Positions 1 to 64,000 are shown, numbered from the stretch's first letter. The stretch: DNA of 64,000 nt from an uncultured Chloroflexia bacterium (GCA_963712745.1 CAVQJC010000005.1:313488-377487), one strand, 5' to 3'. A program made the numbers and translations. The notes: generated by a model not told the origin, from the sequence alone.

Positions 1-958
1 TGACGATGGGCACGAGGATGCCCAGAGCGAGCAGAGCCAGCAGGAACTGCTGATAGCCGCGACTGGCGCTGGTCAGCGTCGACCAGGGCGCCTCGGTGAC
101 GAGACCCCAGGGTGTGCCCGGCACCGGCGCGTAGGCGGCCACGACATCCTCGCCGGCCCCGCTGGTGGTGCGAAGCGCGCCGACGCCGGAGGCGAGGACT
201 CGCCGCACGGCGTCCTCAGCGGAGAGGTCGGTGCCCGTCAACCTGAAATCGCTGTGATAGATGGCTTGGCCCTGCTCGTCCACCAAGTAGACGGACCCAC
301 CTTGGCTCAGCCGGAGGCGGATGATGCGTGCATACAGTGGACTGACAGAGGTGGGGCCGACATCGAACATGCCCACGGTCGTGCCAAGCAGCTCGCCGCC
401 CGAGCCATGGATGGGCACGCCGAGGGCCACGGTCAGGTCACCTTCGGTTCGATCCCCGATGACATCGGAGAAGACGGGCCGGTCGGAGCGGACCAGCCCA
501 AGGAGGAAGGCGTTGACCTGCTCACGGGACACTTGCAGTGAGGTCCAGTCCTCGAACGAACCGTCCGTATCCTCGGGATACGAAGCCACTGGCGAACCGA
601 ACGTGTCGAGCACGACGACGCCCCCGTCGAACAACGAAAGCGCGCCCGAGCTCTGCAACGCGGGTAACCTGGATGACCCGGCGGGCTGTGAGGCGTCCAT
701 GGTCCGGCCCACCTCTTGGAGCGCCTCGATGAACTCGTCCAGCGATGACGAGAGCTGACTGGCCGACCTCTGTGTGAGGTCCTGGTTGCGCTCGGTCACC
801 AGGACGGCCGTGACATCCTGATAGGCGAAGTAGTTGGTGGCCGCGACCGACAGGAAGAGCACAGCCGCGGGCACGAAGAACCAGGCCACGATCCTGACTC
901 GGAGCGATCGGCGCCGCCACCAGTTGGGGGGTCTCGGCGACTCGGCAGGCGACGTCAT
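1..958 (-). CDS. Membrane sensor with extracellular dCache-like domain (likely PP2C/SpoIIE phosphatase or histidine kinase), runs off the window edge
   Basis: Own translation from ATG 958 (overlaps the upstream stop): MTSPAESPRPP...SLRVRIVAWFFVPAAVLFLSV (TM)...VYLVDEQGQAIYH...VAAYAPVPGTPWGLVTE...LLALLALGILVPIV (TM2); the output domain lies outside the window. Confidence 0.7.
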   Translation of the reverse strand, partial: MTSPAESPRPPNWWRRRSLRVRIVAWFFVPAAVLFLSVAATNYFAYQDVTAVLVTERNQDLTQRSASQLSSSLDEFIEALQEVGRTMDASQPAGSSRLPALQSSGALSLFDGGVVVLDTFGSPVASYPEDTDGSFEDWTSLQVSREQVNAFLLGLVRSDRPVFSDVIGDRTEGDLTVALGVPIHGSGGELLGTTVGMFDVGPTSVSPLYARIIRLRLSQGGSVYLVDEQGQAIYHSDFRLTGTDLSAEDAVRRVLASGVGALRTTSGAGEDVVAAYAPVPGTPWGLVTEAPWSTLTSASRGYQQFLLALLALGILVPIV

Positions 959-2331
959 GGGGCCGGCTGACTCGCTTCGATCTGGTCACAGACGTCGGCC
1001 ATCTGATCGACGCTTCCCTGACCCAGCGTGAGGATGCTGTCCCAGGCCGCGTAGGCAAGCGGTATCGCGTCGGCCATGTTGGGGAACACCTCGGCTGTCA
1101 CGGAATAGCCCTTGACATGACCATCGGCAAAGGCTGCGATGTCCATCTCGGCGGCGGCTGCGGGGTACTGCTCGCGGACCATGTCCACCCAGTCATCGAC
1201 CAGGGACGCCCTCGCCGGCTGCAGGAAGTTGGCGCGGGCCATGGCCAGAGCGTACTCGTCGCTGATGAGGAACTTCAGCAGCTGCCACGCCTCCTCGGGA
1301 TGCTGGGTCCCGGCATAGATGCCGAAGCCGTCGGTCGTGGCCAGGGTGACCCTGCCGGCCGGGCCTGCTGGCAGCGGTGCGACACCAACGCGGAACGGTG
1401 CCTTGGCCAGGATGTCCTTCAGGGCCCACGAACCATCCTCCACGGTGGCCACCTTGCCCTGGATGAAGGCGTCACGGGTCGCCAGGTTCTGCACATCGAG
1501 CAACGTGGCCATGACCTTGTCGTCCCACATCCGGGCACGCAGCCATTCCACGGCCGCCAGCGCGGGATCCTCATCGAGCGCACACGAAGTCGGATTCGAG
1601 GGATCGACGATGTTCCCACCCCAGGCGTTCACGTGAACCTGCACGCGATCCCAGGAGACATCGATCATGCCGCCCCAGGTGTCGGTCGCTCCGTCGCCGT
1701 CGTCGTCCAGCGTCAGCTGGCGCATCGCGTCGAGGTATTCGTCCTGGGTCCAGCTATCGTTCGGGTAGGGGATGCCCTGAGCGTCGAAGAGGTCCTTGTT
1801 GTAGTAGAGGGCCAGGGCGCCGTGGAACTTGGGCAGGCCGTACTGCACCCCATCTGGCGTAGCCAAGGCTTCGAATTGGGCGCGATCCCAGTCGCTCAGC
1901 AGTCCAGCATCGAGGTCGCGCTCGATGAAGGGGCGGAGATCGACCAGGTACCCCTCCTGAGCCCAGATCGGGAAGAATGTGCAGCACCCTTGCATGACGT
2001 CGGGGGCCGTACCGGCGCGCATCTCCTCGAGCATGGCCTCAGCGAGGTCGTCGGGGTCGGGGGTGTAGAAGACGATGATGTTGGGGTTGAAAGCGTAGAA
2101 CCGGCTCAACATCTCTCGGGCCATCGGGGGGAACCAGTCGGTGCTCCAGTCCTGATAGGTAAGCGTCACTGGCGCCCTGGACGTCGGCTCACCGCTGTCG
2201 CTGCAGCCGGTCAGCGCGACGGCCACGATGAGGGCCAGCAGTAGACCGGGAAGTCGGCGACGTCTGGAGGGAGAGGCGGTGCCGATCGTCATGGCGGGAC
2301 TGGCTTGGCCGTCACCGTGGGCAGGACGCAC
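955..2331 (-). CDS. Sugar ABC-type extracellular solute-binding lipoprotein
   Basis: Lipobox ALTGC; AGTAPDV and LYYNKDLFD motifs of SBP family 1; the start may be ~2292. Confidence 0.85.
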   Translation of the reverse strand: MRPAHGDGQASPAMTIGTASPSRRRRLPGLLLALIVAVALTGCSDSGEPTSRAPVTLTYQDWSTDWFPPMAREMLSRFYAFNPNIIVFYTPDPDDLAEAMLEEMRAGTAPDVMQGCCTFFPIWAQEGYLVDLRPFIERDLDAGLLSDWDRAQFEALATPDGVQYGLPKFHGALALYYNKDLFDAQGIPYPNDSWTQDEYLDAMRQLTLDDDGDGATDTWGGMIDVSWDRVQVHVNAWGGNIVDPSNPTSCALDEDPALAAVEWLRARMWDDKVMATLLDVQNLATRDAFIQGKVATVEDGSWALKDILAKAPFRVGVAPLPAGPAGRVTLATTDGFGIYAGTQHPEEAWQLLKFLISDEYALAMARANFLQPARASLVDDWVDMVREQYPAAAAEMDIAAFADGHVKGYSVTAEVFPNMADAIPLAYAAWDSILTLGQGSVDQMADVCDQIEASQPAP

Positions 2332-2332
2332 G

Positions 2333-2753
2333 TCAATGCCCGATGTGCTTGACCATCGTCAGCACATTCGGCCCACCGGACGCCGCAGCCGTGGCGCGCG
2401 TCACCTCATCCATCAGCTTGTGGATGAGAAGTACCCCCATGCCACCTTCGGCGCGCACCTCCACCGGCACGTCGACCGCCAGATACGCTGCGTCTGCCTC
2501 GAAGGACTGGCCCCAGTCGGTGAGCGTGATCCGAATATCGTCGCCCACGGCCTCCATCCGCACCTGGATGTCTCCCGCCCGACCACGCTGATAAGCGTGG
2601 CGCACGATGTTGGTCGAGGCCTCCTCGACCGCGAGGTCGATGTCGAACAGCACATCGTCGGCCAATCGCAGACGCTGACCCTCGCCCCGAACGAAGTCCG
2701 AGAATCCGACGCACGTTCTCGATGGTGGCCGCCACCCGCAGCTCGTCCCGCAT
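2333..2753 (-). CDS. RsbW/SpoIIAB-like anti-sigma kinase (HATPase_c), frameshifted
   Basis: N-terminus MRDELRVAATIENVRRI in one frame; LAVEEASTNIVRHAY..D.G..EGGMGVLLIHKLMDEV in another. Confidence 0.8.
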
Positions 2754-2778
2754 GATCAGGCGCGATCCGGGGTCAGGG

Positions 2779-3129
2779 CTAGGACGTGGCGCCGGTCGAG
2801 AAGTCGGCGATGGCAGCCTCAGGCGTGTCGGTGACCGACATCAGGAGGTCGAAGCCGATGATCTTGAAGACGCGGGTCACGCGTTCGTTCAGCGCGGCAA
2901 GCTTCATGTCGCCCCCCTCGTCCCGACACTTGACGAGCACAGCGGCGAGGGAGCGGAGTCCAGCACTGCTGATGTACTCCACCTTGGACATGTCCACGAC
3001 GATCCTGCTGTGGCCTTCCGCCACGGCGGTCTGCAAGACCTGATCCAACTGCTCGGCAGCCTCCGTGTCGATCCGACCGTCCGGCTGGACCAAGGTGACA
3101 CCGTCCTCGATTCGTTGCGTGATCTCCAT
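2779..3129 (-). CDS. STAS-domain anti-anti-sigma factor (RsbV/SpoIIAA-like)
   Basis: GRID...IVVDMSKVEYISSAGLRSL motif. Confidence 0.9.
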   Translation of the reverse strand: MEITQRIEDGVTLVQPDGRIDTEAAEQLDQVLQTAVAEGHSRIVVDMSKVEYISSAGLRSLAAVLVKCRDEGGDMKLAALNERVTRVFKIIGFDLLMSVTDTPEAAIADFSTGATS

Positions 3130-3142
3130 CGGTTCCCGCCTC

Positions 3143-3853
3143 CTAGTGTCTGCTGGCCAGTCGAGCGTCGACCTCCCCGGCGCTCACAAGAAGTCCGTCG
3201 CGCACCTCTTCGACGCGCGGGATGCGGCCGGCGAGCTCGCGGTCGTGCGTGACCATGACGATGGTCTTGCCCTGCTCCACCAATTCGCCGAAGAGCTCGA
3301 AGACCAGACCGGCTGACACCGTGTCCAGGTTGCCGGTCGGTTCATCGCCGACGATCAGGTCGGGGTCGTTGACCAGGGCCCGCGCGATGGCCGAGCGCTG
3401 CTGCTGGCCGCCCGAGATCTGGCTGGGGTACTTGTCCGCGGTCTCGGGCACTTCGACGAGCTTGAGCACTTCCATGGCTCGCTCCCGGCGCTGCCCCTCG
3501 TAGGTGCCGCAGTACTGCATCGGCAGCATCACGTTCTCGAGTACGGTCAGGGTCGGCATCAGCTGGAAGAACTGGAACACGACGCCCACGTTCTTGCCGC
3601 GCCACTTGGCGACCTTGTTCTCGCTCAGCTCTGTCAAGCGTTCGCCGGCCACGTGGACCTCACCTGCCGTGGGACGATCGATGCCGGTCATCATGTTGAT
3701 GAGCGTGCTCTTGCCACTCCCCGATGGCCCGACGACCGCAACGAACTCACGAGGCTGGATCTCCAGGTCGACGCCTCGAAGCGCGGTGAATGGGCCCGCC
3801 TTCGTCTTGAAGACCTTGCGCACCCCTTCGAGGCTGACAAGGGCATCGTTCAT
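3143..3853 (-). CDS. ABC exporter ATP-binding protein (LolD/MacB-like)
   Basis: [24 protein letters not shown]. Confidence 0.92.
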
Positions 3854-3872
3854 CTCTCGTCCTTCTTCGTGC

Positions 3873-6300
3873 TCACTGATACCTGAGGATCTCTGACACT
3901 GTCTTGCGCGCAGCGCTCAGGGAAGGTCCGAGGCTGGCGAGGACGGTGATCACGACCATGCCGATGAGGCCGATCCAGAGGGCGATCGGGTCGAAGCCGA
4001 TACCCTCTATCCCGATCTCCATGCTCTCGAGCAGCGCCCCGGCGATGAGGTAGCTCAAGGGCACGGCCACGAGCCAGGCCGACAGGCCCACCAGTATGCC
4101 CTCCGTCAGGAACTGACTGGCGATGGTGAGCGAGCCGGCACCGATGGAGCGCATGATGCCGATCTCCCTCAGCCGTTCGAAGACACTCATCGAGAGCGTG
4201 GACAGCAGGCCGATCGCGCCGATGATGGCCATCACGATCGCGGCGATCTGGAAGATGGCGCCGAACATCGTGATCATCTGGGCGATGTCCTCGGCGAACT
4301 TGACCTGGTTGACCTGGCTGGAAACGATCCCGTCGGCCAGCAGGACCTCGTCAAGCTCGCTGATGACCTCGTCGACCTCTGCGACGGTGGGGTCCGGGTC
4401 TGACAGTCGGATCATCAGCGTGGTGGGAACCGGCTTGCCTTGCGCGTCGACCGACCCGACCAGCTCAGCCAGTTCCTGCCACTCCATGAACCCTTGGTCG
4501 ACGAGGAATGACGCGATACCGATGATCTCGACGTCGACACGCTGTCCCTGGGCCACCAGCGTGACGGTGTCGCCGACGGTCTTGCCCAAGTTATCAGCAA
4601 CACCTTGGGTCAAGACGAGACCTGAGCGTACCGGGTCGTCCTGCCATGCCCTGCCAGCCTTGATATCGAGTCTCATCGAGTCGGCCGCGGGGGCCAGCCC
4701 AGTCATCTGCAGCTGGCGCGTGCCGGTGTCTGGAGAGACATAGTCCTCGAGTTCGACGGACAGACCGATGCCCGGGTCCACCGCCTCGATCCGAGGGACT
4801 CCATCGAGGACCAGAGCGCGCACGTGATCGAAGTCCTGTCGCTCGTTCGGGATGACAGTGATCTGGGCGTTGAAGGTATCGAATATCTCGCCGATCTTGT
4901 CATTGATCGAGACGAACATCCCGAAGATGCCCATGAACGCCGCGGCGGCCAGCGTCAGCGTCAGCCACGTCAGCGCCAGCCGGCCCTTCTTGCGCAGCAC
5001 GTTGGTGACGGCTTGCCTGGAATTCGTGGGCAGCGGCACGGACTTGAAGGCGCGGGACCAGCGGCTGGTGCCGTAATCGGCCGAGATGCCCACGTCGGTC
5101 ATCGCCTGCAGGATGGTCACACGAGTTCCGAGGAACACGGGCACGATCGCCGCCAGGAAGGGGATGGCCAGCCCCATCACGAGCCCGACGACGATGGCAA
5201 CCTGAGAAAGGGCGAACCCGTCGATATAGGTCAGCATCACCTCATCGATGCCCTGGGCCATGAGGACGCCCAGATAGGAACCAAGGAGTACGCCCGGGAT
5301 CGCCCCCATCACGCCGAAGGTGATGGCGATGCCGGCGTAGATGACGAAGTTGTCCCAGCGCGTCGCGCCGAGTGACTTCATCACGCCGATCTGCCGCTTG
5401 TCCTCCCCCACGATGCTGTTGATGACGTTCAGCACGAGCAGACCGGCAACGATCATGGCGATGATCCCGAGCATGCTGAGCATGCTGGTCATCTCCTCGG
5501 TCTGGGTGATGTAGAAGCTCTCCGTAGGATCGTCGGTGTAGCTGTATACCGCGATGTAGGGCGTCTCCTGGGCGATGGTGGCGTACAGGCCGTCAGCCTG
5601 CGCCTGGGCTGTGGGGTAATCGGTGTAGCGGGCATACAGCGTGCTGAACCCCACGAACCCGCCCAGCGTCTGCGCATCATCGAACGCCGCGAACAGGCTG
5701 GCGTCACTGGGGACCGGCATTCCCATGCTGCCGTACGAGGCGTAGGGCATGAACATGAGCCCGGTGATGGTCCAGGGTTCTCCCTCAGCGTCACCGCCAG
5801 CGGAGCGCAGCACGATCTGGTCGCCGACTCTCATCCCGTGCTTGTCCGCCATCCGCTTCTCGACGGCGATCTCGTGCTGGCCGGCGATCGGGTAGCGGCC
5901 ATCGCCGACGAGCCGCATCGGCTGGATCGGCGATCTCGTCGAATGGCTCCCAGGCAGCAAGGATGAAGGCGTCCCCGAACTCATCGTCGCCGGGCAGCTT
6001 CCACGACAACGGCTGCACGGCTCGCCCTTCCACGCGTGTGACGCCAGGTACCTCTTGCAGCGCGCCCAGGTAGGCTTCGTTATCCAGCTCGGAACCACCT
6101 GGAGCTGATACGAAGACCGCCTGCATCGCCAGGTCCTCTTCCCTGAGGTCCTGCTTCAGCTGGCTCGTGAGCAGGTCGCCCGCCGACAGGAGCGTCACCA
6201 CGCCCAGGACTCCGACGAAGATGGCCGTGGAGGCCATGAGCGCGCGGCTCCTCCTCGCCCACACGTCGCGGAAGATCTTACGTAGACGAGATCCGATCAT
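3873..6300 (-). CDS. FtsX/MacB-like ABC permease, frameshifted near 5930
   Basis: ORF 5791-6300 (KIFRDVWARRSR N-terminus) joins ORF 3873-6098 (RQIGVMKSLGA and ERLREIGIMRSIGA FtsX motifs). Confidence 0.85.
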
Positions 6301-6313
6301 GCGTCTGCCCCGC

Positions 6314-7057
6314 CTACAGGCTCGCCAGCCGCGCGGCTTGCCGCTCTCGCGTCCGACGCTTGGCGGCCGCCTCCAGCGGCGTGGAATCGATCAGCCCATC
6401 GCTGATCTTCAGCACCATGGGCACGTCCTGGACGACCTCTCGATCGTGCGTGACGATGACCACCGTCTGACCCTGATCCATCAACTCGTAGAAGGTCTCG
6501 AAGACGACGGCGGCGCTCATGTGGTCCAGGTTGCCGGTGGGCTCGTCGCCGACGAGGAGCACGGGATCGTTGGCCAGGGCTCGGGCGATGGCGACGCGTT
6601 GCTGTTGCCCACCCGATAGCAGGTCCGGGGTCTTGTGCGCCTGGCTTGCCACGTCGAACCGCTCCAGCAGCGCCAGGGCCTTCTCACTTCGCTCCTGCCG
6701 GTCATGAACGCGCGCGAAGTCCATGGGCATCATCACGTTCTCCAGCACGGTCAGGGTGGGCAGCAGCTGGAAGAACTGGAAGACGATGCCGATGTTGCGT
6801 GCACGCCAGCGCGTCAGCTTGCGTTCACTGGTTGTCGAGACGTCAACGCCGTCGACCACCACCATGCCCGAGGTCGGCCTGTCGATGCCCGTGAGCATGT
6901 TCAGGAACGTGGACTTGCCGCCGCCAGAGGGACCCACGAGGGCGATGAACTCCCCTCGCCCGATCTCCAGGTCGATGCCCTGCAGGACCCCGAGGGGGCC
7001 GGCCGGCGTCTGGTAGGTCTTCACGAGGTCGTTGATCTGGACCAGCGGCTCAGGCAC
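6314..7057 (-). CDS. ABC exporter ATP-binding protein
   Basis: [24 protein letters not shown]; GTG start at 7057 after a GGAGAAGA RBS. Confidence 0.9.
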
Positions 7058-7369
7058 GATTCTTCTCCGCTGTGGACCGGCTCCACGAGATAGTGGGTCC
7101 GTAGTGGTCCTGCGAGAGCATCCGGGTGACCGTCCCGTGAAAGGCGACCCAGAGGCTAGTGCCGGATGGACCCCATGTGCGAGAGTCCTTCCGACCGCAG
7201 TGCTGCCAGCCGCCGGTGCGGGTAACTGATCAAGATGTCGGCCGAGAGGCCGATGGAAGCAACGGATGGAAGCAGCGCCGGCGGACACGTCCGGACACTC
7301 GCCACCGATTCCCCTGATTCGAGCGTGGATGACGTCATCGGCAGACGCCCACGGACACTTCGACGCAGA

Positions 7370-7414
7370 TTCGTAAACAGCAGGTCCTCGGTTCAAATCC
7401 GAGTGTCGGCTCCA
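7370..7414 (+). repeat. tRNA-Thr(CGU) 3'-half att-like repeat, copy 1
   Basis: TTCGTAA ACAGC AGGTC CTCGG TTCAAAT CCGAG TGTCGGC T CCA = anticodon loop, 3' stem, variable loop, T-arm, acceptor 3' strand and CCA; no 5' half upstream. Confidence 0.92.
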
Positions 7415-7495
7415 CTCCCCAAGCGAGAAGCGGCCCGTTTCGGGCTGTCCGTGGGCTCAAGCCGCGGGGCCTGAAACCAGCGATGGATCCCTGAG

Positions 7496-7580
7496 CCCTC
7501 GACTATGCGCGAGAACCTCGATGTCTTCGGATCCGAACTGGCGCCGCCCGATGTCGAGATCACCGAAGCACCAGATCGCG
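7496..7580 (+). pseudogene. C-terminal remnant of an aldo/keto reductase
   Basis: Translates PSTMRENLDVFGSELAPPDVEITEAPDR, resembling the AKR C-terminal 'RENLDVFDFEL' motif; no upstream part. Confidence 0.5.
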
Positions 7581-7629
7581 CGTGCGCAAGAACGGTACTG
7601 ATGGACGTGCATGAACGGTATTAGACAGC

Positions 7630-8886
7630 GTGCGAAAGTGGTATCGTCGCGACGTGACCGAGTATCGCCCACGACTCATCGACGACACGCTCGTGGAGAT
7701 GCTGACAGAGCTTCCGGCGCTCTTCCTCACTGGACCGCGGGCATCGGGAAAGACCACCACGGCGGCACGGCACGCAGCGACGACCGTGCGCCTCGACCGC
7801 AGCGCGGAGGCTGTGGCGTTCCGAGCTGACCCGGATGCCGCACTCCGCGGTCTGGCTGAGCCCGTCCTGCTCGACGAGTGGCAGGTCGTCCCTGATGTCA
7901 TCGGTGCCGTCAAGCGTGCCGTCGATGACGACCCGCGTCCGGGCCGCTTCATCGTGGCCGGCTCCGTTCGAGGCGACTTCCAGGGTGATCTCTGGCCCGG
8001 GACGGGCCGCCTGACCCGCATCCCGCTCTTCGGCATGAGCGTCCGCGAGCAGCTTGGCCTGACGACCTCCGAACCCTTCCTCGACCGTGTCGCATCCGAG
8101 TCGGACCTCCACGGCGCCGCTGACAGTCCGGACCTTCGGGGCTACGTGGAGTTGCTGCTTCGGAGCGGCTTCCCCGAGCCAGCGCTCCGCCTCGGAGCAG
8201 AGGCCAGACGGCGCTGGCTCGAGAGCTACGTGGAGCACCTGCTTGCCCGTGACGCAGAGGAGGTCGATGGAGGCAGAGACCCAGCTCGACTGCGTCGATA
8301 CCTCGAGGCGTACGCACTCAACACGGCTGGGATCGTGCGCGATACCACCTTCCTCGAGGCCGCTGGGATCAACCGCAAGACCGGATCCGCATACGAGCGC
8401 TTGCTTGCCAACCTCCTCGTGGTCGAATCGATGCCGGCATGGACATCGAACCGGCTGAAGCGGCTAGCCCTGTCACCGAAGCGCTACGTCATCGATCCTG
8501 CCATCGCGGCCGCCGTGCTCGGCCTCGATGTCGACCTGGTGATGCGGAATGGCGATCTGCTCGGACGCCTGCTCGACACGTTCGTCCTCGCCCAGCTGCG
8601 AGCTGAGCTCGCTGTCACGGATGCTCGGCCGCGCCTGTATCACGTACGCCAACGAGAGGGACGGCTCGAGATCGATCTCCTTGCTGAGTTGGCCGGGGGT
8701 CGGCTTGTCGCCGTCGAAGTCAAGGCTGACGCCTCTCCAGGACCTGCTAGTGCGCGTCATCTCGCTGCGCTCCGGGATCGTCACCAGGAGAGGTTCGTGA
8801 CAGGTGTCGTACTTCATACCGGTCCGCGAACATACATGCTCGGCGACCGACTGGTGGCTGCCCCGATCTCTACGCTGTGGGCATGA
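7630..8886 (+). CDS. AAA+ ATPase with C-terminal DUF4143 / PD-(D/E)xK-like domain
   Basis: LTGPRASGKTT, LLDEWQ, PKRYVIDP, EIDLL...VAVEVK. Confidence 0.88.
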   Translation: MRKWYRRDVTEYRPRLIDDTLVEMLTELPALFLTGPRASGKTTTAARHAATTVRLDRSAEAVAFRADPDAALRGLAEPVLLDEWQVVPDVIGAVKRAVDDDPRPGRFIVAGSVRGDFQGDLWPGTGRLTRIPLFGMSVREQLGLTTSEPFLDRVASESDLHGAADSPDLRGYVELLLRSGFPEPALRLGAEARRRWLESYVEHLLARDAEEVDGGRDPARLRRYLEAYALNTAGIVRDTTFLEAAGINRKTGSAYERLLANLLVVESMPAWTSNRLKRLALSPKRYVIDPAIAAAVLGLDVDLVMRNGDLLGRLLDTFVLAQLRAELAVTDARPRLYHVRQREGRLEIDLLAELAGGRLVAVEVKADASPGPASARHLAALRDRHQERFVTGVVLHTGPRTYMLGDRLVAAPISTLWA

Positions 8887-8908
8887 GCGCGGCGGCACAT
8901 CCTCGCGA

Positions 8909-8953
8909 TTCGTAAACAGCAGGTCCTCGGTTCGAATCCGAGTGTCGGCTCCA
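8909..8953 (+). repeat. tRNA-Thr 3'-half att-like repeat, copy 2
   Basis: CCTCGCGA-TTCGTAAACAGCAGGTCCTCGGTTCGAATCCGAGTGTCGGCTCCA; TGACCCCTG x2 at 9012 and 9024. Confidence 0.93.
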
Positions 8954-9122
8954 CTTCCACAAGCGTGAATTCGCCCGTTTCGGGCTGGTCCTTGGTGGAA
9001 GCGGCAGGGCCTGACCCCTGCGTTGACCCCTGCGTAACCCGTCAATCTGGCATTGACTTTGACGGTTTAGAACCGATACTGCCATCCAAGGCGTCAGAGT
9101 CAACGGGAGATCGACAGGCTTC

Positions 9123-10334
9123 ATGACATGGCTTGAACGGCGCTGGGAAGGCGATCCCAGCGCGGTGGGCGGACGGAGGGCACGCCAGTCGTTCACGTAC
9201 CGCGCGTTCCTGCCCGACCCGATCGCCGCGATCCGACCGGTCGTCAGCTTCGAGACGGCCGATCTCATCACCCGGGCCGAAGCCGCCATCCGCGACCTCA
9301 ACGCCGAGGATCGGGTCCAGGGGCTCGAGGCCATCGGTGCGCTGCTCCTCCGCTCCGAAGCCATCGCCTCCAGCCGGATCGAAGGTATCGAGCTGAGCCA
9401 ACGGAACCTGGCTCGAGCCCTCATCGACCCGCGTGCGAGCAAGGGCAGCGCGCGCGCTGTGGCCGCGAACGTGCTGGCCATGGAGGAGGCCATCGAAGAT
9501 GCCTCGGTCGGCGCCGATCTGACCGTGGCGAGCATCGAGGCGATCCACCGCACCCTCATGGCCGATGAGCCCGAGCGAGTCATGGGGGGCCGGTTCCGCG
9601 CCGAGCAGAACTGGATCGGTGGTCGTCGCAGCAACCCGTCGGATGCCCGCTACATCCCGCCGCCCGAGGACCAGGTGCCCGCGCTCATGGGCGATCTGGT
9701 CGACTTCATCAACCGTGATGACCTGCCGGCCGTGGCGCAGGCGGCCATCGCCCACGCGCAGTTCGAGACGATCCACCCGTTCGTCGATGGCAATGGCCGG
9801 GTGGGACGCTGCCTGATCCATGTCGTCCTGCGGCGCAGGGACGTCGCGCGGTCGTTCGTTCCGCCCGTGTCGATCGTGCTCGCTGCCAGGCCGGAGGAGT
9901 ATGTCTCCGGCCTGGTCGACTTCCGCGAGGGCAGGCTCGAGTCGTGGTGCGCTGCCTTCGCCGAAGCGTCTCGATTCGCGGCGGAGTCATCGGCCGGCCT
10001 GGCCGCGCAAGTGGCCGCGCTCCAGTCAGAGTGGCGCGAGCGCGCCGGGCGGCCACGGCGAGACTCGGCTGCGGCCCGCATCATCGGCGTCCTGCCGGCG
10101 CAGCCGGTCGCCTCCGCCGCCACCATCCGCGGTGCCATCGGGGCACGCCATCAGCGAGCACTCGAGGGGCTCAAGGTGCTCGCCGACGCGGGGGTGCTGG
10201 GGCAGATCAGCGCCGGGACCTACGACCGCCAGTACGCGGCGGATGAGCTGTTCGAGCTGATCGAGGTCTACGAAGCCGAGGTGGCTGATCGCACCCGACG
10301 TGCCGAGAGCCCGGCAGATACCTCTAGTTCATAG
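9123..10334 (+). CDS. Fic family protein
   Basis: Canonical HPFVDGNGRVGR; N-terminal EAIASSRIEG inhibitory-type motif. Confidence 0.92.
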   Translation: MTWLERRWEGDPSAVGGRRARQSFTYRAFLPDPIAAIRPVVSFETADLITRAEAAIRDLNAEDRVQGLEAIGALLLRSEAIASSRIEGIELSQRNLARALIDPRASKGSARAVAANVLAMEEAIEDASVGADLTVASIEAIHRTLMADEPERVMGGRFRAEQNWIGGRRSNPSDARYIPPPEDQVPALMGDLVDFINRDDLPAVAQAAIAHAQFETIHPFVDGNGRVGRCLIHVVLRRRDVARSFVPPVSIVLAARPEEYVSGLVDFREGRLESWCAAFAEASRFAAESSAGLAAQVAALQSEWRERAGRPRRDSAAARIIGVLPAQPVASAATIRGAIGARHQRALEGLKVLADAGVLGQISAGTYDRQYAADELFELIEVYEAEVADRTRRAESPADTSSS

Positions 10335-10371
10335 ACCGCAGGTCCTCGTCCACGTCCGAGTGTCGGCTCGC
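10328..10371 (+). repeat. Degenerate tRNA-Thr 3'-half repeat, copy 3
   Basis: TTCATAGACCGCAGGTCCTCGTCCACGTCCGAGTGTCGGCTC followed by the conserved CCCCACGCGTGA...GGGCTG. Confidence 0.8.
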
Positions 10372-10522
10372 CCCACGCGTGATGCTGCCGGCGTTGGGCT
10401 GCTCGCGGTCAGCTCGACCGAACGCGGCACCGTGGCTAAACCCTGGGGTTGGTGGCGGATCGACCCGTAGCTGCGAGTCCGCCACATCGAGATGACCGTC
10501 TTGGCCTCGCCATCGGGTAGTC

Positions 10523-11218
10523 ATGTGCCTTCCAGCAGGTGGCCGTCCGGGTGAGGCTCAGCAGCAGCGAACGGAGAAAAGCGAACCCTTTCGCTCGCTG
10601 AACCGTCGAGTGGGCATGCAGGATCGTCATCGCACCTTGACTGCCCCGCAGACGATGTGGGCAAGGAGGGTGGCTCAGGAACGTGAAGCCTTGACTCACA
10701 AGCCCGATGCCGACGAGCGGGCACGCGTGTTCCGCGAGCTGGCGGAAGACTCACTTCGGGATGCGTACCGGCTCGCTGGGGCGATCCTCCGCGACCCGGT
10801 AGAAGCCGAGGACGCCACCCATGACGCCTTCGTCACTGGTTGGCAGAAGTGGTCGACGCTGCGGGACGTCACCAAGTTCGAGGCCTGGTTCAGGCGCATC
10901 GTCGTGAACGTCTGCCGGGAACGGCTTCGGAGTAGGAGACGTCGTCCCTCCGCTGGGCTCGACGAGTCTGCGAGCGTCTCGGCTCCGATGCCTGACCTCG
11001 ATGTCCACGACCATCTCCTGCTGGAGCAAGGCATGACTCGGCTCGACGTGGACGACCGCCTCATCCTGGGCCTGCGCTACTACCGCGACCTGACGGTGGA
11101 GGACGTGGCGCGTGCCCTGGACGTGCCCACCGGGACCGTCAAGTCTCGCCTGTCGCGTGCACGAGATCGCTTGCGGGCCGAGCTAGAGGCGTCCGCGCGA
11201 AACGGGGGTGCCAGATGA
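10523..11218 (+). CDS. ECF (sigma-70 group 4) sigma factor; true start probably ~10655-10691
   Basis: AEDATHDAF...FEAWFRRIVVNVCR region 2; LDVPTGTVKSRLSRAR region 4. Confidence 0.9.
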   Translation: MCLPAGGRPGEAQQQRTEKSEPFRSLNRRVGMQDRHRTLTAPQTMWARRVAQEREALTHKPDADERARVFRELAEDSLRDAYRLAGAILRDPVEAEDATHDAFVTGWQKWSTLRDVTKFEAWFRRIVVNVCRERLRSRRRRPSAGLDESASVSAPMPDLDVHDHLLLEQGMTRLDVDDRLILGLRYYRDLTVEDVARALDVPTGTVKSRLSRARDRLRAELEASARNGGAR

Positions 11219-13008
11219 TCAACGACAACCAGCTCGACGCTGCGCTCCAATCATTCCATCGCGATCCCGTGACACACGGCGATCTGGAGGGCGTGGTCCA
11301 TCGCATTCTCGCGACCCCCATCGAGGAGACGCCTCGGACGCGAGACCTCCTGCTGCAGTCCGCCACGTGGAGGCTCCAGTCCAAGTTCAGTGCGACCAAG
11401 TTCGTCGTCGCCGGTGCCATCGTGGCGCTGTTCGGAGGATTCCTGCTGGCAGGGATGCTGACCCAGCAGCCGAATGATGACCGACTTCCAGCCGTCGGCG
11501 CGTCAGCATCAGCGACGGCCGAGTCCTCGTCGATGGAGTCGCCGATCGACGAGCGATCCACCCTCCAGCCCGACTACGGGCCGTTCCTGCCCGCCGTCCT
11601 GCCCGAGGGCACCGACTGGGGCGGGTCCGGGAGCGGCGTCCCGAACGGCCAGTCGCGCTGGGTTCACATCGCGGGCAATCCCGAGACTCTCCCCTTCATG
11701 GAGCAGGTCCTGCCGGGCCCGGACGGTCCGCTCCTCTTCGACACAGGCGGTGGAGCCCACCCGTGCTCGACGGTCCCCGAGCGCATCCGCGCCTCGGACC
11801 CTGCCGGAGGCTACTGCCGAAACAGCCCTGACCTGTGGCGCTCGGCCGACGCGCTCACTTGGGAGCCCCTGACGCTCCCGGTGAAGGCGCAACTGGCCTC
11901 ACTGACGCTGCTCGACGCTACGTACTGGTTGGCGACCAACGATCCGACCGAGTTGTGGCGATCGAACGATGCCGAGCAGTGGGAGCCGGTCGACCTCTCT
12001 GCACTTGGGCCCACGGGTCCAGCGTCGCTCGAGTGGGAGGTGGAGCTGGGCATGCCCGTGACCTCGAACGGGCGGACCGTGGTACCGGTCGTCTACCGGG
12101 CCGTGGACGCTGGCCGACTCCTTGGCCTTCAGGAGGCCGACCTGCAGGGCAAGCGTGGAGGAGGCGGCCTCCAGTGGACCTGGCCCGAGCCGACCGAGAC
12201 TGCAGGCCGCTACGACGTCATGGCGGAGTATCAGGCCGGGGTCGAAGACGAGGGTGAGGTGCTGATCAGGGAGGACCCTTCAGGGCTGGTCTTCACACGG
12301 CTCGATGGTTCGTTCGTCGCAAGGCTCGACGGGGTCGACCTCGGCTTCGTGGAGACATGGTCCGCCAACCACCAGATCGCCGAACCCGGTATGGCCGTGG
12401 TAGACGAAGCGGCGGTCGTACCGGCGTCCGTGGCAGGGGTCATCCCCCCAGCGGGGCCGTGGAGGGCCGGGCCTCCCGCCGTTCTCGCCACTCTCGATGG
12501 ATTCCGTGCTCATCTGCTGGACGATCGCGACGGGACGATCGCGACGTGGCACTCGGGCGACGGCACGATGTGGACCCCAAGGGACGCCGTCAGCTTCGAC
12601 GGGCCGGTCGAGTTCCTGGGAGGCGATGGCGGCGTGCAGGGACCGCGACTCTTCGCCGGTGGGGAAGGGTTCGACACGCTGTGGTTCACGGAGGACGGCA
12701 TCACTTGGGAGCCCCGAGCCATACCTGGCATACACCTCCCGTGGGGCCCAGCCGACATCCTGTTCCGGAACGACCGCAACACGCTCGAGATCTCCGTCGC
12801 GGACACGACCGGCCAGATGGGAGAACCGGGTGAGTGGTACCCGCTGGTAATCCCTGGGCTGACGTGGGCTCCCGAGGCCGAAGAACCGGCCGGTTCTCGG
12901 GTCGCCACCCTCGGTGACACGATCTTCGTGTGGATCGGCTACCGCGATGGGCTCATCGACCGCCACCTGTGGGTCATCGAACGCTGGGAGCCGACCGATG
13001 ACGACTAG
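11215..13008 (+). CDS. Putative anti-sigma factor: short cytoplasmic N-terminus, one TM helix, large extracellular domain with Asp-box-like repeats
   Basis: Overlaps the ECF stop; TM FVVAGAIVALFGGFLLAGML; WRSADALTW, WRSNDAEQW, WHSGDGTMW, WFTEDGITW repeats. Confidence 0.65.
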   Translation: MINDNQLDAALQSFHRDPVTHGDLEGVVHRILATPIEETPRTRDLLLQSATWRLQSKFSATKFVVAGAIVALFGGFLLAGMLTQQPNDDRLPAVGASASATAESSSMESPIDERSTLQPDYGPFLPAVLPEGTDWGGSGSGVPNGQSRWVHIAGNPETLPFMEQVLPGPDGPLLFDTGGGAHPCSTVPERIRASDPAGGYCRNSPDLWRSADALTWEPLTLPVKAQLASLTLLDATYWLATNDPTELWRSNDAEQWEPVDLSALGPTGPASLEWEVELGMPVTSNGRTVVPVVYRAVDAGRLLGLQEADLQGKRGGGGLQWTWPEPTETAGRYDVMAEYQAGVEDEGEVLIREDPSGLVFTRLDGSFVARLDGVDLGFVETWSANHQIAEPGMAVVDEAAVVPASVAGVIPPAGPWRAGPPAVLATLDGFRAHLLDDRDGTIATWHSGDGTMWTPRDAVSFDGPVEFLGGDGGVQGPRLFAGGEGFDTLWFTEDGITWEPRAIPGIHLPWGPADILFRNDRNTLEISVADTTGQMGEPGEWYPLVIPGLTWAPEAEEPAGSRVATLGDTIFVWIGYRDGLIDRHLWVIERWEPTDDD

Positions 13009-13098
13009 TCGGACCAGCGGGTCCACCAGGACCAGCCGGCAATGGGCGCCAAGGCCAGGATCGAACGCGTCCACCAGTGGGGGGAGAGGGAGGTCCCC

Positions 13099-13677
13099 GT
13101 GAGGGGTACGAAGCCCAGTCTCGACGTCATCCTCGTCATCGGCTTGGTGGCAGGTTCAGCCGTGGGGGTCACGGCACAGGATGAAGCGGATGATGCGGTG
13201 GCCACAGAGGCGGAGGCGATGCTTCCGGCGATGGTGACCGGCACCATCAACCACCACTACGAAGCCGGCGAACAGACGGGTCGTGTCGAGACCAACGACC
13301 ATCGTCTGAACGGTGACGTAACGTCCGACGGGACCTTCGAGAACTTCCCGGACGTCATGCTCCCCGAGGAGCCGGACCTCGATGCCGACATGGCCAGCCA
13401 CTACGAGGCAGGTGGTGCCGAGCTTGCCTGGGGGTCCCTGCGGATCGCGAACGAGGATGGTTCGTGGGATGGCCACCTGGTCTGCACTCCGACACTGCAC
13501 ACGAACGGGTTCGAGGACCCGTGCTTCATCGAGCTCTCCGGGGCGGGTGCCTACGACGGACTCTCGGCTCTCCTGGTCCAGCGGGACAGGCTCTCAGCCC
13601 TCGGCTACGAGCCCCGCGATGAAACGTACGTGCTGGACGGGCTCGTCTTCCTGGGGGACCTGCCGCCCGATAGGTAG
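13099..13677 (+). CDS. Secreted hypothetical protein
   Basis: Signal peptide ILVIGLVAGSAVGVTAQ after a GGAGG RBS; acidic composition; LSGAGAYDGLSA motif. Confidence 0.6.
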   Translation: MRGTKPSLDVILVIGLVAGSAVGVTAQDEADDAVATEAEAMLPAMVTGTINHHYEAGEQTGRVETNDHRLNGDVTSDGTFENFPDVMLPEEPDLDADMASHYEAGGAELAWGSLRIANEDGSWDGHLVCTPTLHTNGFEDPCFIELSGAGAYDGLSALLVQRDRLSALGYEPRDETYVLDGLVFLGDLPPDR

Positions 13678-13811
13678 GCCACCGGCGTCACTCCGGTCCC
13701 CCGGCCCTTGGGCCGGGGGACCGCCTGATGGACGATCGGGGACGGGCCGCTGCGTCATCACCTCCGAGGCCGTAGCGGCCACAGTGAAGCTGGGTCGGGG
13801 CCCCGATCGTG

Positions 13812-13924
13812 TGACCGCCACGTTGACCGCCACGGCGGTGGTCTGTGGCAATCAACGGTGGACGTCAGTGGACGGTCGGCTTGTCGTTCATGCTCGTGAT
13901 GGACGGTCATGGACGTCCATGGAC
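13812..13924 (+). repeat. Upstream arm-like region: TGACCGCCAC x2 (12-nt period) and TGGAC x5
   Basis: TGACCGCCAC at 13812 and 13824; TGGAC at 13859, 13869, 13900, 13910 and 13920 (10-nt steps within each group). Confidence 0.7.
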
Positions 13925-13938
13925 CCTGCTCCTCGCGT

Positions 13939-13983
13939 TTCGTAGACAGCAGGTCCTCGGTTCAAATCCGAGTGTCGGCTCCA
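13939..13983 (+). repeat. tRNA-Thr 3'-half att-like repeat, copy 4
   Basis: 1 mismatch to consensus; GAAACGG-G-CCGTTTC palindrome downstream; TGACCCCT x2 at 14041 and 14053. Confidence 0.93.
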
Positions 13984-14073
13984 CTCCCCACGCGTGAAAC
14001 GGGCCGTTTCGGGCTGTCTGCCCGCCGAGACCGAGGCTCCTGACCCCTGCGCTGACCCCTACGGGCGCTGCCT

Positions 14074-14197
14074 GCTCGCGCCTGCGCCACCCGGCGAGGA
14101 GATGCTCCTGGACTGGCGTCGCCGACGCTCGCCGAGTGCGTCGAGGACGATGGCAGGTGTCGCTCACGACCCGACGGCTCGTGAGCGACTTGGGTTG
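14074..14197 (-). pseudogene. Decayed tyrosine recombinase (integrase) internal fragment
   Basis: With two frameshifts reads QPKSLTSRRVV/TPAIVLDALGERRRRQ/QEHLLAGWRRRE, resembling the catalytic-Lys 'PKT..SRR.V.LP..V...L..H...Q..E.L.AG..W' segment of phage/ICE integrases. Confidence 0.6.
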
Positions 14198-14385
14198 ACG
14201 ATTTCTTGGACGACTGCTGCTCAACGGGTTCTCGCACATACTGATTTCGGGATAATCGGCGACGTCGGCCACCGCGAGCGAAGCACCATCGATTTGAAGG
14301 GCTCGCCAGTCGCGTCGGACCCGGCAGCGGCCAACCAACCCATGATCTAGCGACCTCCAACGCTCGGTTCCGCGGTGCCCGCCCA

Positions 14386-14949
14386 TCACGAAGGCGGGCT
14401 CTCGGCCAAGTCGGGCGAAGGTTCCGGATAGATGAGTTCGGGCGCATCGCGCTGGGATGGCGCCTGGACGATCTCGACGAGGCAGCCGATGTCGTCGCCG
14501 TGCTCGTAGTAGGCGAACTTGCCGTCACGCGAACGACCGAAGCCATCGCCCGTCTGTACCGCGACCCACCCGTCGTCAGCCATGCCGGCGGCGGCTTCGT
14601 CGAAGTCGGGGACGTAGAAGTTGAAGTGATGGAGGGCGGCGCCCACATGGTCTAGGTACTCATGCCAGATGCTCGGGCCTTCCAGCGGCTGGATGATCTC
14701 CATGGTCAACGAGCCCGACATCGCCAAGCCATAGCGGATCTTGAACTGTGACGGCCGGCCCCGGTAGGTCACGCCCCGAAGGTGAGGGCCGCCGACCGTG
14801 TAGACACTCCATGGCCCGATACCCAACAGCTCCCAGTAGCCGCGGATCGATGCGTCCACGTCGGGTACGACCAGGGCGAGCTGGCCCACCGGAACCCCGA
14901 ACCGCGAGCCGCCTGGAAGCGGCGCGTGCAACCACTCGGTTCTCGACAC
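14386..14949 (-). CDS. VOC/glyoxalase family protein (methylmalonyl-CoA epimerase-like)
   Basis: QLALVVPDVD...LGIGPW...EIIQPLEGPSIWHEYL...LHH. Confidence 0.85.
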   Translation of the reverse strand: MSRTEWLHAPLPGGSRFGVPVGQLALVVPDVDASIRGYWELLGIGPWSVYTVGGPHLRGVTYRGRPSQFKIRYGLAMSGSLTMEIIQPLEGPSIWHEYLDHVGAALHHFNFYVPDFDEAAAGMADDGWVAVQTGDGFGRSRDGKFAYYEHGDDIGCLVEIVQAPSQRDAPELIYPEPSPDLAESPPS

Positions 14950-14990
14950 TCCTTGACACCCCTTTCCACCTGCGACACTATCTGCCGTAC

Positions 14991-15004
14991 TGTAACGTTG
15001 TTAC
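14991..15004. promoter_or_regulatory. Palindromic operator GTAAC-N3-GTTAC, copy A
   Basis: TGTAACGTTGTTAC in the divergent VOC/SDR intergenic region. Confidence 0.7.
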
Positions 15005-15039
15005 GGTGCACGATCCATCTCCATGAGTCGAGGTCACCA

Positions 15040-15795
15040 ATGCTCCAAGAGTTGTTCGGTCTCGACGGACGAGTCGCGGTAATCACCGGAGGTTCAGGAG
15101 CCATCGGCCAGGGCGCTGCCCGGGTCTTCCTCGAGTTGGGAGCGACGGTCATCCTCGCAGGCAGGACCGAAGAGCATCTGACGGCTGCAAGAGCGGCGCT
15201 CCCGGCCGGAGATCGCGTGATCACGCTGCTGGGCGATGCCCGCGACCCAGCCCATGTCGAGGAGCTGACTGACCTCGCGCGCTCGAACGGCGGCGTGGAC
15301 ATCCTCGTCAATAGCGTGGGCACGAATCGGCGCAAGCCCATCCTCGAGGCGACGCCAGAGGACCTGGAGTTCCTGTGGCAGGTGAACATGGCTAGCGTCT
15401 TCGCCGTCACGCAGGCTCTCGTCCCACAGATGGTCGAGAAGGCGTACGGCAAGATCATCAACATGTGCTCGATCGGATCGCTTGTGGGCCTCGAGTACAA
15501 GACCATGTACGCGATCACCAAGGGTGCTCTGGCGCAGCACACGCGGAGTGCCGGGCTTGAGCTCGCGCAGTACGGCATCCGGGTGAATGCGCTGGCGCCC
15601 GGGTATGTCGATACCCCGATGACACATGCCTGGATCCACTCCGAGCGCGAAGCCGAGTACCTGGCCAAGATCCCACTCGGGCAGTTCGCCCAGGTGTCCG
15701 ATCTCCTGGGCGCCTTCGCCTTCCTGGCCTCGCGAGCCTCCGACCACATCACCGGTCAGATCCTGGTGATTGACGGCGGCGAAACCATCTGGTGA
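15040..15795 (+). CDS. SDR oxidoreductase (gluconate 5-dehydrogenase/KduD-like)
   Basis: TGGSGAIG, YAITK, VNALAPG. Confidence 0.88.
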   Translation: MLQELFGLDGRVAVITGGSGAIGQGAARVFLELGATVILAGRTEEHLTAARAALPAGDRVITLLGDARDPAHVEELTDLARSNGGVDILVNSVGTNRRKPILEATPEDLEFLWQVNMASVFAVTQALVPQMVEKAYGKIINMCSIGSLVGLEYKTMYAITKGALAQHTRSAGLELAQYGIRVNALAPGYVDTPMTHAWIHSEREAEYLAKIPLGQFAQVSDLLGAFAFLASRASDHITGQILVIDGGETIW

Positions 15796-15912
15796 AGGGC
15801 GTGGCTGCACCCCGTCATGGCCTCGTTCGTCACACACTGCTGCACATCGGATGGTGGGTGAGCAAGATCCGATGACCGCCCACATCCCGGATGACCGCCT
15901 TGGGGGGACGCG

Positions 15913-16566
15913 ATGACACACACGAAACAGACCACGCTGACCTCCCTTACCGCATCAGGCGTGGTCGCCGTGGTTCGGGCCGATGCACCCACCGGCCTGA
16001 TCGCTCTGGCGGACGCGCTGCGCGCCGGAGGCGTGGTCCACACCGAGATCACGATGACGGTCCCAGGTGCCCTGGACGCCATCGAAGCGACGGTCCGCGA
16101 ACTTGGTGACGACGTCTTCATCGGGGCCGGCACCGTCCTCGATCAGACGACGGCGCGACTCGCCATCAGCGCCGGTGCCTCGTTCATCGTCGCACCCACC
16201 CTCGATCTCGATGTAATCGCCATGGCCCACCGCTACGGCGTGATGGTGATCCCGGGCTGCCTTACGCCTACGGAGATCATGCAGGCGTGGTCGGCCGGAG
16301 CCGACGTCCTGAAGCTCTTTCCCGGCCGAGTGGCGACGCCTGGCTACTTCTCGGATCTCCGCGGTCCATTCCCCCAGGTTCGACTGATGCCGACCGGCAA
16401 CGTGGACCTCCGAACCACGCCCGAGTACATCGCTGCCGGCGCCGTAGCCGTCGGCGTCGGCAAAGCATTGGTCAATCCGTCAGCATTCCGCGACGAGCAG
16501 TGGGCGGTCATCACCGAAAACGCTCGTCACTTCCGGGCGATCGTCGACGAGGCTCGGGAGGCGTGA
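15913..16566 (+). CDS. eda: KDPG/KHG aldolase
   Basis: VVAVVR, EIT, IGAGTVLD, PGCLTPTEI, KLFP, MPTGNV. Confidence 0.9.
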   Translation: MTHTKQTTLTSLTASGVVAVVRADAPTGLIALADALRAGGVVHTEITMTVPGALDAIEATVRELGDDVFIGAGTVLDQTTARLAISAGASFIVAPTLDLDVIAMAHRYGVMVIPGCLTPTEIMQAWSAGADVLKLFPGRVATPGYFSDLRGPFPQVRLMPTGNVDLRTTPEYIAAGAVAVGVGKALVNPSAFRDEQWAVITENARHFRAIVDEAREA

Positions 16567-16570
16567 CGAT

Positions 16571-17608
16571 ATGAGTGCCCGCGTGCACCGCGTCATCGCA
16601 TTCGGAGAGTTGATGATGCGGCTCGATCCTCCCCACCACGAGCGCATCGTGCAAGCGAGCGAGTTCGAGGTCCGATACACCGGTGGCGAAGCCAACGCGG
16701 CCGCACTCCTGGCCGCATTGGGCGTGGACTCCGCCTGTGTCTCCAAGGTCCCGGACAACGAGGTCGGCCAGGCGTGCGTCGACTACCTGCGGCGCTTCGG
16801 GATCGACACAACGTACATCGCCCGAGGAGGAGAACGACTCGGCCTGCTCTATGTCGAGACGGGTGCCGCTCAGCGCGCCTCGAAGGTCGTGTATGACCGC
16901 GATCACACTTCATTGCGCGGCGCCTCGGCCGATGACTTCGACTGGGACGCCATCCTTCACGGCGCTGACTGGCTCCATTTCTCGGGTACGGCACCAGCGT
17001 CGGGGGGGGCCGTCACGGACTTGCTCGAGGCTGGTCTCTCCCAGGCCAAGGACCGTGGCGTCCGTGTCAGCTGCGACCTCAACTACCGAAGCAAGCTGTG
17101 GAGCCCGGCCCAGGCCCGGGAGGCGATGACGCGCCTGATGCCCTACGTGGACGTCCTGATCGGCAATGAAGAGGACGCGACGATCGTCTTCGGGATCTAC
17201 GCGGAGGGAAGTGACGTGGCCGGCGGCGACCTCAAGGTCGAGTCATATCGCACGGTCGCCGAGCAGCTGATGCAGGCGTGGGACCTTGACGCGGTCGCGA
17301 CGACGCTGCGCACCAGCCTCTCCGCCTCGATCAACGATTGGGCAGGACTCCTCTTCGACGGAACGGAGCACCACCTGAGCCGCACGTACCGCATCGATCC
17401 CATCGTCGATCGAGTCGGCGGCGGTGATGCATTCTCTGGTGGGCTCATCTTCGGCATGCTCGAGGGCATGGACTCCCAGGCATGCGTCGAGTTCGCGGTG
17501 GCGGCATCGTGCCTGAAGCACTCGATCCCCGGTGATCTCGCCCTGCTCTCACGCGCTGAGATCGATGCACTCGTCGCCGGGGACGCTTCGGGACGGGTTC
17601 AACGTTGA
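16571..17608 (+). CDS. kdgK: 2-keto-3-deoxygluconate kinase (PfkB family)
   Basis: FGELMMRL, GGEAN, SCDLNYRSKLW, IVDRVGGGDAF, SCLKHSIPGD. Confidence 0.9.
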   Translation: MSARVHRVIAFGELMMRLDPPHHERIVQASEFEVRYTGGEANAAALLAALGVDSACVSKVPDNEVGQACVDYLRRFGIDTTYIARGGERLGLLYVETGAAQRASKVVYDRDHTSLRGASADDFDWDAILHGADWLHFSGTAPASGGAVTDLLEAGLSQAKDRGVRVSCDLNYRSKLWSPAQAREAMTRLMPYVDVLIGNEEDATIVFGIYAEGSDVAGGDLKVESYRTVAEQLMQAWDLDAVATTLRTSLSASINDWAGLLFDGTEHHLSRTYRIDPIVDRVGGGDAFSGGLIFGMLEGMDSQACVEFAVAASCLKHSIPGDLALLSRAEIDALVAGDASGRVQR

Positions 17609-17669
17609 CGACGGCCTGTTCCACCACTCGATGGCAGGGCACGACCGCATGGCGGCCTTGTCATGCACC

Positions 17670-17683
17670 TGTAACGCTGTTAC
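17670..17683. promoter_or_regulatory. Palindromic operator GTAAC-N3-GTTAC, copy B
   Basis: TGTAACGCTGTTAC about 40 nt upstream of the epimerase gene. Confidence 0.7.
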
Positions 17684-17722
17684 CGTTGGAGTTGGCTGGG
17701 AAGGGATCGCGCGGGAGCTGAC

Positions 17723-18676
17723 ATGGCTACACTCCTTGGTCACACGCTCGGGACGCCTGGCCTGACGCCGCTCGCCGCCCTGGACCTGTTCGCCGGATCC
17801 GGACTCGACGGCGCCGAGCTGATCTGGCAAGACGGGTACCTCGGCGGCATCCCGGAGAGCGACGATGGGCGGATGGTGGCGCAGGTCAAAGAGCGCGCCG
17901 GCGAACTTGGCTTGCGCATCGGCTGCCTGACACCGTACGTGACCCAACTGAACAGCCTTGACGAGACGATTCGCCAGCAGGAGATCGATCGCCTCGAGCG
18001 AGCCATCCTGACGGCCGAAGCGCTCGGGGCTCCGCGGATCCGCGTATACGGCGGAACGCTACTCGGCAACGAACCCGAGGCAGATGTCCCCCGCCTCTGG
18101 GGCCGGCTCGTGGTCTCGCTGCGCCGGTTGGGACCCATCGCCCTGGACCGTGGGGTCGTGCTCTGCATCGAGAACCACTTCGGCACGATGACGGTGTCAG
18201 CCGCGGACACGCTCGCTCTGGTCGAGGAGGTCGACTCGCCGGGCGTGGGCATCCTGTACGACCAAGCCAACCTCGCGTTCACACATCGAGAGCCCTACGA
18301 CGAAGCCATCCGCCTGCAGGCTCCCTGGATACGGCACGTCCACGTCAAGGATCTCGAGTTCATCCACCCCGACAGGACCCTCAAGACGAACCAGGTCGCC
18401 AGCATCGACAAGTCGGAGCGGATACACGCCTCACGCATGATCGGTGACGGCATCCTCGACTGGAAAGCCATCGTCGAAGCCTTGCGCGCGGTCGGCTACG
18501 ACGGCTCCTACTCGCTCGAATACGAGTACCGCTGGAACCCGGAGGACCTGCCAGCGCCGGAAGTCGGCTTCCCCGAAAGCGCCCGCCGCCTGCGGGCATG
18601 CTTCGAGGAGGCACCATCGGGGGCAACCGATGGAGTCAGCCCGGGGCCTGCGGTGCGCGCTTCACGGCCGAGGTAG
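17723..18676 (+). CDS. Sugar phosphate isomerase/epimerase (xylose isomerase-like TIM barrel)
   Basis: LCIENH, ILYDQAN, HVHVKD, YSLEYE metal ligands. Confidence 0.88.
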   Translation: MATLLGHTLGTPGLTPLAALDLFAGSGLDGAELIWQDGYLGGIPESDDGRMVAQVKERAGELGLRIGCLTPYVTQLNSLDETIRQQEIDRLERAILTAEALGAPRIRVYGGTLLGNEPEADVPRLWGRLVVSLRRLGPIALDRGVVLCIENHFGTMTVSAADTLALVEEVDSPGVGILYDQANLAFTHREPYDEAIRLQAPWIRHVHVKDLEFIHPDRTLKTNQVASIDKSERIHASRMIGDGILDWKAIVEALRAVGYDGSYSLEYEYRWNPEDLPAPEVGFPESARRLRACFEEAPSGATDGVSPGPAVRASRPR

Positions 18677-18682
18677 CCCGAG

Positions 18683-19570
18683 GTGGCGACGAACTTCACG
18701 CACGATACCCAACCAGACTCGATGGTGGCGGATGCCGATGCGCCAATCCCGGATGGGCGGGTCGGAAGCACAAGCATCGGCCGCACGATGAGAACACTGG
18801 AGCTCCTCGCGGGCGAACCTCGCGGCCTCCGTGTCACGGACCTCGCAAACGCGCTCGAGGTGAACCGGGCCATCCCCCATCGCATCCTGTCGGATCTCAC
18901 GGAGCTCGGCTACGTCATCCAGGACCCTCGCACCGAACGGTATAGAGTGACGTTCAAGGTGGGCAGTCTAGGCCTCCGTCAGCTCGAGACCGCCGGCATC
19001 ATCCGCTGGGCCCAGGATGAACTCGACAAGCTTGCCGCGAAGACACGCGAGCTTGTCCGTCTCGCCGTCGTTTCGGAGAACACCCTGAGGTGGGTGGCGA
19101 AAGCACAAGGTTCCGCATCCGCCCTGACACTCGATGGAGTCTCCGGGGCAGAGGTAGTGCTGCACGCCACCGCGAGCGGGAAGGCCTGGCTCTCGACATT
19201 GCCGCACGATGAGGCAGCGGCGTACCTGACCGAGCGTGGATTGGCCGCCCAGACCGTGCGGACGGAGACGGACCTCTCGCAGGTGCTGCACGATGTCGCG
19301 CTTGCACGGACGCGCGGATACGCCTTCGTGGAAGAGGAGATGGAAGTCGGCGTGTGCGCCATCGCCGTTCCGATCGTGCCTCCTGAGAGTGCGGATGGCC
19401 GATCCGTCGCGACCGTCAGCATCGCGGGTCCGGTCGCTCGCTTGAGCCATGACCGGCTCGTCGGCTTCGCCCCTGCCCTGATCGCCGTAGCCCGGCAGCT
19501 CGGTGCACAGTGGCATACCTACGAGTACATGGCCGCACTATCCGAACCCATCACCTTGATGCAGCGGTGA
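18683..19570 (+). CDS. IclR family transcriptional regulator
   Basis: N-terminal HTH; LHATASGKA and RGYAFVEEEMEVGVCAIAVP motifs. Confidence 0.92.
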   Translation: MATNFTHDTQPDSMVADADAPIPDGRVGSTSIGRTMRTLELLAGEPRGLRVTDLANALEVNRAIPHRILSDLTELGYVIQDPRTERYRVTFKVGSLGLRQLETAGIIRWAQDELDKLAAKTRELVRLAVVSENTLRWVAKAQGSASALTLDGVSGAEVVLHATASGKAWLSTLPHDEAAAYLTERGLAAQTVRTETDLSQVLHDVALARTRGYAFVEEEMEVGVCAIAVPIVPPESADGRSVATVSIAGPVARLSHDRLVGFAPALIAVARQLGAQWHTYEYMAALSEPITLMQR

Positions 19571-19575
19571 GCTCG

Positions 19576-20382
19576 ATGATCGATTGGGAGGAACGCCCAA
19601 GCGGCATCGGTATCATCACGCTGTCGCGCCCACCGGTCAACGCGTTCGACGCGGTATCAAAGCAGGCGTTATGCGGCTTGGTGCACGAGCTCGGGGGGCG
19701 CACAGACATCCGAAGCGTCGTCATCCGTAGCGGCCTGGCGCGGACCTTCTGTGCTGGCTCGGATCTCCGGGAGCTGGCGAGCGAGCACGACCAGATCGGC
19801 GTGGCCCTCGAACGGACGCGGTTCGAGTTCGATATGTGGCAGCGGCTCTCGAGCCTGCCGCAACCGACCATCGCCGCGATCGACGGACATGCTCTCGGGA
19901 GCGGACTGGAACTGGCGGTAGCATGCGATTTCCGCATCGCGGGCGCTGGGGCGACCCTCGGTCTGCCCGAGATCCGCATCGGTGGCGCACCCGGCATCCA
20001 GGTGCTGGCCCGCCTCCCGGTGCTCGTCGGGCTCAGCGTCGCCACCCGGATGCTCCTGACGGGTGACACCTTGACCGCAGATGAGGCTGCGGCGGCTGGC
20101 CTTGTCCACGAGGTCGCTCCAGCGGGGGCCGCGTTCGAGGTCGCCGAACGTCTCGCGCTGCGGCTCGCGGGGCAGCCTCGGAGTTCCGTGCGGTTCCTCA
20201 AGGCGTCGCTCTCCGCGGCCCTCGACGCCTCGATCGAGCGGGTCGGTGTCGTGGCCGACGATGGCGTCGAGAAGCTGTTCCAGGCGCCCGAGATGCGCGA
20301 GGGGATCGCGGCGTTCCTCGAGAAGCGACAACCTGATTTCACCCCGAAGGCCACGGACCGCGTGACGACGGAGGCGTCGTGA
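19576..20382 (+). CDS. Enoyl-CoA hydratase/isomerase family protein
   Basis: FCAGSDL, PTIAAIDGHALGSGLELAVACDFR, LPE. Confidence 0.9.
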   Translation: MIDWEERPSGIGIITLSRPPVNAFDAVSKQALCGLVHELGGRTDIRSVVIRSGLARTFCAGSDLRELASEHDQIGVALERTRFEFDMWQRLSSLPQPTIAAIDGHALGSGLELAVACDFRIAGAGATLGLPEIRIGGAPGIQVLARLPVLVGLSVATRMLLTGDTLTADEAAAAGLVHEVAPAGAAFEVAERLALRLAGQPRSSVRFLKASLSAALDASIERVGVVADDGVEKLFQAPEMREGIAAFLEKRQPDFTPKATDRVTTEAS

Positions 20383-21950
20383 GCAGGTCAAAGGTCGTGG
20401 ATGTCACCGAAGCCGTCGCGCACATCGAAGCCGGCCAGACCGTGGCCGTAGGCGGCAGCGGCCACCTCCTCCAGGTGCCGGATGGCGTCCTCGCTGGCCT
20501 AGAGGCTCGCTACGAGCAGACGGGCTCGCCCTCGGGACTGACTGTCGTGCATACCATGGGCATCGGCGACAACGCCATCCGCGGCATGGGGCGACTGGCG
20601 CATCCCGGTCTCGTACGTCGGTTCATCGGCTCGCATTACGGCCACAACCCAGAGATCATGCGCATGATCGCCAACGATGAGGTCGAGACACTTGGCATCC
20701 CTGGTGGGACGCTGTCGCTCCTGTACCGCGAGATCGCCGGGCACCGACCAGGCCTGATCACCAAGGTCGGCCTGGGAACCTTCGTCGACCCTCGGGTCGA
20801 TGGTGGCCGGCTGAACGCCCGAACCAGCGGCTCGATCGCGGAGGTCATCGAGCTGGCCGGCCAGGAGTGGCTGTTCTACCAGGCATTCCCGATCCACGCC
20901 GGGCTCATCCGCGCGACCACGGCTGATAGCAGCGGGAACCTGACCATGGAGGATGAGGCAGGCCTCGCCGACAACCTTGCGCTGGCGTCGGCAGTGCACA
21001 ACTCGGGCGGGCTCGTGATCGCCGAGGTCAAGCGGCTGGCGGAGGCTGGCTCGCTGCCGCCCAAGTCAGTCAGGGTCCCGGGGATCCTCGTCGACGCCAT
21101 CGTCGTCGATCCCGACCAGCACCAGACGGGAGCCACCGTCTACAGCCCCTACCTCGCAGGTACGCTCCGAGCACCCGGCGCGACGATCCCGCGACTCGAC
21201 CTGGGCCCACGCAAGCTCATCGCACGGCGCGCGGCCGACGAGTTGACGCCGGGCGACGTCGTCAACCTCGGCTACGGCGTCTCGAGTGGCGTCGCCTCCG
21301 TGCTCGCCGAGGAGGGCTGCTACGACCGGATCTCGTTCAGCATCGAGCAGGGGATCGTCGGGGGTGTCCCCGGCGTCGGGCTCGACTCCGGTACCGCCGT
21401 GAACGCGGAGGCATACATCGACGAAGGCGCGCAGTTCGATCTGTACGACGGAGGCGCGCTCGACGTCTCCTGTGTCGCCTTCGGCGAGGTGGACGCCATG
21501 GGCAACGTCAACGTCAGCAAGCTGGCTGGGCGGGCAGTCGGCCCCGGGGGCTTCATCAATATCACGCAGAACGCCAAGAAGGTCGTGTTCTGCGGAACGT
21601 TCACCGGTGGAGGCCTGGAAGTCGCCATCCACGGCGATCGGGTGGAGATCCTCAAGGAAGGCCGCTACGCCAAGTTCGTCGAGCGGGTCGAGCACATCAC
21701 ATTCTCAGCCACGCAAGGTCGCTGGCCGGGCGGCGAGATCGCCTACGTCACCGAACGCGCCGTCTTTCGCCTCGTCGACGGCAGCCTCCAGCTGACCGAA
21801 CTCGCTCCTGGCATCGAACTGGAGCGCGATGTCCTTGCGCAGATGGACTTCCGTCCGGACGTCGCGAGCACTCTCAAGACCATGGATTTGCGGCTCTTGC
21901 GCGCCGGCGCGATGGGGAGTATCGCCGGTTTCGCTGGCGCAGCGGCATGA
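20379..21950 (+). CDS. Family I acyl-CoA transferase (YdiF/propionate CoA-transferase-like)
   Basis: ITKVGLGTFVDPR, VNLGYG, EQG, GGFINITQNAKKVVFCGTF, YVTERAVF. Confidence 0.9.
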   Translation: MSRSKVVDVTEAVAHIEAGQTVAVGGSGHLLQVPDGVLAGLEARYEQTGSPSGLTVVHTMGIGDNAIRGMGRLAHPGLVRRFIGSHYGHNPEIMRMIANDEVETLGIPGGTLSLLYREIAGHRPGLITKVGLGTFVDPRVDGGRLNARTSGSIAEVIELAGQEWLFYQAFPIHAGLIRATTADSSGNLTMEDEAGLADNLALASAVHNSGGLVIAEVKRLAEAGSLPPKSVRVPGILVDAIVVDPDQHQTGATVYSPYLAGTLRAPGATIPRLDLGPRKLIARRAADELTPGDVVNLGYGVSSGVASVLAEEGCYDRISFSIEQGIVGGVPGVGLDSGTAVNAEAYIDEGAQFDLYDGGALDVSCVAFGEVDAMGNVNVSKLAGRAVGPGGFINITQNAKKVVFCGTFTGGGLEVAIHGDRVEILKEGRYAKFVERVEHITFSATQGRWPGGEIAYVTERAVFRLVDGSLQLTELAPGIELERDVLAQMDFRPDVASTLKTMDLRLLRAGAMGSIAGFAGAAA

Positions 21951-21962
21951 GAGGCCGACGTC

Positions 21963-22778
21963 GTGGCTAGCGCCACGTCACAGGTACTTCCGGATCGGCG
22001 TCGCCTCGCTGGCAGGGTCGCGGTCGTGACCGGCGCTGCTGGTGGCATCGGGCGAGCCATCGTCGTGAAATTGGCGGCGGAGGGCGCATCGGTCATCGCG
22101 ACGGCCAGGAGTCTTGAGTCGGTCGAGGACACCATCGCCGAAGCAACACGAGCTGGCGGCGCGGTGCGGCCCCTGGTCGTCGACATCACTGATCCGGACG
22201 GTCCCTCTGCGATCGAGCCGGCGACCCAGCGGGAGTTCGGCTCCGCCCCCGACATCCTGGTGTGCTGTGCCGGTGCACAGACGTTCGCGGACATCTTCGA
22301 CCTCGATGTGGATGCATGGGACCACGTCTTCGATGTCAATGCCCGCGGGACCTTTCTCACCATCCGACCGGTCGCCGACGCGATGCGCCGCGCGGGTCGT
22401 GGCTCGATCGTGACCGTGGCTTCTCTGCAGGGCCGTCTCGGGAACCGCTGGTTCGCCCACTATTCGGCCTCGAAAGCCGCGGTCCTCAGTCTCACCAAGT
22501 CGTTCGCGGTCGCATTGGCACCGTACCGAGTCCGGGTCAACGCCGTCGCGCCCGGGATCATCGATGCAGGGCTCGCCTACAAGGCGAACGAGGAGCTGGC
22601 CCAGCTGCAGGGACTCTCGCCGGGCGAGCCGATGCGGCGACGAGTCGCAGACGTGCCCCTGGGCCGGGCGGGAACGCCGGAAGACGTCGCCAATGCGGTC
22701 CTCTTCCTAGCCTCGGACGAGGCCGACTACATCACCGGTGAGTGCATCCACGTCTGCGGCGGGGACCTGATGCTGTAG
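21963..22778 (+). CDS. SDR oxidoreductase
   Basis: TGAAGGIG, YSASK, VNAVAPG. Confidence 0.88.
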   Translation: MASATSQVLPDRRRLAGRVAVVTGAAGGIGRAIVVKLAAEGASVIATARSLESVEDTIAEATRAGGAVRPLVVDITDPDGPSAIEPATQREFGSAPDILVCCAGAQTFADIFDLDVDAWDHVFDVNARGTFLTIRPVADAMRRAGRGSIVTVASLQGRLGNRWFAHYSASKAAVLSLTKSFAVALAPYRVRVNAVAPGIIDAGLAYKANEELAQLQGLSPGEPMRRRVADVPLGRAGTPEDVANAVLFLASDEADYITGECIHVCGGDLML

Positions 22779-22833
22779 TCGCTCCGGTCCAAGCCGCGTA
22801 GCCGATCGAGACAGACGAGATTCGTGGGGAGGT

Positions 22834-23340
22834 ATGAAGAAGATGGATCCGGGCGTCCTGCGGTACGAGGACCTGCATGTCGGTCTGGGGTTCGAAAGCC
22901 CAACGCGGACCGTCACCGAGACGGACGTGGTCATGTTCGCCGCCATGACGGGCGACTACTCCGAGCTGCACACGAGCGAGGCGTTCGCCCGGAAGACCCA
23001 GTACGGCCGCCGTGTCGCGCACGGGCTCCTGGGGTTGGCAATCACGCATGGACTGATGTGGCCACGCACCAATGCCCTGCGGGATATCGCCATCGCGTTC
23101 CTGGGGATCTCGGACTGGCGCTTTCGCGGGCCGATCTTCCTCGGCGACACGGTCCACGTCGTCTATCGGATCGTCGAGATGCGCGACAGCCGCACGTACC
23201 CGGATCAGGCCATCGTGACGTTCGAGGTGGAGCTCCGGAACGAGGGTGGCGAAGTACTGCAGCAGGGACGGAAAGTGCTCCTTGTCTCGAAGGTCCCGCT
23301 CGCGGCGGCGGCGAGTCACGGTGCGAGCGAGACGGCCTGA
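22834..23340 (+). CDS. MaoC-like (hotdog fold) dehydratase
   Basis: RTVTETDVVMFAAMTGDYSELH...RVAHGLL. Confidence 0.88.
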   Translation: MKKMDPGVLRYEDLHVGLGFESPTRTVTETDVVMFAAMTGDYSELHTSEAFARKTQYGRRVAHGLLGLAITHGLMWPRTNALRDIAIAFLGISDWRFRGPIFLGDTVHVVYRIVEMRDSRTYPDQAIVTFEVELRNEGGEVLQQGRKVLLVSKVPLAAAASHGASETA

Positions 23341-23341
23341 C

Positions 23342-24625
23342 ATGACCCTGCCCTACGAAGGCATCACCGTCCTCGACTTCACGCAGCTTGAGCAGGGACC
23401 GTCGGGCACGCTCATGCTCGCCGACTTCGGGGCCGAGGTTATCAAGGTCGAGCAGATCGACAGCGGCGAGGTGGGGCGCGGGCAGGTGCCGTCGTATCGC
23501 GGCATGAGTTGCCACTGGGCGGCCAACAACCGCAACAAACTCAGCCTGAGTGTCGACATCAAGCACCCCCAGGGCAAGGAGATCATCCTGCGGTTGGCTC
23601 GCGGCGCTGACATCGTGGCGAGCAACTTCCGACCAGGCGTGATGGAGCGTCTGGGGTTCGGTTACGAGGCGCTCTCGAAGATCAACCCCCGCATCATCTG
23701 TGCGTACGCCTCGGGATACGGTCAAGCGGGTCCGTACCGCGATCTGCGCGGCCAGGATCTTGCGGCCCAGGCGATCGGCGGGATCATGGACCTGACCGGC
23801 GATGCCGACGGTCCGCCAACACCGATCGGGACCTTTGCCGTCGACTACCTCGCAGCCATGCAGTTCGCAATCGGCATGATGGCCGCCCTGGCGGCGCGCG
23901 AGCGAACCGGTGTCGGCCAGGTCGTGGACAGCTGTCTCCTCAATGCATCCCTGACGCTGCATCACCAGGAAGCCACCGCATTCCTCAACACGGGTCGGCT
24001 CTATCCACGAGCGCCGTACGGCATCGCCCACGCGCACAACACGCCGCTGTACGCGCGCTACCGGTGCGCCGACGATCGCTGGCTGGTCCTGATCGCCGAG
24101 TTCTACATCACCGAGCCCTGGCAGCGCATCTCTCGTGCGCTCTCGCTGGGGCCCAAGGAAGCCGATGACCCACGGTTCGCGACGGTCGACGGCATCGAAG
24201 CCAATGCCGAGGCAGCCCACGGTGTCCTCAGCGAGGCCTTCGGTCGCGTGGGACGAGCAGAGGCCCTGAGTCGATTGACGGCTGAGGACGTGCTCTGTGC
24301 GCCGGTCAACTCGTACCCGGAGGTCGTCGAGGACCCACAACTGCTCTTCAACGACATGGTGATCGAAGCCGAGCGGCCCGAGACAGGCCCCTTCCGGCTG
24401 GTGGGCATGCCCATCAAGCTGTCGGCCACCCCGGCTCGCTTGCGGCACGCGCCACCGACGGTCGGCGAGCACAACGCGGACATCCTGGCCGCACACGGCT
24501 ACAGCGCCGAGCAGATCGCACGACTGCGCGAAGCGGGCGCCATCGGCAGCGAAGTGGACCGTCAACGCGAAGAGGGCATCGTGGCGTGGGGTTCGGATCC
24601 GGACCTCAGGGCGACCCGGGCATGA
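23342..24625 (+). CDS. CaiB/BaiF family III CoA-transferase
   Basis: LADFGAEVIKVE, NRNKLS, NFRPG, GYGQAGPY...GQD. Confidence 0.92.
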   Translation: MTLPYEGITVLDFTQLEQGPSGTLMLADFGAEVIKVEQIDSGEVGRGQVPSYRGMSCHWAANNRNKLSLSVDIKHPQGKEIILRLARGADIVASNFRPGVMERLGFGYEALSKINPRIICAYASGYGQAGPYRDLRGQDLAAQAIGGIMDLTGDADGPPTPIGTFAVDYLAAMQFAIGMMAALAARERTGVGQVVDSCLLNASLTLHHQEATAFLNTGRLYPRAPYGIAHAHNTPLYARYRCADDRWLVLIAEFYITEPWQRISRALSLGPKEADDPRFATVDGIEANAEAAHGVLSEAFGRVGRAEALSRLTAEDVLCAPVNSYPEVVEDPQLLFNDMVIEAERPETGPFRLVGMPIKLSATPARLRHAPPTVGEHNADILAAHGYSAEQIARLREAGAIGSEVDRQREEGIVAWGSDPDLRATRA

Positions 24626-25896
24626 CGGCACCCGCAGGGCGGAACGTTCGCCCCACGAAAGAGCCAGCCCAAGATGTCACGGACAGCTACCCGCCGATGT
24701 TTCCTGGTGGCAACCGCATCGGACCGGAAGAGGAAGAGGCCGTTCTGCGAGTCGTTCGCTCCAAGCGCCTCTTCCGATACTACGGGACCGTCGATGGGCC
24801 CTCGGAAGTCGAGGCCTTCGAGCTCGCCCTCGCTGAGCTCCTGTCGAGCCATCACGCGCTCGCGGTCGGCTCCGGGACACTGGCCCTGATGACGGCCCTC
24901 GCGGCGGCAGGGATCGGGCATGGTGACCACGTCATCGTGCCTGCGTACACATGGGTGTCCACAGCAGCCGCGGCGCTCGCGATCGGTGCTATCCCGGTCA
25001 TCGCCGAGGTAGACGAGACTCTGACCCTCGACGTCGAGGATGCGGAGCGTCGCATCACCGCTCGGACGAAGGCGATCGTCCCGGTGCACATGCGAGGAGC
25101 GCCAGCAGACATGGAAGGTGTCCGCCATGTCGCGGACCGGCACGGTCTCGTCGTGGTCGAGGACGCCGCGCAGGCAATCGGCGGTTCCTACAGGGGAAGA
25201 CGCCTGGGCACGATCGGCGATCTCGGCTGCTTCAGCCTGCAGTACAACAAGATCATCACCAGCGGTGAGGGTGGCGTGGTCGTGACTGATGATCCGCTAC
25301 TTCATGATCGGGCGTTGATGTACCACGACGTGGCCGCCACTCAGCGCAAGCCCATGGGTGACTCACCCGAGTTCTTCGGTGTCGTATGCCGGATGTCCGA
25401 GCTTCAGGGCGCGGTCGCCGCAGTCCAGTTGCGACGGATGGACGGCATCATCGCGGACTGCCGAGCCAACCGCGCACGGATCGTCGACGCGGTCGGCGAT
25501 ACCGCGCGCAATCACGGCTTCCGGCTGCGTGCATGTCACGATGATGAGGGCGATACGGGCATTGCCCTCATCCTCCTGGGCCTCGACCCTAGTCGGGCCA
25601 GCGCGGTCGCGACCGCGCTCCGATCGTCGGGGGTCCCAGCGCGAGTCCTGCTCGACCCAAACCGGCGCGACCTCCACGTTGCGAGCCACTGGACCCCGAT
25701 CCTGAAGAAGCGCGACTGGGCGGGAGCGATGGCGCGCGCCGACGACGACTGGGACGTCAAGTACTCACCTGACTGTTGGGCGAGGACCACCCACTTGCTC
25801 AGCCGATCAATTCACATCGACGTGAGTCCTGACTTGACGGATGCCCATATCGAGAGCATGGGCCAGTCCATCAACCACGCGTTGACGCGCCACTGA
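24622..25896 (+). CDS. DegT/DnrJ/StrS family PLP-dependent aminotransferase
   Basis: SGTLAL, VPVHMRG, VEDAAQA, FSLQYNKIITSGEGG. Confidence 0.9.
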   Translation: MTAPAGRNVRPTKEPAQDVTDSYPPMFPGGNRIGPEEEEAVLRVVRSKRLFRYYGTVDGPSEVEAFELALAELLSSHHALAVGSGTLALMTALAAAGIGHGDHVIVPAYTWVSTAAAALAIGAIPVIAEVDETLTLDVEDAERRITARTKAIVPVHMRGAPADMEGVRHVADRHGLVVVEDAAQAIGGSYRGRRLGTIGDLGCFSLQYNKIITSGEGGVVVTDDPLLHDRALMYHDVAATQRKPMGDSPEFFGVVCRMSELQGAVAAVQLRRMDGIIADCRANRARIVDAVGDTARNHGFRLRACHDDEGDTGIALILLGLDPSRASAVATALRSSGVPARVLLDPNRRDLHVASHWTPILKKRDWAGAMARADDDWDVKYSPDCWARTTHLLSRSIHIDVSPDLTDAHIESMGQSINHALTRH

Positions 25897-25912
25897 GGGA
25901 TGGCCAAGCACC

Positions 25913-25963
25913 TTGACAGTCCAGTCGAGCGTGGCATAGTAGCAAGGTGTAACGCTGTTACAC
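25913..25963 (+). promoter_or_regulatory. Sigma70-like promoter with operator copy C
   Basis: TTGACA (25913), 16 nt, then CATAGT (preceded by TGG), followed by the palindrome GTGTAAC-GCT-GTTACAC (25947-25963). Confidence 0.7.
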
Positions 25964-26053
25964 TCATCTGGCGACAGAGGAAGCCATGCGGAGTGAGGCC
26001 GAAAGGACCCGCTCTGGGGGATTCGGACTCGCGCACATGACGAGGGCATCGGA

Positions 26054-26932
26054 TTGCAGTCGAGCGGACGAAGCACGCCGCCCCTGAGCGGCGGCGCTCC
26101 AGGCAAGGCCGTCGCGGGCGAGGATGCGGGCCCGCCCGCGTTGGTGGCCAATCGGTCGCTCACGAACAGGCGCATCCGTCGGATCCTGACAGCAATCGGT
26201 CCGCCGGCGATCACGTTTGGACTGTTGATCGCCGCATGGTGGTTCCTGGTTGCCTACTTCGAAGTGCCGGTGTACCTGGTTCCGTCACCGGAGCTGGTCC
26301 TGCCCGCCCTGTTCGAGTACTGGCCGGACCTTTGGGAGAACACACAGTTCACTGTTACGGCCGTCCTCCTCGGATTTGGTTTCAGCATCGTCACTGCGAT
26401 CCCGATGGGTCTCGCCATCGCGGTGTCGCGCACGACCAAGCAGGCTGCCTATCCGGTCCTCGTATTCATCCAGCTCATCCCCAAGATCGCTATCGCGCCA
26501 CTCTTCGTCGTCTGGTTCGGCTTCGCTCTCGAATCCAAGGTGATGCTCACGACGCTGCTTACGTTCTTTCCGCTGCTTCTGGCGAGCATCGCCGGGTTCC
26601 AGGCGCTCGATGATCGCGTCCTGTACCTCACTCGAACGATGGGGGCGTCGACGTGGCAGACGTTCCGCTTCGTTCGACTGCCGAGTGCACTTCCGGTCAT
26701 CTTCTCGGGTTTGAAGGTCTCGGCAACCATCGCGGTCACGGCAGCGATCGTGGCTGAGTTCGTCGGCTCCAACAATGGCCTCGGCTATCGCCTGCTCGTC
26801 GCGAGTCAGTACCTCGACACCCCGCTGATCTTCGCAATCCTGCTGCTGATGACGATCATCGGACTTGGACTCAACTACATCGTCGAGATCGTCGAGTACT
26901 TCGTCCTGCCCTGGCGGCGGGTTTCTTCCTGA
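26054..26932 (+). CDS. ABC permease (NitT/TauT/SsuC family)
   Basis: IPKIAIAPLFVVWFG, LPSALPVIFSGLK, AEFVGSNNGLG. Confidence 0.9.
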   Translation: MQSSGRSTPPLSGGAPGKAVAGEDAGPPALVANRSLTNRRIRRILTAIGPPAITFGLLIAAWWFLVAYFEVPVYLVPSPELVLPALFEYWPDLWENTQFTVTAVLLGFGFSIVTAIPMGLAIAVSRTTKQAAYPVLVFIQLIPKIAIAPLFVVWFGFALESKVMLTTLLTFFPLLLASIAGFQALDDRVLYLTRTMGASTWQTFRFVRLPSALPVIFSGLKVSATIAVTAAIVAEFVGSNNGLGYRLLVASQYLDTPLIFAILLLMTIIGLGLNYIVEIVEYFVLPWRRVSS

Positions 26933-27061
26933 CGCAGAGATCCACGAGGAGGTGGCGATGGCCCAACGTACTAGACGCTGATGGCCTGCACATAAGCGTA
27001 CGGCTATCCGGGATAGGTGACCGCACAACAGGCGGTCACGGAGAAGGAGGAAAGAAAAGGG

Positions 27062-28138
27062 ATGGAAATGACGAATCGGCGCAAGATCCGAGCCGGTCTG
27101 GCGCTGCTCGTGGCGGTCCCTGTGGCTGCCGCGTTCAGCGCTCCATCGGCAATGGCGCAGGAGGCCGAGTCAACGGCGTGTGTGCCGACCGACCCCGCCA
27201 CGCCCATCAGCTTCCAGCTCAACTTCACGGCGGGTGGCTACAACGCTCCATTCGCGCTCGCCGAGCTTGAGGGGTACTACGACGACGTCGGCCTCAACGT
27301 GGATATCGTCAAGGGTCAGGGTTCAGGAACCACGGCTCGGCTTGTCGCATCCGGACAGGCTGGTTTGGCCTATGCGGACGCCTCTGCGGTAGCGCAGGTC
27401 ATCGCCCAGGGCGCCGACATCAAGATCCTCTCGACCATCTACCAGTCGAGTCCCAATGCCGTCAACGCGCTTGCGGAGACGGGGATCGAATCGGTCGCGG
27501 ACCTGCGCGGCAAGAAGCTCGGGGAGCCTACGGGTGAGGCCTCCAGTGCGATGTTCCCACTCCTGCTCGAGGCCAACGGCCTTACCAGGGACGACCTGGA
27601 AGTCATCCCCATGCCGGGCACGTCGCTCGTCGGCGCACTGACGCAGGGGCAGGTGGACGCGGTCCTTGGATCGACCGAGGGGTACAACCTCGTGCTCGAA
27701 GAGCAGGGGTTCGAGGTCACAGTCCTTCCATACGCTGAGTGGGGCGTCCCGACCGTCAGCACCTCGGTCATCGCCTCGGGACGCTTTCTCGAGGAGAATG
27801 CCAACGCAGTCCGCTGCTTCATCGAGGCCAGCCTCAAGGGATGGGACGAAGCGATCAAGCGACCGGATGATGCGATCGCGGCGCTCGTGGAGTACTTCCC
27901 CTACGACACCAGGCCGGAACTGAACAAGCGGCAGCTCGAGTCGGCCATCGACCTCGTCTGTGCCAACGACGCTCAGTTCGTCGGCAAGGCTGAACCTGCG
28001 GCCTGGGACACTTCGGTCCAGATCTGGCAGGACTTCTTCGGTCTCTCGCCAGATGTCCCGGCAACCGACTACTACACGTATGACTTCCTTCCGGACACGC
28101 TACCGACATCGTGCCCGCTGGAGCAGCCAGCCGAATAA
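27062..28138 (+). CDS. ABC substrate-binding protein (NMT1/THI5-like)
   Basis: Signal peptide; FQLNF...APFALA..EGYY..GLNVDI..GQGS. Confidence 0.85.
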   Translation: MEMTNRRKIRAGLALLVAVPVAAAFSAPSAMAQEAESTACVPTDPATPISFQLNFTAGGYNAPFALAELEGYYDDVGLNVDIVKGQGSGTTARLVASGQAGLAYADASAVAQVIAQGADIKILSTIYQSSPNAVNALAETGIESVADLRGKKLGEPTGEASSAMFPLLLEANGLTRDDLEVIPMPGTSLVGALTQGQVDAVLGSTEGYNLVLEEQGFEVTVLPYAEWGVPTVSTSVIASGRFLEENANAVRCFIEASLKGWDEAIKRPDDAIAALVEYFPYDTRPELNKRQLESAIDLVCANDAQFVGKAEPAAWDTSVQIWQDFFGLSPDVPATDYYTYDFLPDTLPTSCPLEQPAE

Positions 28139-28171
28139 CCATCAACCAGGCAGACGTGTGGGGTGAGACGG

Positions 28172-29013
28172 TGACATCAGGGACGAACGGGCGCGGGCAA
28201 GCTGGACAACGTGGGACGTCCATCGACATCGATGGCGCCACGATGGTCTTCAATGCAGACGCCGCCCCGTTCCAGGCCCTCACCGAGATCACACTCAGCG
28301 TCAAGCCTGGTGAGTTCGTTAGCGTGGTGGGGCCGAGCGGCTGCGGCAAGAGCACTCTGATGCTCCTGACCGCCGGGCTGCTTCGGCCTACCACGGGCGA
28401 GATCCGTGTCGCAGACAAGCGACTGGAATCACCCCTGACCGATGTCGGGATCGTCTTCCAGGACGATCTGCTGCTCGAATTCCGCACGGCCGAGAACAAC
28501 ATCCTTCTCCAGGGCCAGGTCCGGAAGCTCGACATGGACAGGATCCGCGCGCGCACGTCACAGCTCATGGGTCAGCTCGGTGTGGCGCAGGCAGCCGATC
28601 GGTATCCGAAGCAGCTCTCCGGCGGAATGCGCCAACGCGTCGCGATCGCTCGTGCGTTGGTGCATGATCCCTCCCTCCTGCTCATGGACGAACCGTTTGG
28701 CGCACTCGATGCGCTGACACGATTGCAGGTCCGCCATGACCTCGAACAGTTGTGGATGCGTGAACGGCCGACCGTCCTGTTCATCACCCACAGCGTGGAG
28801 GAGGCAGTCGGACTGTCGGATCGGGTAGTCGTCTTCTCACCTTCTCCAGGTCGCATCGTGGAAGAGGTCATCATCGACCTGCCTCGCCCGCGGCCATTGG
28901 CGCTCGGTGAGACGAAGGAACTCGCCGACCGTGCCGACGGCATCTATCGGACCTTCGAGGAGATGGGGGTTCTGTCCGAGGAAGATCTGCCCGGCGAAAC
29001 CAGGTCCCTTTAG
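28172..29013 (+). CDS. ABC ATP-binding protein (NitT/TauT family)
   Basis: [33 protein letters not shown]; start approximate. Confidence 0.9.
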
Positions 29014-29040
29014 GGCTGACGCCCGTCCGCCGCCGCCGAC

Positions 29041-29466
29041 GTGAGGAGCCTCATCCCCGGCAGCAGCGCCACCACCCTCGCCTTCGGTGCGGTGTACTTC
29101 ATCTGGGGCTCCACGTACCTGGCCATCCGATTCGGGCTCGACAGCTTCCCACCCTTCATCCTCAACGGACTGCGCTATTCCCTGGCAGGGCTTGCGATGT
29201 TCCTCGTGCTCATGGCGCTGGGGACACCGCTCCCGACCCGACGACAGTGGTGGAACATCGCCCGCGTCGCGGCACTCATGATGGTCGGCGGGGCAGGCCT
29301 CGTGACTGTCGCACAGGATGTCGGTGTCGGCTCCGGACTCGCTGCCACAGCGGTGGCGATGATCCCGGTGTGGGCGGCCCTCGTCTCTGGCTTCCTGGGG
29401 ATCTGGCCCCGTCGCGTCGAGTGGGTGGGACTCGCCGTCGGATTGCTCGGAGTCGCCCTGCTTGCC
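29041..29466 (+). pseudogene. Truncated EamA/DMT transporter (YedA-like), N-terminal half only
   Basis: AFGAVYFIWGSTYLAIR...SGLAA...GLAVGLLGVALL, then runs into antisense transposase sequence. Confidence 0.8.
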
Positions 29467-30122
29467 CTCCTTCGGTCCCTCGGGACGGACCGGCAGGTAG
29501 ATGGCGTCGAGCATGAGTGCGAGCAGTCGCACCTCGCCGAGGCTGCGGGCCCGAAAGGCCCGGTAGCGGTCGCGCAGCTCCCGGCAGATGGTCGAGACGG
29601 TCGTGCGGCTGATGTGGCCGAGGCCGGCTTCGGCCGCGAGGGACTCGATGTCACGATCCGACAGGCCTCGGACGTAGGCCCCGATGACGAGGGCTTCGAG
29701 GGGCCGGGTGCGCACGATGGCCTTGGTGTCGGGGATGGTGGCGCTCACGAAGCGGGTGAGGCTGTCGCGCACCTGGGGCATGGCCACGCTGATCTCGCCC
29801 TCGGCGGTCTGGACCCGGCGGGGCCGGGTGCCGTTGCGGGAGCCGGTCGCCTCGGGTGCCCGTTCGTAGCGGACCCGACCGAGGAAGGCGGTCACCTCCT
29901 CCTCGACCGCCCGCTGCAGCACCAGCTGCGCTCCCAGGCGACCGAGCTCACCGACGCGATCGGCATCGTCGAGCCCTCCGAGGAGCACCTCCTCGATGGC
30001 TGCCTCGATCTTGGCACTCGGGGCTATCCTTCGTTCCACGGCGTAGTCCTCCTTGGCGAACTTCCAGGTCCGCTTCGGAGCCTATGCCGTCTCTACTTTT
30101 CCAGCGATCTCAGGACGCCACC
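29464..30122 (-). mobile_element. IS256-family (mutator) element fragment: left end plus N-terminal ~190 aa of the transposase
   Basis: ORF from 30039: EEEVTAFLGRVRYER...SRNGTRPR..TAEGEI..PQVR...YVRGLSDRDI...LDAIYL; the C-terminal catalytic part is missing; probable terminus GGTGGCGTCCTGAGATCGCTGGAAAAGTAG at 30122. Confidence 0.85.
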
Positions 30123-30396
30123 GGAAGGCACTGCCGTGGTACAGCTTTTCGCAGGATCTTCCCAGGGGGACTGAGGCTACCGTCGGGACTCCACTAGGCT
30201 TCCTCGCGTTGTCGTGGATGGACATCGGACGCAACCTCTTGAGCCCGATCAGCAGATCAGATGTGGCTCGGGCGAGATCACGAGGGTCGGATCGAACGCC
30301 TGACGGTCTTCGTTGGTTCCCCGGCGCACTCTGAGCGGGAGGTTCTTGACGACTGAAGCCCCGGCCCTCTCCGACGCACACGGCACGTACCTCTTG

Positions 30397-30441
30397 TTCG
30401 TAAACAGCAGGTCCTCGGTTCAAATCCGAGTGTCGGCTCCA
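30397..30441 (+). repeat. tRNA-Thr 3'-half att-like repeat, copy 5
   Basis: Matches consensus; GAAACGGGCCGTTTC palindrome; TGACCCCTG x2 at 30499 and 30511. Confidence 0.93.
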
Positions 30442-30853
30442 CTCCCCACGCGTGAAACGGGCCGTTTCGGGCTGTCCCTGGCCGGAGTCAGCAGAGTCTG
30501 ACCCCTGATGTGACCCCTGAGAACACCCGCCAATGTGACCAACTCAGGTAATCACTACCAAGGGTCCCGATCCTGAATTGGCTAGCGGCGTGCGGACCAC
30601 CTTGACGAGGATCTCATCGATGCTCGCGACCAGTTCCGTGACCGACAGGAGGCTGCCGTGCTGAGCGGCCTGGCGGCGGAATCTTCGGTTGATCTCAACA
30701 CCAAGCCGCTAGCTGGCGACAGGAGAAACCAGGGCGGCAACCAAGCGTGAACTCAAGCTGGTTCAGCGGTCACACGCTTCGTCACACGGCCGGTCGTCAA
30801 GGTACGACCCATCGAGCGCATCCCCGACGCCCGACCGACCGGAGACAGATCGA

Positions 30854-31066
30854 ATGACCGTCACACAGCGAACCGCAGAGCAGCCGGCCCAGCCGGCCCT
30901 CACCAACCCACCCTTGACGCGGCTGCTCGCCGCCACCCGCCGACGCGCGGCGAGCGTTCGTGCTGCCTACGCACAGATCATCATCCGCGGACAGCTTGGG
31001 CCAGTCGTGGGCCAGCGTGATCACCGTCGACCCGAGCCTCCGTTCTCCGGCCCTCGCTTCTACTGA
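30854..31066 (+). CDS. Small hypothetical protein (70 aa)
   Basis: GGAGA RBS upstream; lies directly upstream of the BTAD regulator. Confidence 0.45.
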   Translation: MTVTQRTAEQPAQPALTNPPLTRLLAATRRRAASVRAAYAQIIIRGQLGPVVGQRDHRRPEPPFSGPRFY

Positions 31067-31107
31067 GCCTTGTGTCAGGGTCCGATCACGGTCAGGATGT
31101 CCAGCCT

Positions 31108-32928
31108 ATGAGTCTCCAGATCGAACTGCTCGGCGCGCCACGTGTGGCCGTGAGCGGCAACGAGTCGGTACCGCCAAGAGGTCGCAAGGCGTGGGCGCTG
31201 CTGGCCTACCTGTTGTTGACCTCGCGGCCGCAGCCACGGGAGCGGCTCGCCACGCTGCTGTTCGATGAGGCCGCAGATCCGCTGGGTGCGTTGCGCTGGA
31301 ACCTGGCGCAACTTCGACGCACGCTCGGCGATCGCGTCGAAGTCGGTGGCGAGCCCCTGACCATCCGCCTGCCGCAGGGCAGCGTCATCGACACCGAAGT
31401 CCTCGCCCATGGCGACTGGACCACGGCAGTCGAGGTCACGGGCCTGGGCCACGAGCTGCTCGAGGGCATCGATCTGCCCGGCAACGCCGCATTCGAGACA
31501 TGGCTGCTGGCCGAGCGCCGCCGTTTCGCCGGCATCAGTGCATCGATCCTGCGCGAGGCGGCGACCGCACGACTTGCGGCAGGTGAGGTGATGCCTGCGG
31601 TGGATCTCGCCTCTCGCCTCGTGGCCATCGAAGATTTCGATGAAGAGGCCCACGCGCTGCTGATCCGCGCCTATGCGGCCTCAGGCGATGTGGAGCGGGC
31701 GCGGCAGCAGTCCGTCAGATCGGCGGCGTATCTGCGAGAAGAGCTCGGCGTCGAGCCCTCCGCGACCCTGGGTCGGGCACTCAGCGGCGCGCTGGCGGCA
31801 CTGGAGCCAGACACCCGAACTGTGCCAAGCGAACGGGGCATCGAGGCACTCATCGAGGCTGGACGTGCAGCCTTCAACGCCGGCGCCACAGATGCCGGCA
31901 TCCAGACGCTTGCGCGGGCTACCGATGAGGCGAGGGCCCTCTCGTCGACGCAGCTCCAGGCCCGCGCCCAACTGGCTCACGGTGTGGCCCTGGTGCACAC
32001 GGGTCGGGGCCGTGATGGCGAGGGTGCGACGATCTTGCACGCGGCGCTGAGCTCTGCCGTTGCCGCAGGAGATGCGCGTATCGCCAGCGAGGCGTCGCGC
32101 GAGCTCGGGTACATCGAGTTCCTGCGAGGTCGCTACGACCGTGCCCAGACATGGCTGGAGCGGGCCATCGAGTCAGCACCCGATGAGATCGAGCGCGCTT
32201 CGGCGCTTGCCATCCTCGGGGCCACCGCATGTGACCGCGGCCGGACGGGCACGGCCATCGAAGCGCTCAGCGAAGCCGCCGCGGTCGGGGCACGAGTACA
32301 GAAGCCACGCATCGAGGCCTGGGCGCGTGCGCTCCTGGGCCGTGCACACCGGCTGCGCGGCGAGCTCGACGAGGCCGCCTCAGAGCTAGACCGTGCCGTC
32401 GAGATCTGCCGTGCCGTGGGCTGGATGTCGTTCCTGGGCATGCCGCAGTCGATGCGCGCGGACGTGCACCTGCTGCGTGGCGAGGTGGGACCAGCATCGG
32501 ACGACTACGAAGCGGCCTTCGCACTCGGTTGCCAGATCGGCGATCCTTGCTGGGAGGGACTCGGTGCACGGGGCATCGGCCTGGTCCACTTCGAACGAGG
32601 GCGCATCGATGAGGGCTTCGAGTGGCTCAGCGATGCCGCTGTGCGCTGCGTGCGCACCACCGATGCCTATCTCTGGATCGAGGCGTTCTGTCTCGACACG
32701 CTCTGTGCTCGCGGCCTGGAACACGGCCGCCGCGAAGTCGCCGACTGGGCCGGACGACTCGAGACCCTCGCGGCGCGCACCGATATGCGCGAGATGCTCG
32801 TGCGCAGCCAGATGCATCGAGCCGCCCTTGGTGTCGTTGATGCTGGGGCGGCGGCACGACTCTTCGCTCGCGATGTCGACAATCCTTCGCTCCTGAGAGA
32901 GCTATCCGGGACGCCAGCGCCCGCGTAG
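31108..32928 (+). CDS. SARP-type (wHTH + BTAD) transcriptional regulator with TPR repeats
   Basis: IELLGAPRV...RKAWALLAYL...RERLATLL; FETWLLAERR; EEAHALLIRAY...LREELGVEPS; helical repeats. Confidence 0.87.
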   Translation: MSLQIELLGAPRVAVSGNESVPPRGRKAWALLAYLLLTSRPQPRERLATLLFDEAADPLGALRWNLAQLRRTLGDRVEVGGEPLTIRLPQGSVIDTEVLAHGDWTTAVEVTGLGHELLEGIDLPGNAAFETWLLAERRRFAGISASILREAATARLAAGEVMPAVDLASRLVAIEDFDEEAHALLIRAYAASGDVERARQQSVRSAAYLREELGVEPSATLGRALSGALAALEPDTRTVPSERGIEALIEAGRAAFNAGATDAGIQTLARATDEARALSSTQLQARAQLAHGVALVHTGRGRDGEGATILHAALSSAVAAGDARIASEASRELGYIEFLRGRYDRAQTWLERAIESAPDEIERASALAILGATACDRGRTGTAIEALSEAAAVGARVQKPRIEAWARALLGRAHRLRGELDEAASELDRAVEICRAVGWMSFLGMPQSMRADVHLLRGEVGPASDDYEAAFALGCQIGDPCWEGLGARGIGLVHFERGRIDEGFEWLSDAAVRCVRTTDAYLWIEAFCLDTLCARGLEHGRREVADWAGRLETLAARTDMREMLVRSQMHRAALGVVDAGAAARLFARDVDNPSLLRELSGTPAPA

Positions 32929-32974
32929 GTGTTGTCCGCCGGTGGCAGTCGATGCCCCGGCCTTCCGACGACGA

Positions 32975-32995
32975 TGACCCCTGAGCTGACCCCTG
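32975..32995 (+). repeat. Upstream arm-like TGACCCCTG pair
   Basis: TGACCCCTG at 32975 and 32987, about 145 nt upstream of copy 6. Confidence 0.75.
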
Positions 32996-33139
32996 TCAGA
33001 AACAGTGGCCGGAGAGCCGCAGGGCTCTGGCGGGGGAGCACAAAGCCGAGACTGGCTCCCGCTGGTGCGGGCTGACGTGTGGGGTTCGACGTGCTTCGAT
33101 ATCGCAGTCGGACGGGGTGCGGGCCCTCGGTCCTCGCGA

Positions 33140-33184
33140 TTCGTAAACAGCAGGTCCTCGGTTCAAGTCCGAGTGTCGGCTCCA
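33140..33184 (+). repeat. tRNA-Thr 3'-half att-like repeat, copy 6
   Basis: TCCTCGCGA-TTCGTAA...TTCAAGT...CTCCA; TGACCCCTG x2 at 33243 and 33255. Confidence 0.93.
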
Positions 33185-33337
33185 CTTCCCACCGCGTGAA
33201 TCGGCACGTTCCGGGCTGTCCATGGCCAGAAACAGCAGGGCCTGACCCCTGATGTGACCCCTGCCCGACCCGTCGATCCGGGTGCGATCTCGACGGGTCG
33301 GGAGCCGACGCTGCCCGCCAAGATCTCGTCTTCCGCC

Positions 33338-33366
33338 TTGACCGCGATATGTTTCACATCTATGGT
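33338..33366 (+). promoter_or_regulatory. Promoter with an inverted repeat in the spacer (likely autoregulated)
   Basis: TTGACC-N17-TATGGT; spacer holds the imperfect palindrome GATATGTTTCACATC; ATG about 10 nt downstream. Confidence 0.6.
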
Positions 33367-33376
33367 TGTTAGTGAC

Positions 33377-34111
33377 ATGGTTGTGCAACTGGATGACGGG
33401 TCGGCGATCGTCGGCGTAGGCCAAGCCGCGCACATGCTCAGCCTGCGCCCGAGGTCGGTGCTTCGTCTCATCAACGACGGCGAGTTGCCCGCCCAAAAGG
33501 AGTTCGGGCGCTGGCGCATCCTGCGTGCCGATGTCGAGATCCGTCGTGAGCTCGGCGCCCACGATGGCCGGCGATATGCGCCAGCCGCAGCTTGGGGTCT
33601 CATCTTCCTCGGGAGCGGAGGGCAGGCCCCGTGGCTCGATCGCATCTCCCGATGGCGCATCCGGAAGCAGCTCGCCTCACGACCATGGCCGGGACTGCGG
33701 CACGCCCTGGCTGATCGTGCCTCCCTGAGCCGCTATGCAGCACACCCCAATTCGGTCGCGCGTCTGCGTGACGAGCCGGACCTGATGCATTCCGGCCTCG
33801 GGGCGGCCGAGGCGTCCGGCGTCGGCGTGATCGGCGCCGGCGACCGGTTCGCGGCATACGTGCCCGACGAGCACCTGCCCGACATCATCGGCCGGAATCA
33901 TCTGCGCCAAGACCCGGCCGGGCTGGTAGCCCTCCGAACGGTCCTGCCCGAAGCCCTTCCGAAGCCACTGCCGCCGGTGGCGCCGCAGGTGGCTATCGCG
34001 CTCGACCTGCTCGAAGACCACGAGCCACGGGCCAGGCAGGTCGGACGCGAACTCCTGGCCATGCTCGAGTCGGAGTACCGGGCGGGTGTCGATGGCCCTG
34101 CCCGTGGATGA
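33377..34111 (+). CDS. Excisionase-like HTH (HTH_17) fused to a putative AbiEi-like antitoxin domain
   Basis: VGQAAHMLSLRPRSVLRLINDGELPAQKEFGRWRI; C-terminal QVAIALDLLEDHEPRARQ. Confidence 0.65.
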   Translation: MVVQLDDGSAIVGVGQAAHMLSLRPRSVLRLINDGELPAQKEFGRWRILRADVEIRRELGAHDGRRYAPAAAWGLIFLGSGGQAPWLDRISRWRIRKQLASRPWPGLRHALADRASLSRYAAHPNSVARLRDEPDLMHSGLGAAEASGVGVIGAGDRFAAYVPDEHLPDIIGRNHLRQDPAGLVALRTVLPEALPKPLPPVAPQVAIALDLLEDHEPRARQVGRELLAMLESEYRAGVDGPARG

Positions 34112-34831
34112 CACGCCGATGCTGGAGATCGAGTCATGGAGCGATGCCGAGGCGCAGCTCTGGGTGACGCTTCGCGAGGTCTGCGAGCTCTTCAGCGGGC
34201 TCCCATGGGTCCTCGTCGGCGGCCTGATAGTGCGTCTCCTCGAGGCCGAGCACGGGCGCGAGACCCAATTCGCGACGATGGACGTCGACGCCATCATCGA
34301 CGTTCGAGCGATGACCTTGGGCAAGCGAGAGGCCGCCCAGCGGCTCCTCGACCATGGTTTCCAACCCGAACGGCCGGACGGCAAGACCGTCTACGGCTCA
34401 CGCGGGCCGGCGACATCGTCGATGTCCTCCCGCCCGATGGGCTCGGATCGAGAGCAGACATCGTGACGGTCCCACCAGCGTCCACTTTCCGGACGGTCGG
34501 GGGGTCGAGAGCGCTACGGGGTCGACGGCGACTCGCGGTGTCGGTCGACACCAAGCAGTTCGAGGTCCCGGTCCCAGACCTCGCCGGGGCGATCGTCATC
34601 AAGGCGCGGGCCGCGACGAGCGCGACGACGAGCGCAACGAAACACGAGCGCGACCTTGCCCGACTGCTCACGCTCGTCGATCATCCGTACGAGATGCGCG
34701 ACTCCATGTCCGGAAAGGAGCGCGGCTACGTGCGGCGGCATCACGCACTCTCCGACCCTTGTCACGCCGCGTGGTCACAAGTGGCGGACGCGGACCTTGG
34801 CTCACAGGGCCTCGCCGTCATCTGCGGCTGA
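34092..34831 (+). CDS. Putative nucleotidyltransferase (AbiEii-like toxin), frameshifted near 34395
   Basis: WVLVGGL...ATMDVD NTase motif in ORF 34086-34466; continues as DIVDVL...AIVIKARA...KHERDLARLL in ORF 34136-34831. Confidence 0.65.
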
Positions 34832-34978
34832 CTTCGACGTAGGCGGCCGATGATGGCGATCGACCCGGAGCAGCCACGCGTCAGCATCCGGGGTGGTGTT
34901 TGCGACGGATCGATGGGAGTGTTTGCGGAAGCTTCACAGGTCTAGCCGCGACGAGTAGCACGCGGCGAAACCAGCCTT

Positions 34979-35023
34979 TTCGTCAACAGCAGGTCCTCGG
35001 TTCGGATCCGAGTGTCGGCTCCA
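34979..35023 (+). repeat. tRNA-Thr 3'-half att-like repeat, copy 7
   Basis: About 2 mismatches; conserved CTCCCC...CCCGTTTCGGGCTG; TGACCCCTG at 35081. Confidence 0.9.
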
Positions 35024-35299
35024 CTCCCCGAGCATGAAGTGGCCCGTTTCGGGCTGCCTGCAAGCGGAAACGGCAGGGCCTGACCCCTGCGCGGCCAACC
35101 GCCAATCAGGCCGAGCCTATGAGTCGTGGCGGGCCTGGATCAACGAGTCGGGGCCGGTCTGGAGCGAGGTCGCAGGTGACATGCCTGTCCCCTGCCATTG
35201 ACCGCGAAGCTGACTGGTCTCGATCGAAGTCAGGGCGGTGCGGCACGCCGCGCCCCGGTCCCAGAGAGGCGGTCCTCCTACAGCAGGATCGTCGTCGGG

Positions 35300-35500
35300 C
35301 TAGTCGAAGTCGAAGATGCCCCGCCCGGCGGAGAACTGGAGCACAAGCCCACAACGCTGGCAGATCTTCATGACGACCTTGTGGCTCGTGATGCCCCAGC
35401 GCGAATCAAGACGGCCCCGCTGCGTGTCGAACTCCGTGCCCTGGCACAGCGGACAGCGCAGCACCGGCCTGGATCGCTCATCAGCCTGCTCCCAGGTCAT
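35300..35500 (-). CDS. Small zinc-ribbon protein (66 aa)
   Basis: CPLC...CQRCG; GGAGAGGA RBS. Confidence 0.65.
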   Translation of the reverse strand: MTWEQADERSRPVLRCPLCQGTEFDTQRGRLDSRWGITSHKVVMKICQRCGLVLQFSAGRGIFDFD

Positions 35501-35783
35501 CGTCCTCTCCCTCCCTGCCAGTCGCTCGACACCATCCGGCGGCCATGGTCGGCGCGCGGTTCGCCATGGCCTCTCGCCGCCCAGCAGAGTGCCTGATACA
35601 ACGAGCGACGTGCAAGAGGTTGGAGTCACCCCAGTCACGATCCGGTGATGCTGCGGACTCCGAACGTGCCGGGCGTTTTCACCTCTCGTAGGACGGGCGA
35701 GAGAGGCGTGGTTCCCGGCGCCGAGCTCGACGCCAGCGGTCTTGCTCCGGGCACCACTGTCCGCCTCGTGGGCGGCTGCCCGG

Positions 35784-36152
35784 TCAGGCGAGGCTAACGA
35801 GCGTGCGGCGCCCGATGGCATCGACGATGCTGACCTGCTGGACGTCACCGGCCTCGTCGCGATGCTGTCGGATGGTTCGAGGCTCGGCGATGACGTAGCT
35901 CACCGGCACCGCGCCCGACCCGTACTTGATGGTGAGGATCTGGCTCCTGCCGAACGTCTCGTATGCGACAGCGACCAGACGCTGGCCCTCCGCGAGGCGC
36001 ACCTCCCCGGGCGTCCGGTCGGCCTGGCGCAGCACCAGCTCGCGCCCACCGTGCTCTGCCGTGGCCTTGGCGCACCAGGCGGGCCACTCCTCGCGTGGCA
36101 CCTCGGTGATGTGGCCCTGGTCCTCTGCCGTCGTGTCTCGCTTGTCGGTCAT
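35784..36152 (-). CDS. DUF5335-like hypothetical protein
   Basis: TEVPREEWPAW...TAEHGGRELVL...IAEPRTI pattern. Confidence 0.55.
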   Translation of the reverse strand: MTDKRDTTAEDQGHITEVPREEWPAWCAKATAEHGGRELVLRQADRTPGEVRLAEGQRLVAVAYETFGRSQILTIKYGSGAVPVSYVIAEPRTIRQHRDEAGDVQQVSIVDAIGRRTLVSLA

Positions 36153-36391
36153 GGCGTGCTCACTTCCCTGCTGGCTGACTGCCTACTAGGCTACCCGGCG
36201 TGACCGAATCGCTGGTGCGCTCCGTCCTCTCTGAGTCATCCGATGCGGCCGGGACCCCTCGCGCTGACGAGATGGTGGCAGGACCCGTTCCGGAGGATCA
36301 GCTTGCGTTCGTGGCGGTGAGCTCGATCAGTCTTCAGCTTCCCAACTCGCCACCATGTCCTCATGTTGCGGTTGCCCGTGTCGTCGCCTGT

Positions 36392-38632
36392 CTAGCTGCT
36401 CCCGAACACCTCGTCCCCGGCGACCTCGGCCAAGGGCTGGCCGCTGGCGTCGTAGCGGCGCATGACGACGCGGTCGAGATCCACCTCGAAGGCCGCGTCG
36501 TATGGCCAGGCACTGACCCAGACTCCGGCGTCGCTCGCCGCCTCCACCCGGGCATAGCAGTCCCCGGCCACATCGGTGCAGGAATCGACGTCGAGCGACG
36601 TCCACCCATCGAAGGGGGCGTAGCGGACGAAGTCGGCACCGCCGTCGAGCAGTCCACTCATCCAGACGCCGTCGGACACGGGCCAGACGCGCCCGACGGC
36701 GGTCGCCCCATCAGGTGTCGCGACGCGTCCGATGATCGCGCCCGATGCCGGGTCGAACACGAGGACGTCGCGACCGGCGAGCTCGTCGTACAGCGCGACG
36801 TTCCCCTCATGGCCGGCGGCGAGCCGCAGGCGAGGTGTGACGTAGGTGCCCGGCTTGGTGCGCGGCAGCGCCGCATCCACCTCGAGCTCCCGCGGGGTCT
36901 TCCGGCCCGGTTCGACGATGCCCAACCGCAGGGGACGTCGTGCATCCGCCTTGGCGCCCTTCTTCGAGTAGAGGACCACGAGGCCGGATTCTGTCGGGGC
37001 CATCGCGACCACCCGCGGGAAGACCTGCGTCAAACCGCCGGTCCAGCGGTCGAGGCGGGCCAGTGACCAATCGTCGTAGTACTCGAGGGTCGCTTCGGGA
37101 GTCTTCTTCCAGGTGAGAGCCCAGAGATCCTCGCCCTGGGTCGCAGCGGCGTTGATGAAGGTGGGCTTGCGTCCCGTCGGCACCGGATAGGCCTCGAGCT
37201 CAGTCGGGCCCTCGAGTGGGAGACGGATGAAGCACTCGAGCACGGGGGTCTCCCATTGCGCGTCCGCGACCGTGAGCCAGGCGGCCTCGCCGTCCGTCTG
37301 GACGTAGGGTTGGCCGCCATGTGCTGCCGGACAGTCCGGATGCGAGACGTCCCAGCGGTCCAGGACCGCTCCGGTGAGATGACTCACTCGCGTCACTGTG
37401 TCGTCTTCGTAGAACCAGAGGTCTCGGGCCGCGTCTTGCACAGGGGGTTCCGGAATCGGCTTGTGCTCCACGGGTGTGGGCTGCACGGGCGTGGGCGCAC
37501 GTGTCGTTTCCGTGGGTGTGGGTGTCGGTGTGGCTTCGACGGGTGCAGGTGTCGGCGGCTCGGGTACGGCAGTGGCGGGAGTCCTGTCCTCGTCGACCTC
37601 CTCGACCGCATCCGCGGGCAGCCGCGACAGTCGCACCTTGTCGAGCAGCACGCCTATGTTGTCGCCGCCGTGCTGCTGGAACGACAGCCTGGCCTCGATA
37701 TCTCGGTCCACCTCGATGTCGCGGACCACATGCTCGAAGCCGGTCATGTCGGGGCCATGGGGCATGCTGAATTCCCCGGTGAAGAGCTCACCCAGCGCCA
37801 CCGTGACCGTTCCAGGCCCGGCGTAGGGATGGCCCGCAAGGTCGAACTCGAGCCGATACCGGCCTGGCGCGAGAGCGATCGCCTCTCTCGACACGAGCGT
37901 ACCGCCGGCGTTGCGGCTGCCGTCGAGGTCGAGGAAGAGCCCGGGGTCCGGATGGAAGTCGTAGTACTCGTTGCCAAGGAGGTCGACCGTGCCTGACTCC
38001 ACGGTCCAGTTCGCGAAGCCGCCGTAGTCGAGCATTCCCGTTTCGTCGTTCTCGTGGTCGAAGTCGTCTTCGAAGAGAACCGACGCTTCGGTGGTTGCCT
38101 CGATGCTGGGCCGCTCGTCTGGTTCGGGGTTCGCAACCACGAAGGTTGGCGGCACCAGCTCAGGCGCAACCGACCGCAACTGGCCCAACAGCTCATCGTC
38201 GAGGTCTTCCAGTCGGAACTCGGCTACCGGTCCGAACGATGTCTCGGCATCGAGAGTCACGGTCTGACCGACCAGGATCTCGGCCATGCCCTCGGAGGCC
38301 CGATCGTAGGCTTCGACCCCCCCTTCGATGGTGTAGATGTCGACGCTGTCTTCAACGTCGGCCAAGACCACGGAGTGCATGACGAGATCCACGCCCGCCA
38401 TGTCCTCGGCGCCCATGAAGGCAAACAAGAGGCCGGCTCCGGCTTGGCCTACGCCCCAATGCTGCGCTGAGTCGTCATCGGACGTGGCGACAGTCGGCGT
38501 TGGTGTTGGACCCACCGACGCGATGAGAGCGGTGACGATCAACACGACGACCACGCGGGACCTGCAGGTTCTCTGCGCCGCTGCGATCCAGATCGTCGGA
38601 GCGAGCAGTGCCACGATGACCACCCCTGCCAT
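36392..38632 (-). CDS. Large membrane-anchored/secreted protein with a carbohydrate-binding-like domain, Pro/Thr linker and C-terminal beta-rich domain
   Basis: N-terminal hydrophobic helices; NWTVESGTVDL...LDLDGS..GG...YRLEFDLAG...DNIGVLLDKV; PTPAPVEATPTPTP linker; start uncertain. Confidence 0.6.
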   Translation of the reverse strand: MAGVVIVALLAPTIWIAAAQRTCRSRVVVVLIVTALIASVGPTPTPTVATSDDDSAQHWGVGQAGAGLLFAFMGAEDMAGVDLVMHSVVLADVEDSVDIYTIEGGVEAYDRASEGMAEILVGQTVTLDAETSFGPVAEFRLEDLDDELLGQLRSVAPELVPPTFVVANPEPDERPSIEATTEASVLFEDDFDHENDETGMLDYGGFANWTVESGTVDLLGNEYYDFHPDPGLFLDLDGSRNAGGTLVSREAIALAPGRYRLEFDLAGHPYAGPGTVTVALGELFTGEFSMPHGPDMTGFEHVVRDIEVDRDIEARLSFQQHGGDNIGVLLDKVRLSRLPADAVEEVDEDRTPATAVPEPPTPAPVEATPTPTPTETTRAPTPVQPTPVEHKPIPEPPVQDAARDLWFYEDDTVTRVSHLTGAVLDRWDVSHPDCPAAHGGQPYVQTDGEAAWLTVADAQWETPVLECFIRLPLEGPTELEAYPVPTGRKPTFINAAATQGEDLWALTWKKTPEATLEYYDDWSLARLDRWTGGLTQVFPRVVAMAPTESGLVVLYSKKGAKADARRPLRLGIVEPGRKTPRELEVDAALPRTKPGTYVTPRLRLAAGHEGNVALYDELAGRDVLVFDPASGAIIGRVATPDGATAVGRVWPVSDGVWMSGLLDGGADFVRYAPFDGWTSLDVDSCTDVAGDCYARVEAASDAGVWVSAWPYDAAFEVDLDRVVMRRYDASGQPLAEVAGDEVFGSS

Positions 38633-39240
38633 GAACCGCAGCAACGTACCCACGACCTGGTCCCCCCGTCTGCGGGCGAGGCTCAGCCGCCCGCGCGGAT
38701 GCTGGCGCATCGCTGCCAAGACGCACAAGTGCCGGCCGACCCAATTCGGCACGCTCGGTCCATCAGAACCCCGACTCACTCGTCCAGGCAAGGCCGCTTC
38801 CTCGGCCTCGACCGCGACGACCCGCGTCTCAGGCGCGAGTTCGGGTCTTGGCGCGGCGGGACGACCCGCCACGGTTCTCCCATCGCGTGGGGCTCCCCCT
38901 CGGCCACATCATCCTGCCTGTGGCGACCAGACAGAACCTCAACGTTGGCAGCGACGATCTCGGTGCGGTAGTGCTTCTGGCCGCGGTTGGGCAAGCGGCC
39001 ATGTTGCGCCGCGCGGAATCCCAGGGAGCTGGTCCTCTGCGGGACTCGAAGCAGCCGAGGACGAGACCTTGGGTGACGAGCTCAGCCATGCCGTGGCGTC
39101 CCCAACGGCGAGAATCGCGAGGTCACCGAGGACACTCAGGTCACCGTCGGGAACCGAGTAGCCGATGGCGACGACATCGCCGTCCCCTGTCTGCGCCAGC
39201 GCGACGAAATGTGATGTCGCATGTGTGCTACGGTTGTCGC

Positions 39241-39492
39241 ATGGTCGAAGTCGCATCTCGTGAACTGCGCAACCGGACGCGCGTCCTGCTCGATCGCGTC
39301 GCGGCTGGTGAGCACATCACGATCACCGTCGACGGCAGGCCGGTCGCAAGGCTCGTCCCGCCGGAGCCCCGCCCACGCTGGATGACGCGGGAGGTCTTCG
39401 TTGCCCGTGTCCTCGGTCATCAGGCCGATCCAGGGCTGGCGGCAGACCTCGCCGACCTGGCGCCCGGCACGACCGCCGACTTGCCGTTGTGA
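39241..39492 (+). CDS. vapB: Phd/YefM family antitoxin
   Basis: EVASRELRNRT..LLDRVAAGEHITITVDGRPVARLVP. Confidence 0.88.
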   Translation: MVEVASRELRNRTRVLLDRVAAGEHITITVDGRPVARLVPPEPRPRWMTREVFVARVLGHQADPGLAADLADLAPGTTADLPL

Positions 39493-39878
39493 CCGAACGG
39501 GGGCTCGCCGACACATCGGTGTTCATCGCTCGCGAAGCACGACGCACGGTCGATATCGAGGCGATGCCCGAGCGCCTGGCTGTCTCCGTGATCACGATCG
39601 GGGAACTACGCGCCGGCGTCCTGGCGGCCACCGATGCGGTCACCCGCGATCGTCGCCTCGATACGCTCACCGCGGCCCTGTCACTCGAGCCCATCCCGAT
39701 CGATGTCGAGGTCGCGAACGCCTGGTCTCGGCTGCGACTCGCATTGCGGGACGCGGACCTGCGGATGCCGGTGAACGATTCGTGGATCGCGGCCACCGCG
39801 ATGGCCCTGGATGTGCCGATCGTGACCCAGGATGACGACTTCCCGACGCTCGCGGGACTCGACGTCATCAACGTCTAG
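39489..39878 (+). CDS. vapC: PIN-domain toxin
   Basis: LADTSVFI, SVITIGEL, NDSWIAATA, VTQDDDF; GTGA overlap with the antitoxin. Confidence 0.92.
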   Translation: MTERGLADTSVFIAREARRTVDIEAMPERLAVSVITIGELRAGVLAATDAVTRDRRLDTLTAALSLEPIPIDVEVANAWSRLRLALRDADLRMPVNDSWIAATAMALDVPIVTQDDDFPTLAGLDVINV

Positions 39879-39932
39879 ATACCTCTCAGGCACGACGTGG
39901 GCTCGGACGGACAAGGCCTTGCGTCCTCGCGA

Positions 39933-39977
39933 TCCGTAGACAGCAGGTCCCCGGGACAGATCCGAGTGTCGGCTCCA
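39933..39977 (+). repeat. Degenerate tRNA-Thr 3'-half repeat, copy 8
   Basis: TCCTCGCGA-TCCGTAGACAGCAGGTCCCCGGGACAGATCCGAGTGTCGGCTCCA-CTCCCCAAGCG. Confidence 0.88.
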
Positions 39978-40133
39978 CTCCCCAAGCGTCAAGGCAGCCC
40001 GCTTCGGGCCGCGCGGTTGTGGACGCACCGGCCTGGCCCCAGCGGACCTCGCCCCGCACCCCATGCCACCGGCGTCCTCTGCAATGGTTCAGCATCGCCT
40101 CCTGGTTCGCGCTGCCCGGGCGCGAGGAGTGAG

Positions 40134-40685
40134 TCATCCCGTGGCGCTCGGCTCCCCCGACGCGCCCTTGCCTGCCAAGGAGCGAGTCAGCCTGGTCTCC
40201 CGCTCTCCGTACTCCGGCTCCACTCGGCTGGTCCCATCGGGGCGCCAGCCCAGGCGCTCATAGAAGGCTCGACCGCGCACATTGGCCTCGAAGACCCATA
40301 GGCTCGCCTCGGAGAAACCGAGCGACTCGAGGCGATCGATGGCTGCGGATATCAAGCGGACTCCGATCCCTTGCCCCTGTGCCTCGGGATGCACGTACAG
40401 GCTGTAGATATGTCCGGTTCGAGGGCGATCGGGATCCTCGCCCATCGTCACCACGCCCACGATCGCGTGACCAGGAAGCTCAGCCACGACGACCTCGCGA
40501 CTGTCGGTTGCGCCGGTGAATGATCGCTGCCACAGGTCCCGCGCGCTGATCGGGTCGTACTGCTCTACCACACGATCGGGCAGCACACCACGGTAGGACT
40601 GCCGCCAGCATGCCAGGAACAGAGCAGCGACCTCCTCAAGATCGCCTGCGGAGGCACCTCGGAGCGAGACGTCGACCGTGCTCAC
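40134..40685 (-). CDS. GNAT family N-acetyltransferase
   Basis: LYVHPEAQGQGIG...LWVFEANVRGRAFYERLGW. Confidence 0.88.
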   Translation of the reverse strand: MSTVDVSLRGASAGDLEEVAALFLACWRQSYRGVLPDRVVEQYDPISARDLWQRSFTGATDSREVVVAELPGHAIVGVVTMGEDPDRPRTGHIYSLYVHPEAQGQGIGVRLISAAIDRLESLGFSEASLWVFEANVRGRAFYERLGWRPDGTSRVEPEYGERETRLTRSLAGKGASGEPSATG

Positions 40686-41664
40686 GACGCCAGCGGCCGC
40701 GACGAGGCTTCGCGGGCGACCACGTGGCAGCTCACGAGGTGTCCCGCTCGGACCTCGTGGAGGAGAGGTTCGTCGGTCTCGCATACGGGCTCCGCCAAGG
40801 GGCAGCGGGGGTGGAACGGGCAGCCCGACGGCGGCCTTGCGGGGTCCGGTACCTCACCCGTCACCGACGCGACCAGCTCGCCCGGGGCCCTCGGATCGGG
40901 CACGGGAACGGCCTCGCGCAGCGCCCTCGTGTAGGGGTGGAGCGGTCGGTCCACGACGTCTTTCCAGGGTCCCGACTCCACGACGCGGCCCAGGTACATC
41001 ACCGCCACTCGATCGCTGAGGTGCCGCACCATGGCCACGTCGTGGCTGATGAACACGTACGACAGACCGAGCTCGCTCGCGCAGCTGCGCGAGGAGGTTC
41101 ATGATCTCGGCACGCACCGAGACATCCAGGGCTGAGACCGGCTCGTCGAGCAGGAGGACGCGCGGTTCCACGGCCAGGGCCCGTGCGATACCGACACGCT
41201 GTCGCTGGCCGCCCGACATCTCGTGGGGCAGCCGCTGCGCGAAGGAGCGCTGCAGGCCCACCATGTCGAGGAGCGCCGACGACCCGGTCGTCCCGACCCT
41301 CGGCGCCGCCACCGAGCTTGTGCACGATCAGGACCTCCTCGATCGTGTCGCCCGCGGTGCGGCGAGGGTTCAGCGAGGCGTACGGATCCTGGAAGACGAG
41401 CTGGATCTTCCGTCGCTGCTCCCGCAGGGCCTTGCCTCCGAGCGCTCCCAGGTCGACCCCGTCGAGCATGACGCGCCCGCTCGTCGGCTCCTCCAGCCGC
41501 ACCAGGAGTCGCGCCAGAGTCGACTTGCCGCACCCGGACTCCCCGACGATGCCCAGGGTCTCGCCTGCCTCGACTTCGAGCGAGACGCCATTGACCGCGT
41601 TGACGATGAGGTCGGTGCCGCGGACCGGATACCGCTTGTGGAGGTCGATGGCCTCGAGGATCAC
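40682..41664 (-). CDS. Oligopeptide ABC ATP-binding protein (OppF/DppF), frameshifted
   Basis: GESGCGKS; MSGGQRQR...DEPVSALD; FISHD...PLHPYT...[10 protein letters not shown] spread over 3 frames. Confidence 0.85.
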
Positions 41665-42662
41665 CGTGTTGCCGGCCTCTCTCCGGTCACCGCCAACTCC
41701 TCCACGGGGACCCAGCACGCGACTCGTCCGTCCAGGCGCGGTTCCAGCTCGGGTCGCGTCAGGCAGACGTCGCGAGCCTGCCACGCATCGGGGCCGGAAC
41801 GGGCAGCCCTCGATGGTCTCGCTGGGCAGGGGTGGGCGGCCCGGGATCATGGCGAGGGGTGGCCGGCTGTCGTCGGCCGGGTTGGGCAGGGACTGCGAGC
41901 AGCCGCTTGGTGTACGGATGCTGGGGCGCATGGAAGATCTGGTCGACCGGGGCGTCCTCGACGACGTAGCCGCCGTACATGACCACCACGCGATCGACCA
42001 GGCGGGCGATGACGCCCAGGTCGTGCGTGACCCACACGGTCGTCATCCGGAACTCGCGTGCTGAGGTGCTTGACCAGCGCGAGGATCTGACGCTGGATGG
42101 TGACGTCGAGCGCGGTGGTCGGCTCGTCGGCGATGAGCAGCGTCGGAGTCCATGGCCAGGGCGGTCGCGATGAGCGCTCGCTGACGCATGCCGCCCGAGA
42201 GCTCGTGTGGATAGGCCTTGGCCGTGCGCTCCGGGTCGGGCATCTCCACACGCGCCAGCGTCTCGAGCGATCGCCGCGTGGCCTCGTCCTTCGACACACC
42301 GTGCGCGGTCATCGACTCGACGACCTGGTCACCGATGCGCATCAACGGGTTCAGCGAGGTCATGGGGTCCTGGTACACCATGGCCAGCCGACGGCCACGC
42401 AGCTCACGCATCTCAGGCTCGGGGATGGAGCTGATGTCGACTCCTTCGAGACGGACATTGCCCTGGGTCATCTCCAGCGGCGGCGACAGCAAGCGCATCA
42501 CCGACAGCATCGTCAGCGTCTTGCCGGAGCCGCTCTCGCCCACGACGCCGACCGTCTCGCCCGACGCCACACGCAGGTCGACCCCGTGCACGATGTCCTG
42601 ATCCCCCCGCGCGCGTGCAGCGTCACGACCATGTCCTCGATCTCGAGGAGTGGCGTACTCAC
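41661..42662 (-). CDS. Oligopeptide ABC ATP-binding protein (OppD/DppD), frameshifted
   Basis: [51 protein letters not shown] spread over several frames. Confidence 0.85.
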
Positions 42663-43550
42663 GAGCGGTTCTCGTGTCGGGGGTCGAGGGCGTCACGCAG
42701 CCCGTCGCCCAGGAGGTTGAGACCCACCACGAACACGATGAGTACGAGCCCCGGCGCGGCCATCGTCCACCAGGCGGTGGCGACCAGGTTCTTGGCCTCG
42801 AAGACCATCGACCCCAGCGCCGGCGTCGGCGGCGGTGTGCCCAGGCCCAGGTAGCTGAGCGCGGCCGCCGTCAGGACCGCCCACGACATCGAGAGCGTCA
42901 CCTGCACGATGACGATGGACATGATGTTCGGCAGGAGGTGTCGGAAGAGGATGCGGCTCGACGAGAAGCCGAGCACGCGTGCGGCCTTGATGAAGTCGAC
43001 CTCCCTGAGCGACAGCACCGGCGCCCGTGTCACACGCACGAAGATGGGGATGTAGACGATGGCGATGGCCACCGCCACGGTGAACCAGTTGCGCGTTGCC
43101 ACCGACGCCAGGGCCAGCGCCAGCAGCAGAGGTGGGAACGCGAAGAGGATGTTGGTGAGGGCGTTGACGGGGCCGCGTACGCGGTTGCCGAAGAACCCCG
43201 ACATCACGCCGAACGTGGTCCCCAGAACGGCCGAGATGAATACGGCCACGATGGCGACCTGAAGCGACGAGGCCACGCCGGCCATGGTGCGCGAGAGGAT
43301 GTCGCGCCCGAACTGGTCGGTGCCGAACCAGTACGCCGCCGACGGTCCCTGTAGCCGATCCACTGGGTGCTGCGAGATGGGGTCGTACGGGGTCGCGCCG
43401 AGTACCGCGAGGAGGGCGAGACCCAGGGTGACCAGGGTGAGGATCAGGCCCGCCCTGCCGCTGCGGCTGGCCATCAGACGACGCCACAGGCCTCTCGCGC
43501 TGAGGCGGCGCTTCCTCGGCCTCGAGCCAGGCGACCTCGTTGGCGGTCAT
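42659..43550 (-). CDS. Oligopeptide ABC permease (DppC), frameshifted near the N-terminus
   Basis: FGTDQFGRDILSR, HLLPN, LSYLGLG. Confidence 0.88.
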
Positions 43551-44510
43551 CCGGTCCGTACCCGCGGGTCGATGACGCGATAGAGCAGGTCCGTGGCAAG
43601 GTTCACGACGAGGAACAGCAGGGCGATGATGAGCACCGTGGACTGGACGACCGCGAACTCCTTCTGCTGCATGCCGATGAGGAACTGCCGGCCGATCCCC
43701 GGCACGGAGAAGATCTGCTCCACGACGACGGCCCCGCCAAGCAGGTAGCCGAACTGGATGCCGGTCATGGTCACGATCGGCACGAGCGAGTTGTGCAGGA
43801 CGTGGCGGACCTGGATGCGCAACGGCGAGACACCCTTGCCCCGCGCCGTCCTCACGAAGTCCTGGCCCTTGACCTCGAGGATCGCGGAGCGCGTCGTGCG
43901 CATGATGGGCGCAGCCAGCGCGAAGCCCAGCACGATGGCCGGCAGCATCATCTGCTGCAGGTTCAGGCTCAGGTCTTCGAACGGTCGCGCGAAGCCCATG
44001 GCGTTGGGGTTGTAGCGCAGGACACGTGAGACGACGGTGAGCAGCAGGGCACCCAGCAGGAAGCTCGGGATGGAGAGTGCAGCAAGGCCGATGAACTGCG
44101 CACCCGCGTCTCGCCGGCTGTTGGGGCGCGAGGCCGAGAGCATGCCCAGGGGCACGCCCATGAGCACGCCCAGCAGGGTCGCCAGGATGCGCCAGCTCGA
44201 GCGTGACCGGCAACGAGGAAGCCGTCATCTCGAGCACGGACTGGCCCGTCCGTTGCGAGACGCCCAGGTTGCCGCTGGCGACCTCTGAGAGCCAACCGAG
44301 GAACTGCGCCACGAGTGGCTGGTCGATGCCGTAGTAGGCCCGCAGCGCATCGAGCTGCGCTTCGGTCATCATCCCGGCCTCGATGCCGAGGGACGCGGTG
44401 ATCTGGTCGCCCGGAACGACCCGGAGCATGACGAAGACGAGGACGGCCACCCCGAGCAGGGTGACCGCCGCCTCGGCCAGGGTGCGGGCGACCCTCTTGC
44501 TGCGAATCAC
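43547..44510 (-). CDS. Oligopeptide ABC permease (DppB), frameshifted
   Basis: GIDQPLVAQF...GNLGVS...LPVTLELA / RTARGKG...LLGGAVVVEQIFSVPGIGR. Confidence 0.88.
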
Positions 44511-44556
44511 CCGCGTCCGTCGTCGTTCCCGGTATGTCGCACCGGTCTCGTTTCGA

Positions 44557-46103
44557 CTACTCCACGGTCGTCGTGCGCAGGTACTGGTAGCAACTGGTTG
44601 TTGGGCATGGGGACGAAGTTCGTCACGTCCTCGGTCGTGGCCGAGTAGTTGTAGCTGGAGAACATCCACAGCCACACGGCGTTGTCCTCGAGCAGACTCG
44701 AGATGTCGTCGTAGATCTGCTTGCGCTCCGCCGGGTCGCTGGTGGCCTTGCCGCGCGCGAAGAGCTCGTCGAGTTCCGGCGAACTGTAGCTGGCGATCTG
44801 GTTAAGGTTGCCCGTGCTCGGGAAGTAACGCCCGTACATGACGTCGGGATCGGGCCGGCCGCCGTTGAGCGCCACGGCCGTGTCGAAGTCGGCAGCGAGC
44901 CAGCGGTCGACATAGGTGCCGATCTCCATCGGCTCGATCTGCAGGTCGATGCCCACTTCGGCGAGCTGGGCCTGGAGGCTCTGAGCTTCGTTCACCGAGG
45001 TGGCGTACTCGCCCTGCGACGACGATGGTCCCGATGGTGATCGCCATCGGCGTACCCGGCGTCGGCGAGGTACTGCTTGGCCTTCTCGACATCCCGCTCC
45101 GGGCAGGGCCGCGCGGACGGGTCGCTGAGGTAGGCCGGCGAGGTGATGGGGCCAACCACGGTACCCTCGCCGAGCGCCGCGGTGTCGAGCACCTCCTGGC
45201 GATCGACCGCGCACTGCATGGCCAGTCGCACGTTCGAGGTCATCGAGCGGCGGGACGGTTGTGATTGATCATGAGCACGTGGTACGCCAGCTGAGGCGTC
45301 TTCGAGACGCTGATGCCGTCGCCCTCCGCGGTCGTGGCCACGAGCGGGTCGTTGAGGATCGTGCAGCTGGACGTTGCCAGAGCGCAGGCCGTCGACGATC
45401 GAGGACTCGTCCGGGATGACCCGAAACTCGACGCTCGCGAGCGTGGGCTCGCCCTCGCGCCAGTAGGCCTCGTTGCCGACGAGCGTCAACGATTCGTTGG
45501 GCTTGCGGCTGCCGAAGGCGAACGGGCCGGTGCCGTTGGGCGTCGCTGCTGAGTCCTTCCTCGGTGTCGTCCTTCGACACGATGGCCATGTTGGGCCCCG
45601 CCAGACCGGCGAGGATGCCGGCGTCAGGGTTGGTGAGGTTCAGGACCACCGTGGAGTCGTCAGGCGCGTCGACCGATGCGACCGATGCCAGCGACGAACC
45701 GCGCCACCGCGCCCGTGGCCTCGTCGAGGATGGCATCCAACGAGGCCTTCACGTCGGCGGACGTGAGCGGCTTGCCATCGTGGAAGGTGACGCCTTCGCG
45801 GATGTTGAAGGTGATGGCCATGCCGTCATCGGACACGTCCCAGCTCTCGGCGATAGCGGGTACGACGTTGAGGTCCTGGTCGAACTCGACCAGCGAGTCG
45901 TAGACGAGCCCCAGCAGGGCGAAGGCCTGGAACTGTGTGGCCTTCCACGGGAACAACGTGTCCGGATCGCTCGTGACACCGACGACCAGGTCGCCCTTGT
46001 CCTGGGCGCCGGCGCCAGGAGCCACCAACGCGGCGGCTAGCACGGCCGTCATGGCGGCGGCGATGAACCTGGCCCCGACCCGGGCCAGTGTGGGTGAACG
46101 CAT
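44557..46103 (-). CDS. Oligopeptide ABC substrate-binding protein (DppA), multiple frameshifts
   Basis: Signal peptide; YDSLV...PAIAESWDVSDDG..TFNIREGVTFHDG..LTSADVKAS; later fragments in other frames. Confidence 0.82.
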
Positions 46104-46427
46104 GATCGACTCCTCCTCCTCGGCGCGACAGCGAAAGGTGGGCACTCGAATGCCCGGCCTCGCATGCTGTCACCGCCCACATTGGAAGTCAACTTCGCGG
46201 AGGGCCCGACGGGCCGGGGTCGGGCCTCCACGGCCCCGCAGCAGGACCCAGGTGCGGCCGCGGGTCGTGGCACCTACACCCACCCAAGTCGCAGCTGCAC
46301 CCACGCGAGGTGACACGCACCCGCACATGATGCGCGCGCTCTCGTATGCTCAGGCTGCGACAGGACGCGACGGGAGAGATCGACGACCGGCCCGTCACCC
46401 TCGATCGCACGCGATGGAGTCCTGGAC

Positions 46428-47591
46428 ATGCGCGTCATCGGCATGATCTCCGGCACGAGCGCCGACGCCATCGAGGTCGTGGTCTGCGACCTCGATGGCG
46501 AGCCGCCACGACTCGAGCTCGACGTCCTGGGTGCACGGACCGAGAGGATCGACATCGAGCTCCAGCGACGCATCCACGCCGCGGCCACCGTCGAGGGCAG
46601 CGATGTCGAGGGGATCTGCTTGCTCGACGTCGAGATCGCTGAGGCGTTCGCAGCGGCCGCGCTGGCAACGGTCGCGGAGATGAGTCTGGACCCTGCGGAC
46701 ATCGACATCATCGGGTCCCACGGGCAGACGCTCTGGCATGCCGTCCGCGACGACGGCACGGTGGCCGGCTCGCTGCAGGTCGGCAACGGCGCCCGCATCG
46801 CGGAACGAACCGGTATCACGACCGTCAGCGACCTGCGGTCGCGCGACATCGCTGCCGGCGGCCAGGGCGCACCCATCGTGGCCTACGTGGACTGGCTGCT
46901 CTCGCGTCATGCCACCGCGTACCGCGCGATCCAGAACCTGGGTGGCATCGGCAACGTCGCATACCTTCCGCCCCTCGCTGACCAGACGACGCCCCCGGCG
47001 GCCTTCGATACCGGCCCCGCGAACGTACTCATCGACGTGCTCATGACGTTGCTCACCGACGGGCGCCAGTCATTCGACCGTGACGGGGCCACGGCTGCGG
47101 GTGGCGCCGTCGATCAGTCGTGGATACGGGAGTTGTTGGCCCACCCCTACTTCGAGCGCCAACCACCGAAGACTACAGGGCGCGAACTCTTCGGCCCGGG
47201 GATGGGCAGCCAGCTCCTGGAGGCAGGCCGAGGGCGCGGCCTCAGCGACGAAGACATCGTAGCCACCGTTACCGCCTTCTCAGCTGACTCGGTCGCGGAC
47301 CAGTACCGCCGTTTCCTGCCGGTGGCTCCTGATGAGGTCATCGTGGCCGGTGGTGGTACTCGCAACCCGATGATCATGACACGGCTCGCGCAGGTCCTGC
47401 CAGCCGGGACCCGCGTGTTCACCTACGAGGACCTCGGCTACGCCAGTCAGCAGAAGGAGGCCATGGCCGTGGCCGTGCTCGCCTACGAGACCTGGCACGG
47501 ACGACCCGGTACGCTCCCTGCGTTCACCGGTGTCCACCACCCGGTGCTCATGGGCGCCATCAACCCCGGCCAGCGGATGCCTTCGCGATGA
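46428..47591 (+). CDS. anmK: Anhydro-N-acetylmuramic acid kinase
   Basis: IGMISGTSAD, IGSHGQT, DIAAGGQGAP, NLGGIGN, FDTGPAN, PPKTTGRELF. Confidence 0.95.
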   Translation: MRVIGMISGTSADAIEVVVCDLDGEPPRLELDVLGARTERIDIELQRRIHAAATVEGSDVEGICLLDVEIAEAFAAAALATVAEMSLDPADIDIIGSHGQTLWHAVRDDGTVAGSLQVGNGARIAERTGITTVSDLRSRDIAAGGQGAPIVAYVDWLLSRHATAYRAIQNLGGIGNVAYLPPLADQTTPPAAFDTGPANVLIDVLMTLLTDGRQSFDRDGATAAGGAVDQSWIRELLAHPYFERQPPKTTGRELFGPGMGSQLLEAGRGRGLSDEDIVATVTAFSADSVADQYRRFLPVAPDEVIVAGGGTRNPMIMTRLAQVLPAGTRVFTYEDLGYASQQKEAMAVAVLAYETWHGRPGTLPAFTGVHHPVLMGAINPGQRMPSR

Positions 47592-48484
47592 CCGACCGAA
47601 CGCCGACGACCGAGGCCCTCAATCCGCGCTCGAGCCAACTCGACACCATGAGTACGCTCGACATCGTCACGCTCATGAACCGGGAGGACGCCACCGTTCC
47701 GGAGGCCATCCGACCCGCATTGCCGGTCATCGCTCGAGCGGTCGATGCCATCGCCGAGCGGCTTCGGCGGGGAGGTCGGCTCTTCTATGCCGGTGCCGGC
47801 ACCAGTGGCCGCCTGGCGGTCCTCGACGCCGTCGAGTGCGTGCCCACCTTCAGTGTCTCACCACGGCTGGTCACGCCCATCATGGCCGGCGGCGAGGCGG
47901 CCTTGACGCGCAGCGTCGAGGGTGCCGAGGACGACACCGATCTCGCGCGCCGCGACGTACGCTCGAAGGGCGTCGGCGCCCGCGACGTGCTCGTCGGTGT
48001 TGCCGCCAGCGGGACGACACCCTATGTGCTGGCCGCATTGCGGGAGGCGAAGGAGCTGGGTGCACTCACCATCGCCATCTCCAATGACCAACCTGCGCCC
48101 ATCCTTGATGAGGCGGATCTGGGCATCGCGGCGGTCACCGGGCCGGAGGTGCTCTCGGGGTCGACACGCCTCAAGGCCGGGACCGCCCAGAAGCTCATCC
48201 TGAACATGCTCAGCACGACCACGATGGTCCAGCTCGGCAAGGTCCATGGCAACCGCATGATCGATGTCGCCGTCACCAACCAGAAGCTGCGGCGACGCGC
48301 CGTTGCCATCGTCGCCGACCTCGTCGGCTGTGACCAAGGGGCCGCCGCAGACCTGCTCGATGCGGCCGACGAGGAAGTCAAGACCGCAGTGCTCATGGGT
48401 CTTGCCGAAGTCGACGCTGCCACAGCCAGGGCACGCCTGGACGCAGTCGACGGCGTGTTGCGTAGCGCCATCGATGGGGCCTGA
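47588..48484 (+). CDS. murQ: N-acetylmuramic acid 6-phosphate etherase
   Basis: TEALNP, GAGTSGRL..LDAVECVPTF, GAEDD, AASGTTPYV, GPEVLSGSTRLKAGTAQK. Confidence 0.95.
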   Translation: MTDRTPTTEALNPRSSQLDTMSTLDIVTLMNREDATVPEAIRPALPVIARAVDAIAERLRRGGRLFYAGAGTSGRLAVLDAVECVPTFSVSPRLVTPIMAGGEAALTRSVEGAEDDTDLARRDVRSKGVGARDVLVGVAASGTTPYVLAALREAKELGALTIAISNDQPAPILDEADLGIAAVTGPEVLSGSTRLKAGTAQKLILNMLSTTTMVQLGKVHGNRMIDVAVTNQKLRRRAVAIVADLVGCDQGAAADLLDAADEEVKTAVLMGLAEVDAATARARLDAVDGVLRSAIDGA

Positions 48485-48754
48485 GCCGGAGCATCGGGAC
48501 CTCGGCCAAGCCCGCGCTGCCCTCGGCCCGGAAGCCGATGCGGCCTGGCACGCCGGACAACGACTCTCGTTCGAGGACGCCATCGCCGAAGCGTCCGCGG
48601 CATGGCCAAGACGCCCTCCACAAGACACACTCCGACTCCGGGCAAGGACTGGTGGATATCCCTCCCGACAGGGAACATCTGCCGCTGACTCCCGCGGCGC
48701 TTCGACACCGTCAGCCCGCACGGCCGGCGAAGAGGCCTACGGGCCTCCTCGCCA

Positions 48755-48800
48755 TTGGCAAACAGGAGGTCCTCGGGTTCAGATCCGAGTGTCGGCTCCG
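48755..48800 (+). repeat. Degenerate tRNA-Thr 3'-half repeat, copy 9
   Basis: CCTCGCCA-TTGGCAAACAGGAGGTCCTCGGGTTCAGATCCGAGTGTCGGCTCCG-CTCCCCACGCGAAGCGGCCCGTTTCG. Confidence 0.87.
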
Positions 48801-49034
48801 CTCCCCACGCGAAGCGGCCCGTTTCGTGACGTCTGTAGTCAGCACAGCCGGGCCCGGTCCCTGATCCCACCCCTGTCCAACCGGGCAGTCTCGCCCGTCG
48901 AGTCAGCGCAGCACCGAAGTCCGCTCTGGTTCTGACGTTCGGCCTATGCCAAAGGAACCTACGCCGCTAGGCAAGCGCAGGCCGAATCTCCAAGCTAGGT
49001 GGTGGCAAGGCGTGTCTCGCGCAGGAGGACGACG

Positions 49035-49553
49035 ATGGAAACGCCGGTTTCTCGGGGTCCCTTGAAGAGCCTGATGACCTGGCTGGGCTCAGAGGGGGTG
49101 GAGTACGAGCTGCACGAGCATGATCGCTCGTTGACGGCATTGGCCACGGCTCGCGCTGAGGGAGTGAACCCTCGTTCGTTCGAGAAGGTCGTGTGGGTTC
49201 GTACCGAGAAGGGTGGGGATGCCCTCATCGTGCTCGATGCGGACGACCACCTGGATCTGAAGAAGGCGCGCGAGACACTCAAGTCGGGCCGCGTCACGCT
49301 CGTGTCTGAAGAAGAGATCTCGCAGATGACTCCGGATTGCGACCCAGGCGCCATGCCCGCGGTGGGAAGCCTGTTCGGGCTATCCACCTACGCCGACTTG
49401 GCCGTGCGCGACGAACCGGAGATCAGCTTCAACGCTGGCAGCCACACCGTCGCGGTGCGCGTCGATCGAGTCGCGTGGGAGAAGGCTCTGGGCGTGATCT
49501 ACGCAGACCTGGCGGCAACCACGTGGCACGAGCCACCCTGGTATCGATCATGA
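49035..49553 (+). CDS. YbaK/EbsC aminoacyl-tRNA deacylase-like protein
   Basis: EKVV..., CDPGAMPAVG, ISFNAGSH. Confidence 0.82.
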   Translation: METPVSRGPLKSLMTWLGSEGVEYELHEHDRSLTALATARAEGVNPRSFEKVVWVRTEKGGDALIVLDADDHLDLKKARETLKSGRVTLVSEEEISQMTPDCDPGAMPAVGSLFGLSTYADLAVRDEPEISFNAGSHTVAVRVDRVAWEKALGVIYADLAATTWHEPPWYRS

Positions 49554-49616
49554 CGGTTACCTGACTCACGCACGCAGCGCGGGTCCAGCGCGGCTGCTGC
49601 GGTCCGGAGGTGGGAG

Positions 49617-50573
49617 ATGCGAATCCTGGTTGCCACCGATGGCTCCGAGTGTGCCGACACGGCCGTCGATCTGGTCGCGGCGCTCGAATGGCCTCCCGGT
49701 TCCACCATCCACGTCGTGGAGGCGACCACCTCCGGCATCGCGGTGTTCGGTGGACCGTGGCCACCGATCCCGCCGGTGGATACGACTTCGTTCGACGCGA
49801 GCATCCTCGAGCAGGCGCAGCAGCGGGTAGAGGTGGCCGCCACACGACTGGCTGCACCTGGCCGGTCGGTCGAGACCTCGATCGCGAGCGGGCGAGCCGC
49901 CGACGTGATCACCTCGATCGCCGAGCAGGTCGGCGCCGGGCTGATCGTGCTGGGCAGTCGAGGGCACGGCACCCTCGAGACGATGCTGCTGGGCTCGGTC
50001 TCCTCGGAGGTCGTGGATCACGCGTACGTGCCCGTCCTGGTGGCTCGGAGTTCCTCCATCGACCGCATCGTCTTGGCTTGGGATGGCTCAGCCAGTGCGG
50101 AGCAGGCGGCGCAGTTCCTCATCGACTGTGACGCCCTCGCCAAGGCTGAGATACTCGTGCTCAGCGTGGCTGACATCGAGACGACCTGGTGGCCCGGGGC
50201 AGACATGTTCATGGAGGCGGCGCCGGCCGCGACCTATGTGGAGGCGGCGCCGGCCGCGACCTATGTGGAGGCGGCTGAGCTCTCGCGCAGTCAACACAAG
50301 CAGCTGGCTGCGGAGATGGCTGACCGCCTCCATGAAGCGGCACTCAGCGCCGTGCCGGAGCAACGCGATGGCGATCCGGCCGCAGAGATCGTGCGTCTAG
50401 CCCAGGAACGGGAGGCTGACCTCGTGATCGTCGGCACCCACGGACGGACCGGCCTCTCGCGCCTGCTGATGGGCAGCGTTGCGCGCAACGTGTTGCTGCA
50501 CGCGCCGTGCTCGGTCCTGGTCGTGCGCAGTCAGCGTCCTGGGGGCGCGGAAATCCCGCCCGGCATCGCCTGA
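49617..50573 (+). CDS. Tandem-domain universal stress protein
   Basis: ILVATDGS; IVLGSRGHG..LLGSVS; VGTHGRTGLSRLLMGSVA..PCSVLVV. Confidence 0.92.
   Translation: MRILVATDGSECADTAVDLVAALEWPPGSTIHVVEATTSGIAVFGGPWPPIPPVDTTSFDASILEQAQQRVEVAATRLAAPGRSVETSIASGRAADVITSIAEQVGAGLIVLGSRGHGTLETMLLGSVSSEVVDHAYVPVLVARSSSIDRIVLAWDGSASAEQAAQFLIDCDALAKAEILVLSVADIETTWWPGADMFMEAAPAATYVEAAPAATYVEAAELSRSQHKQLAAEMADRLHEAALSAVPEQRDGDPAAEIVRLAQEREADLVIVGTHGRTGLSRLLMGSVARNVLLHAPCSVLVVRSQRPGGAEIPPGIA
50212..50275 (+). repeat. 27-bp in-frame tandem duplication within the USP gene
   Basis: TGGAGGCGGCGCCGGCCGCGACCTATG x2 plus a partial third copy (EAAPAATYV x2). Confidence 0.9.
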
Positions 50574-50937
50574 AGCCACGCACGAACAGACCGAGGGTGA
50601 TGGGCGGACGATAGGGTACGTGTCGTGGTCAGCTCCGCCGGTGACTCGGCCAGCGCGGTCTGCACCCTTGTGACCGTGTCGAGCGAGGTAGCGGCCTCCG
50701 CCGACGTTGATCGGACGGTCGTGTGAGCCTGTCAGGCCCGATCGTGCCGGCGGAGGTATCGGGAAGCGCCATGCGGCACCCGCAGACACCCGGCCGTGGT
50801 CTACGATCGGGAGGTGGCAGACTCGCTGGCGGAGCGGGACGATCGTGCCCGACGAGCCCTCGGTAGGGTCCCAGGGATGAGCTCGAACGTACCGATGATC
50901 ACACGGGCGTCAGGGGCGGCCACACGGTGGGAGGGTT

Positions 50938-52468
50938 GTGATGAAGCGGCAGTTCGTAGGAGCGGCCACCACGGTCACCGGCTCACAATTCCTCCTCACG
51001 TACCGACCAGGCGCCAGAGTGCTCGTCGACTGCGGCATGTTCCAAGGTCCTCCCTCGGACGTGGAGCGCAACCGCGCCGCCCTCCCCTACGACCCGGGCT
51101 CGCTGGACGCGGTGCTCCTCACGCACGCCCACCTCGGACCACTGCGGCTACCTGCCGGTGGTCGGTGCGCGAGACGGATTCGATGGGCCCGGTCGTGCTC
51201 ACCTCTGCAACCGCCGACCTGGCGTATGCTGTCCTGACCGACAGCGCGAAGATCCAGCTGGAGCGAGCCCGCCGCGCCCCGATCGCCGCGAGACCATCGG
51301 GCGCGCCATGCGGCCGCGACGCCCGGCCGAGGTCACGATCGGCAGGCGGCAGACGAGGAGGCATCGCCTGCGGGCACAGCCCCCTGAAGTCAGGTTGCGC
51401 GACGACGAGCCGCTCTACGTCCTTGACGATGTCCTCGAGGCGAGCCGGCGGTTCGAGCCGGTCCGCTACGGCGAGCCACGGATCGTCGCGCCAGGCATCA
51501 CGGCCACCTTCGAGGATGCCGGCCACATCCTCGGCTCGGCCATCATCGTCCTCGACGTCGAGGAGGCCGGGCGCTCGCTGCGGCTCGTGTTCTCGGGGGA
51601 TCTGGGACGCCCCGGCACGCCCATCATCGAGGACCCCACACCGATCACAGCGGGTGCCGACTTCGTCATCACCGAGTCCACGTACGGTGGACGCCATCAC
51701 GAGCCGGCGACCGAGGCGGTCGAACAGCTCGCCGATGCGGTGCGGGAGACCGCTGCTGGCCGTGGCGTCCTGCTCATCCCCTCCTTCGCGGTGGGCCGGA
51801 CCCAGGAGATCGTCTGGCACCTGGACCGCCTGCTGAGCGCGGGCGAGATCCCGCACGTGCCGCTCTACCTGGACTCACCGATGGCGTCGTTGGCGAGCGA
51901 CATCTACCGCGAGCACCCGGGCTACTACGACGAGGAGACGAGCCAGCTGCTCGCTACCGGGGAGACGCCGCTCGACTACCCCGGTGCGGTCGTCGCGGAC
52001 ACCTTGCGCCGCTCACGGGCCATCGCCACGGCGCCGCGGCCGATGATCATCGTGGCCTCCAGCGGCATGCTCACCGGCGGGCGTGTGCTGAACCACCTCG
52101 CCGAGCTCATCGACGACCCGGCCATGACGCTGCTCTTCGTGGGCTACCAGGGCCAGGGCACACTGGGCGCGCACATCCAGGCGGGCGCCGACAGGGTGAA
52201 GCTCGAGGGTGCACAGCGGGAGGTCCGCTGCCGCATCCGCACCATCGACGGGTTCTCCGCACATGCCGACGAGACGGAGCTGCTCGACTGGCTGTCCCAC
52301 TTCGCCCGCGCCGCGCGCAAGACGCAGCGGGTCTTCCTGGTCCACGGCGACCCGGAGGCATCGGCGGCCCTGGAGCCCAAGGTCCGGGCACTGGGCCTGG
52401 AACCCTATCGACCGGCCTGGCGCGAAGAAGTGGTCCTAGGCGGATCACCGACGGCGGCCAGCGGCTGA
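50938..52468 (+). CDS. Beta-CASP metallo-beta-lactamase ribonuclease, frameshifted in the N-terminal part
   Basis: GAATTVTGS..LVDCGMFQG..LLTHAHL; DAGHILGSA, FSGDLG, ESTYG, PSFAVGRTQE, SSGMLTGGR, FSAHAD. Confidence 0.88.
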
Positions 52469-52662
52469 GCGGCCGCGGTCCGGTGCGGCCGGCACCAACT
52501 CGCCTGGCCACCATGACACCGCTCGAGCCGTGCCGTGCCCGGGGTCAGGACCGTGACTGTCCGCGAGCCAAGACAGCGGGATCCACGGAACCAGAGTGGG
52601 GCCGCAGCGGTCGCGGTCGAAGGTGGACCGGACCTCTTCGCCGTTCGAGGCCCGGCAATGCC

Positions 52663-53751
52663 TCAGCAGATGACGATGGCGCGTTCGCGGCTCACGTCCG
52701 ACCGAAGCTTGCGGTCCACGACCACCCGGAGCCGATAGCCCACCTTCAGACCCGGGGCCTCCAGGGTCGGTGGCAGGTCGGCCGCCACGGGAAGCGTCAC
52801 CGTGGTCCCGTCTAGTGAGTCGTGGTCGACCGGCACGGACCCGACGACCAGCCCCAGGTCGGTACTGGCGTCGACATCGAGCTTCAGCTCCACACGTGCC
52901 GAGCGACCACCGGGCGAGCCCGGCCACGCGATGCCCACCGCGAGCGCGGAGCCAGCGGCCACGGGCGGCAGCGGGTCCACGCTGATCGTGGCGTCCTCGT
53001 CGGTGACCGCGTCATTCATGGCACCTGAGGGCAGCGTGAGCACGCCAGCCCGGAGCAGGTCCGGATGCTGGCGGACATCGACATAGGCACAGACTCGTTC
53101 GTCGGCACCCAGGCTGATGTCCCAGTGCGCCTCCAGGGCCCAGGCGATCGCAGCGACACCGGCGTGCGCCGTGGGTGGCCCCAGCCGAGGGGCCGGGATG
53201 GTGAACGGCAGCTCGATCAGCTGTCCGGCTTCGAGCGATGTGGGCAGCGCCGGGTCGATGAATGGCAGCGAGTCGATGGCGGATCCGTGCACTTCGACCC
53301 AGCTGAAGGTCTTTGTTGCGGCGGTCGCGCTTGAGCCACCCCCGCCCGAGGGCTTGCTGGCGGCCGACTCGGCCACGCTGGGCTGCTTCGTGACGGAGCG
53401 AGTCTGCTCGGTCAAGCGCATACCCACCAGCCGCAGCACCGCGGAGCGCGCCCGGAGCTCCCGCTGGGCCCGGATGCGGATACGCCCGCTGATGGCCTCG
53501 CCGACGCGTGCCGGCTCGTCGAGCTCGATGGCGCCTTCCAGGCCCGGCGTTGGACCCGGAACCAGCTCCCGCAGGTCAGTCATCGCGAGCGGGTGACTGC
53601 CCCGCGGACCGGACAGCCGCAGGGAGTCGAGAGCGTTGAACGGTGCAGGCACGACGCCGGCGGGTGACACCGGCAGCTCCTTCAACGCGGACAGGTCAGT
53701 CGCCCACGTGGTCGTGCCGCCGATCGCGGCCCGAAACCCTGCCTGACTCAT
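52663..53751 (-). CDS. Hypothetical protein with arrestin/SpoOM-like Ig-fold features
   Basis: VGEAISGRIRI..LRLVG...LPFTIPAP..GPPT..IAW.L pattern occurring twice. Confidence 0.5.
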   Translation of the reverse strand: MSQAGFRAAIGGTTTWATDLSALKELPVSPAGVVPAPFNALDSLRLSGPRGSHPLAMTDLRELVPGPTPGLEGAIELDEPARVGEAISGRIRIRAQRELRARSAVLRLVGMRLTEQTRSVTKQPSVAESAASKPSGGGGSSATAATKTFSWVEVHGSAIDSLPFIDPALPTSLEAGQLIELPFTIPAPRLGPPTAHAGVAAIAWALEAHWDISLGADERVCAYVDVRQHPDLLRAGVLTLPSGAMNDAVTDEDATISVDPLPPVAAGSALAVGIAWPGSPGGRSARVELKLDVDASTDLGLVVGSVPVDHDSLDGTTVTLPVAADLPPTLEAPGLKVGYRLRVVVDRKLRSDVSRERAIVIC

Positions 53752-54147
53752 AGCTGCCTCTCCTCGACTTGCGGGGTCTTCACCTTCGGTCACGCGTCCT
53801 GCGGTCGTCAAGTCGGGATGCCGGGAGGACACACACCGGCCTTGCGCCGGGTGAAGCCTCTGGGTGCAGGACTCCATGATCCGTGCGGTGTCGGCGCGAC
53901 TCCACGAGCTCATGGATCGGCACGGCCGACGATCAGAGCTCCCTTGTCACCGGTTCGTTGAGAGAGCAGTTGCTGTAGCGACTTCACGGGCACCCAGGCG
54001 GGTTGGTGACCCTCTTCAGGCGCGTCCTGGCGAAGTAAAGACAGCTCGGGTCCAGACGTGAGCACTTCCCAGACGCGCCGAGGCGCTCTTTAGACCCATC
54101 GTGCCGACCAGACGCGGAGACGCCGCGGATCTGGACCGGAGGCAACG

Positions 54148-54363
54148 ATGCACGACCATCACATGCGAACGCTTTCTCGTGACCGAGTCAACCAGATGCT
54201 GGTTGAAGCCGAACAGCAGCGGCTCGCGCAACAGGCGAAACGTGCCGGCCGCACCATCGACCGTTCGCGGCACCGAGGCCAACCCACGCAGCGACCGACG
54301 GGCAGGCTCAAGCGGCTGCGGACCGGACTCATCTACGTGCGCCATCTCATCCCAGCCCGGTAG
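54148..54363 (+). CDS. Small hypothetical protein (71 aa)
   Basis: GGAGG RBS; DRVNQMLVEAEQQRLAQQA helix; directly upstream of the LuxR regulator. Confidence 0.55.
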   Translation: MHDHHMRTLSRDRVNQMLVEAEQQRLAQQAKRAGRTIDRSRHRGQPTQRPTGRLKRLRTGLIYVRHLIPAR

Positions 54364-54395
54364 ACCGCATCGACGATCAGCGCGGGATCCTGCCT

Positions 54396-57383
54396 ATGAT
54401 CGTGCCCATGGCTGCGAGGATCACCAGCGCGGAGCTGGTCGGGAGGACCGAAGCGCTCGAGCAGCTGCTCGCGCCGCTGACCGACCCCGCTGTTGCTCAG
54501 GCTCGGCACGTCGTCGTTACCGGCGAGGCAGGGGTCGGCAAGTCTCGCCTCCTCGTACGCGCTGGTGAGGTGGCCAAGGAAGCGGGTGTCAGCGTCCTGG
54601 CGGGCGGCTGCGTGAGCATGGGCGATGCCGTGCTGCCGTTCGCGCCATACGCCGAGGTGATACGCGATCTCGTGGCCCAGGACGGTTCGGTCCAGGCAGC
54701 CGGCATGGCGGGCTGGGGGGCACGCGACCTTGCACGGCTGGTCCCGGCGCTGGGCGGATCCGAGGGTCCGGAGGAGGCGGACTCGGTGGGCCAGCTGCGC
54801 TTGTTCGAGGCCCTTCTCGACCTGCTTCGACGGGTCGCATCGCGAGGACCACTGATGGTGCAGCTCGAGGACATGCACTGGGCCGATGCCGGCACGCTGG
54901 CCGCGACATCGTTCCTGTTCAGGTCGATCCGTGACGAGCCCGTCAGCATCGTGTGCACGGTCCGCGCCGACGAGATCGGTGGCCACCAGGAGCTCAGACG
55001 GTGGCTCGTCGAATCCAGCCGATCCGAGCGTGTCCGGCGTCTCGAGCTCGAACCTCTCGACGCAGACGAGTCAAAGGAGCTGGTTCGCAACATCACCGGG
55101 AACGACCTCGCCCCGACCGCGCTCGAAGACATCCATCGACGATCGGACGGCAACCCCTACTACATCGAGGAGTTGCTGGCCTCGGGCGCTGCCGGAGACC
55201 GCTACCTGCCCACGTCGCTTCGCGAGGTGCTGCTCGCGCGCGTGGACGGGCTCGACGGTCGATCACAACGGTTGCTTGCCGTCGCAGCGGTCGGTGGACG
55301 CGAGGTTGATCACGGTGTCCTGCTCGCGGTCGATGGCCGCTCGCAGCGAGATATCACCGATGACCTGGAGCGGCTCGTGCAAGTGGGGCTACTGACGCCG
55401 GTATCGACGTCCTCGCGCGATGGCTACGCGTTCCGCCACGCCTTGCTCCAGGAGGCAGTACTGGGATCGATGATCCCGTCGGAGCGGCGGCGCCTGCATG
55501 GTGAGTACGCGGCCGTACTCGAGGCGCGCGGCGATACCGCCTCCAGGGATGTCCAGCTCCTGGTCGGCCTGGCCCACCACTGGCGGGAGGCTCGAAGCGA
55601 CCGAGCGCTGCGTGGATCGATCCAGGCAGGCGATGCGGCGATGGATGCATATGCGTTCGCCACGGCGGGCGTCGAATTCGACCACGCCCTGGAGCTGTGG
55701 GACGACGCGGCGGGCGCGCGACCGGACGATCTCGATCGGGTGGACCTCCTGGTTCGATCGTCGCTCGCGGCATGGTACGCAGGCGAACACCGACGGGCAG
55801 TCGCCCACGCGCGCGAGGCGTTGGGGGAGCTGGACGACGAGGCATCCCGCCGCACCGAAATCGGGGTCCTGTTGGCACGAACGCTGTTCAACTCGGGAGA
55901 CTGGAGCGGTGCGGTCGAGGTCTTCGAACAAGCGCTGGAAGCGGCGCCGCCGCCGCCAGACCTGGCGCGGATCAAGGCCCTCGCAGGCCTCGGCCAGGGA
56001 TACATGCTCCTGGGCTGGCTGGCCAGGTCTCGCCCGCTCTGCGAGGAAGCCATCGCCCTGGCTCGCCACATAGGAGCGCGAGACCTGGAGGGGCACGCCC
56101 TGGACACGCTGTCGATCTGCCTGGCAGGTCTGGGCGAGATCGACCCGGCCATCGAAGCCATCGACTCGGCGCTGGCGATCGCCGAAGAGCTCAGTCTCCC
56201 CGAAGAGATCGGTCGGGCGCTCATCAACCGCACGGACGTGCTCGACTGGGCCGGTCGCACACGTGAGGCGCTCGAGAGGGTTCACGAAGGCGTCAGCGTG
56301 ACGGCGAGCCTGGGCCTGGAGTCCAGCATCGGCGTACTGCTTCGATACAACGGCGTCCGCTGTGCGTACCTGGTGGGGGAATGGGGCGAAGCCGCCGACC
56401 TGCTCGCTGAAGCTGACCGGCTTGCCAGCCCGGACATCGGCACCGAGGCCTATCGAGCCGAGTACGCGTTGAACTACCTGGTCAGCGTCGGAGCGCCGGA
56501 GGCCACGACGACCTGGAACCGGGCCCGCCAGATGCGCTCGGAGCACCCCCCCACAGTGACCTCGACGACGCCATACGCAGCGGCCATCGAGGCCGCCTGC
56601 TACGAGGAACGCTATGACGAGGCGGTCGAGATCGGCGAGGAGTGCCTGGAGCTCCTGCAACAGATCGATGGCCAGTGGCGACTGCATGAGGTCGGACTCG
56701 CCATGGCCTGGCCCCTCGCCGAGCTCGGGCGTGCGGCGAAGGCCTTGAAGGCAATGGACCGATGGCATTCGACGCGTGCCCGCCTCGACAGCCTGATCAA
56801 GACGATGCGGCAGACGCGCGACGGGTACGCCGAGCCGACAGGGCCGTTACGGCAGGTCCTGCTGGCCTATGACGCTCACGTCGAAACGGAGCGGCGCAGG
56901 CTGGATGGCACCGATACTGCCGAGGAGTGGCAGGCGGTCGCCGTGAGGTGGCAGGATGTCGAGCGACCACTCTTCGAAGCGTACGCCCAGTGGCGCGCGA
57001 GCCAGGCAGCCGATGCTGCGGGCCAGCACGAGATGGCCGAGAGGGCGCTGCGGAGATCACACAAGATCGCACACGGCCTCGGTGCACGACCCCTATTGGA
57101 CTTGCTTGACCGGACCGCTCGCAAGCTGCGGATCCGGCTGGGAACGGACCACGGGCCGACCGGCTCGGCAGACGCGCAGTCGCCGTATGGCCTCACGCGA
57201 CGAGAGCAGGAAGTGCTGCAGCTGGTGGCCACAGGCCGGACCAACGCCCAGATCGGCGAGGCGCTGTTCATCAGTCCATCGACGGCCGGAGTCCACGTGT
57301 CCAACATTCTCTCGAAGCTGGGTGTGTCGACCCGGACCGAGGCAGCCAGCGTGGCGGTGCGCGACGGCCTTGCACGCCCCTGA
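54396..57383 (+). CDS. Large ATP-binding LuxR-family regulator (AAA + TPR + LuxR HTH)
   Basis: GEAGVGKS, LEDMHWAD, GNPYYIEE, FRHAL; LTRREQEVL..GRTNAQIGEALFIS..HVSNILSKLGV. Confidence 0.92.
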   Translation: MIVPMAARITSAELVGRTEALEQLLAPLTDPAVAQARHVVVTGEAGVGKSRLLVRAGEVAKEAGVSVLAGGCVSMGDAVLPFAPYAEVIRDLVAQDGSVQAAGMAGWGARDLARLVPALGGSEGPEEADSVGQLRLFEALLDLLRRVASRGPLMVQLEDMHWADAGTLAATSFLFRSIRDEPVSIVCTVRADEIGGHQELRRWLVESSRSERVRRLELEPLDADESKELVRNITGNDLAPTALEDIHRRSDGNPYYIEELLASGAAGDRYLPTSLREVLLARVDGLDGRSQRLLAVAAVGGREVDHGVLLAVDGRSQRDITDDLERLVQVGLLTPVSTSSRDGYAFRHALLQEAVLGSMIPSERRRLHGEYAAVLEARGDTASRDVQLLVGLAHHWREARSDRALRGSIQAGDAAMDAYAFATAGVEFDHALELWDDAAGARPDDLDRVDLLVRSSLAAWYAGEHRRAVAHAREALGELDDEASRRTEIGVLLARTLFNSGDWSGAVEVFEQALEAAPPPPDLARIKALAGLGQGYMLLGWLARSRPLCEEAIALARHIGARDLEGHALDTLSICLAGLGEIDPAIEAIDSALAIAEELSLPEEIGRALINRTDVLDWAGRTREALERVHEGVSVTASLGLESSIGVLLRYNGVRCAYLVGEWGEAADLLAEADRLASPDIGTEAYRAEYALNYLVSVGAPEATTTWNRARQMRSEHPPTVTSTTPYAAAIEAACYEERYDEAVEIGEECLELLQQIDGQWRLHEVGLAMAWPLAELGRAAKALKAMDRWHSTRARLDSLIKTMRQTRDGYAEPTGPLRQVLLAYDAHVETERRRLDGTDTAEEWQAVAVRWQDVERPLFEAYAQWRASQAADAAGQHEMAERALRRSHKIAHGLGARPLLDLLDRTARKLRIRLGTDHGPTGSADAQSPYGLTRREQEVLQLVATGRTNAQIGEALFISPSTAGVHVSNILSKLGVSTRTEAASVAVRDGLARP

Positions 57384-57421
57384 TCGCACGCCGGCGCCGT
57401 CAACCTAGGCCCGGAGGGCCA

Positions 57422-58324
57422 TCACTTGACTGCCCCTGCCGTCATTCCGCAAATCAGGTACCGCTGGAAGGCGAAAGCGAGGATGAGAGGCGGAAGACTC
57501 GCTACAACGCCAGCGGCAGCGATCTTCAGGTGCTCAAGACCAAGCTTGGTGCTGAACTCGCCGATAAGCACCGGCAGGGTCTTCGCCTCCACGTTGGTCA
57601 GGGTGAACGCGTACAGGTACTCATTCCACGCCACCACGAAGGCGAACACCGCGACCGTGATGACTCCTGGTATGGCGAGCGGCAGCGTCACGCGCAAGAG
57701 TGCACCCAGGCGAGACGCACCGTCGATCATGGCGGCTTCTTCGAGCTCACGCGGGATCGTCGCGAAGTAGCTCCGCAACATCCAGATGGCCAGAGGGAGG
57801 ATCAGGGTCATGTACACGAGCACGATGCCCAGCTGCGTATCGAGAAGATCCAACTGGCGGAGAATCACGTACATCGGGATGACGATCGCGATCGGCGGGA
57901 CCATCTGGACGCTCATCGCGCCGAACAGGTACTGCTTCCGGCCGGGAAACCTGACCCGGGCGACTGCGTACGCAGCGAATACGCCGAGGCCCAAGGCGAG
58001 AGCCGTGGTGCCCGAGGCGATGATCGCTGAGTTCCGCAGCGAGGAAAGGAAGAGCGACGTGTTCGACGATCCCCCCCCGGTCGAGGCGAAGAGGTCGCGG
58101 TAGTTGTCAAGCGTGAGCCGATCAGGAATGAGCTTCGTCGGGATCTCGAGCAGATCGGCCTTGTAGGAGAGGGACGAGATCACCATCCAGGCATACGGCG
58201 CAAGCGTCCAAACCATGATCAGAACGACCGCCGTGTACAAGCCGAACCTGCTGAGCCGGTGACGCCAAACCACCTTCCTCGGCTTGTGCGCGGTCGTCGC
58301 CCTCGCTGACGGGCTGCTGGGCAC
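57422..58324 (-). CDS. Carbohydrate ABC permease (MalG-like)
   Basis: IPRELEEAAMIDGAS, AWNEYLYA. Confidence 0.9.
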   Translation of the reverse strand: MPSSPSARATTAHKPRKVVWRHRLSRFGLYTAVVLIMVWTLAPYAWMVISSLSYKADLLEIPTKLIPDRLTLDNYRDLFASTGGGSSNTSLFLSSLRNSAIIASGTTALALGLGVFAAYAVARVRFPGRKQYLFGAMSVQMVPPIAIVIPMYVILRQLDLLDTQLGIVLVYMTLILPLAIWMLRSYFATIPRELEEAAMIDGASRLGALLRVTLPLAIPGVITVAVFAFVVAWNEYLYAFTLTNVEAKTLPVLIGEFSTKLGLEHLKIAAAGVVASLPPLILAFAFQRYLICGMTAGAVK

Positions 58325-58326
58325 CT

Positions 58327-59229
58327 CTACATCTCCACGATCGACTTGTGGGCCTTGCGGATATAGATGACCGCCGGCACGAGGAGCAGGAGCGCAACGG
58401 AGTAGGCCATGGCAGCACCGAGGCCGAACCGCAGCGACCTGAACGTCGTCGAGTAGATCCGAAGGGACACGAGCTCGGTCGAGCTCTGCGGTCCGCCTCC
58501 GGTGATGATCTGCGGGATCTCGAAGGTCTGGAACCCCCAGATCAGCTGGAGCAGACCGGCAACGATCAGGATGGGCAGGATGAGTGGGAACGTGACGTAG
58601 CGGAACCGCTGCCATGCCGATGCTCCGTCGATGTGTGCCGCCTCATAGGGCGCAGTCGGAATCGCCATCAGGGCCCCAAGGAGCAACAAGACGGTGAGGG
58701 GCGTCTCCTTCCAGACATTGGCCAGGATGATGAGGCCCATGGCCCAGTTCGGATCAGCCAGCCACACCTGGTACTCGTCTATCAGGCCCAGCTGAAGCAG
58801 GACGGCGTTCAGTGCGCCGAAATCAGCGTTGTAGATCCACTTCCACATCGATGCCGCGACTACCGCCGGCAAGGCCCAGGGAAGGATGATGATGGCACGT
58901 GCCAGTCCACGACCCCTGAAGGCCTGGGTCAGGACGAGGGCGAATGCGATGGCGAGTGGGAGCTCGATCGCGATCGATGTCAGTGAGAAGACAGTCGTGG
59001 CTTTGAGCGAATTGAGAAACCGCTCATCGGTCGCCAGCCGGATGTAGTTGTCGAGCCCAACGAAGGCATCGTTCTGCGGTCTCGCGAGGTCCCGCTGCTG
59101 GAAGCTCAGGATCAGAGCGTTGACGAGCGGGAGAAGAACGACGGCGAAGATGGCGATGAGCGCTGGGGTGGCAAGGGCGAGACCGAATCGGCGCTCTGCG
59201 GAGGAGTCGCGACCGCCACCTGCACTCAA
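58327..59229 (-). CDS. Carbohydrate ABC permease (MalF-like)
   Basis: FVGLDNY, YEAAHIDGASAWQRF, TGGGP. Confidence 0.9.
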   Translation of the reverse strand: MSAGGGRDSSAERRFGLALATPALIAIFAVVLLPLVNALILSFQQRDLARPQNDAFVGLDNYIRLATDERFLNSLKATTVFSLTSIAIELPLAIAFALVLTQAFRGRGLARAIIILPWALPAVVAASMWKWIYNADFGALNAVLLQLGLIDEYQVWLADPNWAMGLIILANVWKETPLTVLLLLGALMAIPTAPYEAAHIDGASAWQRFRYVTFPLILPILIVAGLLQLIWGFQTFEIPQIITGGGPQSSTELVSLRIYSTTFRSLRFGLGAAMAYSVALLLLVPAVIYIRKAHKSIVEM

Positions 59230-59280
59230 TCTCTCACCTACCTCCCAGCCCTCCCGAACTCACACCACCATCGCGACAAA

Positions 59281-59309
59281 GGGCCACCGTTGACATCCAA
59301 CGGTGGCCC
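59281..59309 (-). terminator. Strong hairpin after the SBP gene (terminator or mRNA stabiliser)
   Basis: GGGCCACCGTTG-ACATC-CAACGGTGGCCC 12-bp stem followed by TTTG on the minus strand. Confidence 0.7.
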
Positions 59310-59355
59310 GCGTACCGGTCCTGAGAACGATTACTCCGGTCTACTTCTGCGTCGG

Positions 59356-60648
59356 TTATTGGACGCAGTTGAACTCGTCAAGACCAGAGGCGATCGCGTC
59401 GAGAGCCTCCTGGGCCGTCTGCCCTCCACCGAGTGCCTTGTGGATCTCGGCTGTGCTGATGTCGACGAGGTCGGCGTACCAGGTCAGGGTCGAAAGGCCG
59501 CGAACCGATCCGAGCTGGCTCGAGAAGGCCTCCCATTCTGGGTACTGCGCCACCAGGTCGGGGTCCGTGTACAGGTCGACCCAGATCGGAAGCATGCCGA
59601 TCTGCTCGGCCATGAACCGGTTCGTCTCCTCACTCGTCATGTACTCGATGAACTTCCAGGCAGCCTCCTTGTGCTCGGAGTTGGCCGGGATGGCGAACCC
59701 TTCAGGAAGCGTCAGCGAGGGCGCACCCGCGGGGACAGTCCCGATCGCCAGCTCTCCCTGGATCGACGAGAGGGCGTCGTCTTCGGCGAACGCCACGAGG
59801 CCTGGAATGCCCTGGGGCATGAACAGAGACCGTCCAGCAAGGAACACATCCTGGGATGCAGCCTGGTCGAATGTGAGGCCGGCCGGATCGGCGACTCCGT
59901 TGGCCAGGGAGTCGATCATGTACTGCAGGCCCTCGAGGGTCTTCGGATCGTCCTGAGCGACGATGCACGATGCGTCGTCCACGATCTCGCCGCCGAATGC
60001 ATATGTCCAGAAGTGGAACTCGTTGCCGAGGGACCACTCCTGGTTCCAGAACGGTGCAAGACCATGCTCGACGACCCCGGCAGCGGCCGCCGCTTGACTC
60101 TGTTCGGTGAACTCCGCCCAATCCTGCGGGGGAGTGTCGAAGCCAGCTTCGGCAAGCTTGGCCTCGTTGTAGAAGAAGAACCTTGTGTCGTTGTTCCAGA
60201 CGAGACCGGTGATGGAACCATCAGGACAGGTGAACAGGTCTACCAGTCCCTGGATCATCCCGTCGGTATAACCAGCTGGCATGAAGTCGTTGAGTGGGGT
60301 GGCCCAACCGGCACCGCACCACTGCGCGACCCAGCCGTTGTCGAACTCGACGACGTCATAGGCGCTACCGCCCGTCGCGAGCTCAGGCACGACCTTGTCG
60401 GCTACTGAGTCCCAGTCGCTCTGAATGAGATTCACCGAGATCCCGGTCTCTTCCTGGAACTGGTTGATGCGAGCCTCGAAGGCGGTACCCATGTCCGCCT
60501 CGTGGGCCGGGAAGATGACGGTGATCTCCTCAGACGCATCCTGCGCCACCGCCGTCGTCGCGCCGAACGCAGCGACGGTCAGGGACAGCGCCAGCGCCCC
60601 GAGTACCGATCCCCGTCCTGGATGCCTGGTGAGTGCTTGATCGCTCAA
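59356..60648 (-). CDS. Sugar ABC substrate-binding protein
   Basis: Signal peptide ...ATTAVAQD; FYNEAKLAEAGF..PP.DW; AWKFIEYM; TTG start after GAGGAG. Confidence 0.88.
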   Translation of the reverse strand: MSDQALTRHPGRGSVLGALALSLTVAAFGATTAVAQDASEEITVIFPAHEADMGTAFEARINQFQEETGISVNLIQSDWDSVADKVVPELATGGSAYDVVEFDNGWVAQWCGAGWATPLNDFMPAGYTDGMIQGLVDLFTCPDGSITGLVWNNDTRFFFYNEAKLAEAGFDTPPQDWAEFTEQSQAAAAAGVVEHGLAPFWNQEWSLGNEFHFWTYAFGGEIVDDASCIVAQDDPKTLEGLQYMIDSLANGVADPAGLTFDQAASQDVFLAGRSLFMPQGIPGLVAFAEDDALSSIQGELAIGTVPAGAPSLTLPEGFAIPANSEHKEAAWKFIEYMTSEETNRFMAEQIGMLPIWVDLYTDPDLVAQYPEWEAFSSQLGSVRGLSTLTWYADLVDISTAEIHKALGGGQTAQEALDAIASGLDEFNCVQ

Positions 60649-61044
60649 GGTGAACTCCTCTCGTTGTCGTCCTTGTCGGCGACTTGCAGACCCCAATGAG
60701 AATGACCGAGTTTGCGCGTTATCACAACTGGTCTGTTGTCTCCTGTGCACTGCTCCCGGGCGTGCGACGCATCGGCTGGGCAGGCCTCGGTGGCAGCAGA
60801 TGGACGGAGTGCCGGCGGACATGCCCGGTCGATCGGCTGTCTGTCTGCCCGGATCCGAGCGCGGACGCCATCATCGGCGGACGTCAACGGACGCTATGAG
60901 GCTGATTCGTGAGGGACGGCGCGACGACGCTGCTGGCCCAGCGCTACTCGGCGGAGCAGGACGAGGCATTCGTGGCAGGGATGAGGGCGCGGTTTGGGCC
61001 ATAGCCCAACGCCCCCGATATCATCAACGCGATACGTGCCATCG

Positions 61045-61205
61045 GCATATCCGAGGCCCTTCAAGTGGTCGGCGACAGTCTTCGCCGTAGCGGATTCTCA
61101 ATTCGGAAGCTCCGGATGCTGATGGATGTGCCGGAACCAGCCAGTCACTTGCCGCGCAACGTCATCCGACTGCCTGTTGATCTCGTCCCGGGTATCACCA
61201 GCCAC
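61045..61205 (-). pseudogene. N-terminal remnant of an M20 amidohydrolase
   Basis: GAGGAG RBS, then VAGDTRDEINRQSDDVARQVTGWFRHIHQHPELPN*ESATAKTVADHLKGLG (HxHPEL motif, internal TGA); remainder absent. Confidence 0.7.
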
Positions 61206-61410
61206 GTTCGATCCCTCCTCGTGAGCGCGGGCGTGCTCGGCACGAGACACTGCGCGACAGCCTACGCCTGCTCGGGCCTCCTCATCGCTTCTCTGGCACG
61301 GTCATCCCGATGTGATGCTCGGCCGGCAGCCTGCTAGCGCTCGGATAGCCAGACGATGACGGTTGGGCCGTCCGAGGGTCGCGATCCAGGGGCCCCGGTC
61401 GGGCTCGTCC

Positions 61411-61770
61411 CTACAGCTTGCCCACGACGTGGGCGAGTACTTGCGACATCTGGTCGTGGGGGCTGAACTCCACCATCCTGACCGCTTCCTCGACCACGAT
61501 GGTGTGGCCTGAGGGCCAGTAGTAGATCTCGCCTGCGCTCACGACCTCTTCGGTGCCGTCCTCGTAGTACACGCGGATGCGGCCCTCGATGACGAACCCC
61601 CAGTGCGGACACTGGCAATGGTCTCCCTCGAGACCTTCGAGCATGGGCCGGAAATCCAGGCCGGCCGGGTACTGCATGTACGCAGTGGTCATCCCACCCC
61701 AGTCCTGCCCACGGATCATCTCTCCGAGGGCTTGATGAGCGATCGGGAGGTCCTTGACGTTGCTCTTCAT
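61411..61770 (-). CDS. Cupin-domain protein
   Basis: CQCPHWGFVIEG...AGEIYYWPSGH...EFSP. Confidence 0.8.
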   Translation of the reverse strand: MKSNVKDLPIAHQALGEMIRGQDWGGMTTAYMQYPAGLDFRPMLEGLEGDHCQCPHWGFVIEGRIRVYYEDGTEEVVSAGEIYYWPSGHTIVVEEAVRMVEFSPHDQMSQVLAHVVGKL

Positions 61771-62056
61771 GTCCGCTGTCTCCTCGTGGCTGACTGGAAC
61801 AGGTCCGCCACCTCACGCCGGATCGGCCACGCCGGGCGGCATGGGACAGCGCCGAGGCCCGGCGGACCCCGAGTATCGAGCATGGCGGGTACAGGCCGCT
61901 GGGGGTGTCGCCAACCCGACGCGAGGGCAGTCGGATGTTCGTCAGCCCAGAGGGATGCGACCGGCGCGTGATACGAGGGATGGTCGCAGTACAGGCGCCG
62001 TGCTGCTCACCCGCGTGGTAGGTGACCAACGAGTTCGCCCGACAGGGGCTCGGCGA

Positions 62057-63497
62057 TCAGGATGGGGGGTCGTGCGGGAGTGCGAGGCGTCCCATCCGGA
62101 ACGTGGCATAGGGGCCGGGGAAGAGCAAGTTGGAGACACGGGACGTGTAGATGTCGGCATAGCGCTCGATCTGGCGAAAGAACAGGCTCTTGTCTTGTTT
62201 GGCCCGCGTCAGCGTCCCCCACCCCTGGTTCTGCAGTCGACTTGCTTCATCTTTCAAGGGGGCCATGAGCTCGTTGAGCTGGGACAGTTCGGCCTCTGTC
62301 TCGGCTATCGACGCGAGGTGGCCTTCGTTGGGCCCCAGCGGATCGGCATGGCCTTCGGCGGCTCGGAGTTGGGCGAGTCGTTGGGCGCCTAGCTGAGCTT
62401 CGAGTCTCTGGCGGTGGTCGATGAGCTCACTCAGACGAGCCTGGGTCGGCTTGAACTCGGCAAGAGCGCGGATCTCCGCCTCGAGTTCCTGAAGGATCAG
62501 AGCTGTTCTCCAGCGACGCAGAGCTTTGGAGTAGTGGACGTCGCCGTAGAGGTGGTCGCCCACATAGAGGATCTCGTCGCCGATGAGTCCAAGGCTCTCC
62601 TCCAGAAGCTGTGCGTTGCCGCCGTAGAACACACCGCCACTGCCCAGGGGGCCGAAGTGGGGTTCGAGCAGACCCCGCTCTTCGTCCACGACCCGGTATA
62701 GCGGGTTCGACGAGGTGAAGAACCCCGGCTTGGCTGATGAGACGACCACGATCTCGAACAGGTCGCGCCACTTGTCGCCGCCTCTCAGGAAGGGGTCGAA
62801 TGTGTGGGTCATGATCTTGTTCGTGTAGCTCCACTCGGAGTTCGTGATGAGCATGAGGAGCTTTCCTGACACTCTCTGGTCAAGGAGACTCGCCACGATG
62901 TCCCCATCCAGGGAGATGAATCGTCCAGGGTCCGCCAAGACGCCCTTCTTGAGCGTTCCGTCCCGATGGATCCAGATCGACCGCGTCCACTACCGCGGCA
63001 AACATGTCTCGATACCCCATGCCGCCGGGAAGCCTCCCAGCGTCGAGAAGCTCTACGCCTTGGGCGAACAGGCTCGCTTCTGAGAGCGAGAACAAGGAAT
63101 TGAGCAGGACGTAGCGGTCCTCTGACAGGTCGATGTGAGTTCCCAGATAGGTGCTTCGAACCTCGTCGTGGTCCAGGAACCGACTGCCGTGTTTTGCCCT
63201 GACGACCCAGCCGAAGCGAGTTGCCTTGACGAGGTTCCCGAGGTCTTGATCGACCACGAGCCCTCGGGCTGTCGAGGTGGCATCGAATGAGAGGGCCCCG
63301 ACTGGCCAACCGAGTTCGGCGAGGAGACTGCTGGCGTGGGAGAAGGCGAACTCCTCGAAGGCCTCCGCCTTGTACTGCGTGAGGGTGTAGTCCATGTCGT
63401 AGCCGACCGCACGTATCGACTTCATCTTCAAGGTGCGATTGGCGAAGACCCGACGTTCGGGAGCGGGTTCGGGAAACTGTCTGTCACTGGCCGTCAT
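62057..63497 (-). CDS. HAD-IG family 5'-nucleotidase (cN-II-like), frameshifted near 62950-62985
   Basis: VFANRTL..GYDMDYTL; LITNS.WSYT; AKPGFF; YVGDHLYGD; RYADIYTSRVSN. Confidence 0.9.
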
Positions 63498-63775
63498 CGT
63501 CGAAGGGTAGCGCTTGGCACATGCCTTCCTGGAAGCCACTTCAGGCGGCCGGCGACCGCGGGGTAGCCGTCAAGGGCCCACGCTACGTTGATGTCGCGGG
63601 CAAGGGTCGGGTCAACGACTACTGGTCAGTTCCGCTCGCTCCAGGCGTAGTGCGCTGGTGGTCGGGGACACGGAAGAGGCGGTCGGGGAAGGACGCGAAG
63701 ATCCCGCCCATCCAACGCACATGTTCCCCGCGCCCCGCGGCCACGGGTGGGGGTCGAGCGGCCATGTCCTCTACA

Positions 63776-63820
63776 TTCGTCAACAGCAGGTCCTCGGGGC
63801 AGATCCGAGTGTTGCCTCCA
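63776..63820 (+). repeat. Degenerate tRNA-Thr 3'-half repeat, copy 10, lacking the conserved downstream flank
   Basis: TTCGTCAACAGCAGGTCCTCGGGGCAGATCCGAGTGTTGCCTCCA, followed by unrelated TTCTCACTGC. Confidence 0.85.
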
Positions 63821-64000
63821 TTCTCACTGCTGCTGCTGCTGTCGTGCGCACTCGACAGCGGCCCCTGGCCATGGCGTCGGTCACGGGCTGGTCACAGCGT
63901 CAGTGCGCCAGATCGGTACGACCGTGACTCCGTCCTTGGCCCTACCAGGGATCGCTGCTGGAACATCACTCGCCGGGGTGGTCATCGGCCCCCCCTTCGC

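Follow-up and report, generated by a model that had tools for sequence, protein, structure and literature searches.

An array of cargo cassettes at a tRNA-Thr(CGU) gene of a Chloroflexota genome, probably formed by serial site-specific insertion

The window analysed here is a stretch of 64,000 nt (C5:313488-377487) from the 377-kb contig C5 of G000, the genome studied, which is a Limnocylindria-like Chloroflexota MAG. It makes up the larger part of a tandem array that was probably formed by serial site-specific insertion at tRNA-Thr(CGU), with many integrase-less cassettes moving as core-to-core units. The modules carry cargo only, including defence candidates of one gene each, regulators, toxin-antitoxin pairs, transporters and a catabolic cluster. 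The array does not form a new category; it follows, on a large scale, the pattern already known as additive flexible genomic island (accretion).

Ten copies of the 45-nt 3' half of tRNA-Thr(CGU), every one on the + strand, were found in the window, at 7370..7414, 8909..8953, 10328..10368, 13939..13983, 30397..30441, 33140..33184, 34979..35023, 39933..39977, 48756..48800 and 63776..63820. In this order they differ from the real tRNA half at 0, 1, 8 (with small deletions), 1, 0, 1, 3, 6, 5 and 6 of 45 positions. Six were found with the 45-nt consensus at up to 3 mismatches (0 expected, 100 shuffles) and eight were recovered by a search with the 25-nt 3' core; the degenerate copy at 10328 was picked up by alignment and BLAST (81% identity), and the copy at 63776 was added by a repeat search (repeat families D3/D4, match at 63796). 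All ten direct copies claimed in the initial annotation were recovered, though four of them (the degenerate one and the last three) are clearly decayed, and the copy spacings agree with the nine module sizes given there. No called gene of the window crosses a repeat (GC3/codon-based gene calls), in line with the earlier statement that operons do not span them; the Fic ORF ends 7 nt into the third copy (10328).

ARAGORN detected no tRNA in the window; the intact tRNA-Thr(CGT), which had been predicted on the + strand to the left, was located by the same program at C5:295866-295940 (+), 17.5 kb left of the window, where the array has its 5' end. Two extra copies (C5:304677 and C5:309567) stand between it and the window, and C5 holds, downstream of the tRNA, 12 copies of its 3' 45 nt on the same strand as the tRNA. 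The whole Thr array has 13 copies and about a dozen modules over 81.6 kb, a size to be read as a lower bound (at least 81 kb) since the contig ends in the array, 180 nt beyond the last core. An intact tRNA (or tmRNA) gene at the insertion site and same-strand repeats of its 3' part characterize additive flexible genomic islands and tRNA hotspots, and both are present here. Scatter of the copies in both orientations, named earlier as an observation contrary to such an array, was not seen: the rest of G000 has only 4 more copies (three on C2, one on C9), all +. Further arrays are found in G000 at tRNA-Pro, Val and Gly, with 17 repeats at Pro against 13 at Thr.

Cores of higher rank, counted from the tRNA, tend to have more differences (Spearman 0.63, p 0.03, n=12), as is predicted by serial insertion at the tRNA, the process proposed in the initial annotation. 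This ordered decay along the contig also speaks against an assembly chimera, in which the repeats would have made the assembler join unrelated pieces. The genome is a MAG whose repeats could mislead an assembler, and the junctions were unspanned by the short public contigs aligned to the window; however, the repeats are merely 45 to about 400 nt long, and independent assemblies of other species show similar arrays with partly the same neighbour order (G021, G014), so that we regard a chimera as hardly credible.

With a length of up to about 400 nt, the junction forms a composite att site, in which the 45-nt core has TGACCCCTG repeat pairs at fixed distances on both sides and a ACTACCTCTGCTAG box farther out than these pairs. 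The P' pair is situated about 57 and 69 nt past the CCA end and the P pair about 200-215 nt before it: in G000 and its relatives the repeats are at +57/+69 and about -213/-201, and in two complete integrase-bearing elements (G065, G067) at +59/+71 and -170/-158. Among 84 junctions examined, TGACCCCTG occurs at +54 to +72 in 38 distinct ones and at -225 to -185 in 12, and many species are represented among these. Arm repeats at fixed positions flanking a core shared with attB are the layout of heterobivalent tyrosine-integrase att sites; this layout is observed here, and the earlier assignment of the copies as attP-type cores is upheld by these composite sites anchored at an intact tRNA. P' pairs in the window follow the cores at 8909 (9012-9020, 9024-9032), 13939 (14041-14049, 14053-14061), 30397 (30499-30507, 30511-30519) and 33140 (33243-33251, 33255-33263), a single P' repeat (35081-35089) follows the core at 34979, and a P-arm pair (32975..32995, +) at the right end of the BTAD cassette precedes the CCA end of the core at 33140 by 210/198 nt. 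In the module adjoining the tRNA, no more than 14 nt of the usual P' arm are present. Only 2 of 12 G000 modules (C5:304677-309567 and window 30397-33140) have repeats that can be recognised at both ends, and given this count most modules may be immobile fossils.

That the modules are functionally unrelated, as had been claimed, was supported by the Pfam scan of the window ORFs. Positions 1..7369 are the right part of an 11.3-kb module starting at C5:309567, left of the window, with genes for a sensor phosphatase (called by eye from the translation), a sugar-binding protein, an anti-sigma kinase/STAS pair and a MacB-type ABC exporter. One-gene cassettes for an AAA_14/DUF4143 ATPase (7630..8886, +; PADLOC candidate PDC-S01, E 7.7e-100) and a Fic protein (9123..10334, +; PADLOC SoFic, E 9.8e-71) come next, followed by a three-gene cassette (10670..13677, +) of an ECF sigma factor and two proteins without Pfam match. 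The 16.5-kb metabolic module (14386..30039) contains KDPG aldolase, PfkB kinase, CoA-transferases, SDRs, an aminotransferase and ABC uptake genes, its last gene being a Mutator-family transposase. Beyond it there are a one-gene cassette with a BTAD/TPR regulator (31072..32928, +) and a cassette with an HTH_17/AbiEi-like antitoxin gene and two short ORFs (33362..34831, +). The last three modules encode, respectively, DUF5335, a 720-aa protein without Pfam match and a Phd antitoxin/PIN toxin pair at 39211-39878 (35300..39878); GNAT, fragmented oligopeptide-type ABC transporter genes, AnmK and a MurQ-like SIS protein (40134..48484); and a YbaK-like editing domain, Usp, a beta-CASP hydrolase, a LuxR/STAND regulator, sugar ABC uptake genes, a cupin and a 5'-nucleotidase in two ORFs (49062..63497).

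Among the 59 window ORFs the Pfam scan revealed no integrase, replication or transfer protein, which agrees with what had been said of the modules, and one of these ORFs is the Mutator-family transposase (28837-30039). A PF00589 profile search of G000 gave 4 matches, namely two Xer-like genes, one singleton integrase (C12) and one remnant (C17), and none on C5, so the tyrosine integrase sought near the intact tRNA did not appear there. PF00239 and PF07508 had no match in the array, and the integrase type of locus L080, described below, gave 0 matches in G000 at E <= 1e-15; since G000 is only 84.55% complete, the absence of a cognate integrase is unproven.

These results bear on an integron-like platform, which would have a resident integrase beside the tRNA, promoterless cassettes and a common promoter. 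The five small window cassettes (7630-13677 and 31072-34831) all point the same way as the tRNA, as such a platform would suggest; but the larger modules are of mixed gene orientation, no recombinase gene is present near the tRNA or the array on the contig, the genes upstream of the tRNA are not conserved in relatives, and in place of attC hairpins the junctions have direct repeats derived from the tRNA, together with arm sites. We consider this explanation very improbable.

The distribution of the cassettes in the genus speaks for movement of whole units. Of 49 genomes of the genus, 16 have at least 3 matches to the junction unit; G000 is one of them and has the most (15). The layout of a tRNA with same-strand copies recurs in 13 arrays examined from other species of the genus. 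The initial annotation had suggested comparing cassette order and content: cassettes with SoFic, the PDC-S01 ATPase, the BTAD regulator, toxin-antitoxin pairs and transporters recur in other species at other array positions with 94-99% identity, their order differs between related genomes, and shared units are 94-95% identical in nucleotides. Variable cassette sets together with near-identical shared ones, as expected of additive flexible genomic islands, are thus observed. Shared cassette proteins are 89-99% identical, compared with 77-86% for the single flanking core gene compared; the PDC-S01 ATPase is 89% identical in amino acids to a copy in the G021 array, and the 16.5-kb metabolic module is colinear with the first post-tRNA module of G056.

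The BTAD unit (30397-33184) carries one cargo gene between P' and P pairs like those round the integrase-bearing elements of G065 and G067, and, being att-flanked and free of recombination and transfer genes, it is a candidate cis-mobilizable or non-autonomous integrative element. From core to core it is 94.4% identical in nucleotides to units in G013 and G054 (2.8 kb in the case of G013); the homology with G013 sets in exactly where the left core starts and stops within 6 nt of the right core, and the same unit stands in different neighbourhoods in the three species. Fic units are also placed between cores in five other species, at varying ranks, and are the first post-tRNA cassette in three of these.

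It could be argued that the array is a pure fossil record, in which each module was once a full island that later lost its integrase by deletion, and nothing moves now. Remnants 70-76% identical to the tyrosine integrase of the related elements described below do exist on contigs with Thr-core copies, in the Thr array of G056 and in a Thr-bounded module of G016, broken integrase pieces stand immediately before a core in G014, 10 of 12 G000 modules are without recognisable repeats on one or both sides, the distal cores are decayed, and similar decay is described for Prochlorococcus islands in the available text of Hackl et al. (10.1101/2020.12.28.424599). However, an integrase-less BTAD unit with identical core-to-core limits in three species at 94% identity disfavours this explanation, because independent deletions would not yield identical limits, and the differing ranks of the Fic units in the five other species also argue against it; we hold it to be unlikely, yet deserving of serious consideration.

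Homologous recombination over cores and arms after uptake of a foreign array, with no site-specific enzyme past the first insertions, is more doubtful still. Stretches of 45 to about 130 nt are common to the junction units at 80-100% identity, and from such repeats breaks at cores, as observed, and the same cassette boundaries would be expected. Blocks of neighbours are also shared: PDC-S01 followed by Fic is an order common to G021 and G000, and G014 and G000 have in common a Fic unit together with the beginning of the module after it. On the other hand, the distances and orientation of the arm repeats are fixed across species as in integrase-bearing elements, suggesting that selection has acted on an att site bound by a protein and not on mere homology, and one ABC transporter gene block of G022 and G000 is in opposite orientation to the cores, an arrangement not produced by simple exchange.

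Elements that could have provided the enzyme for site-specific insertion were recognized in other genomes. In four MAG loci (L058, L059, L077, L080) an intact tRNA-Thr and, after it, a repeat pair precede a tyrosine integrase gene of opposite strand, whose stop in L080, the one locus read through, is about 8 nt from the repeat pair. The whole elements of G065 and G067, which are related Limnocylindria-like MAGs, measure 16.8 and 15.7 kb and have the order tRNA, repeat pair, integrase, cargo, second repeat pair, core fragment, the second pair preceding the distal core's CCA end by about 170 nt and that core's first base by about 125 nt; in G065, the element scanned, the integrase region is followed by an HTH_17/AlpA-like (excisionase-like) gene. 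Four of six adjacency cases support the assignment of the cognate enzyme, because L055 and L067 carry two other integrase types close to the same TGACCCCTG repeats. On the IMG/VR contig L047 this 45-nt half also adjoins an integrase but has different arm repeats, so phage-type elements also use the tRNA-Thr site.

Serial insertion might then have proceeded as follows, according to a model drawn from the array anatomy and the related elements. Within the anticodon loop, a tyrosine integrase would recombine the tRNA (attB) with a circular element, whose attP would be the same 45-nt tRNA half between arm-type repeats; the TGACCCCTG repeats would be bound by the integrase. Each insertion would restore the tRNA and displace older elements outward, and the old junction would persist as P arm - core - P' arm. 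The well-preserved cassettes, at least, would be non-autonomous units moved in trans by the integrase of a larger integrase-bearing element, homologous recombination at the cores being a less likely route, and most distal modules are presumably fossils. Scans of reads and contigs showed no excision product, circular form or empty site, a result that was uninformative and does not count against excision.

The array resembles integrons in its ordered small unrelated cassettes, apparent insertion at one end and sharing across species. It differs in having no resident intI-type integrase (none of the 4 PF00589 matches of the genome is on C5), no attI and, judged from the direct-repeat layout of the junctions, no attC ends, and in showing no evidence of a common promoter; its sites are attL/attR-type composites derived from the tRNA. 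Identity with an integron was rejected for want of a resident integrase and attC, and of the tRNA-anchored, integron-like cassette platform proposed in the initial annotation it is the tRNA-anchored att cores and the functionally unrelated, integrase-less modules that stand.

Lambda/L5-type attP sites likewise have a core shared with attB and direct repeats at fixed distances in both arms, and the integrase and excisionase-like HTH gene of the complete elements add to the likeness. Here the repeats are putative integrase-binding sites, and for the L080-type integrase Pfam names only SAM_3 and catalytic domains, no arm-binding domain being named in the first 60 or so residues.

CIMEs of streptococci (ICESt1/ICESt3), as far as the available part of PMC5357655 describes them, are att-flanked islands without recombination and transfer modules, in tandem with related elements and moved by the partner element's integrase. 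The G000 array shares with them the tandem of such units at one site; however, the CIME cases comprise one or two elements next to an ICE, inserted at the 3' end of a protein gene, whereas here a dozen small cassettes stand at a tRNA and the assembled genome has neither an ICE nor an integrase. Prochlorococcus tycheposons are described, in the accessible text of 10.1101/2020.12.28.424599, as tyrosine-recombinase elements at tRNAs, which by definition possess a recombinase and replication modules of their own, newcomers pushing older ones into the island, with fragmented integrases and partial tRNAs scattered through the islands. Insertion at a tRNA and displacement of older elements would be alike; an own tyrosine (or serine) recombinase with a replication module was found neither among the 59 window ORFs nor in the array by the genome-wide family search.

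Close counterparts are the additive flexible genomic islands of Alteromonas, 'Ca. Actinomarinales' and Methylophilaceae (fGI-2), in which, in the sections available of PMC4898812, PMC7771536 and PMC10872708, a tRNA gene is the hotspot of site-directed recombination and near-identical cassettes are found in different species; both features are common to the G000 array. The latter differs by more repeats per locus (13 Thr, 17 Pro), many one-gene cassettes, the Chloroflexota host and junctions built as conserved units, up to about 400 nt long and furnished with arm repeats; arm sites and integrase-less units are not among the features described in those sections of PMC4898812, PMC7771536 and PMC10872708. 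It should be emphasized that the G000 Thr array, no module of which carries its own insertion enzyme, is an unusually large case of a known kind of tRNA island and not a new integron-like platform; tRNA hotspots in which cassettes bounded by repeats of a tRNA part accumulate have already been described as additive flexible genomic islands and tycheposon islands.

The initial annotation had described ten direct copies of the 3' half of tRNA-Thr(CGU), a 45-nt core dividing the window into nine modules, and had predicted an intact tRNA-Thr on the + strand to the left of it. Both statements were borne out. The 45-nt consensus gave 6 matches in the window at no more than three mismatches (0 expected in shuffled sequences) and the 25-nt 3' core gave 8; the copy at 63776 was added by a repeat search of the window, and a degenerate copy at 10328 was visible in the junction alignment and by BLAST. 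The pattern, repeat, alignment and BLAST searches together established ten copies, on the + strand throughout and at the spacings claimed for them. ARAGORN found no tRNA in the window, nor did Rfam give a match there at gathering scores; over the whole genome ARAGORN placed tRNA-Thr(CGT) at C5:295866-295940 (+), 17.5 kb left of the window on the same contig. Two extra cores lie between this tRNA and the window (C5:304677 and C5:309567), and the whole array consists of the tRNA and 12 fragments across 81.6 kb. The identity between the tRNA and its copies begins at the anticodon loop. Furthermore, the further a core lies from the tRNA, the more it diverges (Spearman 0.63, p 0.03, n 12), which is the expectation if new units come in at the tRNA. 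The right edge of the window is the end of the contig (C5:377487), and the far end of the array is unplaced, because the downstream flank of the tRNA varies between species, with no conservation among them.

Two other ARAGORN calls look false: a second tRNA-Thr(cgt) at C1:483790-483861 stands within an apparent coding sequence, and a "tRNA-Pro(cgg)" in the related genome G021 (L012:12830-12913) consists of a Thr fragment and a chance 5' half. Outside the array just 4 more core copies were found in the genome, on C2 and C9. Three Thr-type cores at C2:54600-59505 are situated within an apparent tRNA-Arg(GCG) island (C2:55577-65949), of which the tRNA occupies C2:65874-65949 and the 3'-half repeat C2:55577-55615.

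Genes were called by codon usage, with the genome itself as the training set, and the 59 ORFs of the window were scanned with Pfam; the three modules left of the window were covered by recombinase family searches, their translations being otherwise read by eye. By the Pfam scan the modules of the window are functionally unrelated to each other. Two single-gene cassettes, one for a PDC-S01-type ATPase and one for a SoFic-type Fic protein, are defence candidates according to PADLOC. The others are an ECF sigma module, a 16.5-kb module of catabolic and transport genes, cassettes with a BTAD/TPR regulator and with an AbiEi-like gene, a Phd/PIN pair module, a module for MurNAc recycling and peptide transport, and a mixed module which includes a STAND regulator and genes for sugar uptake. 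The suggestion that the modules encode no intact integrase and no replication or transfer genes held for all 59 scanned ORFs. The right end of the 16.5-kb module bears a Mutator-family transposase gene (28837-30039), the match of which covers profile positions 29-176 of 379. In the stretch 40104-45699 public contigs from 3-4 independent runs show single-base indels relative to the window (e.g. at 42602, 45236 and 45699), and these sites coincide with split ABC transporter and binding-protein genes; the apparent pseudogenes of this module may be assembly errors, and the same caution holds for "broken" integrases in other metagenome-assembled genomes.

The junction alignment revealed that the conserved repeat extends beyond the 45 nt. 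Directly 3' of the CCA end stands CTCCCCACGCGTGA, containing the palindrome CACGCGTG; a short hairpin (GCCCGTTTCGGGC) comes next, and beyond some variable sequence stand two TGACCCCTG repeats spaced 12 nt. Among 84 junctions from the source genome (G000) and its relatives, TGACCCCTG repeats occur at +54 to +72 from the CCA in 38 distinct units, and a second pair in the same orientation occurs at -225 to -185 in 12 units, with a ACTACCTCTGCTAG box on its 5' side; the motif TCCTC(G/T)(C/A)(G/C)A stands immediately 5' of the core in most units. In genomes lacking an array the match stops at the CCA, therefore the flanks of the junctions are element DNA and not tRNA surroundings. Judged from its sequence, the layout is that of the attL/attR sites of a tyrosine integrase which uses core and arm sites.

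Two coding explanations of the arms were considered and rejected. One was that the 5' flank (P arm) derives from the 3' terminus of an integrase gene since lost; alignment of the arms is confined to the motifs and C5 has no PF00589 signal, this idea being judged on the arm alignment and the PF00589 profile search. As for the TGACCCCTG pair, in the G000 units its reading frame closes after a few codons, therefore the pair is a site there and not a gene start. In a high-GC IMG/VR contig (L050, 880-1045) an integrase is followed by the 3' end of another tRNA and then by the same TGACCCCTG pair, which supplies the opening codons of an HTH_17 (excisionase-like) ORF there; integrases that target other tRNAs may share this arm code. 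The remaining 6 viral matches to TGACCCCTG look like chance or simple repeats.

The genome-wide search with PF00589 showed that C4 carries two Xer-like genes, C12 an integrase and C17 a remnant, while C5 has no match; serine recombinase families gave matches on C1 and a weak site at C5:8114. The sole full non-Xer integrase (C12:6674-7891) was rejected as the trans-acting enzyme; it has no homologue at E <= 1e-10 in the 48 other genomes of the genus, and no TGACCCCTG repeat was found on C12. A scan for the core together with the repeat pair, taking one genome per species, returned 28 loci. In four of them (L058, L059, L077 and L080) the pair stands behind an intact tRNA-Thr and precedes a tyrosine integrase on the opposite strand, whose stop codon in L080 lies about 8 nt from the pair; L055 and L067 carry other integrase types. 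Complete elements of 16.8 and 15.7 kb were recognized in G065 and G067, respectively, in the order tRNA, pair, integrase, cargo, second pair and distal core fragment, the distance from the second pair to the CCA end of this core being about 170 nt; the cargo in G065 includes an HTH_17/AlpA-like gene and a DNA methylase. Relatives of the L080-type integrase were detected in 29 of the 49 genomes of the genus, the full-length ones at no more than 55% identity; G000, of which about 15% is absent from the assembly, has no homologue at E <= 1e-15. Integrase remnants of 70-76% identity occur on contigs with Thr cores, within the fetched arrays of G056 and G016. The same 45-nt half also occurs on an IMG/VR contig, next to an integrase that belongs to this broad family; the arm repeats there are different.

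Of the 49 genomes representing species of the genus, 40 have the junction unit; where a genome has a single match, this is the tRNA itself. At least three matches were found in 16 genomes including G000, which has the maximum. Loci with the same junction unit are assigned to Chloroflexota/"Candidatus Limnocylindria" metagenome-assembled genomes, and three of them correspond to contigs in the genus genomes G016 and G021. In 13 arrays of other species the order is the same, the intact tRNA coming first and the fragments following on its strand, with the exception of two inverted copies in G016, and nearly all arrays are without integrase.

Many G000 cassettes were found again in the arrays of other species: PDC-S01 at 89% amino acid identity in G021, Fic at 82-95% in G008, G022, G021 and G014 and at 50% in G051, BTAD at 97-99% in G054 and G013, Phd/PIN at 82-89% in four species, a 5'-nucleotidase at 95-98% in three, and the sugar-uptake genes at 95-99% in G022. 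As a single-gene yardstick, the conserved gene upstream of the tRNA shows 77-86% identity in the same genomes. In G008, G022 and G051 the Fic unit (8909-10372 in the window) takes the first place behind the tRNA, and the first module of G056 is colinear with the 16.5-kb module. In nucleotide sequence the BTAD unit (30397-33184) shares 94.4% identity with that of G013 over 2.8 kb; this homology opens with the first base of the left core and breaks off within 6 nt of the right core, and the flanks are unrelated. Relative to the cores, the permease, ATPase and GNAT genes of 40134-44167 are oppositely oriented in G022:C2 (L019:8514-13443), which could be due to inversion between inverted cores or to independent capture.

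Partial sharing was seen in 20 metagenome runs, from estuary and sediment. The contigs of 4 runs on 29500-49400 reach a length of a few hundred bases, with a depth of about 4x, and the joints listed have only 20-38 letters on the shorter side. The pattern expected of a BTAD circle or tandem (own P arm end, core and own start of the 3' flank) had 0 matches in metagenome contigs, a scan which is uninformative; the general pattern of P arm and core was found in 3 contigs. One locus, L085, contains a complete 5.7-kb core-to-core unit; it was rejected as a circle, its left flank being different from its right arm.

The array was probably built up by L080-like integrases, which inserted one unit after another site-specifically at tRNA-Thr(CGU) while those already present shifted outward and decayed. 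Some units probably travel as integrase-less core-to-core cassettes, since their limits are identical in three species and the best-preserved units keep full arm sites; the mover might be an integrase acting in trans, or homologous recombination across the repeats. Recognisable repeats on both sides were retained by only 2 of the 12 modules, thus most of the array is probably no longer mobile.

The Thr array does not stand alone. When the 47 tRNAs were compared by BLAST with the G000 genome, several arrays appeared, together roughly 4% of its length (a rough sum of array spans): such tRNA-anchored arrays are a genome-wide habit in G000. The tRNA-Pro(TGG) array (C5:73679-110161, tRNA on the - strand) is denser than the Thr array, the 5' half (nt 1-39) recurring 16 times upstream of the tRNA at C5:77057-110161, about 36 kb in all. 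A conserved unit of about 250 nt, bearing ATCGTGCGGTTCG-type repeats on either side, surrounds each copy. Most of the cassettes consist of one enzyme gene (MBL and alpha/beta hydrolases, a PF00144-family protein, methyltransferases, SDR and ADH), and none of the 10 ORFs scanned encodes a recombinase. tRNA-Val(GAC) 5' halves occur at C8:73133-94077, C16:1334, C16:15322 and C9:7133, and tRNA-Gly(TCC) 3' halves at C20:652560-660458, C15:9282, C15:18842 and C11:57; smaller sets are formed by tRNA-Lys 5' halves (C17:368411 and 371049) and tRNA-Asn 3' halves (C1:128064, 189671 and 198540). At C9:7133-7614 the tRNA-Val 5' half (-) and a Thr 3' half with a TGACCCCTG pair (+) stand about 320 nt apart, and here units belonging to two different att systems may be joined. 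Several of the sets are located at contig ends, and the arrays probably break the assembly. C1 and C2 have the same tRNA gene order (Ala-Ile, Ser, Ser, Arg-Ser, Ser) and contamination is estimated at 5.03%; the bin may comprise two related strains or a large duplication.

A joint reading of these observations, which we regard as possible rather than probable, is that the well-preserved units form a distinct class of miniature elements: one or few cargo genes, an entire attP of about 400 nt around them and no movement gene, living on the integrases and excisionases of larger elements at the same tRNA. Parallel pools in this Chloroflexota genus at Thr, Pro, Val and Gly, each with its own arm code, would then amount to about 50 cassettes per genome, an integron-like store without a resident integrase; if this is true, the cassette pools would be a store of defence and niche genes. 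To our knowledge, the movement of small recombinase-less cassettes in additive genomic islands is poorly understood. The locus offers a concrete case, with a defined 45-nt core, conserved two-sided arm repeats and a candidate integrase and excisionase from relatives; SoFic, PDC-S01 and the BTAD regulator are natural integrase-less cassettes which crossed species borders core-to-core. This bears on the flexible genome and on defence-gene turnover in uncultured lineages.

The initial annotation had regarded the locus as a gene-capture platform analogous to an integron. Its tRNA-anchored serial insertion is upheld by the cores, the anchor and the divergence gradient; the kinship with integrons is not, since the array differs from them in having neither a resident integrase nor an attC-type site. 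Among the matches listed in a literature search on genomic islands and integrases, none dealt with this lineage. The pattern agrees with that of additive flexible genomic islands, as described for "Ca. Actinomarinales" (PMC7771536), and extends it to sediment and estuary Chloroflexota. It also fits the growth model of tycheposon islands, with elements integrating one after another, integrases in fragments and partial tRNAs dispersed in the islands (bioRxiv 10.1101/2020.12.28.424599). Similarly, the G000 cassettes resemble CIMEs, which are integrase-less, att-flanked units in accretion (PMC5357655). It should be emphasized that the array is a large and well-preserved case of an already described island type, with a testable mechanism.
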